The notes under the pieces: generated by a model
The model's input: the letters and a program-made list of their open reading frames with translations, nothing else
Told to the model about the DNA's origin: nothing
Database searches by the model: none
Made by a program: the position numbers and the translations under genes
In this document: positions 1 through 64,000 of the stretch, one piece after another
Layout: each line of letters begins with the position of its first letter
Position numbering within the stretch: position 1 is the first letter of the stretch
NCBI RefSeq assembly: GCF_004010195.1
Contig: NC_057726.1
Span: 61,896,335 to 61,960,334 of the forward strand
Length of the DNA stretch: 64,000 nucleotides
Direction of reading: 5' to 3'
Origin: Chiloscyllium plagiosum
Taxonomy: Eukaryota

Positions 1-464
1 ACTGAATCAATCTTACATTTCCAGTGTTATAACATTTAGTGTAGCTTCCAAAATTGACATTAGCCACCTTATCCTCCAACCTATGTAGTTTAGCTTAAGA
101 TTCATTTTGGATTTAACTTTCATCAAGATAAAATTGATCACTTTATGGTCGCTCTTTTCTGAAGGTTTCTTTGTTGCAAATTTATTATTTAACTGTCTCA
201 TTTCACAATATTGCATTAAGAATAGCCTGTTGTCCAGTTGATTCATTTAGGTTAATGGAACAGGATGGAAATCTTCCAATTTGGGCGCCCAATGCTAACA
301 TCAAAGAGTCCCACATCAGTGTCCACTAAAAAAAATTCGAAATTTCAAATTCAAATTCCATCTTTCATCATGCTTTCAGGTTATTTATCCCTAGTTTAGT
401 GAGCAGGTCAGAGTCTAGGAATTCTGCAAAGAATAATTCATCCCCTGCCTTTTGAAAGTCAGAC

Positions 465-925
465 CTGTGATGGAATACTCCCCACCTACCTCAATGAGTG
501 CAATTCCAACCACACTCTAGAAACTTGATACCATCCAGGGCAAAACAACCTGCATGAGTGGCACCACATCCACAAGAGATTCCACACAATGCTCACTCTA
601 TAATATGTTCAAGATGCACTGCATAAATTTGCCAAACATCCTTCTGTAGCATTTGCACCACTATCTGCAAAGGCAATGGAACAATTCTACTTGCAAGTTT
701 CTACCTAAGCCAACCACCATCCAGGATTGGAAATATATCACTGTTCCTTCTCTGCCAGTAGGGCAAAATCTGAAATTCTTTCTCTGAAATTATAGGCCCA
801 CTTACACCTCACGGACTGCAATGGTTCAAGAAGGCAGCTCATCGCCACCTTCTCAAAGACAACTAAGGACAGCCACTAAAAGATGGCCAGCCAGCAATGC
901 TTACATTCAACAAACAACTAAAAAG
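465..925 (+). mobile_element. 3' end of a CR1/L2-group LINE (tail type shared with DeuSINE-like SINEs)
   Basis: gtgatggaatactc...ggactgcaatggttcaagaaggcagctcatcgccaccttctcaa...A-rich end; homologous to minus-strand copies at 12640-13660 and 37610-38820. Confidence 0.65.
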
Positions 926-1920
926 AAATACAAATGTGCACATGTTCTAGTTTGCCTAAATGAGCTGTTCCTGTACTGTAGCATGCCATGTTGGCTTTTC
1001 TATTGGGATCTTTTCTACAGTAATATATGCCAGATTTTGAAATTAGTAATGATTATTTTTGTTGAAACATATTCCAGGGGGAAAATGCTAGAATTATTCG
1101 TTTTTTTAATCCCAGAAAATTCAGCAATATAAAATAGAATAATACAATGGTTACAGAATAATGGCCATTCATCTTTGATGTCAGTGCCAGCTCTCTGCAA
1201 TAGAAATTCTCACTACCCTCCCCTGTCAGGCCTGCAATGCTTTTGTTTCTACAAATTGAAACAAATTAAATTATATACTCCATGCAAACAGCTAACATTG
1301 TGATTATCATTCTCCCTTTTCAGTTAAGAAATAATTGTGCTAAAGTAACCTGTCAGTTAGCCTGAACAATGGTTTTCACAAAACACTTCAAATAAATTCA
1401 ATTATATTATGAGTGGATATTCTCTGTGAACATTTTCACAGGCACCATTGGATAGTCATTTGAAACATGACTCATTTAACTTTCCCTACTTAGTCTCAGA
1501 GATATTTGTAATCAACCTGTTCAGAGATGTCATGACATTACTCTGGAGAAGGCAGGACTTGAACACTGGCCAATTATAATCCTACAAAGTGGCACAAATT
1601 AATCCAATGCAGACCAAAGATTGAACCAGCAAATAAATATTCGCTCAGTACATTCTTGTATAATCCACGTTTTTGTACGCATTCGTATTACACTGCAGTG
1701 TGATGCAAATACCCCAAGTTTCTATTTAATGTTCTGTCAGAATTTTTGCAACACCCAGGCTCTGAAAAGTAATTCACAATCATATCCAAAACAGCAGATT
1801 CTATGAAGCAATTGTTAGATAAAGAACAACTACACTGATGTTAAACAGTGCCCAAGGAAATGTACACTATATACGCTCTAACTTGGAAATTAAGAAGCCT
1901 TTTTTTTTATTGTTCTATAG

Positions 1921-2217
1921 CTTCTCCGCATCCTCTGAAAATTATTCCGAAGTTTTCTGCAACTGGCACTCTAACGTGTATATGTAAAACGTCTGGGTTC
2001 TATCCCCACGATTACACGCTTGCCTGGCGTAAAGATGGTCAAAATGTTGTACGTGGAACAAAGACATCTGCAGAAAAGAATGCTGAAGGATTATTTGAAG
2101 CTACCAGTTATTTGGTAGAAACACAGCCGGCTCATTCTGGAACTGTTTATGTCTGTGAGGTATCACACTCTACCCTCAAGAATCCAACTTGGGTCAATTA
2201 CACTGTTAGCATTCCAG
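1921..2217 (+). CDS. Ig C1-set domain exon of an Ig-superfamily type I membrane protein (B7-H6/NCR3LG1-, SIRP- or tapasin-related-like)
   Basis: Pyrimidine tract + tag acceptor (1919-1920), ag|gtaag donor at 2218; 297 nt, phase 1-1. Translates ASPHPLKII...LTCICKTSGFYPHDYTLAWRKDG...GLFEATSYL...VYVCEVSHSTL...VNYTVSIP, with the C1 hallmarks CxxxGFYP, C-strand W and YxCxVxH. Confidence 0.93.
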
Positions 2218-2598
2218 GTAAGAACAATGCCTCTTTAGTTGTGAAATTGAGTATGTTGTGGTTTTGCTGCATTTGGTAGGAAGCATTTTCACCATAAATG
2301 TCTGAAAGGCAGTGAGTGCAGGGCTGCTGATTTTGAAATATTTGGTGGAATTGATTGAGCCTGATGAGCTAGTGTGTCAACTACAACTACTGCCCTCACT
2401 GATATGTTTTTCCACCCATTTTAAAGCTTAATTTTACTCACTATATCTCTGTTGTAGAATCATCAAAAGTGAACTGCAATGTAAATTAAACAGCAGTTTA
2501 TTGATTACAAAAATGCATTTTGGGGAGAGTACCCTCAGATCATTTCAAAAGGCACTTCATCATTTCAAAGATTCCCTTGGGACATTGTTGGGACATTT

Positions 2599-3579
2599 CA
2601 TAGAGTCAGAGAGATATACAAAATGGAAACAGACCCTTCGGTCCAACCTGTCCATGCCGACCAGATATCCCAGCCCAATCTAGTCCCACCTGCCAGCACC
2701 TGGCCCATATCCCTCCAAACCCTTCCTATTCATCTACCCATCCAACTGCCTCTTAAATGTTGCAATTGTTCCAGCCTCCACCACATCCTCTGGCAGCTCA
2801 TTCCATACACGTACCACCCTCTGCATGAAAAAGTTGCCCCTTAGGTCTCTTTTATATCTTTCCCCTCTCACCCTAAACCTATGCCCTCTAGTTCTGGACT
2901 CCCCAACCCCAGGGAAAAGATTTTGTCTATTTATCCTATCCATGCCCCTCATAATTTTGTAAACCTCTATAAGGTCACCCCTCAGCCTCCGACGCTCCAG
3001 GGAAAACATCCCCAGCCTGTTCAGCCTCTCCCTGTAGCTCAAATCTTCCAACCCTGGCAACATCCTTGTAAATCTTTTCTGAACCCTTTCAAGTTTCACA
3101 ACATCTTTCTGATAGGAAAGAGACCAGAATTGCAAGCAATATTCCAACAGTGGCCTAACCAATGTCCTGTACAGCCGTAACATGACCTCCCAACTCCTGT
3201 AATCATTACTCTGACCAATAAAAGAAAACATGCCAAACACCTTCTTCACTATCCTATCTACCTGTGACTCCACTTTCAAGGAGCTATGAACCTGCACTCC
3301 AAGGTCTCTTTGTTCAGCAACACTCCCTAGGACCTTACCATTAAGTGTATAAGTCCTGCTAAGATTTGCTTTCCCAAAATGCAGCACCTTGCATTTATCT
3401 GAATTAAATTCCATCTTCCACTTCTCAGCCCTTTGGCCCATCTGGTCCAGATCCTGTTGTAATCTGAGGTAACCCTCTTTGCTGTCCACTACACCTCCAA
3501 TTTTGGTGTCATTCACAAACTTACTAACTGTACCTCTTGTCCTCGCATCCAAATCATTTACATAAATGACAAAAAGCAA
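2599..3579 (-). mobile_element. 5'-truncated CR1 (HER1-like) LINE, young copy
   Basis: 281-aa open RT C-terminus (LFVIYVNDL...SKFVNDTKIGG...LYRTLVRPLLEYC...ERRRLRGDLIEVYK) plus 3' UTR ending in a ctctatg-type tail. Confidence 0.95.
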
Positions 3580-3739
3580 TGTAATAATGTACTGCTATTC
3601 ATACATGCAGCACCATACATATGCGGCCCCATTACAAACTAAACCCATGGCCTCTATTCTATTATATTCCTCCTTCTGACGTCTAGAACATTTGATCCAC
3701 TCCTTTATTATGATCTTACCAACATTTGATGTAATTCTG

Positions 3740-5330
3740 GTTATTTAAAGTGAAGATAATACATCAAAAAGACCAACAAGTTTGTTTGTCCAACCTGAAC
3801 AAGATGCATACTAACTTTCCTAATCAGCTCCCTACCCCATCTCCATAACTCTCTATGGGTAATCAGAAATTTATCACTCTCTATGTACTCAAAGACCAAG
3901 CTTCCACAACCCTCCTTGACAGAGAATTCCATGGATAATCAACTTCTGAGTAAAATAAAGTTTATCTTCATCTCACAGCCAAGTGGCATTCCCCCTTATT
4001 TTTAAATTGTGCCTCCTGATTCTAGACTCCCCAGCCAGGAGAATCATTTTATCCTTCTCTACCCTGACTATCTTTTTAAGTATTTTGTAGGTTTCAATTA
4101 TATCACCTGTCCTTATGTGAAACTCTGTGGAATATATGCCCAGTTTGCCCAATCTCTCTTCATAAGACAGTTCAGCTATCCTGGGAACAAGTCTGGTGAC
4201 CCTTGTTTGTATTCCCACTTTGGAAATATTATCTTTGCTGAGATAAGGAGTGGCACGGTAGCTCAGTGGTTAGCACTGTTGCCTCACAGTGCCAGGGACC
4301 CAGGTTCGATTTCAGCCTTGGGCGACTGTCTGTGTGGAGTTTGCAAATTCTCCCTGTGTCTGCGTGGGTTTCCTCTAAGTGCTCCGGTTTCCTGCCACCA
4401 TCACAAAGATGTGTGCGTTAGGTGAATTGGCCATGCTAAATTGCCAGAATGTTCAGGGATGTGTAGGTTAAGTGCATTAGTGAGGGGTAAATATAGGGTA
4501 GGGGAATAGGTCTGGGTGGGTTACTCTTCAGAGTGTTGGTGTGGAGTTGTGAGGACGAAGGGCCTGTTTCCACATCGTAGGGATTCTAAGTCTAATTCTT
4601 AAAAAAAGGAGACCAAAGCTGCACATGGTACTTCAGATGTGGTTTGTTTATAATTAATTAATTCATGGGATGAGGGTGTTACTAGCTGGATCAGCATTTA
4701 GTACTCATCCCTAATTTGAACTACATTCTTACATAATTAAAGCAAAGATTGACTACCCTACTGCACAAATCCTCTTGCAATAAAGACTAATGTTCTTTTT
4801 GCCTTCCTACAAGCTTATTTGCATGTTAACCTTCAGTGGATTTATTGACAGCGGATTTATTGATTTATTTACTGTGACACAGTAGAGCAGCACTTCACAG
4901 GAGGCTTGAAAGCACTGAGGATGTCACCTAGAATGGGGACAAGATATCTGCAAATTAAATTCCCAGCTCGACAAACATACCCATAACTATGACAATGGGC
5001 ACCCGAGCTACACATCTTTATACAAACCTTGATAACCCACTTCTTTCTACACTGACTAACACAGAAAATAATCTTAAATCCATGACAACGCATTACCTTC
5101 TTTACCATGTGCTTTAATTCTTCTAAGTTAATGCCTGTGTGGGACCTTACCAACAGTCTTCTGAAAATCCTAATGTACTACAAATATTGACTCCCCTTTA
5201 CCAATTTTGCTTCTAAGATCCTCAAAAAAAATCAACAAATTTGTCCATGCTGACTGTGATCAAACAGATAATTTTTATTTATGATTCTACATTTCCCTGA
5301 CTACTGATGTAAAGCTGATAGGTCTGCAGT
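3740..5330 (-). mobile_element. Degenerate CR1 LINE fragments interrupted by a SINE
   Basis: ORF 3973-4218 (ELSYEERLGKLG...GDIIETYKIL) and other RT remnants. Confidence 0.75.
4248..4604 (+). mobile_element. HE1-like tRNA-derived V-SINE
   Basis: A box tagctcagtgg, B box ggttcgatttc, V-domain ctgtgtggagtttgc...gtgggtttcctc, CR1-like tail ggcctgtttccac; aaggag repeated on both sides. Confidence 0.9.
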
Positions 5331-6699
5331 CTAGGCAGATCTGATAATAAATGTGATCAAATTACAAATGGAGAGGTGAACACAATGAACCAAAGTCTCA
5401 CTATGCTGTTCATTCACAGTACGTGGATATCACTCACAATATTTATTTCAAATTACCGAGAAGGAGAAGAATAAGCTACATTAATCTAGGTCTATGTATT
5501 GGCCAGACTGGGAAAGGACAGAAAATTTCCTTTTCTGAAAGACATTGGTGAACCAGTAGGGGTTTCATGACAATCCAGCAGTTACACATTGCTTTTTTTG
5601 ATTTTACATTTAATTAATTGAAAGTAAATTCTCAAGAGCTGTGGTGGAATTTAAATTCCTATTTCTATATTATTAGCCTGAGCTTAGTTGTCCACTATGC
5701 TCGTTGCTGTACACAAACTGGCTGCATGTTTAAATGTTCTTAACTGGTTGTAAAGCACAGTCAAAATCCCAAGGTTGCAACAGATACTGTATAAAAATGT
5801 AAGTTCTTTCATGAAGTAAGATAGATGGAAAAAAAGATTATCAAGAATTATCAAGAATATATCAAGGATATAAAGTTTATCAAGAATCCAAATTGATCAT
5901 GCATTTTCCATTTAAATAATTAATGAGTCAATATTTGACTATTCTAGCCTGTGTTAAGAAAATGTATTGTTGGACTGAAGCACACTCTAGTTACATTTCA
6001 AGTGACAAATCAAATTTTCAAGATCTATTCTGTTCAGAACTTCTACTGAAGTTATACTTGTGTTCTGCACAGACATCCTTACAATTTTTTTGGAAGTAGG
6101 AGTAAAAGTGTTTACAAACAAATTCTAAATTTTTTTGCTACATTGCAGTAAATGCAGTTTTCCAGCAGGATCATTATTTTTGCATTTTTCATATTTGGGG
6201 ATATTTTATTGTAGCTGAACAAAGATAAATGCTCTGGAGAAGGACATTTTCTTTGTTTGAGCATCAAATATATCCAAGTCAAATATGGCATGGATAAGAT
6301 ACAGTGTGTAAAATTCTTACGCCATCTTTAGAAGAGCACCATTATTAAAACAACTTTTCACTTTTATTCTTATGGATTGCGTAATTGATATAATCAATCT
6401 ATTGCTGTTCTGAACCAAACTGTGGACAGACTTGGCCTGCACCAACCACAACCTGGATTCAAATGTTCAAACCCACACCTGAGGTACTTCAGGAGTAACT
6501 TTATATGTTTGAAGTGCTGTTATGGTCCACATTGAAACTTTGGATGTGAAGCCGGCTGTGCTGTTACTGTGCAGGCAGCTAGTTCTCAATATCATCTGTA
6601 TATTGCCATCAGAATAACCTAGCATCTTAGAATTAAGTAATAAACTGTTGTTTTTCTTCTAAAATTAATTTTTAAAAAAGATTTGTGTGTTTCTTGCAG

Positions 6700-6813
6700 G
6701 TTCTAGTTTCAGCAATTATTTTCCTTGGTGGATCTACATCTGTATAGCAATATTTTCACTGCTTCTAATTATTATTGTACTCGTCATTTGTTGTAAATGC
6801 TGTAAACGTAAAG
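6700..6813 (+). CDS. Transmembrane exon of the same gene
   Basis: ttcttgcag acceptor, aag|gtaag donor; 114 nt, phase 1-1, in frame with the C1 exon: GSSFSNYFPWWIYICIAIFSLLLIIIVLVICCKCCKRK (hydrophobic helix, then Cys/basic stop-transfer). Confidence 0.9.
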
Positions 6814-6879
6814 GTAAGGCAGTCATTTAGTTATATTACAACTGTAACTTCTAGATTTAATATTAATGAGTAATGAAAA

Positions 6880-7750
6880 TACACAAATGACAATAAGTTC
6901 AAAGGTTTTATTGTGGAGAAAGAAATGGAAACTAGAGAATATAGAGCATTAAATTTCAATGTTTTGAGAAACAGTTCATAGAACTGAAGAGAAATGTCTG
7001 GAGGTCTTAGAGGATATAAAGGTGATAAATTTCCAAGACCTCGTCTAATGTATCCCAAAATATTGTGAGAAGTAAGGGAGGAACTTGCGAGACACTTTGC
7101 AGAAATATTTGCAGCACCTATAACTATGGGTAAGGTGCTTAATGACTGGAGGGTGGCTAATGTTGTACCTTAGTTTAAGAGGGGTTGTAAGGAGAAACTG
7201 GGGGACTATAGATTTGAGTTGTGGGTAAGCTGTTAGAGGTCATTTTAAAAGATAGGATTTATGGACATTTAAAGAGGCAAATGTTGATTCAGGACAATCA
7301 GTATGGTTCGAAGTGAGGAAAATCGTCTCTTACAAACTTTGAATAAGCTTTTAGAGAAAGTTACCAAAAAGATTGATGAGGGCAAAGTAGTAGATGTTGA
7401 TTACGAAGACATTAGTAAAGCCTTCAACCAGGTCCCACATGGTAGACTAACAAGCAAAGTTAGCTCACATAGGATTTGGGGTGAGCTTGCCAGTTGGATA
7501 CATAATTGGCTTAATGGCAGGAGACAGACAGTAGTGGCAGAAAGTTGTTTTTAGGAGGACTGTCACCGGTAGTGTTCCATAGGGATCGGTTTTGGGTTCC
7601 CTTTTGTTTGTCATTCATATAAATGATTTGCATGAGAATTTAGAAGACATGATTGTGGACAACACCAAAATTGGTGTCGTTGTCGACAGCGAAGAAGATT
7701 TTCTAAGCTTACAAAAGGATTTGATCAAATGGGAGAGTGGGCTGAGTGAT
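6880..7750 (+). mobile_element. Degenerate CR1 LINE RT fragment
   Basis: EKVTKKIDEGKVVDV..DISKAFNQVPHGRL; GSLLFVIHINDL. Confidence 0.85.
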
Positions 7751-10700
7751 CACAACATTGTTGTAAGCACCAAGGACATCCAGGTTAGATGACCACATTT
7801 AAAGGCAGAGTAAAGTTCTGCCACATGGATATAATACAACTCAAAGGGTTAGATTTTCAGGTGCCTGTGGGGCAACTTCAGCTGGAGAAAATGGTGCTTT
7901 GAAAATGGTATACACGAATGACCGGTCAACGTTACACTGCGACTAGACTGCATTGCAATTTTTAAAGTGAGGGCAGGGTTGGAGGATCTGGCAAACTGCA
8001 GCCCTTCAGTTAATAACACAAGAACTAGTGGCAGATATAGGCCATCGGGCTTGTTGAGCCTGCTCTGCTGTTCAGTAGAACCATGGATGATCTTGGCCTT
8101 GAACTGTATCTTTCTGACAGCTTGCCTTATTGCTTGATTCCCTGAGAGATCAAAAATCTATCTATCGCAGCCTTACATGTTTTTAATGATATAGCTTCCC
8201 CAACTCTTTGGGGAAAAAAGTTTCCAAGATTCACAACCCATACTAAATAAAGACTATGCGACACAGTTTAAGGTTTTGACCAACAGAAAGGTAGGTGCAG
8301 ATTTCTGCCATTACTTACAAATAGATTTTATCTAAAACACATGTGCAGGGATAGTAACAGTCAGTTGTGTCCTAATGCTAGGCTGGATGGCTTTAACAAC
8401 CTGCTTACAATGCTGGTCTATGGAAAGATGATAATGTAATGTAGAGGGCAGTCATCTCCTAAAAATGCATGCAACATCACCACAAGTTAGGCAGCCATTG
8501 TAAAGCAGAATATTATTTCCATGGAGAGAAGCTTCAGAATGTTTGTGGTACACAGGGATCTGAGTTTTTGTGTCTACAAATCAAAAATAGTTAATACATG
8601 GATATGACAGATAATTAGAAAGGCAAATAGAATTTAGATCTTGTCACAAGTGGTGTGGAGTAGAAAAATAGGGCAGCCTTGATGTAGCAGTGCAGAGCAC
8701 TAGTGAGACACTTGTACAATTTGGCTTCATTACTTCAGCTGGTTGTTGGAGTAGGATGTTCTGTGGGTAGTAAGAGTAATATCACTGTCAGCCATGTGCC
8801 CCCCACTACCCACAACCCCCCCCCCCCACTTCTCCCCAACCCCCCTGTTTATACATCAAATTCTGTAAACACACAATCAATCATGGACATCTCTACAGAC
8901 AGCCCTAAGTCTTACCATGATTTCCGATGTTACCAGACATCTTGATCTGTAGTCCTTACAATGGATGCTGTATTTAACTAAATTCCAATATACTGATAAC
9001 CACACTCATTCTCAGGTACTTCCCAGCTCTATCACATTAATTAACAATAACTTATCATGAAGGACCTTTTGGATTCTGCTATGCAATCTATTCTTTTTAC
9101 TGCTGTCATTATAAAAGATACTAATTTCTACCAATTATAATGAAAATTATCATTGCAGTTTCAATATAAAGTTAGTTTTATATATAAAGTTACTTAGTTA
9201 CACCTAATGTTGTTCTTTAACAAGACCAACAAATTGGGGACATCAAACCGACAGAACTTTTCTATTTTGCAGTTGCGAGTTGGTTCAAGGCAGAAGTTTC
9301 ATTCTTGGGTGGGTCCCCAAGCCCTCTTCCCTCACCATCTTTATTTCAAATTCCTTTCACAAATGTTTCACCACCAACTAGCACATATTCAAACTCCACT
9401 GATAAGATGAAATTCATTTACTTTCACAGAATTCTGCATGCAAAGCTGTGAAGCTACAATTGTTCAGTTTCCATTTTATAACCTCTTTTGTTATCTGAGT
9501 TTGTTTGTTTATACCATTTGTTGCTCCATCTTCCCTGCTAATGAAGGAGCCTCTTTTTACTGCCTTTCTTTGGCTACTCAGAAGAATTCAATTAAATCTC
9601 TACATGGATGCTTGCAGGTTTACACTTCCAATTTCACACTACTCATATGTTTAATATGTAATGACAATTATCCAAACAGTCTAGATTATTTTGGGATTAT
9701 GCTTTGTTTTTGATTCTTGCTAAACTACAAACTTCGGGCTGGTTGTTACTGGACATCTCTTACCTAGATTTTTCAAGGATGTTTTCATGTCAAAAATGCT
9801 TGTGTGCTTAGAACTGCCTGTTTACAGAAATCTAATTAAATCCTCCAATGTCTGATGTAGTAAAACTAAAACCACTACAATTATTGTACGAATATATATG
9901 TGTCAATGTACTTTGTGTAATTTACAACTACCTGAACAACTTTTAACTCTTTGGGTTCAGTTACCCTCTTCTACTCTATGTTAAGTGGAACTTTTATATC
10001 AGTTTGCTAAAAAGGTTTTCATCTGTACCTCTCTCAGGGATGCCAGACTGATGATATTTCCCTGTCTTCTCTCACTGAGGTATTTCCTTATCTTATCCAA
10101 TGGCCCTGTATGGAAGCCACAAGTCTCGCTGTAAATATCTGCAGTGTGCAACTGTCAACCACTTTTGGCCATCTTGTATTAGTTAAAACGCCCTAGGCTG
10201 CCATCTTGTTAACTTTAATTATGAACAGCCGCAACACAGGATATATTTGCAATAGATGAAGTAGAGAGAATATTTTTGTGCTTTAATCTTGGTATTGAAG
10301 TGTTGTTTTATGATAGAATGTTGAACAGGTTGAACCTTCGTCACTGGATTTTAGAAGAATGAAATTTTAGAAGAATGAAATGTTAATAAATCATGCACGA
10401 TTCTGAGGGAAGCTTACAAAGTAGATGTTGAAAGGATATTACCCCACAGGAGAATCAAGAACAAGGGATGCAGTTTTATGAGTAATGGATCTCCCACTTC
10501 AGATGGAGATTAAGTAAGTTTTGATTATCTGTCAGACGGTTGTCTAATCTTTGGAATTCTTTGCTTAGGGAGTTGTGGAAGTTGGATCATTGATTTTTAA
10601 GATTGAGGGAGACAGATGTTTGATCTATGAGGCAGTCAAAGGTTAGTGTCCATGGTCGTCAGGAGTGTGGAGGATAATGATTTGTAATCAAGAAATGTAG

Positions 10701-12639
10701 TTCAAAATCTTAGTCAGATTAACCTTGATTTTTCTGAATGGTGCAACAGGCTTGAGATACTGAACATTGTTGTAATGAAGGGGTGGGTGTTTGTATCCCC
10801 ACCATCTGTCTGCAACCTCATGCTACACCTAGGGTTCCCTTTCCAGTTATTTTTCAAACAGTTTTTAATCCTTTTGCTCAAAGTCTTACCAAAGAATTCT
10901 AAGTGTTTGAAACTGCTTTTGAACTTTTTAAAATATTTGTTGCCGATAGTGACATTGTCCTTAATTCTTTTTTTCCGTCTAAGTTACATATATTTTCCTC
11001 TCCCACCATTACCAGCCTTTTCCACCTGTTTGACTCCACAATTTCTTGTAAATAATTATGCAGATGAATTCATGACAGGACTTCCAGTGCAATTTAAAAA
11101 ATTGGTTCTTCATTCTTCAGAAAACTGGTTTACTTATGTTGCTTGCAATTAAACCAACTCTAGCCTCTTGTTTGTTGATTCAACCTTCAAGCACTGAATT
11201 ACTGTATTCATCTTCATTATTCACTGAATCTTTAAGACTTCAGCACAAAATGTTGCATTCAAGAAGGTTACATCCAATTTCAGACTGAATATGTATGCTA
11301 TCTTGAGCAATTCCTTATTGTAAATATTATCTTGGATTCAATCCTGTTGCTATTTTAAAATAGGCTCCTTTCAGTCTAAGCATACAGTTCTATCTCTTAG
11401 GGTATTGTTTTCTCCCTCTTGTCTCCAACCGTTTTCTATCTTTACTGATTTGACTGTCCTTATAAGGTACTCCAGTAGTTATTTACCTACTGAATTTGCA
11501 TCTATGTTTTACCTAATTTCCAGATAAGTGAACATTCACACTAAAACCCCTTCGTTAAACATCATTTTGTTGAAATACACACTCGAAACATTTCCTTAGT
11601 TGTTAACTGATTCATTCTAATAACTGAAACTGGTGGAACTCACTACCTCTGATTAGTCTTTGCTTCCTCTTAAAAAACAGAAGCACTTGACAGTCAAGCT
11701 TCACATTGACTAATTGCTACTTCCTTAAACTGGATTGATTCACTTTTACTGACCCCAACATTAGTTGTATCCTACACCAAGTCTTAATGTGTAAGTTTCT
11801 TTCACCAATTTATAAAGTGTTCTGTCTTCGGTCACAATATAATTCTTAAATTCTATTTTGCATTCCTTCAGTTTATGAAATAAAAATCCTATGAGTGAGT
11901 AAAATTGGAAACTGTATGCCATAGGTTTGTTTGAAATTACAGATGATTTATTTCAGCTGTTAATTCATTTTTCAGTCAAAATCTGTTGAATCAAAAATAT
12001 CCATTGCTCCATTTAACATTGGCTCATAGCTCAAAATGTCTCAATTAATCATAGATTAATTAATTATAATTAATCTAGTCTGATTTTTAGTTTTAGTCTA
12101 GTGCAGAGGACTGTTTAGAGTTGGTCATTAAGTATATTCAAGGGAATGAGAGACAGATTTTAAATCAATGAGGGAATCAAAGGTTTGAGTGATGACATTA
12201 GCTGGCAAACTCCAAAAGAACCTGCAAACACAGGGAGACCATGTGTAGATGATCACGCAAAGGTACCCTTCATCTCCCACATATGGCATGAGCAAATCTG
12301 CATTGTGCATCGACAGTCCTTCTAATTGATGGCTGCATTTTGAATAATGTCCTGAAGTGTTGGTTGTGGCCATGCATTCTGAACCATGGAACACATTACA
12401 TCAGCCCGCTCACTAAGTTCTGTTTACTATCTGGCATTTCTGGAGACCCTTGAATGGATAGCCAAGCCAGATATCACTATACAGGTTTGTCCCATTATGT
12501 AATAATAGCAGCTGTATGGGGAACTTTAAGGATATTGGCCACCATGTCCTTGATTCATGTTTGGAGAAATTTTAATGCTTAAAAGATACTTTAGTAGCGT
12601 AGATGAGGTTTTTAAATAATTGGTTCTTTTCATGTAGAT

Positions 12640-13660
12640 GTTAGCTTTTTATTTTTTCATGGATGTAACATGACTAATAAGGCCAGCATTTGAGGCCCGT
12701 CCCTTTTTGCTCATGATAAACTGGTAGCATACTACATTTTTGAACTGCTGCAGTCTATTATATATAGGCATACTACTGCTTTTTAGAACGGAGTTCCAGG
12801 ATCTTGATCTAGTAACAGTGAAGGAACAATGATATAATTCCAAGACAGGATGTTGTGGAGGGATACTTCCAGGTAATGTTCTTAAAGATATTTTACCTTG
12901 TCCTTATTGATTGTAAAAGTTGCAGGTTTGGATGGTGCTGTTGAGTTGCTGAACGTATCTTCATATTGTACACACTGCTGTTTCCAGTTTATGGTGCACA
13001 CATTATTGATGATACGGGGAGTGAAGGTTCAGTTTGGTGACTGGGCTAATGAACTGGCTTATTTGTCCTGGATTGTGGTACGTTTCATGAGTGACAATGT
13101 GGCAACCCACATTCAAATAAGTAGATAATATTCTATCACTTTCCTGAATTGTGATACACAGGCAGTGAGACAGGCTTTGGGGAGTTAGGAGAGGAGCTCC
13201 TTCCTGCAGACTTCTAAGCCTCTGACCTGCTCTTCTAACTACAGTATTTACATGAATGGTGCAACTCAATTTCTGGTCAATATTAACTTTTAGATTGTTG
13301 GTAGCAGGACATTATCTAATGCTAATGCCTTTGTATTTCAAAGGGGGATGGTTAGATGCTGTCTTATTGAAAATGATCAGAAGTCACACAACATCACATT
13401 ATAGTCCAACAGATTAATTTGAAATTACAAGTTTTCACAGTGCTGCTTCTTTGTCAGGTGGAGACTTCACTTTATGAAGGGGCAGCACTCCAAAAGCTTG
13501 TGATTTCAAATAAACCTGTTGTATCATAACTGGTGTCTTGTGATTACTGACCTTGTCCATTCCAGTCCAACACTGGCACCTCTACATTATTGGAGATAGT
13601 CATTGATTGGCATTTGTGTAATCTGACTATTACTTGCCACTTACTAGTCCAAGTCTGAAT
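12640..13660 (-). mobile_element. CR1/L2-group LINE 3' part, interrupted by a PLE-like insert
   Basis: HVNTVVRRAGQRLRSL...LLTPQSLS; tail homologous to 465-925. Confidence 0.65.
13378..13590. mobile_element. Fold-back PLE-like short element, family 2 (decayed hammerhead cores)
   Basis: ttatagtccaacag...ttgtcaggtg / cactttatgaaggggcagcactccaaaagcttgtgatttcaaataaacctgttg inverted arms; homologous to 48370-48573 and 49074-49158. Confidence 0.7.
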
Positions 13661-13756
13661 GTTACATCTGTTAAAATGGAAATGTTCCTTCCTTCGGCAG
13701 ATTAAACATATTGCTATATGGTTTGTAGGTTAATGTATGCATTCATAACTATGCAT

Positions 13757-13993
13757 AAAAACAAAATGCTGTTGAAACTCAGCAGGTCTGACAGCTTCTG
13801 TGGGGAGAGAAAAAGTTAAATGCTTTAATCCCAGTATGACTCTTCAGAAGTTCTGATGCCAGTCATGTCAGACTTAAAACATTAACTCTGTTTTTCTCTC
13901 CACAGATGCTACCAGATCTTTTGAGTTTCTTCAGCACATTTTGTTTACACTTCAGGTTTACCAGCGTCCATAGTGTTTTGCTTTTGTTTGAAG
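13757..13993. mobile_element. Fold-back PLE-like short element, family 3
   Basis: aaactcagcaggtctgacagc...tcttcagaa / ttctga...aaacattaactctg...cacagatgct...ttgagtttc inverted arms; ctatgcat direct repeat at 13749-13756 and 13994-14001. Confidence 0.7.
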
Positions 13994-14630
13994 CTATGCA
14001 TTGGCTACATTTTCTGTTTTGTAATATGCCAAGTATAAGCATCTCTTCTCTTGAAATTGTGTTTTGGGATCTTTTACATGCATATTACAGAGTAGATAGA
14101 GCTTTTGTTTTTAAACACATGACCCAATGATGGTACACAAGACATTGCAGCACTTGCTCACAATAACATTTCAGTCTTGATTAGCACCCAGAATCTTTCT
14201 AATTAACGGTGATACAACATGTAAAAAGAAATTTGTTATAAAGTCATAATTACGGGAATTACCCTTTGCCGTGAAAGATAATGCTGCAGTATATCAAAAT
14301 GAAGTAATGTTGCAGAAGATTAATCAATTACCATCTTATTGCTGGTTCAATAGGCAAATGTGTTGGCAAATTGACTGTGTGTAAGCTACCAATGGTGACA
14401 GCATTCCCAAAAGTAATTCATAGGATGTGGAGTATTTTGGAATATTGTGAAAGTTACTGTATAACTATGATGACTTATTTTTAGAAAATGGGTCCATTCA
14501 TTAATTTGACAAAACAAACATCACATCTTGGCCAACATTGTCCAATACCATCCCAGGTAATAAAGTTTTCAGCACATCAAATGTGTTCCACTAATAAAGC
14601 TCTATTTATTTAATATTGTTTTTCTTACAG

Positions 14631-14833
14631 CTCCTAAAGACAATATGCGAACAAGGCAATGTGTTCGATGCTCTGAGCCAATACCAATGAATCCCAAAGG
14701 CAAAGAACAAGGATTAAGAAAAAGTAATACTCCAATGCCAGCTGTGAACCCAAGTGCAGGACCAAATATTAATGAAATTGCACCAAAAAGCAAGAAGCAC
14801 CGTAAGAAGGAGAGGGATCCTAAGTGTCCTTGA
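14631..14833 (+). CDS. Terminal cytoplasmic-tail exon of the same gene
   Basis: tttttcttacag acceptor; phase 1 continues the frame: APKDNMRTRQCVRCSEPIPMNPKGKEQGLRKSNTPMPAVNPSAGPNINEIAPKSKKHRKKERDPKCP* (includes ORF 14645-14833). Small intervening exons cannot be excluded. Confidence 0.75.
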
Positions 14834-15250
14834 TGATTGGAGAAGTAATGCGAACTATATTTTATAACAACTGTAGGTTCTCTTTGGAGAACACCTATAT
14901 TATTTTGGGCAGCATATGTTCACAAGTGAGTTTATGAGATAATCCAGAGAGTTGCAAAGTTATAAAATTACTGTTTTTAACTGTATTTGTTAACTCACTA
15001 AACATTACTTTTCTTCAATGAATTAATCTCTACAAATTGATAATACCCTTATCTCTGATCAGTTTTGATAATTAGGCAAACATCTTGATTGAGTGTTCAC
15101 ATTTTTCTGTAATGATTGTTAGTGTATTAATTTTTGAAAACAAAAACCCATGCATGGGAAAGTACAATGAACACAAATCTAACTTAATGCCTGTTCTTCA
15201 GCCAGACTCATTCTGTGTATTTTCTGTGTCCGTTCACCAAGAGGTTCGAG

Positions 15251-15256
15251 AATAAA
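15251..15256 (+). promoter_or_regulatory. Candidate polyadenylation signal
   Basis: AATAAA about 420 nt after the stop codon, just before repeat-derived sequence begins. Confidence 0.35.
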
Positions 15257-16468
15257 TGCCTCATCCATATCTAGGATACAGAGTTTGAATCCACCATTCA
15301 TAGACAGTATATGCAATTTCAGTCTTTAATCATTTCTCCTTCTGTGGAATTCAACCACATATTCACCCCCACTTTGGGTAATTTGGGAATTATGTGATAA
15401 CCTAAAATGGGTGGGAGGAAATTGACAGTCCATTTTGCACGTCTGAATTTGTATTTACCCAGACTGTAGAAAATACAAGCAAGAGCTCCTACAGATGTTG
15501 ATAAAGGAAAGGAAAGTCAGTGAAGCATATGTCCTCCAGAGAATGAGAATTGGGAGTTAAAAGTTGATAATAAAGAAATGGCAATCAAAATTAACAAATA
15601 CCTTACTTCTAACTTCACAATAGAGGATGTAGAAAGTATTGCAGTAATGGCTCTTCATCAGAAGGTGAAGAGAAGAGGGGAACTTGGTAAAATTACAATC
15701 ACAGAGGAAGCAGTGCAGAAAAAAAACTGTTAGAGCTGTTGGTTCATAAGGCCTTGAATTTCACCCTAGCGTATGAAAAGCAGCAGCTAATGTGGAAATT
15801 GGCATGATTGTGTGATTTTTTTAGAATTCTCAAGATTCTGGAAAATTTCATCAGATTGGAAAGTAGCAAACAAAGCTTCTATCCTCAAGAAGGGAGAGAG
15901 GCAGAGAACTCAAAACTGTAGGCCAGGCAGCTTGACATCCATCATGGGGGCATGTGTTAAGTGTACTTCATCAAAGATATAATAGCTTGGAATTTAGGAA
16001 AACACAGGATATTGTGTAAAATGTGATTATGTTTAATTAAGTTATTGTAGTTCTTTGAACAAGCAACATTACTGTGGATAAAAAAAATCTACCTACTGAT
16101 GTTCTGTAGTTTGATTTCCAGAAGAAGTTTGACAATGTGCCACATAAAAAGATTGTTGTGTAAAGTAGGAATAAATTGTATAGTGATTACATCTGTGATG
16201 AAGTTGAAGGTGTGTACTATACCTTGAACAGTGAGTGAATGCAATTCTGAACTGAGACCTGACGAGTACTGATGATGGAAAATTTAATATATGTAACATT
16301 TGGCTGTGAAATGGATACTTGAGCTTGTTGCTGTTTTGACAAAAAATTGAATTTAACCAAACAGCTTAAATTATGCTCATGATACTAAAACCAATTGAGT
16401 TTGAATTTATTGTTTTGCTAACATCAAACCATGATACAATCCAATGTTAGGGGTATAACAAAAGCAGG

Positions 16469-16571
16469 AGGAGAATGTGAGGACTGAAGAAGGGTTTATG
16501 CCCGAAACGTCAATTCTCCTGTTTCTTGGATGCTGCCTGACCTGCTGCGCTTTTCCAGCAACACATTTTCA
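16469..16571 (+). mobile_element. PLE-like short element, family 1, with hammerhead core
   Basis: CTGAAGA-A-GGGT-TTAT-GCCC-GAAACGTC at 16484-16511; 17-bp direct repeat ggtataacaaaagcagg (16452-16468, 16572-16588). Confidence 0.8.
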
Positions 16572-16620
16572 GGTATAACAAAAGCAGGCAGTTTGAAAAT
16601 CAGACAGAGTAACTGCCATT

Positions 16621-16648
16621 GAGAGAGAGGGAGAGAGAGAGAGAGAGA
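16621..16648. repeat. (GA)n microsatellite
   Basis: gagagagagggagagagagagagagaga. Confidence 0.9.
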
Positions 16649-17893
16649 CCCAAAAGACTGAAACACTCTTTACCAAAGTTACATTTCACATGAAACATCT
16701 TCACAGTAAAACGAAAGAAGCTGACCCAGAGAGATATTCAGCCGGAAGAAGACAGACACTTTGGATGACAGCTGCAGTATGGTTTTGAAATTAAGTCGAT
16801 GTAATTTTAACATGTTTGCATTAGAACAGTATATTGTTGTAGAGTTGGAGGTAGATAATAAACAGTTAAGAGAAAGGGGACGAAGAATTGTGAATAGTTA
16901 TTGATTAATGTTCACTTTTAGAGTTAAAGAATGAGTTTTCTGACTCGTATTTTAACAGATTACGAGGTGAGGTGAGATTTTTCTAGGTGTTTGGTTTAAT
17001 TAATAAAAGGGTTCACCACCATGCCATAACACATAGATGGCTAACATGGATAGAAGATTAGCTGGCTGGCAAGTGGAAAGTAGGGAATGCTTTCATGCAT
17101 CTTTTTCTGAATAGTTGGATGTGATGTTTGGGGTTCTGTAGCAGTTTATGCTGGTACTTCCTCTTTTTATAGTTCATATCAATGACTTGGATGAGGGAAG
17201 GGAAGGTCTTCTAGTTATGTTTGCATGTTACATAAAGATAGTCAGAAAAGTATGTCATGAAGAAGATATAAGGAACTTTCAATCAGGTATTCGTGGATTG
17301 ATTGAGTGGCCAACAATCTGACAGAAGAAATATAATGTGGAAAAATGTGAAGTTGTTCACTTTGGTAGGTAGAATAAAAAAAAAGCTGAGTACTATTTAA
17401 ATGGAGAATGACTGGTGAATTCCAAGGTGGGGAGGGATCTCGGTGCTCTAATACCAGTCAAAAATGTTAGTGCACAGGTATAGCAGGTAATTAAGCCAAT
17501 GGAATGCTATCCTTAAAAATATAACTCCTAAAATAAGAATTTATGCTTCAGTTACACAGGGCATTTGTGAGACCACGTTTTAAACACAATAGGTAGTTTT
17601 GATCTCTTTATATAAGGATGTAGGGGTGTAAAAATATAAATGCACTTGAAGTGGTTCAGAGGAGATTCACTAGATTGATGCCTTCAATGACCATGTTGTC
17701 TTTTGAGGTTATGTTGGGCAGGCTGGGCTTGTATCCACAGGACTTCGGAAGAGTGAGGCTCACTTGATTGAAGATCATTTATTTTTCTTTGGGCGGCGGG
17801 GGTTTGGTTCTGCAACTTTTATAATCTTGGCCTCAAAAAGTAATTAAAGCAGGGCCATTGGGTATTTTTAAGGTGGAGTTAGGTAGATTGTTG

Positions 17894-18008
17894 GATTAGT
17901 GGTGCTGGAAGAGCACAGCAATTCAGGTGCTGCCTGAATTGCTGTGTTCTTCCAGCACCACTAATCCAGAATCTGGTTTCCAGCATCTGCAGTCATTGTT
18001 TTTACCTC
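17894..18008. mobile_element. Fold-back PLE-like short element (family 1-related, core absent)
   Basis: gattagtggtgctggaagagcacagcaattcagg / cctgaattgctgtgttcttccagcaccactaatc hairpin; 15-bp direct repeat ttaggtagattgttg (17879-17893, 18009-18023). Confidence 0.75.
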
Positions 18009-18819
18009 TTAGGTAGATTGTTGTTAGCCAAAGAAATCCAATACTGTTGAGGATAAACGGGAGTATAGAATTTGAAACAAACAAACTGGCCGTTAACTTA
18101 TTGAGTGGTGCAGCAGCTTTGAAGGGCTGAATAGGCTTCTCCTACAATTTTGTGCATATATATGTTCTTAGTTTCACCCATTTGGAGTTTTATTTGCTCT
18201 TTCACATGCAGTGCTCAGAATTCAACTGGTTATTAGATACTAGGTATTCAGTGCCATGGCCGTGTACACTTTGTAGAGTTTCAGTTTCCATTTTATATTC
18301 AATAGAATAATTATTTTACCTTATTAGTACCATGTGCACAGAATTCTAATACCCATTCACATCACTGTCCAGAATTCTTTACTTTTTATTTTCAGCGAGC
18401 AGGATCTAGTGCTCAATTTTTATCCCATTCAACTATTAATTTGTCACCAAATATACACATTTTATTGCGTTCTAAACACTCGTGGTTCAAAACCTTACAT
18501 TTTTATGTTAAATCACATTATACAATTATACTAACTTAAAAATTGTAATCATTGTCAGGGATAACATACTAAGTAATGTTTATAATTATAAAGAGCACAG
18601 ATGAAAAAGACTCTTTTACAATCTGTTCACCTTAGCAAAGGGTCAACATGCAGACTGCGCGAATTTAACCTCGTAGAAGAACTGGAAAGGAAATAAGAAA
18701 ACGGTTTCACCCAGAGGATGGTAGGAATCTGGAAGTCACTGTCTGTAATTTGAGACAGCAAATTATACATTTGAAAACTATTTTCAAATATTGTGACACA
18801 TCAGGGAGGGAGAGAGTTA

Positions 18820-20790
18820 CCTGTACGTTGTGTTTCAGGAGACAGTTACACCACTTAGACTAACTTACTAACTCACATTTGGCCAGTGGTCAGGGACAGG
18901 AGTGTGTAGCTGTGAGTGAGGCAGGTAGAGGGATCCAGGAGGTAGAGTTGCAGGAGCCTCAGCCCCTGTCCTTGTCTGACAGGTTCAAGAATCTTGCTCC
19001 CTGTATGGACAGGATTGGAGACGGGAGGAAGGATGAGCTAACTGACAGCAGCATCATGGTTCAGGGAGCTATTCAGGTGGGGGGATAGAAGAGAAATGTT
19101 GTAATTGGAGATAGTATAGTTAGGGCATTGGATACTGTTCTCTGTGACCAGGATCGAGAGTCTCAAAATTTGTGTTGCCTACCTGGTGCTTGGGTTTGAG
19201 ATATCTAATCTGGGCTGCAGATTCAGGCTCATGTACCACATAGATACCAAAGACTAGTTAAAACTAGGGCAGACATTCTGCTAAGGTACTATGAACAGCT
19301 GGGAGCTAAATTAAAAAGCAGAACCAAAAAGGCAATGATCTCTGGATTACCATCTGAGCCGGTAATTGGCACAATGTCAATAGGATTATGCAGGTAAATG
19401 TATGGCTCAAATATTGGTGTGGGAGAAATGGGTTTGAATTCATGTGCATTAGCTCCAGTACTGGGGAAGAAGGGACCTGTTCCGATGGGACGGTCTTCAT
19501 CTGAATTGTGCTGGGACCAGAGTCATAGTGAATTGCATAATGAGGTCTGTAGACAGGGCTTTAAACTAAATGAGGTGGGGAGGGAGAGAATTCAGTTATC
19601 AGGGCAATTAGAAACCCAATTTAAGTGCAGGTTAGTGATGTGGCAAATGTTATCAGACAATAAAGGTGAGGGATGGAACAGGTGAATATTTATATGCACC
19701 AAGGAATTATATAAAAGTACGGAAATTTAACTGTGGAACAAATTTTAAAGCTTTATATATAAATGCACAAAGCATTCAAAACAAGATTATTGATTTAATT
19801 GCACAAATACAAACAAACGGGGATGATTTGTTAATGATTACCGAGACATAGTTACAAGGAGACCAAATCTGGGAATTGAATATCAAGGGGTACTCAGCAC
19901 TTCAGAAAGATAGATTCAAAGGGAAAGGAGGAGGTGTAACCTTGCTGGTGAAGGAATGGATCAATGCTCATGCTGACATAAGAATGGGAGATCACAATAT
20001 AGATTTAGTCTGGGTAGAAACAAAAAATAGCAAAGGGAAGAAGTATTTGGTAGGAGTAATCCAAAGGTCCCCAAACAGTGGTTCTGCAGTGGGGCACAGT
20101 ATAAACCATGAAATATGAGAGGATTGCAAGAAAGGTATGACAATAATCATGGGTGATTTTAACATGCACATAGATTGGAAGAATCAAATTGGCAACAGTA
20201 GCCTAGGGGCAGAGTTCATTGAATGTATTAGAGATTGTTTCTTGGAACAGCATGTTCTTCTTAGATTTCCTACAGTGTGGAAACAGGCCCTTCAGCCCAA
20301 CAAGTCCATACCGACCCTCCGAAGAGCAACCCACCCAGACCCATTCCCATTCCCTTACATTTACCCCTGCACCTAACATTACAGGCAATTTGGCATGGTC
20401 AATTCACCAAACCTGCACATCTTTGGATGATTCCCAGAGGAAACCCACACAGGCACAGGGAGAATGTGCAAACACCACACAGACAGCTGCCCGAGGCGGG
20501 AATTGAACCTGGGTCCCTGGAGCTGTGAGGCAGCAGTGTTAACCACTGAGCCACTGTGCTGCCCCAATCAGGGAGAAGGCTACTCTGGATGTGGTATTGT
20601 GTAATGAGGAGGCATTATTGATGGCATCACAGTTGAGGATCCTCTTGGGAGTAGTGACCATCGATTGAAGGGATATGGAGAGAAGGCAGCAAAATGGGGG
20701 TGAGGAACATATCAGCTATGATTGAATCACAGAGCAGACTTGATGGGCTGAATGGCCTAATTCTTCTCCTATATTTTATGATCTTATGAA
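18820..20790 (+). mobile_element. Decayed CR1 LINE: ORF1 (esterase-type) + APE endonuclease + short 3' end
   Basis: VIGDS (gtaattggagatagt) and CCLPGA (tgttgcctacctggtgct) ORF1 motifs; ALYINAQSIQNK...ITET; KGKGGGV; IIMGDFNMHIDW. Confidence 0.85.
20260..20566 (-). mobile_element. HE1-like V-SINE inserted in CR1
   Basis: Reverse complement begins gggcagcacagtggctcagtggttaacactgctgcctcacagc...ggttcaattccc; homologous to 4248-4604. Confidence 0.9.
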
Positions 20791-21149
20791 CTTATTTGGA
20801 CACCTCCTATAAGAGGTGTGACCTGTAAGCCTAGGGAACATGTACAGGAAGATGGGATGAGGCTGAATGGCTTCTCATGATTGGCACAGTCAAGATAGGT
20901 CAAATGTTCTTCTGTGTCATAAATGTTCTATGATGCTATGTATATTATTTTCATTTTCTGGTACTTGTATCATTAGTAAGTTATTTATACTGCTTTCTTG
21001 TACCAAACATCATTTGTTATCATCAGTTGTATTCCAATTACATTCTTTGTTTGATACTGTTATGGTAATTGAATTAAAATATAATAAAGATATAATCAAC
21101 TTTATTTTTATTTGTGAATTCTTATACCATATTTCATCACTTACACATT

Positions 21150-21375
21150 TTTAAAACAACATGTTGGAGAAACTCAGCAGGTCTAGTAATCATCTGTGAG
21201 GCAAAACAGAGTTAACATTTCAACCTCAGTGTAATTTTTGTTAAGAAGAACGGTCATTTAGGACTCAGTGTTAACTCTGCTTCTCTCCACACACACATGC
21301 TGCTGAACCTGCTGAATTTCTCCAGCACTTTGTTTGTATTTTGGATTCGCAATATTTGAAATGATTTGCTTTTAC
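21150..21375. mobile_element. Fold-back PLE-like short element, family 3 (decayed)
   Basis: ggagaaactcagcagg...cagagttaacatttc / gttaactctg...cctgctgaatttctccagc. Confidence 0.65.
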
Positions 21376-21931
21376 TTACAAGAATTCACACCAAGTTTTT
21401 TGTTTGCAGTAAGTAGTCCCTCAGAAGCTTTCACTATTTCTGATTTTGGGATGTTGACCCAAGATTAAAGACCAATGAGCAATTTATCAACCTATAATTT
21501 ATGCAAAAAAAAGAAAGCTACTGTCATCTGTGAAACATGCATCATAAAAGCCTACTTTCAATGCAAGTTTTTAATCCATTACTATTTGTTCCAACTCATT
21601 CCACACAAACGAAAGTATGCATTGGATTACAGTGATCACTCTCTTACCTAAGTGGTGAAATTTTCCTCTCGGAGCCTATCATTTCAAGAGTGGCATCAAG
21701 GCAGATGTAAATAGCTGTGCACTTTCTCAAATTTGATCAACCTACTGCAATTAGCAGCAGAATCCCACCTTTTTGTCATTTGGAGACAGAACATGCCCCG
21801 TCAAATTTGATGTGATTATAGATCATAGAGCTGAAATCTGTTTTTGAATCTGCAAGTTTCCTTTTCTACCGAGGTCCCATCTCACTGTCTGATTTCAAAA
21901 TGTTGATATATTGTTACATGCAAAGACCATA

Positions 21932-22841
21932 GGGCAGGATTTTTGGGATGGTCGCAATTTTCATGACTTGCCTCCTGAAGTGTCTGCAGGGAATGCATTT
22001 GCTGAAATGGGCTGCCCTACAGACATTTATTGCTCCAAAGAGCTTTAATTCATTGGTGAGGAATTTCCACACCTCACTTGCAAAGAATTCTGTGACTGCC
22101 AACACTACAGATCCAGCAACGCCGTCAGAAGTAGTGGCCAGGACTGGGACTACAAGTGAGACCAGATAAATGTGAGTGGTGTTATGGTAACCAACTCTTA
22201 TGAAAGAAAGTAAAGCACTGTTTGACCATGGGCATGGGATTGGGAATTTCTGGTAACTGTGAGAGCACTGTGGGTGGGGTTTCTATGGTGAGTGTAAATA
22301 GAAGAAACAAAGATAAGAGGAGAATCACAGAGACAGACTCCCACCGACTGCCATGAAATAAATGGGAAGAAGCCATTTGTGAGGAATGTGAAATCAAGGA
22401 TACTTCCTTAAAACCCAGGATGTTGGTCACCTAGATTTACTTAGGGTTGGAGAGAGATGGTTGCAGGTCTTGATGGAGAAATGTGGGGATTTGGAAGAAA
22501 CAGCCACACTGGATGTACCTTGTTTCGGAGGTGAACACCTACCGTGGAAAAGGGGCCGTTGAGGGAGACATGTCTCATCTGAGAACTGAACAGAATGACT
22601 TGGTGTGCATTCCCATCCCCTCAAACGCCACCTGCCAGTCTCAAAATTGAGGTTAGGGAGAAACGGCCTGAAGTGGTCATCGATTGACAACTTAAGGGCC
22701 TCAATTGTGGAAAGGGCAGGTAGACTAGCGTAGGCCTCACCCATCTCTAATATTATTGACAGAGTGTGGTGAGCTATCCATGGAATTCTAGGTGCACTCC
22801 AGCCCGCAAACCCACTGAGGGGGAGCTGTAAACTTGGACCG
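21932..22841. mobile_element. Probable non-autonomous DNA transposon relic (Harbinger-like)
   Basis: GC-richer block starting gggcaggatttt and ending gtaaacttggacc (a decayed inverted end); family assignment is from recollection of similar shark repeats only. Confidence 0.35.
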
Positions 22842-23660
22842 ATGGTTTCTCTTCAACTGACTTCTTGAAAGTTCTCAGTTGTTACTTGCACATGTTCCAA
22901 ATTCTAACATTAATGCTACTTGTGTTTGTGTAAAAGTTCTTTGTAAATGAGTGAATATAAGGAGTTTGCAAATGGATTAACATCCTTTCTATTTTCATTT
23001 CGAAGTTTCTTAAACTTGCAAAATAATTCCTATGTTGATCTGAGAATCCCAATAATAATTTTAAGATGCCATTGAATGAACATTGTTGGCTACATTCCAT
23101 ATGTTAATAATATCCATGAACAGCTTTTAATCAATTGTTGGATGTCACTGAATATGTGGTGAAAGAAACTTTGAATCCTTTGTTTTTGTGAAGCTGTGAA
23201 GAGTGATTCTGCCCTTCCTGTGTCTAAAGTCACTTGGATGGCTAAGTGTATACCATTAGCTGGTGCCCAGCAGTTGTTCCACCTCTTCCTATGCTGCAAA
23301 TGCTCAACACAGGAACCAATGTATTTTCTACCCTTGTGTAACTGGTGAGCAATACCATTTGTATCCCTTCATTGTCATCTAACTAAAGGTCTAGGCCTAA
23401 AGATCTTTGCTTTTATTTTGAGTGAAAGTTGAAGATTGTCCCTATTGTATTTCTGGTGGCTAGTTTTCTCACTTCAACAGCCTGCCAACTGCTGATGTTA
23501 TTTCTATTTTACACTGATTATTTGCAATCCCATGCCAGGTTTCCCAATCATAGGTTGGGAAAACTTTAATCAATATCAATCTCAGGTATCCCAGGATATT
23601 GTCAAGTTTTTGAGCAGCATAAATCATTAAAGTAATGGCATGCATGCTTGAAAATATACA

Positions 23661-25357
23661 TTGGACTTAAATTGTGCAAACAACAATTGGCTGAACTTGG
23701 CTGAGAACCAGCAGGCCAAACCAGTTCGCTGAAGTGATCTGCCCTTCAACCACTTTTAATGTAATACACACTTTTGAGAAGAATATCCACTTTGGCAATC
23801 TCAATTGACACCGGGTGACTGGCATTATGAAGCCCAACTGCTCAAGTGATTGCGTGGATTCTGGCAACGAACTCTTGCATTGCTTTGCAAGCCAGCAAAC
23901 ATCAAGATATAGGTTTGTGCCCTGCATTGGCATTCCTTAAGTAACTAGAGAACTAAATTGTAGATAAGGTATTTTCGAAAGTCTTCTGCTTTTATAATGT
24001 GTGTGGACTAATCCAGAATTATTTTGGATGTGTTGTGAGTTCTTAGATTGCCAGTGAGTGTTCTTTCATCGCCGTTGGTTAGAGGAGGAATAATAAGTGA
24101 ACATTTTACATGAGATCGGTCAACAGCTGTGAAAGTGCTTCTGTGTCTGCATCATTACAAGGCAATAGATCCAGTTTTACTTGATGCCCTCTATCATGTT
24201 CAGAGCAGACTTTGCCATGCTCCTTCCAGTGCCTGGAACTGGCAGGCCAGCCAATGCAAAAAGCATATGTCTCCATTCGCACTCCAATCCTTAAAGGTGG
24301 TATGGAGTCTTCTATATCAGAAATCATCTCCAGTGAGCTGGCAAATAAATCATCCTTCACCTAACCTGGCTGCAATTCATCCCCATCCATGGTCAGATGA
24401 TTCAGCATAAGCTGATATTCAATGCATACTTATCTTCAGGTTATGTGCAGTGTTAATAACTGTGCTCGTGGCTTTGACTGTCATCTCAAAGGATTGGGAA
24501 TCTCATTAGTGCTGTGCTGTTCCTCTCTTTCTATTTGGGCTCTGTGAGTGTGTAGGTGGCAGCCCTTGGGTACCTGAAAGCAATAATTGAGAGAAGGAAA
24601 GTTGTTGTGAAGGAAGGGTAGTAGAGTGGGAAGCAATAGTCACTCAATTGGTAGTTTGCTTATCATATTAGTTAGCAGGATATGGACGTCTGCGCATTGG
24701 TAACAGGAGTAAGGCAGAAACATACAATCATCCTTAATATTCTCAGAATTCTAGATGATGGGTCACCATAACAGCCTGGTGTTGCGTGCTTTTTAACATT
24801 GTATACCCCAGTCCAACACCAGTTGATCACTTGATAATATACTTTGGACCTAAACTGTGCGAACAACAATTGGCTGAAGTTGGCTGAGAACAAGTAGACC
24901 AAAGCCAGTTTGCTGAAGTGATCTGCACTTCAAGCCACTTTTGATGTGATACACACTTTTGAAAAAGATATCCACTTTGACGATCTCAGGTGACACTGGA
25001 TGGCTGGCCCAACTGCTCAAGTGAATCGCATGGGTTCAGGCAATGAACTCTTGCATTTCTTTGCAAGCTCACAAATGTCAAGATATAGGAATGTGCTTTG
25101 CATTGGCATTACTTAAGTAACTAGTGAACTAAATTGTGGCTAAGGTATTTTCGAAGGCCTTCTGCTATTATAACGTATGTGGACTAATCCAGAATTATTT
25201 TGGATGTGTTGTGAGTTCTTAGATTGCTGTTGGTTGGAGGAGGAATAATAAATGAACATTTTACATGAGATCGGTCAACAGCTGTGGAATTGCTTCTGTG
25301 TCTGCACCATTACAAGGTGACAGATCCAATTTTACATGATGTCTTCTATAATGTTCA
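23661..25357. repeat. Diverged direct duplication, about 520-540 bp units (23661-24202 and 24844-25357)
   Basis: Colinear throughout (e.g. ggactaatccagaattattttggatgtgttgtgagttcttagattgc in both) with scattered substitutions and two indels; both give ...VKLDL.PCN.ADTEA..QLLTDLM in the ORF track. Confidence 0.92.
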
Positions 25358-28300
25358 AAGCGATTGTACAACACTGTGTAATGTGTATGCTCTGAACAAA
25401 TGGCTGAGGGTATGCAAACATGGTGTGATGCTGGCAACATGAATAGCTGTATGATAATAGTGGTGTTTCTGAATATTAGGTATAAAACTGTGAATTTCAG
25501 GAAGTATAGCTGGTGAGTGATGAGGATGTGGTGACTGAGCACCTTGAATGACTGTTGCTGTTGTTAGTATGTGGATAGATATCATGTAAAAATGCATTCA
25601 TTGACCTTTAGCATTTGTGTGAAGTCTTATGACATTGTGGTCTTATGACATCAGAAATTGCTCTTCCTGGCCACTTGCTCTCAGTCCGTTCTTAGGATGA
25701 CTGTTGAGGGCCTGGTATCTTGTGACATCATGGTACTCTCCTCCTGCTTATCTCCACTACTAGAAATACATTCATCAATTTTGAATCCTACCTGTCTTGT
25801 TCCATTTTCGATCATTTGATTTAATCTACTGTTATTCAATGAAGTTGCCCTTTAAAAACAAAAATGCTTTCTGCACCGCATAACATCAGTACAATCCAGA
25901 GGCAACAAACAGTATTGGGAAGATCATTCAATCCCATGCTGTAAGCATAGTAATGAGAAGCTCCAAGGGAATGGGTGTGAGCAATCCTGAATCACATGAC
26001 CTGCACTCACAGGTTTTGGAGAAGAAGATGTTTTAGCCATATATACATTATCATTTGGATATCAGGAGATCAAGATACCATAATCTTAGATGCAGCTCGA
26101 TATATATGCATGTTATAATGCTCGTGAATTAAATCCTTTCTCAACATGCATACTAAACCATTTGCAATAACTGGGCTAAGAACTGGGCTAAGAACTCCTT
26201 TCCCACAAGGAACATCAAGATTCATTGAATGTCTCTTCCCTTCTTGACAGGGGAAGGTAGTATGTAAGAATAAGATTTTACACCATTAACTTAGCTAGCT
26301 GGGCATTGTTCTTAACTCAATGTTGGCATTGACACCAAATAGTATCTTCATCTTGGGTGCCATCATGTTCAATTCTGACCTTGTTTTCATTTAAACGTTT
26401 TAACTGAATGGAAAATATTTTGTTGTGTTGGATAGGTTCAAACATTTTGGTGCTGTAAATAAATGAAACCACTTGAATTCTTTCACTGCTTTTTTCTACA
26501 TTTGGCAGAATAACAGATTGTGCAATTCTAATCAGTAGAGAGGTTGTGCAATTGAACAATTGTAGGTCAGCTATGAAGCTACTGTTTCCTGCCACTCTGC
26601 CCCAAAGATTGAGCGATATAAACTCAATAAAGTATGTTTCTAACCTAGAAGAGTGTGCAATAATACTTTGCTTATCATTTTAATGGAGACATTTGTTATG
26701 TCCTGGCTTAACTTGAGCACAATATGAATAATATTATCTGCTTCAAGATTATCAATCTAACTTGATTAATCAGACTATGTGTTATATGTAGTACAGGATA
26801 CCCAAAGTGTGCACCCAATCTCATTGATGAACTCAAAAACACATCTGAACAACTGACAAAATAGTATCAGATATTTTGTAGTTATGTTCATTTTTAGATC
26901 CAAGTTTATACAGACACAAAATAAGCTACAATTGAATATCAAATTTTCAGCCATCCTTAAGACAATTTTCTACAGCTAAAATAAAAAAAACTCAATTCTC
27001 GAGTCTAAAATTAAACATTAGTTACTCTACGTGGAATGTGCCTTCACTTTCACTGAATTGGATTTCATTGTAATAATACTGAAGCTTGGATGAATTGATT
27101 AAATATTAGAGCCTAATAGCTACAAGTATATCTTAGTTTCTTTGAAATACAGACAAATTGTTTGAAGAATAACTCAGCCCCCGAAAAATCAAAGTACACA
27201 TTTGTCAGAGGTATTACTACCATTTGTCATTGATAATCATTCCAGTTGGCACTTATGTCTTCCTTTCATTGTCGCAAACTGGACTATATTTTCCAAGATA
27301 TTAGTTAACCAATTTCAATGTATTATAAATTTACCACAGATACTAGTCTTACTTTTAAATGAAGATTAATAATGAAGTGAACAGAAGTGGTTCCTATTGT
27401 GGAGGAAATTGAACAACAGTTTCTGACCCTTACACATGCACAACTAAATGGAAATCCAGAAATTGCTGAAGCAAGCCCTTCCACAAACTGTGCCAGATTT
27501 CATTTGTGGCACAGATGGAATCAATTTATATTCTTGAATGTGCGCTTGCTCTCTAGAGAGCAGTCTAATCAAATCCATTTCTGCTGCTATATCTCTATTT
27601 GCTCTTATCAAATTTGTCATGTGGATTCTTCAATGCAGTTTGTTGAAGAGTCATGTTGTTACCTTCCTTGCTAATGCATGCTATAGATTTTGTATAGAAG
27701 CTGCTATGCTGGATCAGACAAATGTGAAAGCAACATACCCTCAAAAGCCAGCAAAATAATCTGTGTATAACATTAAGGATAGAAAATAGTGAGTACTTCT
27801 CCTTCCTTCTCCTTTCATAACAAATTCTGAATCATAAATGGAACCAGAGTGCATTGTTCCATTTCACTCTTAGAATACCTTTCCCATTTTCTCTCCTTTA
27901 AGAGTCAATATACCAAAGGATTTTTTTTTTCAGCATTGACCATTTTCAACTAGCTTTACTGGATGGTCAGTTTAAAATAATATAAACTGTGAATAGCAAC
28001 GCACTGTTGAATTGCAGATGGAAAATCACTCTAATCTAGTTCTAACTTGACACAGATGGAATCATTTTCTGCTATGATTAATGTTTCGAAACATGTATTA
28101 CATCAAAACCAAATTGTGCATTTCCCCCTTGTATCATTGCCCTAGATTTGGTGAGATGATAGTGCGATGTCTAAGTCCAAGAGCCATGAGGTCAGCTATA
28201 AAACCTACTATGCTTGTGATAAGTTCAGATATGCTAAAACTAAGCATTGAACTTGAGACTTCTTGTTCTGCATGATTTAATTTTTATGTTTGTTTATAAA

Positions 28301-28664
28301 CTAAACCATGGAGGGGTGAATGAATAGAATCTGAGCTGATGCTAGTAACAGTGAAGCTAATGGATTGTCCAAATGCTCATATCTATTTTCAGCCAAGTAT
28401 GACACAATCTCTATATTATTGTGGTTAGTTCATAACTGCACTCCAAAATAATGTGGCAAGTATTCAGTCATATCAATCCGCTACAACAAATTCCAATAGT
28501 TCAAAAAAAAAGCACACAATCATATTGTCAGAGTGATTTATGTGGAATACATTCTTGCTTTACTTGAGAAGTCTACCTCCAGGAATGCTTATGCTTGAAA
28601 GGTTTATGGTAAAACATATGTTTCAAGTAGAGGTTATAAACTAAACTTGCATTTTTTTAACTTC

Positions 28665-28840
28665 TCTTGGTGGAGGCTAGTATAATTGCAACATTTAAAA
28701 GGCATCTGGTACATGAATAGGAAGGGTTTGGAGGGATATGGCCAAGATGCTGGCAGGTGGAACTAGATTGGGCTGGTCGGCATGGACGAGTTGGACCGAA
28801 GGGTCTGTTTCCGTGCTGTTCATCGCAATGACTCTATAGT
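28665..28840 (+). mobile_element. CR1 3' end fragment
   Basis: caacatttaaaaggcatctgg...ttggaccgaagggtctgtttccgtgctg...gactctat. Confidence 0.85.
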
Positions 28841-29439
28841 GACAAATGAGTTAACTGTCATAATATGTTTCCCATTACTGTTTTAAAATGCTGTCATTTG
28901 CCAAAAAAAGGAAGCAGCTGCAGTTTCAACTTGTGCGGTTTGAGTTATAGTTCAGAGGCCTTCTAACTTGTTTTTGCCTATTGTTTAGAGATATTTATCT
29001 TGTGCTTTTTAGCTTTAAGGAAATGGTCAAATATTGAGGTCACTTCGTTGCAACACAGGAAGCAAAATATGCACCCTTTTCCTTTCTTAGTGTCATGTTC
29101 CCTCAATATATTCATAACACACAGTTTAGTGTTGAACTTGAAATAAGGATGTCCAACCATTTGGAGCTGGAGACAAACTGTCTCTATCAAATGGAATAAA
29201 GTAAATCCTGATCACACAGAAAATTCAAGCCACACAGACAAAAGTTCTAAGATCACATTCATAGAAATCAGAACCTCCACCACACAGAAAGTCAAACTCC
29301 TAATTCAAACAAGACGCAATCTCATAAAGAAATCTCAATACAAAAATCTTTTTTAAAGTATCAGATCCAAAGCATTCAATCTTCCCTCACTTCTATGAAC
29401 TTTAACATCAGCTTCAGCCATTGGTCCTTTATTTATTTT

Positions 29440-30150
29440 ACTGGTTACATCCTCAAAATTTGTTTAGCAAGATTTGCCTTTTGTAAACTCATGCTGTCTT
29501 TCTCTAATCCTTAACAATTTCCAAATGTTCTGTTATCTCATCCTTTCTAATGAATTTGAGGATTTTTTTCCACTACTGATTTTAAGCTAATGGGTCTGTA
29601 AATCTCTTTTTTTCTCTCTCTTCTTCCTTTTTTAAATAGTGGGGTTACATTTCCAACTTCCAATTTGGAATTGTTCCACATCCGCAGAATTTTGGAAGAT
29701 GTCTACCAATGCGTCCAATATTTCCAAGGCAACTTTCTTTCATACTCTGGTAATATATCAGGCCCTGGTAATTTGGAGAAAGTGAGGACTGCAGATGCTG
29801 GTGATCAGAGTCGAAAAATGTTGTACTGGAAAAGCCAGGGAGCAGGAGAGTCGAAGTTTCGAGCATAAGCTCTTCATCAGGCATCAACCCTTCATCAGGC
29901 TCTTCCTGATGAATGGCATACTTTCAAAACATCGACTCTCTTGCTCCTTGGATGCTGCCTGACCTGCTATACTTTTCCAGCACCACACCTTTCGGCCCTT
30001 GTAATTTGTCAGTGTTTAACCCCATTAATTTCCCCAGCACATTGTTTTACTCATGCTGAATTTCTTCAATTCTGCCCTCTCACTAAACCCTTGGTGACTT
30101 AAGAATTCTGGTGTGTTATTTGTGCTCTTTTTTGTGAAGACAGAACCAAA
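29440..30150 (-). mobile_element. Decayed CR1 fragment
   Basis: cctttctaatgaatt...actactgattttaagctaatgggtctgta...tttttaaatagtggggttacatt, the reverse complement of RT N-terminal (VTPLFKK..NYRP.SL) sequence. Confidence 0.65.
29776..29993. mobile_element. Fold-back PLE-like short element, family 1
   Basis: Minus-strand core CTGATGA-A-GAGC-TTAT-GCTC-GAAACTTC (29853-29880); 15-bp direct repeat ggccct(g/t)gtaatttg (29761-29775, 29994-30008). Confidence 0.8.
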
Positions 30151-32625
30151 GTTCCATGGCATCACACCATCTCCCTGTTAATACATGCATCCCTGGAACA
30201 TCTGGATAACAAGGATACCCATGTCAGACTCCTACTTATTGATTACAGTTCCTCCATCAACAATTTCAAACAAACTCATCTCCAAAATCCGGGAACTAGG
30301 TCTTTGCTTACCCCCTCTGTTACCAGATTCTTGACTTTCTCACCAAATGACATCAGTCAATAGGATAGTCCTCAACATTGGTACCTCAAAATGCTGCATA
30401 CCCAGACTCTTCTATGCTCCTTATACACACACAACTGTGTGGCCAAATTCTGCACCAACCACACTTACAAGTTTACTAATGATACCACTGTTGTTGGTCA
30501 GATTTCAAACAACGACAAGACTGTTGAGGAGAAGTGTCAAAGAGGAGCCTCAAGTTCTGTGTTCAGTGGTCCAATTGATCATTATTTCAACTCGTTACCA
30601 CATGTGCCAGAGGGGTCAGAGACTGCTTCAAATCTGGCTTTCACAATTCCAGATCAAGTCAGAGGAGAGGTCAATGATAATCTGACTTCTCCAGTGGGAT
30701 ACAACATGTTTAATCCATTTCATGTTACAATAATTACATGCAATATTCTCATTGTTCCTTCTCCTTTAATCTATACATCCAATCCTGTGAAATATCTGAT
30801 CAATGGTCAATACCCAATGGACAACTCTAGGTTATCTGTGATCCAAGATGTTTACCAGACATTGTTATCACCAGGCCTTCAGATCTTACAAAATACCCCA
30901 CGAATTCACCTTCCAAAGTTGATGGTTATACTCTTTTTCAGACATTTCCTAGACTTGCTTATTTCTAAGGAATGCTGAAATTCTGTTATTTGTTGGATTC
31001 ATTGCTATCCCTATGAAAATCTGTTACTCATTTTATATTTCCAACTGTCCTAATCACAGGAGATACAAAAGGATATTAATTCCTACTAATTCCAATGAAT
31101 TAATGTTCTAATATGAAGTTAGTTATATATAAAGTTGTATTGTCACATCTATTTTTAGAATTGTTTAACTAACAAGTTTTCAGCAGCTTTTGTCCCACCT
31201 GACCTTGGAAAGTTGGGTAAACACTGCCCTTCTATCTTGCAGATGCACTGTAACTCATTCTAGTCGCATGCAATCTTTTAAGGTGCAATTTATTGATTCT
31301 GTATGTTCTACACGAACTGTTTTGCATAATAAGACAACATCTATTCCATTATTAAGACAAACTCAATAACTTTTCACAGTTTAATTAACTTGTTCAAACT
31401 CATAGGTTTTTATAAGACATAATCTTGTCATTCTTTTGATTTATCATTTGTCTCTGTTATTGTGTGATTATGCTTTTTTTCTAATTCTTGATGAATTACA
31501 ACTTTGGGCTGTCTATTCTCAGAAATCTCTTATCAGACAGATTCTTACACACACCTGCAGCTATTGTTTGTACAGAACTTCCTGCACATTCATTTGGATG
31601 ATTCTTTATTTAAAATAGACCCTATTACCTTGGGTTCCCTCTTTCTCAAAGCTACCATTCTGCTTAACTTATGACCTCACCCTAATGCTGGGCCAGGCAA
31701 TTATTTCTGTTATTGCAGCCATTTTTATGCCAATGAATGGCTATTTTGTGCTCCTCCTCACCACGGGCTGCCCCAGCAGAGACAAAGTACAGGAAGGAGA
31801 TAGAATGCTCAACGGCATGGTGCAAAGACAACAATCTCCCACCAATGTCAGCAAAACAAAGGGCCTGGTTATTGACTTCAGGAAGTGGAATGGAGGCTAC
31901 ACTCCTGTCTGTGTCAATGGTGCTAAGGTGGAGATGATCGACAGCATCAAGTTCCTGGGAGTGACGATCACCAACAATCTGTCCTGGTCCACCCATGGTG
32001 ACACTGTGGTCAAGAAAACACAGAATTGCCTCTACTTCCTCCAGGGGCTAAGAACATTTGGCATGTCCAAAAAACTCTTACTTTTTTTTAGGTGCACCAT
32101 ACAAAGTACCTAATAGTACCTGTTATCTGGATGATCACAGCATGGTATGGCAACTGCTCTTTGCAAGACCGATAGAAACTATGAGAAGTTGTGAACATAG
32201 CCCAGTCCATCATGCAAACCTGCCTCCCATCGAATGACTTCATCTATACTTGGTGCTGCACCAGGAAAGTAACCAACATAATCAAAAACTCCGCCTATTC
32301 TAGTTATACACTGTTCCACCCTCTTCCATCAAGCAGAAGATACAAAAGTTTATGTAAACTTTGTGTACATGTACAAACAGATTTACGAACAGCTTCTTCC
32401 CTGCTGTTATCAGACTTTTGAGTGGACTTCTTTAATGTTAACATTTATCTCTCTCTTTTCACCTTACTGGCAACTGTAATGTTGTGTCCTGCATTCTGTT
32501 CTGTAACCCTAATGCTCTTGTATAGTATGATGTGCCTGTAAAGTGCATAAACAACACTTATTCATTCAATAAGTAATGAATAATACTTATTCATTATTCA
32601 GTAATGAATAAAATCAAATCAAACC
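30150..32625 (+). mobile_element. Rex1/Babar-type LINE, split by a solo LTR
   Basis: SLYTHNCVAKF...YKFTNDTTVVGQISNND, resuming ETKYRKEIE..TAWCKDNNL / NVSKTKGLVIDFRK...KFLGVTITNNLSW; tail aataaaatcaaatcaaa. Confidence 0.85.
30522..31778. mobile_element. Probable solo LTR (1257 bp) inside Rex1
   Basis: Termini TGTTG...CAGCA (imperfect inverted), flanks aagac/gagac; Rex1 RT reads across the site when the block is removed. Confidence 0.65.
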
Positions 32626-32710
32626 TTCAGATAAAACAAGGGCAAAGAAACCACTTCACTCATATCCCCTGCTTATATCCCCATCCTCATTCCCACTTCT
32701 TTGGCTGATA

Positions 32711-33110
32711 TATCTCTGCCTCTTAAAGTTGAACAGCAGTTGGAGGAAGCAATGACTGTGATAATAACGCAAGAGTTTACTCAGCTTGGGGGACTTCAAC
32801 ATTGACCACCAAGGTTGACTCAGTGGCACCACTACTGCTTGGCTATCTCTGCCTCTTAAAGTTGAACAGCAGTTGGAGGAAGCAATGACTGTGATAATAA
32901 CGCAAGAGTTTACTCAGCTTGGGGGACTTCCTGAAGAAGGGCCTGTGCCCGAAACGTCGAATCTCCTGTTCCCTGGATGCTGCCTGACCTGCTGTGCTGT
33001 TCCAGCAATAAAGTTTCAACTTTGATCTCCAGCATCTGCAGACCTCACTTTCTCCTCGGACTTCAATATTGACCACCAAGGTTGACTCAGTGGCACCACT
33101 ACTGCTTGGC
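32711..33110. repeat. Tandem 133-bp duplication; second copy carries an insertion
   Basis: 32711-32843 repeated at 32844-33110, identical except caacattg/caatattg and the insert. Confidence 0.95.
32931..33057 (+). mobile_element. PLE-like short element, family 1, with intact-looking hammerhead core
   Basis: ttc-CTGAAGA-A-GGGC-CTGT-GCCC-GAAACGTC-gaa; TSD ggacttc (32924-32930, 33058-33064), confirmed by the adjacent empty copy. Confidence 0.85.
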
Positions 33111-33159
33111 AGTGAGGAGGTGATTTATTCGCTGCAAGATTCCTAGACTTTGGCCTGCT

Positions 33160-33960
33160 GGTTTATAATGTGGGAAAATGTGAGTTTATGCATTTTGGAA
33201 GGAAGAACTATAGGGCTGAATATTATTTAAATGAAAAAAAATTGCATAAAGGTATAGCATTGAAGGATGTCCAAACGATTGTGCATAAATCACAATAAGC
33301 TAGCATACACATTCAGTAGATGACAGGGAAGGCAAATGGGTTGATGGACTTCCTTCTAATGGGAATGGAGCATAAAAATAGGGACAGCTCACTATAACTA
33401 TACATGGCACCAGTTGCACCAAACCTAGAATAGTGTGAACAGATTTGCCTGAATAAACTTATCTGAAAATGATACACTAGCATTGGAGGCAGACCAGTGA
33501 ATGTTCTGTAGGTTGGAATCCTGAGTATAGAGGTATTGTCTTACGAAGAGAGGTTGAGTAGGTTGGGTTGTAATCATTGGCGTTTAATAGAATGAGAGGC
33601 ATCTTATTGAAACATATAAGATTCTTTGCAAGTTGACAGGACATTTGCAGAAAAGTTGTCTCCAATTACAAGAGAGTGTAAGATCACAATCTACTCTTAC
33701 CTCAGAGTAATGGGTTGCCCATTTAAGGTAGAGATGAGGAGAGTTTTTTCTTTCTCTCAGAGGATAGTGGATCCATGGAATTGTTTACAGGAGAGGAGTG
33801 CAGATGCTGGATTTCAAATCAGTAAAAGAATCAAGTGTTATGGCAAAAAGGTAGGAAAATGAAATTGAGGATGATCAGATAATCTCTTTGAATGGTGGAG
33901 CCATTCATTGGTGGGCTGAATAACTTACATCTGTTCCCATCTGTTAACTTCTATGGTGTT
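33160..33960 (+). mobile_element. Decayed CR1 3' region
   Basis: aatgtgggaaaatgtgag...tacgaagagaggttgagtagg...ttgaaacatataagattc; FSQRIVDPWNCL. Confidence 0.8.
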
Positions 33961-35659
33961 ATGAAACAAAGACAACTGAACTGATTAAAGTAATTGCAGT
34001 GCTGACTGAGAAGATCAATAAGCTTGAAAAAGAATTGGAATATGTGGGAGTAATTAAATGGAGGAAATTGTAAAAGATTCAATTTCCAATTTTCTCATTT
34101 CCAATTGCCTGAACTGTAAGTCAAGGTTCACCCATACATCTGAAATATTGCCTGTGCAAATTAGCCCCTCTATTTCCATTAAACCCAACAGTTTCATGAT
34201 TAAATAAATTGTCTGCCTTCTTAGCTTGCTGTGGCAACTTTATCTATTGGTCAACCTTTCTGGCCAACTTTGGCTTTGGTCATACCTTGCAACTGAACCA
34301 GGGAAAATTCTAGCACATTCAAAATCTCTTCAACAGTTTCCAGTGCCATCTTAAGTCTAAGTAGAAACCTAATGTCAGGTTAACCAAATAACCTTGCCTA
34401 TGTACCAAATTCCAATTCCAGATCTACATTGTCTGCATGTCAATATCCAGGGCTCAAACCCTCAGCTATGTTATTCAGATTGAGTGCAATCATTCTTCAT
34501 CTCTCTGTTTATTAGGACAACAGCTTGAGCAGATTTAGCCTATAGTCCCAAGAATTTAGAAGAATAGGATGTAATCTTATTGAAACATAAATGGGTCTGA
34601 TAGAGGAACAGTAGTGAAAATGCTTTCTCTGGCTAGAATGACACCATAGACATAGAGAAAGAAGTTAGTAATTAAAGACAAAGCAAAGCAGGGCTTCTTT
34701 TATTTAAAGGATTCAGAATCTTTACGTTTTTTGACCTCAATGGCCTGTGGACACTCAATTGGCAAGTATTCATAAGAGGGATGGATAGACTTTTGGTTAT
34801 TAAGGAAATTAGGAGATTGAGGGATTATGGGTAAAATTCAGGAAAGTGAAGTTAAGGGAGATGGTCAGTTATATTCGTGTTGAATATCGAAACAGTGTCG
34901 AATGGTCTTGTTTCTTACATTCTCTAATAATCTAATATGGTTCTATGCTTCAAATACTTATGTACCAGTTCAGACTAGTTGACATATATTTATACATTTT
35001 CTCCTTTCCCTGACTCCCATTTATAAACTTTTCTGTGCCTTAACTTTCAGTCATGAAGAGTTCAACATTCATTTTGAGAATGTGGTTTTAAAATCTTGAT
35101 TTGACTGTATGTGTCTCTTCATCAATGATTGACTTGCTACATGTTTTCATTTTTAGTCTGCCTCAAATTTGCAGTATTTTCCTCTTAATGTCTGACATAA
35201 GCAAGGAATGGTCAAGCAAACACTGAACTAGTGAATATATGGCATGACGTTTCAACCCAGTGGATGAGGATTCCCATGTTTGTGTAGCCTATAATTTAAA
35301 TACAGGAAACAGAAGTCATAGCATTGCTAAGGACTTGAACACACAAAAGGTGGAACCTTGTTTTGATTTGATACTAAGTGTGCAGGTGAGCCTAAAAGCA
35401 AGAGGTATTTCCACGTTGAGGAGAGTAGTGTTTTATTATGTGATTATATTTTTCTCAGCTTTATGCATATGTGTTTGCATGTGAAACAATTAATTTTAAT
35501 GAGCCGGTAGGAAGACAGGTGTTTCTGTCCACCACTGGGACCTATCAGATATTAAATTGTTGGTGCTATATTTAAAAGGCATGCAGACAGCAATACACTT
35601 TCTTCAGCTCAAGTGCATCATTCAGTTACAGCTCATCACACTTACCCACCCTTGAAAAT

Positions 35660-36700
35660 GTCAGAAACCTTGCAATAAGGAGTGCCATAGTTCAGCTCTG
35701 CTTCCTCAGGGCTGTCGAGAAGTCAGTGGAAGTCTTTTTCCTTAGGGATAGCAATGAGAGGTCATCCTTACTGACAAAGACAGCCTGAACAGAGGTGGCT
35801 GCAGAGCTTGGCAGCCAGGTGTGGCTTAGGAGAACATTGCTCCACTGCCACAAGAGTATGAATGATCTGCTGCTCCAGACTAATTCTTCTCACCCTTTCG
35901 AGTGAGCTAGCATTGTTGTCATTCATAACACTGGTGCCTCACATGTAATCAATGTCTGTCTCTTCATTGCAGCTACTAATGTGATACTACTTGCATTGCA
36001 GTGCTGCTTGCCTGTCAGTTCAGACTTCATACATAAATGGAGCTAAGCACAACATTCAGCAGCTTACACATACACACACTAACTCACTGACCTTTCATTA
36101 CATATAAGAGCATGTGTATATCAGATAGCTTTTCACCACAGGCATGCATGGGATAAGGACACTATCACAGAATGTGGCTTCAAGATGAATATTTCACAGG
36201 TATGTCAGGCGTACACATCCTATCATCCTATGATGCGCAACACCACTAGCTCCTTGATTATGTTTAATCATCCTTCAGTTAGAAGTCTTTAATTTCTCAA
36301 CTTCCCCTCACTCTACTGACCTTACGAGTGACACATACAGCTCTGGTGATTGGCATTTCTATCTATCTATTGGTGCAGATACAGAATAGAATAGAATAGA
36401 AATTTATTGTCACATGTACTTTTACATGAAAAATACTGTGAAAAATTTTATAAATCGCCCTACCATTGCAGCTAAGTATGGTGATCATGTACGAATACTG
36501 AAGTCTATTGATGCTTTTTTCCTTCTGCAAAGAAGGAGATCATGAATAAGCCACAGCAAACAAGCACAGATTTTTGGGATGGTGGTCTGAATCCCTCACA
36601 TAAGGGCCCTCACCCTCTGGAAAAGCAGACCACAGAACTGGCAGGAGAACAAGGGGAATGTGACCATTGATGATGAGATTAGACATCTACAGCCATCCAA
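35660..36700 (+). mobile_element. Harbinger-type Myb/SANT-like ORF relic
   Basis: From 35702: FLRAVEKSVEVFFLRDSNERSSLLTKTA*TEVAAELGSQVWLRRTLLHCHKSMNDL, matching the Myb/SANT-like pattern (AW.EVA...RT..QC.K..NDL). A second-exon-like relic near 36530-36690 (GG...IRALT..EK...ELAG). Confidence 0.6.
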
Positions 36701-37343
36701 TGAGAAAAGCTCAAAACAGCTGCTCCCAGCAGCACGTTGTGCAACAAAGTCTCAAGGAAACCTCGGAGGAAGTTGGTGGATCCTGATGCTAACAAATATT
36801 TATATTTTTCTATGCAGCCTCCAAATCCAATTCCTAAGTCAGGACCTTAACAAAAAAATGTCCAGCCTCCAGGCTGATCTCTACCAGCACCCCTGACAAG
36901 GAATGTGAGATTCATTAAGGCCTTCCACAAACAACTGCCACTCCACATGCCGCATCCTCAGCCGCCCTCACCACACCACCCCCCACCCCACTCCCACCAC
37001 CACTACCTCCAACAGGTTAAAACCTTTAATCTTAGTGGACAGTCTATTTACAGTAAGCTCCGGTTCACGTTGCATTGAACACACTACTGAAGCAGACTCG
37101 CACTCAAAGACAAAGGACATTTGAAGATTGATAGTGACTCAGTCCTGGCTGAGCTCAGTGTATTAATAGGTCTCTGGACACAGCCATAAAAGAACTGATG
37201 GAGATCACAGACCTTCAGGGGAATGTCAGGCAGAGTTCCAAAGTGTGCAAAATAATCTTCCCAAATTGTGCCTAATATTGTGGCTCTGGAATGCAAGTGC
37301 ATGGCTAGTGGCATCTGAAATATTTCCTCAGAGGCTGGTATCC

Positions 37344-37563
37344 TGTCACGAAGTCATCCTTTATTTGCATATGGACAGGTCTTGACACTGATCCAGCTCC
37401 CTCAGAGCCATCTGTCAGAGTGAACAGAATCTCTGACACTCAAGTTTGTATCTGTCAGTCAGGGGTTCTAGATTGGACCAGATTACCAACCAGATTAACA
37501 GACCCAATCAGGCAATTCATATTTTCTAGCATCTACCTGGCTGACCTTGCTACAATCACTAAA
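37344..37563 (-). mobile_element. Short solo LTR-like element
   Basis: Begins tgtcac, tttatt (aataaa on minus) close to that end, other end tacaatcactaaa; about 220 bp. Confidence 0.5.
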
Positions 37564-37609
37564 TCATCCATTATGCAGAGCTAGTTCCATCAGAACAATC
37601 ATATTTGTG

Positions 37610-38820
37610 TGTTTTATAATCGCTCATGCAATGTAGGCATGGCTGTCTAGGGCAAAGATTTATTGCTAATCCCTAGTCACCCTTGGAAGGTGGTAATGAG
37701 CTTCTTTCTTGAGGTGTCCAATCCATTTGATGTAGGTAGGCCTCAGTGGCATTCAGGAAGAATTTCCAGCATCTTGACCGATGAGCAATGATTCTTTCCA
37801 AGTCCGGATGGTGAGTGGTTTGGAAGGAAGGTGATGGTGTTCACATTAATTTGCCATGTTTATCTTTTTTACATGATAGTGGTCATGGATTTGGAAGGTG
37901 TTTTCTATGGAGCCTTGGTGGATTTCTGCAATTAATGTTACAGATGGTATACACTGCTGTGACTGAACATCATACTGGAGGGAAAAAATGTTTGTGGATT
38001 TGATGCCAATCAATGAAACAACTTTGGTCCACATGGCATCAAGCTTCTTGAGTGCTGTTGGAGCTGCACTCACCCAGGCAAGAATGGAGTATTCCATCAC
38101 ATTCCTGGCCAGTGGTCCCTCCTGTGCATATGCACAGCTGCTCCAATGTTCCACCCATGGCTATTGTCATCAGCACGTTGATCATGGCATTGAATTCTGG
38201 TTCTGGAATTTGTTGCTGTGCACACGTCTTGGAGGCTTGTGCAGCTTTAAGGAAAATTATAGGGAATGTTGCTCCTGACATTGGACTAGTAATTGGTGAA
38301 TAGTATTTGAGTCAAGAAGCAAGAAACATAGTGCAGGGTTCCTCAGTTTTAACCTGCTTTGATAGCCAAGATATTCATATGGCTTGTAGAGTTCAGTTTC
38401 TGGTCATTGATAACCAGGATGGTGATGGTTGGGGTTTTGTTGACCGGGATTTTTTGATAGCAATACCATTGAATATCAAGGTACGATGCTTAGATTCTCC
38501 TCTAAGCTTGGCACATTTGTGACACCAACATCACTTACCAAATCTCATCACAAACTGCAGGTCATGCTGCATTTGAGTCATGGGCTGCTTCAGTATCTGA
38601 GGAGATGCGAATGGTGCTGAACACTGCACAATCAATGAACATTCAGACTTCCAACCTTATGATGGAGGAAAAGTTATTTATCAAGTATCTGATAAGGGTT
38701 AGATCTCGGACATGACTCTATCTCTTCAATGTCACTTTGCCAGGAGTTCCAGGATTTTGATTCATAGTTGATGAAGGCAATTTGTTATATGTCCAGCTCA
38801 GACATAGTATGTGACTTTGA
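37610..38820 (-). mobile_element. CR1/L2-group LINE 3' part
   Basis: RNVMEYSILAWVSAAPTALKKLDA; tail homologous to 465-925. Confidence 0.7.
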
Positions 38821-39299
38821 TAGAAACTTGGATGTCACATTATTTCTTTTTAGACTGTGACGTTTCAGTTTCTGGACTTTGTTGAAGAATCTTTGGAGCA
38901 TTGCTGCTACGAGTTCTAAGGCAATATGTACCTTAGAACACACAATGCAGAAACATAAGTATGTCATGAATATGTTCAATTTCAAGAAAATAGTTGTCTC
39001 TTGGACAGTTCCTGGTTTTTAAGTAATTGTTGCAGTTGCTCCTTTTCAGAGATAAAATGCATTTTCTATGAAACGCCTCGTCTATATCTTGTCAGTTGTT
39101 CAGGAGCTTGGAGGTGTTATGAGATGAGCTTATTGTTACAAATAACTCAGCTTCTGATGTGCTCTAGTGGTCAGAGCCATGATAGCTGTTGCAGTACAGC
39201 TTCTGATCCCTGTATAATTGGACAGCAGGATTGAAGCAACTGAAGTGCTGCCACTTTGCCACCAAGTCTTGGCATGGAGGCCAGGCATATACACCAGTC

Positions 39300-40490
39300 T
39301 GTCATAGAGTCATAGAGATGTACAGTATGGAAATGGATGCTTCCGTGCAACTCATCCATATTGATCAGATATCATCAACTAATCTAATTCCATTTGCCAG
39401 CTTTTTGTCCCAGATCCCTCTAAACCCTTTCTATTCATGTACCGGTCATATTTGCACCAGCCTCCACCATTTCCTCTGGCAGCTCATTCTATACAAGGAA
39501 CAACCTTTGCATGAAAAGGTTGCTCCTTGGATCCCTTTTAGAACATTCCCCTCTCACCTTAAACCTATGCCCCTAGGTTTTGACTTCCCTACTCTGGGGA
39601 AAAGACCTTGGCAATTCACCCTATCCATGCCCCTCATGATTTTATAAACCTCTATAAGGTTATCCCTTAGTATTGGATGTTCCAGCAAAAACAGTCCCAG
39701 CCTATTCAGCCTTTCCCCATAGCTCAAACCCTCCAATGCTAACAACATCCTTGTAAATCTTTTCTGAACCCTTTCAAGTTTCAAAACTTATTTCCCATAT
39801 CAGAGAGACCTGAACTGAATACAATATTCCAAAAGTGGCCTAACCAATGTCTGTACAACCACAAAATGACCTCCCTAATCCTATTCTCAATGAACTTACC
39901 AATAAAGGCAAATATACAAAACTCCTCCTTCACTATCCTGTCTACCTGTGACTCCATTGTCAAGGAGCTACGAACCTGCACCCATGGCCTCTTTGTTCAG
40001 CAATACTCCCTTGGATCCTACCATCAAGTATAGAAGTCCTGTCCTGATTTGTCTGTCCAAAATGCAGCACCTCACGTTTATCTAAATTATATACCATTTG
40101 CCACTCCTCAGCCCATTTGCCCATCTGATCAAAGTTCTGCTGTATTCTGAGGTAACATTCTTCACTGTCCAAGAAACCACTAATTTTTGTGTCATCTGCA
40201 AACTTATTAACCATACCGCCTACAAATCATTTACACGAATGACAAAAAACAGTTGACACAGCACTGTTCTTTGTGGTATGCCAGTGGTAACAAGCCTCTA
40301 ATCCAAAAGACAACTCTCCACCACCATTCTCTTTCTCCTACCTTCAAGCCAATTTTGTATCCAATTGGCTCTCCCTGGATTCCATGCGATTGAGCCATGT
40401 GGAAGTCTACCATGTAGAACCTTGTCACATGCCTTGTGCTCAATGTTCTGCCTTCATCAATCTTCTTCATCACTTCTTCAAAAAACTCAG
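39300..40490 (-). mobile_element. 5'-truncated CR1 (HER1-like) LINE
   Basis: KFADDTKI, LERVQKRFTRML, NLIEVYKIMRG; tail catagagtcatagag. Confidence 0.93.
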
Positions 40491-41159
40491 TTGATCAGAA
40501 GACTGTTGGGTATGGGAAGTGATATAAGGTTGGAGGAGCTTGGAAATGTACAGAGAATGATTTTATTGAGCAGTTTGAACATTACGGCAAGGGTTTAATA
40601 TCAGTGTTTTGAGAACAACAGTTGGTGCCTTTTGCCCCAACTTTCTTATTTCATTTCCCAATGAGAATGGGGAGTAGAGAGGTTAGGAGGGAAGGATGAA
40701 CAGGGCTTAGTGTAGAATATGGAAAAGTAGCTGAGTTTTAACAATGGAGAGTTTATGGCATAATGAAAGGAGGACGCTGCTGAGAAAGATGGTTGTGATT
40801 TTAATACAATTGATTCTGGGAGTAGTGGGGCAGGAGAGATATTAGCTCCTGTGGGAGAAGTCAAAATTCTTGGTAATATCACAGTTGGAGCTGTATCTGC
40901 ATCAAATAAAATATTAAATTTTTGCAGATTTTGTTTGACCTGAATTTTTGCCAAGGGAGCAGCTAATATGTGACAATTATTGTTACTTCTTCATTAGGTT
41001 TGAGTTTTCCTGTTCAACGAGAGAAAATATTGCAAGCATTGTGATGTTCATCATGCATATTGAGAGTGTACATGTAGTCATGAGTTCGGGGGAGGTGATG
41101 GGGAAGTGTCATCAGCTTATTAATGGATTCTGTCCATTATAAATTGGACTGATTATAAT

Positions 41160-41390
41160 GTAGAGGGGAAAGATTTTGAAGAGACCTACGGGGCAACTTT
41201 TTCATGCAGAAGGCGGTGCATGTATGGAAGGAGCTGCTATAGGAAGTGGTGAGGCTGGTATAATTACAATATTTAAAAGGCATCTGGATGGGTATATACA
41301 TAGGAAGGGTTTAGAGGGATATGGGGCAAATGCTGGCAAATGGGAACAGATTAATTTAGGATATCTAGTCAGCATGGATGAGTTGGACCA
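41160..41390 (+). mobile_element. CR1 3' end fragment
   Basis: ggggcaactttttcatgcagaagg...tttaaaaggcatctggatggg...atggatgagttggacc. Confidence 0.85.
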
Positions 41391-41837
41391 AAAGGCACAT
41401 TCTTTTCAGTGTCCTGGGCCCAGAAATTTTCAGCTGCTTCAGCAATGACTCTGAGCCAAAGATGTGTAATCCTCAGTTAAGTGACGGAGGGCTGCTGTCA
41501 GTCAAGAGTCCTGGTACAGTCTGTCAAGATCACTTGCAGTCAGGGACTCAGGACGTTCCTCTCACTGCAGTCCAGGTACAGTGGAAGCAGGAGATTGTCA
41601 GCTGGGGAGGTGTATGGAGAGTGGTCAGTGTGAAAGCTGCACAATATCACAGAACTGTTTCCTGCTCAACTTAAACTGTAAGTATGCGACATGCTCTTAT
41701 ATGCAATGTTTTCTTTTGTGGATGATATGGATCTGGGGAGAAGAGATCAGTATTCATGCAGCACTTACAACCTTCTACTGTCTCTTTGTGGTATGACTGG
41801 TACTGCACTGATTAGATTAAGGTGCAATGTCTAAGTT

Positions 41838-41920
41838 CAAAACAACAAATGCTGCAGGCCACAGCAGGTCAGACAGAATCTTTGAAGAGAGAGCAAGCTA
41901 ACGTTCTGGCTTCACCAGAA
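41838..41920 (-). mobile_element. PLE-like family 3-related fragment
   Basis: aaatgctgcaggccacagcaggtcagacag...gagagagcaagctaacgtt. Confidence 0.5.
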
Positions 41921-41929
41921 CACTATTTT

Positions 41930-42930
41930 GTGCTCTCTCCCCATAGCCTTTCATCCCTTTAACCTGAGAGCTGTATTTAACTCTTTTTTGGAAAACATTC
42001 AAGGTTTTAGTCTCAACTGCTTCCTGTGGCACAGAATTTCACAAGCTCATCACTCCTTGGGTGAATAAATTTCCATCTCAGTCCTATACAGTCTGCCCAT
42101 ATCTTTCAGCTGTGATCCTGGTTCTGAACTCCCTAGTCATGGGGAATGTACTTCCTGCATATATTCTGTCTAGTCCTATTAGCATGTTATAGATTTCTAT
42201 GAGAGACCCCTTCCTCGTGTTTCTAAATGTTGGTGTAAATAGTCCTCACCAATCAAATCTGTCATCAAACATTAGCCTTGCTATCTTAGGGATAGCTGTA
42301 CTGCAGACACCCCTTTCCCCTACCCTTCCCACAAAAGAGAAGATTGTTCCTCTGATAAAGAGACTCAGAACTGCACATAACTCACTAGTTATGGCTTCTC
42401 CAAGTCCTTGTACAATTATATGAAGGCATCCTGTTCCTGTGTTCATATCCTCTTGCTGTGAAGGTAAACATATCATTTGCTTTTTTTACTGCCTACTGCA
42501 CCTGTAACCTTATTTTCAGTGACTAGTGTACTAAGACACCCCAGTCTCAGTGCACTCCCCACTTTCCCAATCTATAGCCACTCAGATAATAACCTAGTTT
42601 CCTGTTTTTGCTATCAAAGTGGGTAACCTCACATTTATCCACATTATACTTCATCTGCCATGCATTTGCTCACTCATTCAACTTCCTCAAAACACACTGA
42701 ATCACCTCTGCGTCATTATCACAGTTCACCCTCCCACCCAGCTTTATAAGTGAAACGGTGGGTCCAAACATTGATACTTGCTTCACTCAACTAGTCAGTG
42801 GCTGCCATTTGGAAGATCCATTTGTTACAATATTTGTGTCCTATCAGCCAAACAGTTTTCCATCCAATTTGCTTTGATCTTAGTTGTAAGTTTCTGATAG
42901 GAGATTTCATCAAAAGCCTTCTGAAAATAG
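41930..42930 (-). mobile_element. Decayed CR1 RT/3' region
   Basis: gtaacctcacatttatccacattatacttcatctgcca; catcaaaagccttctgaaaat (DFQKAFD on the minus strand). Confidence 0.8.
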
Positions 42931-43567
42931 AAACTACTCGCGATAGAAATTAGAAATACAGATGAAAATGGAAATGAACTGAAGAGTAGAAGAATATCTC
43001 TTGCAGAGAGACAGTGAGCACCTAAAGGGCCAAAACACCCTTTTGCTGTGTTATAAAATTTTAAAATTTGACAGAACGAAGTTTTTCCACAGACGTATTT
43101 AGCAGTTAACTTTTCCAGTTTTAAAGTTCCTGACAGCGTAAAGCTCCTGAAATGTTTCTTTTAAAAAAAAATACACCATTACACATCATACAGATTAAAA
43201 ATACACCTGTACCAAATGAAGACGGTTTGCAGAGTAGGGTAGGTGGGTAGGGTGCACAAATGCAGATGGTTTTCCTACTCATGACAAAGCAGAGGATTTG
43301 TGACCTGCTGAGAGGGACACTTCCATTGCATCCACCCATTTCTTCCTAGCATGTAAGGCATGCATTTAAGCTACAGACAAGTTTTCATGTATCAGGATAA
43401 GGTATGCAAGACAGTATCTTGACAGCAACAAATTAATAAAATCAAACAAAAAGAAGGCAAATTAAAATTCTTCCAATACATTGTGTTGAAAACTCTCCTG
43501 AAAATACACTTGAGTACAGGAAGGAGTTGAATATATGTGGCATAATATTATTTTAAATCTCCTTCAG

Positions 43568-43671
43568 TACTCCCAACTCCACTAAAGATAATCTCTTCAG
43601 CACCAGGAGATGGTTCGTCTACTTCTCTGTTGCTCATGTATAACACAGCTGAATTTTACCCAGAGAAAATA
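43568..43671 (+). pseudogene. Truncated, decayed C1-domain exon of a paralog
   Basis: ctccttcag acceptor; phase 1 reads VLPTPLKIISSAPGDGSSTSLLLMYNTAEFYPEKI, aligning to ASPHPLKII...CKTSGFYP of the intact exon. B-strand Cys is replaced by Tyr (TAT); homology breaks and a stop follows. Confidence 0.75.
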
Positions 43672-44006
43672 GGGGAAATTAATTTAATTCTTTAGCTCAT
43701 AGTTGCAAACTGTATTCTTGATGGATCAAATTTCCAATTGCTTGGAAATGATGCAACCACAATATAGAGAAATGTTAGCAATATATTTTCTATGTTCTAT
43801 ATATAGCAACATTTATGTAATTGGGAAGATAACTGACAAATGATATTTAATACTGAAAATGTGCAATCAGTGAAAATATTTACATTAACTAAACATTGGA
43901 TTAAATACAAGTTTTGTGGAATGCTCGGAATAATGACTTGGAATTGACATAAGAGCAACCTCTTCCCAACAAGAGGGAATTATTGATAAACCAAGTATAC
44001 ATACAG

Positions 44007-44195
44007 GGCAAAAATGAGGACTGCAGATGCTGGGAACCAGAGATTAGATCAGAGTGATGCTGGAAAAGCACAGCAGGTCAGACAGCACCCGAGGAGCAGG
44101 AAAATCGACGTTTCAGGCAAAAGCCCTTCATCAGGAATCCTGATGAAGGGCTTTTGCCCGAAACATTGATTTCCCTGCTCCTTGGATGCTGCCTG
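44007..44195. mobile_element. Fold-back PLE-like element, family 1, with two divergently oriented hammerhead cores
   Basis: Minus core 44107-44134 (CTGATGAAGGGCTTTTGCCTGAAACGTC), plus core 44140-44167 (CTGATGAAGGGCTTTTGCCCGAAACATT); 17-bp direct repeat accaagtatacatacag (43990-44006, 44196-44212). Confidence 0.85.
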
Positions 44196-46799
44196 ACCAA
44201 GTATACATACAGCCAGGTCATTATTTCTATATAAGGACAGAGATTTTCCAACATTTTGTAATTATCTGGTAAGACCATAATGTACAACTATGGTCTTCAT
44301 TTCTCAAAAGATAAAGACACTTGTGCTGGACTGGGTGAATCCAAGTATTAAGGACACGTTAGAACATTCAGATTAGGCTGTAAATTTGAAGAGAAGGGTA
44401 AATATGTGATATTGATAAGACACATTCAGCGTTGATTCCAACCAGTGGACTATTGGATTAAATGGGTAAAATTTAAATTAAAAATTAGCCAACAATGATA
44501 AAGCTTTAGAGAGTTTGCAGGGTTATATGCGAGTGAACAAAAGCTTAGATCAATTGGAATCACGAAAGAGTGGATTCACTTTTCTCACTCTTGTCTATTT
44601 TGGAATATTTTTGACACTACTTCGGTCCATATTCACCCATTAATTTTAATGATATGATTAGAACTATATGTTTTATTTGGAGAACCTGCACCCTTTACAA
44701 AGAAACTCAAAACTCTATTTGGTAGAGGCTGCATACAGTTAGATTAGATGGTTTCTCCTTTCTTTGACATTTGTTTCATTCTTGCATACTATTTTGTTTC
44801 ACATTCATGCATTCTTTATATCCGATGAACACTGAAACATTTTGTATGTCCAAACCATGTTGGTGGACAACACAGTTATATTTTTATGGATAATAAGATG
44901 TTTGTGTTATTTTCTCAGCTTTGTAATATTATTAATCTTTCACTTTACCTAATGTTATTTGCTACTTAATCACACAATTACTTAATGTGATTCAGAGCCT
45001 GCAATATATTGGGATTTGAAGTGTTTTCATGAAAATTGTTGCTGATTTTTAGCTGTACAAAAGTAATGGTATATATTGAAAATAGCTTTTTAAAATGTAC
45101 AAGTCAAGTGGTAAAAACAGACGCAGAAAAATCCCGTTAATTTATTTGGAGAACATGGGCGTCCACTCTATAGGAAACCTGATAATGCTTCCATATTGCC
45201 ACATTTTCTAAAGATGTATCCATTTAAGAGGGCATACAAACATGAAGAAGAAAATGGAAAATGGTCCAGTTTTTCATTTCACTGTAACCAAATCACAGAG
45301 TATCAGGGCACAAATATTTAACATTATGAAATGGTGGGACAGAGTAGTTATAACCAAAGTATTTCCCTCAGTAATAATACAACCTCGAATGAGACAGAAT
45401 CTAAGTTTCGATAATAAATGCAAGTGGTTTAGAACAAAGTCAAGATAGATATCTTTTCAGAGAGACTTGAGATGCTGTGGGGTTACTTTTCAGGGTAATT
45501 TGTTAAACCAACAAGCTATGGTGACATGCAGGGTTAGACTGGTGATTATGTGAATGAAACAAGAAAAAGAGGTGAGATGAAGTATAAGGATAGCATGGAT
45601 AGGTTGTCTCGCGTGGAAGGTGACTGTCAGTAGTGAATGAGTAACCGTGGCCTTTACATTACAGAAACTGTATTGTGCTTATATGCTAGCTTGATTGCAA
45701 ATTGTTCACTTGCTTCACTGAATTCCGCATACAAAAAAGTTTGATCTAATCCCGAGTTTATCACAGATGTGTTTAATCAGATTGTAACCATCTCTGTATG
45801 TTATAATCAATAATGTTTTCTCTATTTGTACCGCTCCTTTATCCATTTGATTGCAAATATTCTGCACTCTGATTCTGCCTCAACATGTCACATTTTATTT
45901 CTAAATATCCATTCAACAGTACCCCCATTCTTTATTCATCAAAAGCCTATCAACACCCCTATCTATTCAATTCACTAGGATACTGATCTTGATTTGGTTG
46001 AAGTGCAGCCCTTCAAACTGATGAGCTCCCTTACTCCTCAGCACTGATTCCAGTTCCCCAGAATGGAAGCCTTTATTTCCTCCGACATTCTTTGAGGCTT
46101 ACATTTAATTCTCTAAGCTTTTTTTTTTATTCAAGTTCTATTGGCACATAGCTTAGGACCGAGTAATTATTAGCTTTCATTTTCTGCATTTTAATTTGTA
46201 AGCCAAATATACAAACTATCACAGCAAAACACCAATTTCAGTTCTACAAATGCATTTGGTATCTCAGTTGACCAACAGAATATTGGTGGAGCCTATTTAA
46301 TTAGCCCTGAGTAAATTCCTTTTAAATTGTTTATCACACATATTTAAAAGGAAATCTAGAAGCTAAATAGCAAAAGCTTTATTTAGATAATATTTAATGC
46401 AATTAATTGCACTAAAAGAATATTCTCAGATTCTCAGTGGGCAATACATAAAGGGAGAAAATTGTAACACATTGTTTTGACATGTATGGATCATTTTTGT
46501 TTTATGTTCTTAACACTTCAGTGACAACATTGAGCTCTCAAGAATGTCTGTAGCTTTTGTTTCAATAAAGGAGTTGACTTGCTACTTTATTGTTTTTGAA
46601 AGAAACCTAGATATGCTGCAAAACTTCAGATAAACGTGATATGAAACACAAAGATTAATTTCTACAGGGTGAAGTAGGAATGTACACAGATATTATTCCT
46701 TGTTTGTATAGTCTCTCAATTAAATTTAATGATCAGGAGTTTATTTCATCAGAACCTCACACCTTCAAAGAGATGTCTTCAAAAAGAAGTAATGTTAAC

Positions 46800-48360
46800 A
46801 GAAGTCATAGAATCATAGAGATTTTACGGCACGGAAAAAGTCATCTCCCCAACGTATCCACATGGGTTATCAAGCATGTATTCAAATCACATTCATCATC
46901 ACTCAGTCCACAGCCTGGAATGCTATGGCATCTCACATTTTCATCTCAAAATTTCTTACACTACAAACAGCAAAACACCAGCACTGCCTATATATTACAC
47001 CGCTGGACACGTTGGCAGTCACAAAAACATAATTGAACCATCCCTTTCTGCTCCCTGCCACAAAGTCAAATTTGGATCTAATTTGCCTAGGATCACCTGA
47101 CTGTTAGCTTCATAGTCAATCTGTCATGTTAGATCTTGTCCAAAGCTGTACTGAAATTCATATCGTGTGCATCTATTAAGTTATCCCTACATACACACTT
47201 AGACTTCATCGCAAAAGCTTCAATCAAATGCTTTAGACATGATCTCCCACTGACAAAGCTGTGACTATATTTGATTAATTATTGTTACTCTTTGTGGAAA
47301 TTAATTCTGAACATCAGAATCTTTTGTAATGATTTCCCTAACATTGTGTTATACTCACTGGCCTTTAATCTATTCCTGGCACCCTTCTTGAATAATGACA
47401 TCACATTAGCTGTTCTTCAGTTCTCTGGCACTCCTCCTATGTGAGAGAACATTTGAAAGTTATCACCAGAACCCTTGCCCGCCATAGTAGCCTGGATGTG
47501 TCTCAAATGGCCCTGTGGCTTTCTCTACTTATGAGCCTGCTACAATTGCTAATACCTACTCTGTCCCAATGCTACTTTTTATTTACATCACAGATGTGGC
47601 CTGTGATTTCTATACTCATGTTGTCTATCTCTTATCACGAATACAGATGCAAAGAAGACATTTTAAATCACAGCTATGTCCTCATTGCCGCTGGCATTCT
47701 TAATGGGGCCTACTCTTTCCCTGGATATTCCCATGCAAATGATTTACTCACAAACATTTATAGATATTCCACAATGTTACCTGCCAATGATTTTGTTTCA
47801 TGTCACTCTCCTATCTCCGAAATTATTTATTTAAGTAATCCCCTGAACTTAAAACACTCCTCTAAGGCATTCATTGCTTTGCAGCCTCTGCAGAGCCACA
47901 ATTCCTTCTGTCTCCATTGTCCTTATTCTGATATCCCACACCATCCAGGGTTCTCTGAAATGGTTCATCCCACCCTTCACTTTTCCAAGAACATGTTTGA
48001 CATGTACTCTCACTATTGTCCTTTTAAATGACCTCTACTACTCTGATGTGGATTTTCCTGCGAGTAGTTGATCCCAGCCAACTTTGGCCAGATCATGTAT
48101 TGTCATGTTGAAATTGGCATCCCTCCAATTCAGCGCCTTCCCTTTTAAGTCTATCGTTGCACTAATCTATAATTACGTTTAATCCTACTGAATTATGGCC
48201 GCCATCACCGAAATGCGCCTCAACTGACACGTGCTAATTCTCCGGCTTCTTTCTCTGAAGTTTGTTCCAGCATCGCGTCGTAAACCCCTACACCCCACCT
48301 CCCGGCATTCCAAACTTCCTTCATTAGACTTTCGAATGTTGCCTTCAATGCTCTCTCGAA
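46800..48360 (-). mobile_element. Heavily deleted CR1 LINE
   Basis: Tail catagaatcatagag at about 46807; RT-type remnants (gacatgatctcccactgacaaag; acccttcttgaataatgacatcacattagc). Confidence 0.7.
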
Positions 48361-48369
48361 TATATTTTA

Positions 48370-48573
48370 GGATATGGAGGTGCTGTTGTTGGCTCGGGTT
48401 GGACAAAGTCCGATGTCACGCGACATCAGGTTATAGTCCAACAGGTTTATTTGAAATCAAAAGCTTTTGGAGCCCTCCTCCTTCCTCAGGTGAAGTGGGG
48501 AAGGATGAGCGCTCCGAAAGCTTGTAATTTCAAATAAACCTCTTGGCCTATAACCTGGTGTCGTTTGACATCT
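48370..48573. mobile_element. Fold-back PLE-like element, family 2
   Basis: caggttatagtccaacaggtttatttgaaat / atttcaaataaacc...tataacctg arms; gctccGAAAGCTT; 12-bp direct repeat gaatatatttta (48358-48369, 48574-48585). Confidence 0.8.
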
Positions 48574-49073
48574 GAATATATTTTAAGAATTGCCCACCTC
48601 AGCTTTTCACACGCCGTTTATCCTCCAGACGGGGAAGCAAAGGGGTGCAAAAACAAATAAGAAATTGGAAAGTGAAGCAAAAGCAGAGTCAGAGACAAAT
48701 AGCAACATGAAATATAGCAAAAGCAAATTTGACAATCATCATTATTTGTGACTCGTGCAAAGTCCCGGGAGTTTGACGAATTCTTTATGTTATAGTCTTT
48801 TACCGCTTTGCTAAGACGACAAAACTGACAGTTTATTGAAATCAATGAGTAGTGTTACGGAAGTAATGATAATCCTTACGCTTTGGGCAGGAGGAATGTT
48901 CCTAACTCTGAGCCAAGAGGCCCGTGTTCAAGTGTACCTGCTCCGGAGATTTGAAATAATATCGCTGAACCGATTGATTAGAAAATATCACGTGCGTCTT
49001 TCCCTTTCTCCACTAGATGGCACTGCATTCTCTTCAAGATTGGAAGTGATCTATGACTTCTCAATTACATCAA

Positions 49074-49158
49074 CCACCGGTGAAGGAGCGGCGCTCCGAA
49101 AGCTAGTGCTTCCAATTAAACCTGTTAGACTATAACCTGGTGTCGTGTAATTTTTAAC
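49074..49158 (+). mobile_element. PLE-like element, family 2, hammerhead-like core with damaged 5' strand
   Basis: cac-CGGTGA-A-GGAGC-GGC-GCTCC-GAAAGCTA-gtg; 12-bp direct repeat caattacatcaa (49062-49073, 49159-49170). Confidence 0.8.
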
Positions 49159-49986
49159 CAATTACATCAATGCAGCAAAAATATTCTTTTTCTTCCTAGC
49201 AGGAGTGTACCCGGATTGGGAAACATGCTGCTACGCTTAATGAGTCTGAACTCGCCGTGAAATTCTTAACTAAGTACGAAGTGATGTATGACAATTAAAG
49301 ACAATCTGATGTAGAAATGATTATTTAGTTTTTCATGTTTCCATTTGGAAAACTGCAAATTGTTTCAGCAATAAAAAATAGCCACGTGATTCATACAAGC
49401 ACACCAGATGTTGCTCTGGTATTGCCTTTGTCACATTTTCTCAGATCCATTTTGTAATTTGGTTTAAATGTAATGACATGGTCACAAAGTAACGACAGAG
49501 ACAAAAACATTCAAACCAATATGATAAGCAAAGACATTCGACGGAGCCATACTGGAAAGCCATGTTTCCAATGTGAAATGACGATATATGTATTTCAGCT
49601 GTAAATCATTTACATTCATTCAAATGCAAACTGAATTCATTTCAGGAAACAACTTTTTGAGATACAGTACATGGGCAATTTGAGACATGACGTGATAGGT
49701 GCCACATGATTGAGAGCAGTAGATTAGTTTCGACTGGGTCAGGAACTGATGGACTGAGTTACAGAGACCGACTGTCATAACTAATCAACATCAGAATCAC
49801 TGTATCATCCAACAACTGTTGGTTAGATAGATCTTACAATTTTTATCTTTTTTGTCCAATAATTCCGACGTTTCCTAAATAGATCAATTCATTTTTATGA
49901 TTGACATCTATTACAGTAAAATTGAGATGGTCTGAATGGTGCTCATTCTAGTATTGGAGTTTTGTTGTATTTCATCTATATTGCAG

Positions 49987-50100
49987 GTACAAGCATTGCC
50001 TCCTGCAGTTACTGAATCTTTGATATTGTCGTGGGTTCTCTGGCAATCATAATATTGTTGCTTATCCTGGCTGATGATTTCATATTGTGGAGAGGTAAAG
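49987..50100 (+). pseudogene. TM exon of the paralog with an in-frame stop
   Basis: ttgcag acceptor, aaag|gtaag donor; 114 nt, phase 1-1, same as 6700-6813. GTSIASCSY*IFDIVVGSLAIIILLLILADDFILWRGK; TGA sits at the codon that is TGG (Trp) in the intact gene. Confidence 0.75.
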
Positions 50101-50162
50101 GTAAGAGTCGCTGTTTTAACTGGATAGTTCGAATTAAACAGTTTAGAAAAGGGAAACATATG

Positions 50163-50300
50163 CAAAATACTGCGAATGCTGGAAATCTGACTTAATATAA
50201 GTTTTGTTGAGAGAAACAGTTAACGTTTCGAATCTACTATAACTCTTCTTCAGATGTTGCCACAAATATATGGAGTTTCTCCAGGAATTTTCTGTTTTAA
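50163..50300. mobile_element. PLE-like element, family 3, with minus-strand hammerhead core
   Basis: Minus 50222-50253: CTGAAGA-A-GAGT-TATAGTAG-ATTC-GAAACGTT followed by aac. Confidence 0.7.
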
Positions 50301-51114
50301 ATTTGCAAAAAAAGTTACTTTTTTCCTTTAAGTTTTAACGTTTTTATTTAGAAGATATAATTGTGCACGTCTCATTAAAATTTTGGAAATCAGCTGGATA
50401 TTTTTAAGCATTTGAGGATATCAGTCATGCGGAACTTAAGAATTATTCTTTTGATTCCACATCAAGCTCAAGTGGGCAAAGGGTGTCTTAACTGAATGTC
50501 AGAATTCTGTTTCCTGTCCAGCTACAAACAGTTAGCTCAATAACTTCTCTAGTACAATTACGAAATTAGAAAGTTAAATATGAAGTCTGAGTGTCCTGTA
50601 GGTTGAGTTTATTCTAATTGTAGTCGAACAGCATAAAGCCAAAACTCCTTAAGTTTTACCCAGCACTAGCTTTGCTGTCAGGAATGTGACTTCATGTATA
50701 TACAGTATCAGGCACAAATCAAGCACCATTTGTTGTTTTTTTTTGTTGGTCTTCACCCAAACTTCTTTAATCTTTGGTAATATTTAACCTTTGAACCTGT
50801 CCTATGCATTACCATAGAATACCATTCTTTGTTTCTCTAAGTTGTTATTAAGTTAAAAAAAAACTATGGTTTGAACGAACAATATTGGGAAGCAGCCAAG
50901 TTTCTTTTTACTTACGTGGTTGCATTTCCTGTTATTTATCTGGAAAGACTTTATTACCTAGTTTTGCAAGTGATTTTTTTTAATCAAACGTCTTAAAGAA
51001 TAAAACATAGAACAAAACAGGATACAGGACAGCCACGACTGGGGGTAAAATATCCAGGGGAATCAGACTATTTGGAAGGACAGACAGGAAGATAAGGGAG
51101 GTGGTGTAGCTCTG

Positions 51115-54100
51115 ATAGAACATAGAACAATACAGCGCAGAACAGGCCCTTCAGCCCTTTTTGTTGCGCCGACTAGTGAACTAACCTAAGCCATTCCCCT
51201 ACACTAACCCATCATCATCCATGTGCTTAACCAAGGATTGTTTAAATCTTCCTAATGTGGCTGAGTTAACTACATTGGAAGGCAGGACTTTCCACGCCCT
51301 TACCAGTCCCTGAGTAAAGAACCTGCCTCTGACAGCTATCTTAAATCTATCACCCCTCAATTTATAGCTATGCCTCCTCGTACAAGCTGACGTCATCATC
51401 CTACGAAAGAGACTTCCACTGTCTGCCCCATCTTATCCTCTGGTCATCTTGTATGTCTTTACCAAATCCCCTCTTAGCCTTCTTCATTCCAATGAAAACA
51501 GACCCAAGTCTCTCAGCCTTTCCTCATAAGACCTTCCCTCCAGACCAGGAACATCCTGGTAAATATTCTCTGCACTTTTTCCAATGTTTCCACATCCTTC
51601 CGGTAATGGGGTGTCCAGAACTGTACATAATATTCCAAGTGTGGCCACACTAGCACTTTGTATAATGGCAGCATGAATTTACATATCCAGAACTCAATCC
51701 CTCTACCAATAAAACCTAACACACCATATGTCTTCTTAACAGCACTCTCAACCTGGGTGTTTCAGTGATATATGTACATGGATTCCAAGACCACTCAGCA
51801 AATCCAGATGACCAAGAATGTTTCCATTGACCCAGTACTCTGCCTTCCTGTCATTCTTCCCAAAGCGAATCACCTCGCATTTAGGTGCATTGAACTCCAT
51901 TTGCCACCTCTCAGCCCAATTTTGTAGTTTATCCAAGTCCCTTGCAACCTGCAACATTCTTCCACTGACTTTAGTGTCATCTGCAAACTTATGAACCCAT
52001 CCACCGATGCCTGCGTCTAAGTCATTTGTAAAAATGACAAGCAACAGTGATCCCAAAACAGATCCTTGTGGCACACCACTAGTAACCGGACTCCAGGATG
52101 AATATTTTCCATCAACCATCACTCACTGCCTTTGTACAAAAAGCAAGTTTCTAATCCAAGCTGCTAAATCACCCTTAATCCCATGCCTCTGCATTTTCTC
52201 CAACAGCCTATCATGTGGAATTTTATCAAAGGCCTTACTGAAGTCCATGTGCACCACGTTAACTGCTCTACCCTCATTCACATGTTTGGTCACCTTCTCA
52301 AAAAACTCAATGAGGTTTGTGCGACATGACCTGCCATTGACGAAACCATGTTGACTATCTGCAATCAAATTTTGCTTGCTCAATGATTATATGATGAAGA
52401 AATTCCATCTCTTATAATCCTTTCCAAAACGTTTCCTACAACAGACGTAAGGCTCACTGGTCTATAATTACCTGGGTCATTTCCACTGACCTTCTTGAAC
52501 AAGGGCACAACATTTTTAATCCTCCAGTCCTCTGGTACTAAACATGTAGACAATGATGACTCAAAGATCAAAGCCAAAGGCTCCAACATCTCCCTATCTT
52601 CCCGGAGACTCCTTGGATAAATCCCATCTGGCCCAAGGGACTTGTCTACTTTCACTCCTTCCAGAATTGATAACACTTCCTTACTAACCTTGATCCTTTC
52701 TTGTCTAATATGTCATATCTCATTCGTCTCCTCTACAATATTCTCCTTTTCCTGAGTGAAAACCAATGAGAAATACTTGTTTAGCACCTCTCCGATCTCC
52801 ACAGGGTCCAACACAACTTCTCCCTTCTGTATTTGACTGGCCCTTTTCCTACCCTAGTCATCCTTTTATTCCTCACAAACCTATAGAAAGCTTTTTGGTT
52901 CTCCTTTATTCTACCTGCTAAAGGCAGCTCATGTCCTCTCTCTGGTCTTCTTAACTCTCTCTTTAAATCCTTCCTCTCCATCGCCTCATCTGAACCATCT
53001 CGTCTCATTGTCACATAAGCATCATTCTTCCCCTTAACAAGAGATGTAATTTCTGTAGTAAATCACGTTTCCCTTAACTGATCACTTCGTCTTTGTTTGA
53101 CAGGGACATACCGATGAAGGACATGCAATATCTATTCCTTAAACCAGCTCCACATTTCGATTGTCCCCATCTCCTGCATTTTGCTACCCTATTCTATGCA
53201 TCCTACATCTTGCCTAATCGCATTGTAATTGCCCTTCCCCCACTGATAACTCTTGCCCTGTGGCAAGTACCTATCCCTTTCCATTGCTAAACCAAACGTA
53301 ACTGAATTATGCTCACTTTCTCCAAAGTGCTCACCTACCACTAAATCAACACATGACCTGGTTCATTACCAAGCACCAGATCCAGTGTGGCGTCTGTCTT
53401 GTTGGCCCTTTGACATACTTTGTCAGGAAACCTCCTGCACACATTGGACAAAAACTGATATATCCGATGTACTAGAGTTATAGCATTTCCAGCCAATTTG
53501 TGGAAGTTAAAATCCCCCATAATGACAACCCAGTTCCTTCCACTCCAACTCAGAATCGTTTTGCTGATCCTCTCCTCCACATCCCTGGAACTCTGTGGAG
53601 GCCTATTCCCAAAATTCCACCTCTCCTCTCTCGTTTCTACCCTCAGGCCATACTACCTCAGTAGACGAGTCCTCATCAAAAGTTATTTCAGCAAACGTTA
53701 TTCTGTCCTTGACCAACAAGGCCACACCTCCCCCTTTTATCCAGTCTTCTCTGTTCTGAATGAAAGATCTAAACCCTGGAAGCAGCAACATTCATTCCTG
53801 ACCCTGCTCTATCCATGTCTCCAAAATGGCCACAATATCGAAGTATCAGGTACCTATCCATGCTGCAAGCTCACCTACCTTATTTTGGAAACCTCTGGCG
53901 TTGAAGTAGAAACACTTCAAACCAGCTTGCTGTCTGCCAGAACATTCCTGTGGCTGTGAAATCCTGCTCATGTCCTCCCTACTCTCATGCTCCTGTGCAC
54001 TGGAACTACACCTCAGGTTTCCAACCCTCTGCTGAGCTAGTTTAAACCAACCCAAATAGCAGCAACAAATTTCCAACCAAGGATATTAGTATCCCTCTGG

Positions 54101-54830
54101 TTCAAGTGAAGACTGTCCTGTTTGTAGAGGTCCTACCTTCTCCAGAATATCAATGTATCAATTATCAATGTACCTGAAACCCTCCCTCCTGCACTATCCC
54201 TGCAGCCACGTGTGCAGGAGATATCTCTCCCTATTCATTACCTGGTTATCACGTGGCCCGGGAAACAAATCAAAGATACCAACTCTGTTTGTTCTAGCTC
54301 TCAGCTTCCACCCTAACTCGCTGAAATCCTGCCTTACATTCCTATCTCTCTTTCTACCTATGCGTGGACCACGACTCGGGCTGGTCACCCTCTCCCTTCA
54401 GGACCTCAAAGACACAACCTAAGACATTACAGGCCTGGCACCTGGGAGGCAACACATCTGCCGCGAGTCTCATTTGTTCCCAACAAACCTTCTATCTGAC
54501 TTTCTAACTATTGAGTGCCCAATAACTAGCGCTCTCCTCTTTTCCCTCATTCCCTTCTGTGCAACAGGGACAGATTCTGTGCCAGAGATCTGCACCCACT
54601 ACATGCCCTTGGTAAGTCATCCACTCCAACAGTATCCAAAATGGTATGCTTATTTTTCAGGGGAATGACCACAGGGGATCCCTCCACTGACTGTTTTTCC
54701 TCTTTCAAATAGTTACCCAGCTTTCTTCATGCCTAGGAGTAATTGATTCCCTGTAACTCACAGCCTCTGCCTCCCGAATAATCCGAAGTTTATCCAGCTC
54801 CCGCTCCAGTTCCCTAACGCAGTCGTGTTT
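51115..54830 (-). mobile_element. Near full-span CR1 LINE (ORF1 esterase, endonuclease, RT, 3' UTR), frameshifted
   Basis: CCLPGA ORF1 motif at about 54435-54460; CFYFNARGFQNKVGEL; VVIMGDFNF; GNYRPVSLTSVVG; QHGFVNGRSCRTNL; GVPQGSVLG; KFADDTK; tail atagaacatagaac. Confidence 0.95.
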
Positions 54831-55199
54831 CTTTATCATTCTCAGATATGGCTCACATGATCAGAAATAATTAGACACAGGTCAGTGACGCATCAAAGTT
54901 TATGCAACAGTTTGCTGATTTTAGATGGGGCCAAAATTTACATTTGTCTAAGTTTAAACTACTTGAAAAAGTGAAGGGCTTAGCCTTTTTCACAAATGAT
55001 TATATTAGAACTACAAAAACACTAGTTAATACAAATGATACCATGTAATGCTGACATCAAATCTCTTATTTAGTGATTTGCTGGCACACATGGTACTGGT
55101 AATTAGATATTAAGCACACAAATTACGTCAGATACTTACAAGATGCAACTACAATCAGATAGAGTACACCAAATATAAATAACCTTTATCTGAAACTTG

Positions 55200-56330
55200 T
55201 TCTGTTTGAAATTAACAAAATCTCTGAGGAGTAAGATTAATTAACTGGGCACAACAAATTCAATAGGAATAGAATACGTGTGACCCAGATAACTTGGAAT
55301 CAGAGATTGGCAGACAGAACTATAACTGAACACTGAGATGTTTTTGAAGAGAAACGAAGTCAGGCATATTCATGGTACATTATGAGACAATGGGAAAGTA
55401 GGAAAAGCAATTCCAGAGCTCCCTGAGTGATAAAATATGTAGAGATCAAACGAAGAAAATCCGTATTTATGAAAGAAGTGGTGTGGATGAATTAACTGAG
55501 AACACCCAGACACAGCATAGAAACCTTAGAGGAGAATTGGAAGTAAAAAATCAAATACCAGATGTAAAAGGATGGGTGTGAGAAGAAAATTGTAGCTAAC
55601 ATAAATGAGATAGTGAAATACTGCTAAAAAGAGGAGTGAGGCTGATTAAGGGTGAAAGGGTGAATTGATACATGGAGAAAGGGGGCATGCCTGAGTAATT
55701 GCATGGACACTTTCTTTCCTCCTGTACCAAGGAAGTAAGATACTGTGCAGTCCATTGCGAGAAAGCAAGTGTTTTCGATTCGTGAATGGTTTAACATCGA
55801 AAAGAAGAAGATATTGGATAGGATGCCAATACCTGCGGTTTATAGGCACCAGTAATGAAGGCGATGCATCCAATGATACTCAAAAAAAGTGTGCAGGTGT
55901 GGGGCGTTGTGTGGTGTCTTGTGCAGAGCTTCAAGATAATGAGGACTCCAGATGCTGTCGAGTCGAAGTTAATAAAGTGTCGCTCTGAAAAGATCAAAAC
56001 AGGTTAGACAGCAGAACTCTTGAGAGGTCCGGCTCGAAAAGTCGATTCTCTTGCTCCTCGCACGGTGCCTGACCTACTGTACTTTTTCCAGTGCCACTAT
56101 TCTGATGGACAGTCCATACACATAATTATATGTCACCCTTCTGGTCATCTGCGAAAAGTTATAGCAATTATTGCTATGGCAGAGTGTGGGATACGGGTTG
56201 ATTGACATGCAGGGATGTGGAGCTAAGGACAAAAACAGATCAACCATGCTCTTTTTGAATGTTAGAGCATTTTGGAGTAGAGAAACGAGATAACCTTGCT
56301 TCAAAATCCTGTATCCTTATGCTTCATGAT
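55200..56330 (+). mobile_element. Very decayed CR1 remnants with a family-1 PLE-like insert (about 55935-56105)
   Basis: tgaggactccagatgctg...ggctcgaaaagtcgattctcttgctcc...gcctgacctactgtactttttccag within LINE-like sequence. Confidence 0.5.
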
Positions 56331-57412
56331 AGTGTTCATTGCTCTGCTTAACCTGGCACAAATCTGGCTCTATAAAAAGGATTTGAACTGGTACTGGAGG
56401 ATTATTTTAAGTTGTGTAATCAGAAGAATGCATAGAAGCATCGATGAGTGGTCCACAAAATTATGACTCCCACAAATAGAACATCCATATTTATCATCAA
56501 TCAATCGATCAATAATATCACCATGCCATTACGTGGTCTCGATCTTCATGCTGCTACACCTGATCAGCGCGTTGAGGGAGTAAATATCACTCAAGGCATT
56601 CATGATGGCAAAAAGAAAGCATGTTGAGGTGAACAAATAAAAACATGCAATGCCACAGATGAAATAGAGGCAAACTGTGAGACACTGGCTGTGTTTAGCT
56701 CTTCACTTCTGGCTGCTCCTACGTTGCACTTCATTGAAACTGGAGTGATGTGGATACAAGTCACTGGTTTTGCTCCAGAGCACTATGTTCCCATAATGGA
56801 TTAAGCTTGTTACACAACATGTGAGGAAAATGGCATAGGCTGTATCACCTGCATCTGTTTATGATGCCGTCTTGGTAATAATTGCAGGAATCATTGAGTG
56901 TTTCACATTAAGAAGGCTGAGGGTTGCCACCAACCCTGGATATGCCACGAGCAGAGCCCCAGTGCCTTCAGACATTGAATTCTTGGTTGCTTCATGGCTA
57001 ACTGTGCACCCAGTTGAAATGGAATAAATTACTACCTTGCAGCAGGTTATTCGTCTTTGAGCAATTCTGCCAAATTAGTATTCAATGCTGCTCAAGGTTC
57101 GTGTCATGCGATGACCTGTAATGAGGACATTCTGCATGTAAACAGTGAGCTGCTACACGTACAAGGTCACCACGGTAGCAAAACAGGAGGTTATACGTTC
57201 ATGAGCTGGAGACGTGGTGACAATCCTGTCATGGTTAGGTACCTCATTGGAGTGAATTGCCTTCAGAAAATTCAAAAGATGTTGACATACTTTATGGTCT
57301 TTCTCCAAGCACCTAATCACTGATGGCTGCTGAAGCTCAGCTTCTGTGGGGAGCAAAACGTTTGAAGCAGAGGTGAAGAGCGATCTGTTCCAAGCCAATA
57401 AAGTAAACAACT

Positions 57413-60400
57413 TGTGAGGTCTTATTTTTTTAAGTTGAAATAATAGAAGCAACATGAAGGTGTGGGGTCAAGCTCAAATAGAACCAGGATTTTACTTTAA
57501 CTTTCAGTAGCTGTTGGCATTTAGAAACTACCAACATCTCTCCCTGCTAAAGCAAAACATTTGAATTCTTTCTGTCTTTCAGGGGTTTCTCTTGTTCTTT
57601 CCTCATGGACTTCAGAATTGCATGTGATACAATCTGTTTTACTGAATTTGCCTTTACCAAGGGCGTATTTATGAGATGCTACTGTATTGGAAACATTGCT
57701 GTTTGGTAATTAAATAATCTATTATTCTGCGGAGTTTCCAATTAGCATTCAGTTATTATAATTCTTCTTTATTTTGTTTTAGTTTTAACCAGAACAGAAG
57801 AATAAAATATGTTTTGCTTCCAGCCGGGTTTTTGGACCAATCAAATTGCATCCAATGCACAACACCTTATATTTGCTTTTAAAAATTAAAAAAAATGGGA
57901 TCTAAACTATCTTCTTAATATTTTTTGAGGTGATTTGGGCTGTTACCTAACAAATTGGGGAGTTTTGTACGGGATCAAAATCTTTAATTCCAGTTTGGGT
58001 TTAGTATATTGGACTCAAAGACAGTGAGTGTTGGTGTTTTCTTTTCGGGTGTTGCATTCAGTTGGTTTAAGCAGGGCAAGACTTGTACATAAATTGCTCT
58101 TTCAGTCACCATGAGTATCGTGGGGGTGGAAGTAATCACTTTGGGAGGTTTACAGAAAGTGAGCAAGGTAAAAGCTTTTGGAATTGGCAGACAAGCTGGA
58201 GTTGAGGTTGCATTTGTGCAATAAGTGGAGGTAATTGCAGCAATAGCTCGACATTTATGATTGCTGAAAATGCTGTGAGAATCTTTGGAAATGGCTAAAA
58301 TTCAATTGGAAATGAAACAGTTTCAATTAGAGGTAAAAGAAAAGGAAAGGGAAAGGGATATGAAAAAAATGAACTATGATGTAGAGTAGAAGCAAATCAG
58401 AAAGACAAAATAGCTCTAATAGAGGGAGAAGAAAATGCAAGGAAAACTCTATTATAACAAATGGAGAATGAGAGTTTTTGAACTTTGGAGGTTGGAACTG
58501 AAAACTCAAAGTCCGCTTAAAATGATGAAGGCAGTGGTGAAATTGAGGACCAATTATGCTGACAGTAATGGACAGCAATCCCACTGTAGGCAAAGGTCTG
58601 TTTAAATATGTTCGAACATAGCCAAGTATTGCTGAAGTGTGTCAAGAGGATATAGAAGTATTTTCCATTTCATTTGAGAAAGTGGCTAAACAAATAAAAT
58701 AGCTGGTGACCAGAGGGGTATTGTTGATCCAAGCAAGGTTGGCAGGCAGAGCCAGTGAGGTGTTTGCAACAATATCGGCGGACATATCTGGGAGTATGAC
58801 GAGGTGAAAAAAAAGCCATCTTAAGTGCATATGAGCTAGCGCCAGCAACCTACACACAACGTTTTAGGAATCTGAGGAAGGAACCTCGTCAGATGTATAT
58901 AGAGTTTGAAAGGTTCAAACAACATAACTTTGACAGATGGATAAAGTTTGGTAAATTTGCGGATAACACTAAGATTGGTGGAGTTGTGCATGTTGCTGAA
59001 GGATGTTGCAGGTTAGATAGGTACATAACTAAGCTGCAAAGCTGGGCTGAGAGGTGGCAAATGGAGTTTAATGAAGGAAAGTGTGAGGAGATTCACTTTG
59101 GAATTAGCAACAGGAATAAAGAGTACTGGGCTAATAGAAAGATTCTTGGTAGTGTTGAAGAACAGACAGATCTTGGTGTCCATGTGAATAGATCCTTGTA
59201 AGTTGCCACCCATGTTGATAGGGTTGTTGAGAAGGCAGATGGTGTATTAGCCTTTATTGGTAGAGGGACTGCATTTCAGAGCCACGCGGTCATGCTGCAT
59301 CTGTACGAAACTCTGATGTGGCCACACTTGGAGTTTTGCATACATTTCTGGTCACCACATTGTAGGAAGAATGTGGAAGCTTTGGAAAAGGTTCAGAGGA
59401 GATATAATAGGACGTTGCCTTGCATGGAGGGAAGGTCTTATGAGGAAAGACTGAGGAACTTGAGGCTGTTTTCTTTCACAAGACGAAGGGTGAGAGGTGA
59501 CATAATTGAGACATATACAATCATCAGAAGTTTAGATAGGTGGACAGTGGGAGCCCTTATCGTTGGATGGTGATGGCTAGCATGAGGGGACACAGCTATA
59601 AATTGAGAGGTGGACAGATATAGGACAGATGTCAGAGGTAGTTTCTTTATTCAGAGAATAGTGGAGGCATGGAACGCAAGACTCGCCGACTTTAAGGGCC
59701 TTTAAATGGTCATTGGATAAACATATGTATGAAAATGGAATAGTGTAGGATAGTAAGCTTCAGATTGGTTTCATAGGTCTGCACAACATCGAGGGCAGAA
59801 GGGCCTGTACTGCACAATAATGTTCTGTGTTCGATGTTGGACGTGGATTTCATTGAAGATAGTTTATCATTGGGTTAAAAAGGAAGCCCATGATAGGAAA
59901 AGAGAAGTAAAAAAGCGAAGGTCACTTTAAAAAAAAGGTAGGCCACATGAAGTTGCAGTGCTGGTGGTTTAGGAAAAGTGTTGGGAAGACAGATGTAGGA
60001 AAACCAGGCAAGCCAATTAGTTTTGTTGAAGTGGTAAATGAAAGTATAGTGGAAGCTAAAATGCTGCAAAAAGTACAATCGGATCAGGAATTGGTTGAAA
60101 CGATAGCTGCAGGTCTCTTTAACAAAGTTACTAACGTGGGTAAGGTTTATTCATTTGCGCCAGGAAGAGCAGGTAAAGAAATTAAGATTTTAAGAGATAC
60201 ACTGTGATGCAATCTTTGATAGTGAGAGAGAAGAGATATGTAATATAGAATAAGTTTTGCCAGAAAAAGTGGTAATATATGGCATTCATGGTGAGCAGAA
60301 CGGTTTCCATTATGTAAAATCAAGTTGCAGAGTCCGCTGAAAAGTGGTGAAGTGGTAGTAAGAAATTCTCTGTTCTGCAAATACAGCTTATATCATAATA

Positions 60401-61142
60401 TCATAATATAACTGCGTCACAATTGGAGAAGTTGCCTACTGTGGTTGAAAAGCCAGTGGAAAATCAAGAAAACTAAGATATTACAGGAAGGAAATCCCAG
60501 GAGTTTTCCTGACTATATAGTAACAAGGTCACAAAGCTATAGATGGAAACAGGAGGTGAAAACAAGAATAAAGATAAGGAAGTTGAAGTTCAATTATCTG
60601 AAACCTTGTTTGATCAAATGGTTGAGAAATAAACATGAATGGGGAGATTACAAAGTGGATATTTTTATTTCAGAGAAATTAGCTGAATTACAACAGAAAA
60701 AAAAGAAAACTAAAGTAGTTGTATCAAAAAACATACACCGAAGAAGAATCTGATTGTATTCCAGAATGTTACTATTTTTAAAAAATGAAGTCTTAATGAG
60801 CTAGATGAAAAATGGGCAGATGTTCTTCAAGTTGTGTTACTGGTGGGTGATAGAAAGGAGGTGTTGCAGGTCTCAGATGAATTACTGGCAGGAGGTCATT
60901 TAGAGGTCAAAAAAACTTAAACCAAAATATAAAAACATTTTTGTTAGCCTGAAGTGCATAAGGATGTGGCTGACTTTTGCTGAACATGTCATATGTATCT
61001 AGCAATTGATAAACCTCAGGGAGTGATAAATTCAACATCAGTAAATTAATTGCATAGGACCCCTATATAAAACAGATGGAAATCAGTATTTGTTGAACAA
61101 AATGCCATATGTCTCTCCATGCAAAATTATTGGATTCTCTCT
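57413..61142 (+). mobile_element. Gmr1-like Ty3/Gypsy LTR retrotransposon (5' LTR, PBS, gag, protease, integrase), decayed
   Basis: LTR 57413-57952 (tgt...taaca), then ttggggagttttgtacgggat resembling a tRNA-Pro PBS. Gag FEKVAKQ...AILSAYELAPATYTQRFRNLRK; knuckle remnant KVGHMKLQCW; protease IKILRDT; integrase GGHLEVKKT...FC*TCH and NCIGPL...GNQYLL immediately after the protease region. Confidence 0.85.
58943..59835 (+). mobile_element. 5'-truncated CR1 inserted in gag
   Basis: KFADNTKIGG...WQMEFNEGKC; LEKVQRR; GDIIETY; tail gaagggcctgtactgc...tgttctgtgttc. Confidence 0.92.
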
Positions 61143-61273
61143 NNNNNNNNNNNNNNNNNNNNNNNNNNNNNNNNNNNNNNNNNNNNNNNNNNNNNNNNNN
61201 NNNNNNNNNNNNNNNNNNNNNNNNNNNNNNNNNNNNNNNNNNNNNNNNNNNNNNNNNNNNNNNNNNNNNNNNN
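61143..61273. other. Assembly gap (131 N)
   Basis: Run of n. Confidence 0.99.
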
Positions 61274-61554
61274 GAAATGTTACTATGAAATGTTAGTATG
61301 ATGAACAGTTGCTGTTTAGTAATTAAATGATCCATTATTCTGTTAAGCTTTTCAATGGAGTTAAGTGATTCTAATTCTTTTTATTTCGTTTATATTTTAA
61401 ATATAGGGTTTGAATAAATGTGTTTGATCAAATTTGATCAAATAAAATGCGTCCAGAACACAATGCCTTACATTTGCCTTCAAAAATAATAAAAGGTTGG
61501 GATCAAGGCTATCATCTTAATATCTTTTAAGGAGGCTTGTTCTGGTCCATAACA
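61274..61554 (+). mobile_element. 3' part of an LTR of the same family as 57413-57952
   Basis: Colinear with 57670-57952 (ttgctgttt.gtaattaaat.atc.attattctg; cctta.atttgc.tt.aaaaat; tcttaatat.ttt...taaca). Confidence 0.75.
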
Positions 61555-62079
61555 GTGTGCTGGACAGATGCGATGCAGCATTCACAGCCTCCTCCCCTGA
61601 ATGGTTGCACTGGTGTTGATCCCCTCTGGTTTTCCGCCATAGGCGGAAGTCCTTTACTGGCATCCCGAGCTCACCCGTATTCCTGCAATTCCGTGTTTCA
61701 TGTGGGCATCACTGAAAAGACAAATGAGAAAGGTATATGTCCACAATTGTTGCAGCTGTTTAAATGTTGAGCGATCCACATTTGGTTCACCCTTTGTAGT
61801 AACCTGAAATACTGTGATATTAGCCAACCTCCATCGCCCAATTCTGTATTTGTGTTATCATTGTCAAAATAGGCACAAAATATCCTATTCATCCCCACTC
61901 CTTTTCTTTTTGGGCTCTATTCTGCAGCAACCCAGAATGTGGCACGCAGAGCACATAATCCTGCATCACGTGTAATGCCCGTTAAGTTGCAATTAAATAA
62001 AGATACCAAGCAGAGAACATGATCATTGGCACATTAGTTCTACACGCAAATGTTGTTTTATTAAGGTTTACAAAGAAAA

Positions 62080-62197
62080 AGAGTAAAGAAAATTTACAGC
62101 CCAGGAACAGACCCTTCGGCCCTCTAAGCCTGAGCCGATTCAAATCCACTGTCTAAGCCTATCACCCAATTCTTAAGCATCTGTATCCCTTTGCTCT
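62080..62197 (-). mobile_element. CR1 3' end fragment
   Basis: caggaacagacccttcggccctctaagcctgagccg. Confidence 0.7.
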
Positions 62198-64000
62198 GTT
62201 AAGCTGACACTTGATTTCTCAATTTCTTGCCTACATCCATACAATCTTCTCTGGTGTAGTAATGCTAGCTGGCACAACAGCATTCAATGAAAAGGATTGT
62301 ATTGAATCACGTTGTTGGAACTATTAATGAAATCTTCAAATTGATAAATTGTTGAAAATGAAAGCAAATGCTTGCATGAACAGCATAAGCAAGGATTTAG
62401 TCAAACGGCATTACTGTCCAGAAACCTGACGTAAAATTCAATGTTTATTCATTGAACTAGTTTTAAGATATCGAGACTGAGAGCTAACCCTTGTTTTCAT
62501 TTCGTTTTGGTCTCCATGTTAACATTTTCAAAGTCAGTGTGTTCCTGTAAAATTGAACTTTGCACCTAGTGGTAAAAAAAAGACCTACTTTAATAAAATG
62601 AGCAAAGGGTGTTAATAACACGCAAGATAATATCGATGATAATTCTTTGCCAAAGCAGAATAATGTTTGACTAACATTTTTGGACAACCTTTTTTAAAAG
62701 TGGATACTCTTAAATAAACTACCAATTTTGCACACTAGAATGCTAAATTTGTCTTAATTTTTTGCAATGACATGACCAATGTTTCGCAATGTGAATAAAA
62801 TGACTACGTGCTGGCGATGTGATATTTCACAGTCCCTTCAGACAGATGCGGAAGTTATTTTTGTTCAGGAAGCTTCAGTTGCATTAGTGCAGATGCTAAT
62901 ATTGAAACCCTCAGCAAAACACAAAACAAAATATGCTGCTTATAATCACATCTTTCTGTACTGAAAATATGTGAATTGTGTTTGATGTGCAATGTTGCAC
63001 TCATTAAGAGAACATGTGCTCAGAGCCTGAGAGAAGCAGACCACGAACCTATTGTTTTTTGAAGAGAAGTGACAAAAGATGGGGTGCTGCAGTCGTTTAT
63101 ATTGTAATCCAATCTAGACACAATCAAATTGCAGCATAGTACCTGATCAATTTTCATTCAAATTAAAAGTAACCCTACCCCACCTCACCTCCACCACCCC
63201 CGTTCAGTGCAGGGCATGTACCTGTTGTGCTGTGGGGAAAAATTCTTCAGGGAGTCTAGTTATGTTGTTGAAAGTGTACAAATTTGTTTTCAGTAAAGTA
63301 ATTATAAATTAATAAGGAACATAAAATCAAATAGTACAATATTCTATAGATAGCTAAAAAGGACAAATATATGATTCGCAAAGAGAACTGGGTGCGCTTG
63401 CAGACAGAAATCAGACAAAATGTAATAGCAAATTAGGAATAGATGGAGAAACCTTGTGACTATCTTTATGGAGGAAAATGCAAGAAATGTCCCAAGTATA
63501 ATAGAAATCGAAGAGATTGATGGCAATGCGTTACTGAAATAAATTAATCTTGGTAAGGACGTGGCATTGGAAAAAAGAATGAGACTGAAATTTGGTAAGT
63601 CCCAGAGACCCAATTATGTACTTCTGGAGTGTTTAAATAGGTCGTTTTATTGATAGAGGATGCATTCCTTGTGTTATACATCAGACCAGATCTCCTCAAA
63701 ATACTTTAAGAAGTTAACCTCGACCCTGACTTTTTCTTATTTTGAAGGTAGATGTGAAATGAATGCTCCAGATGTGATGCAACTGGTCAAACCACGCTGC
63801 TTTAAGCAAAACGGATTAAAAAAAATTATAGTTGAAACATGAACAAAAGAAAGTGGAATTTAAAATAACTTAACTATTGGAAAACTTAACCTACCCGATG
63901 CAGCAACTTTACTAATTAACTGTTCTTATATTCTAACACCCTATAAACACGCGTCTTGGCAAAAAGTTAAATTTAGATCCAGATTCTTACAGACTGGAGG

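Follow-up and report, generated by a model that had tools for sequence, protein, structure and literature searches.

Short dispersed insertions with minimal hammerhead motifs in a bamboo shark genome probably derive from Penelope-like retroelements

In a stretch of 64,000 nt from Chiloscyllium plagiosum (NC_057726.1, positions 61,896,335 to 61,960,334; hereafter the window), short dispersed repeats carry the letters of a hammerhead ribozyme core, which raises the questions of where these repeats come from and whether they still act as ribozymes. The initial annotation described about 12 elements of 85-240 bp in three families between 16469 and 50300. The three families were recovered, but the count is 13 insertions of about 80-235 bp, together 3% of the window, and three of them (at 13.4k, 13.8k and 56k) lie outside that range (Table 1). 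The family 1 core motifs at 16484 (+), 32931 (+), 44140 (+), 44134 (-) and 29880 (-) and the family 3 motif at 50253 (-) were seen again with the stem II pairs that had been named, each with one extra base after A9. Family 2, in contrast, had been counted among the well-preserved cores, and none of its five arms has an intact one.

A strict descriptor of the minimal type I hammerhead (core, stem II of at least 4 bp, GAAA, palindrome and UH) was matched by four of the 15 hammerhead-bearing arms, those at 16484, 32931, 44134 and 50253. These four matches in the real window compare with a mean of 0.2 (maximum 2) across 20 dinucleotide shuffles. An Rfam scan of the whole window, with E-values of at most 5 admitted, yielded weak matches, 11 in all, and no hammerhead family was among them; the best were microRNA models over the palindromes at 44k and 17.9k, which stayed below the gathering scores and were set aside as generic hairpins.

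Table 1. Hammerhead-related insertions in the window. Asterisks mark approximate boundaries; core positions are followed by the strand.
Positions	Family	Form	Tail	Hammerhead region	Target duplication
13372..13590*	2	head-to-head palindrome, both strands	+ arm	13457 (-), G8 lost; 13471 (+), C3, G5 and G12 lost	
13757..13991	3	palindrome	+ arm	decayed cores, 13847 (-) and 13853 (+)	possible, 10 bp, 1 mismatch, 13747-13756 / 13992-14001
16469..16571	1	+; inverted tail piece of 16-21 nt joined to tailless arm	see form	arm starts at C3, 16484 (+); core intact, stem I lost	17 bp, 16452-16468 / 16572-16588
17894..18008	1	palindrome; both arms begin downstream of hammerhead	+ arm	no core	15 bp, 17879-17893 / 18009-18023
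21258..21380*	3	decayed solo, +	present	begins within stem II	
29776..29993	1	palindrome	- arm	29880 (-), helix III palindrome broken; core restarts for 18 nt at 29898 (-); 29906 (+), G12 lost	15 bp, 1 mismatch, 29761-29775 / 29994-30008
32931..33057	1	solo, +	present	predicted cut after C17 at 32958	7 bp, 32924-32930 / 33058-33064; empty site in neighbouring tandem copy near 32791
41842..41920*	3	decayed remnant, -	none seen		
44007..44195	1	palindrome	- arm (full)	C3 at 44134 (-), core intact; + arm of 58 nt, C3 at 44140, helix III palindrome broken	17 bp, 43990-44006 / 44196-44212
48373..48573	2	palindrome	- arm	48489 (-), G12 lost; + arm with broken 5' core	15 bp, 1 mismatch, 48358-48372 / 48574-48588
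49074..49158	2	solo, +	none	stems I and II and GAAA intact; CUGANGA broken	12 bp, 49062-49073 / 49159-49170
50167..50300	3	palindrome; internal deletion	- arm	50253 (-), core intact, weak stems; + arm coreless	possible, 9 bp, 1 mismatch
55932..56100*	1	palindrome, strongly decayed	- arm		

The build of the insertions is distinctive. Nine of the 13 are head-to-head palindromes whose centres vary between copies, and solo arms also occur. A tail of 30-40 bp is present on exactly one arm in all nine two-armed insertions and in two of the four solos. Target duplications of 12-17 bp flank six insertions, above all of 150 random pairs used as a control, which scored at most 10; duplications of 7-10 bp, two of them only possible ones, flank three more. 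The palindromic two-arm build, the one-sided tail and the target duplications had gone unmentioned in the initial annotation.

This anatomy supports the origin from Penelope-like elements (PLEs) that had been proposed for the repeats. Insertions of endonuclease-positive PLEs consist of head-to-head inverted pLTRs with an optional tail of 30-40 bp at one end, target duplications and microhomology joints, and solo pLTRs occur as well (Arkhipova et al. 2013, PMC3846280; Craig et al., bioRxiv 2021.04.23.441226). The shark unit has the same build as the units described there (PMC3846280), but it corresponds to the pLTR end alone, with no ORF between the arms. Judged by its sequence, the motif is the published minimal hammerhead (min-HHR) of PLEs, so that its kind was already known and the shark families are additions to it. 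The min-HHR consensus comprises CUGANGAH, G10.1-C11.1, GAAA, a short palindrome, UH and a helix I of about 3 bp; there are several families per genome, mostly as single motifs tied to truncated PLEs, and some motifs form pairs on opposite strands with 100-700 bp between them (Cervera and De la Pena 2014, PMC4209133). Apart from helix I, the consensus features, together with the several families per genome and the occurrence as singles and opposite-strand pairs, are common to the shark copies, which differ from those min-HHRs in their short stem II (4-5 bp). The part of its supplementary alignment that was compared contains no shark.

The family majority cores (CUGANGA, GAAA, UH) are identical between families at 10-11 of 11 positions, and agreement elsewhere is far lower, namely 1-2 of 6 in stem I and 5-9 of 29 in the ungapped downstream part; the paired stems are family-specific. 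A core no better conserved between families than its flanks, which would have spoken against a ribozyme, was thus not seen. Helix III is absent and positions 15.2-16.2 are palindromic (CG in families 1 and 3, GC in family 2), C11.1 is the majority letter in aligned public contigs (59% at 44115, contig set X15), and all four descriptor matches have an extra base between A9 and 10.1. An extra base after A9 is present as annotated; its reading as a rare viroid-like variant is to be dropped, since the extra base, like the palindromic helix III, is a published hallmark of PLE min-HHRs (PMC4209133).

The evidence from the stems is weaker. Paired differences between the stem I strands hold at the family level, where the pairs differ and still pair, but the pairs originally cited are partly derived from junctions: the ttc of 32931 coincides with the target duplication, and the aatc of 44140 is the palindrome centre. 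Examples of such family-level pairs are CAC/GTG in family 2 and GTT/AAC at 13853. An alignment of the 13 window arms, with one row off by a base, gave no significant covariation, as its score was matched by 86 of 500 shuffles. The percentage paired over these arms was 61%, matched by 22 of 500 shuffles, and a slide by +1 scored equally well; helix I was paired in 47%.

Core and palindrome are both kept in just four of the 15 arms that span the hammerhead region, and only 32931 combines a full core, the palindrome and a 3-bp stem I. In family 2, the arm at 49078 has a perfect GGAGC/GCTCC stem yet a broken CUGANGA, and the other arms lack G12, G8, C3 or more. Most copies are decaying at CpG sites. 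In the aligned contig depth, G12 is lost in about 7-10%, the helix III CpG bases in about 9-22% and one non-core CpG in about 13-18%; the somewhat lower loss of G12 than of this non-core CpG could reflect some constraint or an alignment bias. The predicted probability of stem II is 0.00 at 44134, which lies in palindromic context, versus 0.84-0.88 at 32931, and folding predictions place the motif of palindromic copies within a long hairpin. We consider it probable that the insertions were copied from the hammerhead-bearing pLTR of endonuclease-type PLEs, and that they are now inert, decaying relics and not working ribozymes.

Public contigs suggest a family 1 copy number of roughly 10^5-10^6, with a rough estimate of 2-6 x 10^5, in support of the very high abundance that had been claimed from the window. 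The copy number of these elements is likely to be unusually high. The largest vertebrate min-HHR counts, about 4,000 in coelacanth and 9,000 in Xenopus tropicalis (PMC4209133), are far below the rough shark estimate, which would also top the 126,247 hammerhead motifs of the axolotl, where they belong to non-LTR retrozymes (Cervera and De la Pena 2020, PMC7229834; Li et al., bioRxiv 2026.07.22.740005). Since motif class and insertion anatomy were already published, the finding is notable mainly for this abundance.

The contigs also locate the 5' edge. In two contig sets, likely DNA, loose ends pile up at 44137-44139, directly 5' of the core, and the letters beyond them are mixed (agreement 0.31-0.35); the edge of family 1 lies 3-9 nt before C3. 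This position of the edge suggests that the templates were likely uncleaved RNA. A loose end of 13 contigs at 44105, one base off the predicted cut, came from contig set X8 (8,630 aligned records), which we guess to be RNA; its first letters show a change of the CpG type, and it was not taken as a cleavage signal.

A dedicated short non-autonomous RNA would account equally well for the very sharp 5' edge and for subfamilies of variable length. Transcription of master copies of about 130 nt would begin immediately upstream of stem I, a PLE protein would mobilise them in trans in the manner of a SINE, and the hammerhead would be retained for its function in the master RNA. In line with this, the top loose ends listed share no upstream sequence beyond the fixed edge, the spacer lengths of the subfamilies differ by non-multiples of three, no protein relative of the frame tested was found, and the copy number is very high. 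However, a PLE mRNA start or a stop of reverse transcription at that place would yield an identical edge, rare long copies may exist among the 863 loose-end rows beyond the top ones listed, and most copies are decayed. We regard such masters as unlikely.

Much less probable still are monomers of non-LTR retrozymes spread through hammerhead cleavage and RNA circles. Such retrozymes are likewise non-coding, PLE-related, sometimes very numerous and equipped with a type I hammerhead, and they are known from one chondrichthyan and related to pLTRs (bioRxiv 2026.07.22.740005). Yet retrozymes come as tandem repeats, have canonical hammerheads and form circular RNAs, whereas the shark copies lie scattered as solos or head-to-head pairs and bear minimal motifs, and the window contains no head-to-tail array of them. 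Moreover, no window copy begins at the cut site, this site is absent among the top loose-end rows listed for the two likely-DNA contig sets, and copying of a circle would continue past the core. Miniature inverted-repeat DNA transposons or chance hairpins with incidental hammerhead-like letters, to which the palindromic form, the target duplications and the non-significant covariation would correspond, are already largely refuted by the asymmetric ends with a tail on one arm, duplications ranging from 7 to 17 bp, differing centres, solo arms, a core common to otherwise unrelated families and the excess of descriptor matches over shuffles.

For the preferred origin from PLE pLTRs, a course of insertion can be proposed by analogy with Poseidon PAc of Anolis carolinensis. 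There, the tail is defined by two internal starts of reverse transcription that lie slightly more than 100 nt downstream of the hammerhead, the targets are AT-rich and uncleaved RNA is the main template (Frangieh et al. 2024, PMC11167929). We liken these features to the shark families, the biochemistry being that of PAc. A PLE protein would nick AT-rich DNA, and reverse transcription would begin internally on the RNA, at either of two sites separated by about 40 nt, which in family 1 may lie at about +89 and +128 from C3; the short arm at 44k, ending at +58, matches neither and speaks against them. Copying would pass back through the uncleaved hammerhead and halt 3-9 nt beyond C3. The inverted arm would arise from second-strand synthesis, which would either use the remaining nick and the alternative start site or be primed by fold-back; at the palindrome centre the 5' edges of both arms would be joined. 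Selection on the ribozyme fold probably took place in the source elements; there the hammerhead would show weak cleavage, either as a dimer or aided by protein, while inserted copies would mutate freely.

It is tempting to speculate further, though we hold it to be doubtful, that the hammerhead reservoir of bamboo sharks is larger than any counted so far and comprises several hundred thousand copies of a PLE-mobilised mini-element of roughly 130 nt, with the 5' edge of the uncleaved ribozyme as its boundary and with one-tailed palindromes recording two-strand priming by a dimeric PLE protein at its two internal start sites. If so, the ribozyme fold would be a boundary or protein-binding signal and not a pair of scissors.

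The link to a PLE ORF suggested by the initial annotation was not found in the open frames of the window that were scanned. Among the 178 longest of its 714 open frames of at least 40 aa, a Pfam search gave no GIY-YIG match, and the RT matches were without PLE support; AP-endonuclease fragments are located elsewhere in the window. The ORF of PAc begins at stem II; for the one shark frame tested, of 42 residues in the 32931 copy, no relative was found in two protein collections, which for so short a query is weak evidence. Motif searches of viral and metagenome collections revealed no homologous locus. The family 1/3 motif hit no viral and 81 metagenome loci and the family 2 motif 10 viral loci, and all 91 were dropped as chance, because in no case does the similarity to the element extend past about 38 bases around the seed.

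Such a large number of insertions, in which a sharp 5' edge goes along with two 3' ends and palindrome centres that vary, provides a natural data set on the role of the hammerhead in PLEs and on the formation of inverted pLTRs. Where copies occupy introns, a side effect would be many fold-back RNAs. The two insertions at 13372..13590 and 13757..13991 are located in the same intron of an Ig-superfamily gene.

The hammerhead motifs in the window are real, mostly decayed and of an already described kind, and the insertions bearing them are very probably derived from Penelope-like elements (PLEs). The core positions listed in the initial annotation were confirmed on re-reading the sequence, and a type I hammerhead descriptor returned four strict minimal matches (16484+, 32931+, 44134- and the family 3 core 50253-) whereas 20 dinucleotide-shuffled sequences averaged 0.2. 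An extra base after A9 is present in all four. Self-comparison revealed 13 insertions (six of family 1, three of family 2 and four of family 3), which together occupy approximately 2 kb, equal to 3% of the window length. The hammerhead region is included in 15 arms; core and palindrome are kept in four of them, with a 3-bp stem I in addition at 32931 alone, and no family 2 arm has an intact core. A search with Rfam gave no hammerhead match in the window.

Comparison of family majorities (drawn from 13 of the 15 arms) revealed agreement at 10-11 of 11 core positions, at 1-2 of 6 in stem I and at 5-9 of 29 in an ungapped downstream stretch. Once gaps were permitted, the downstream body and the tail were found to be common to families 1 and 3. 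The low pair counts may speak against the ribozyme reading, although the arms are few and decayed: over 13 arms, 61% was paired (22 of 500 shuffles were equally high), the covariation score was reached by 86 of 500 shuffles, and a +1 slide scored equally well.

Coordinates of insertions and other features in the window
Feature	Position	Remark
Ig-superfamily gene, exon	1920-2228	
Ig-superfamily gene, exon	6687-6758	
Ig-superfamily gene, exon	~14630-14830	
Insertion 13.4k	13372-13590	single base separates arms
Insertion 13.8k	13757-13991	single base separates arms
Insertion 16.5k	16469-16571	tail scrap fused at C3
Insertion 17.9k	17894-18008	arms overlap 3' of core
Tandem duplication, ~1.18 kb	23647-25361	identity 84-88%
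Insertion 29.9k	29776-29993	18-nt restart at centre
Hammerhead-core restart	29881-29898	as if re-primed once copying hit the 5' edge
Tandem duplication, 133 bp	32686-33111	within old LINE-like fragment
Insertion 32.9k	32931-33057 (+)	solo
Tail-like piece, family 1/3	33786-33825 (-)	isolated, no body seen
Insertion 44k	44007-44195	single base separates arms
Family 2	48409-48575, 49074-49158	AATAAA-like hexamer ~10 nt past predicted cut site
Family 3 match	57320-57370	short, decayed; left out of the 13

Nine of the 13 insertions are head-to-head arm pairs with varying palindrome centres, and in all nine exactly one arm has a 30-40 bp extension, the tail. The tailless arm ends about 40 nt short of the tailed one, at 44k instead at +58. 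Target duplications of 12-17 bp, found in six of the 13, exceed all 150 random pairs. At the 32.9k copy the duplication is 7 bp long; since the empty target of this copy survives in the neighbouring, first unit of the 133-bp tandem duplication, the insertion probably took place after, or together with, the tandem duplication. Adjacent inverted pLTRs (the PLE end repeats), an optional tail at one end, target duplications and head-to-head palindromes are hallmarks of endonuclease-positive PLEs (PMC3846280; bioRxiv 2021.04.23.441226), and the shark insertions show this anatomy. Of the initial claim of PLE-derived, very abundant ribozyme elements, the origin is very probable from the insertion hallmarks and the abundance likely as an order of magnitude, while the expected RT/GIY-YIG partner was not found. 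None of the 178 longest open frames scanned (of 714 with at least 40 aa in the window) encodes GIY-YIG, no relative of one 42-residue frame in the 32931 copy was found in two protein collections, and no homologous locus was present among 91 motif-matched loci from viral and metagenome collections.

To estimate abundance, four public runs were aligned to 43930-44290 at 80% likeness. Matching contigs numbered 58,253 and 42,377 in the sets X15 and X16 (kind unstated, likely DNA) and 8,630 in a third set, guessed to be RNA; the fourth run, raw RNA, yielded 0 reads and carries no weight either way. Summed depth, which is no copy number, was 12-24 in the left flank and 6-7 million in the hammerhead in X15, and 13 and 2.7-3.8 million in X16 (64% of the run covered). 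By depth, family 1 would have about 2-6 x 10^5 copies, as an order of magnitude only, in agreement with the window density of six family 1 insertions per 64 kb scaled to the genome, which we take to be about 3.8 Gb. Among the best six rows per set (863 more exist), loose ends fell at 44137-44139, just 5' of C3, in four of six rows in X15 and three of six in X16. Their letters have about five bases in common and diverge thereafter (agreement 0.31-0.35); therefore, among these rows, most copies reaching this point end 3-9 nt before the core. Recurrent joints connect an inverted 3' part to 44138-44141, which is the build of the 16.5k copy. Among the rows listed, G12 is altered in approximately 7-10% of contig depth, both CpG bases of helix III in 9-22% and the non-core CpG 44090-44091 in 13-18%.

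In Anolis, the Poseidon protein starts reverse transcription at two internal RNA sites, setting the tail, and nicks and extends both target strands at AT-rich sites; the hammerhead does not cleave unless protein is added, and templates are mainly uncleaved RNA (PMC11167929). The shark copies fit this description: counted from C3, one arm has its 3' end near +89 and the other near +128, and the core is kept at the 5' edge, an outcome that no cleaved linear template could yield. No copy within the window starts at the predicted cut site. Probably, short cDNAs are made from the pLTR end of a PLE RNA, copying halts at stem I (either the RNA start or a polymerase stop), and head-to-head joining follows two-strand priming or fold-back. 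Once inserted, the motif decays. The predicted stem II probability is 0.00 at 44134 with flanks versus 0.84-0.88 at the solo 32931; in palindromes the motif is predicted to lie buried inside a long hairpin.

This motif was defined in 2014 by Cervera and De la Pena (PMC4209133), and their definition already has the palindrome, the G10.1-C11.1 pair and a base that separates positions 9 and 10.1. In their data, motifs are mostly solitary and come from truncated PLEs, closely spaced opposite-strand pairs also occur, and cleavage was low and seen in dimers only; the supplement alignment examined is without shark. Non-LTR retrozymes tied to pLTRs were reported in one chondrichthyan (bioRxiv 2026.07.22.740005), canonical type I motifs in the axolotl number 126,247 (PMC7229834), and PLE expansion was reported for whale shark introns (bioRxiv 443036). 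The shark and cartilaginous-fish hammerhead literature covered, with Repbase, Dfam and most subscription papers outside it, does not describe these families, whose sharp 5' edge and likely abundance are noteworthy. The hexamer of family 2 could be a polyadenylation signal; minimal hammerheads of turtle and one Xenopus likewise have such a hexamer in the 2014 supplement alignment (PMC4209133).

The window has a G+C content of 39% and one N run. The Ig-domain stretch 1923-2213 encodes 97 residues identical to a protein labelled Chiloscyllium plagiosum by its source, and matches Hemiscyllium and Stegostoma proteins at 88% and 77%, respectively, which marks the host as a bamboo shark or something very closely related. 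The remaining coding remnants are LINE-type RT and AP-endonuclease fragments. Names for the Ig-superfamily gene conflict among sources (Ig light chain-like, NCR3 ligand-like, tapasin-like, CD276-like), and one of its introns contains two of the palindromes.
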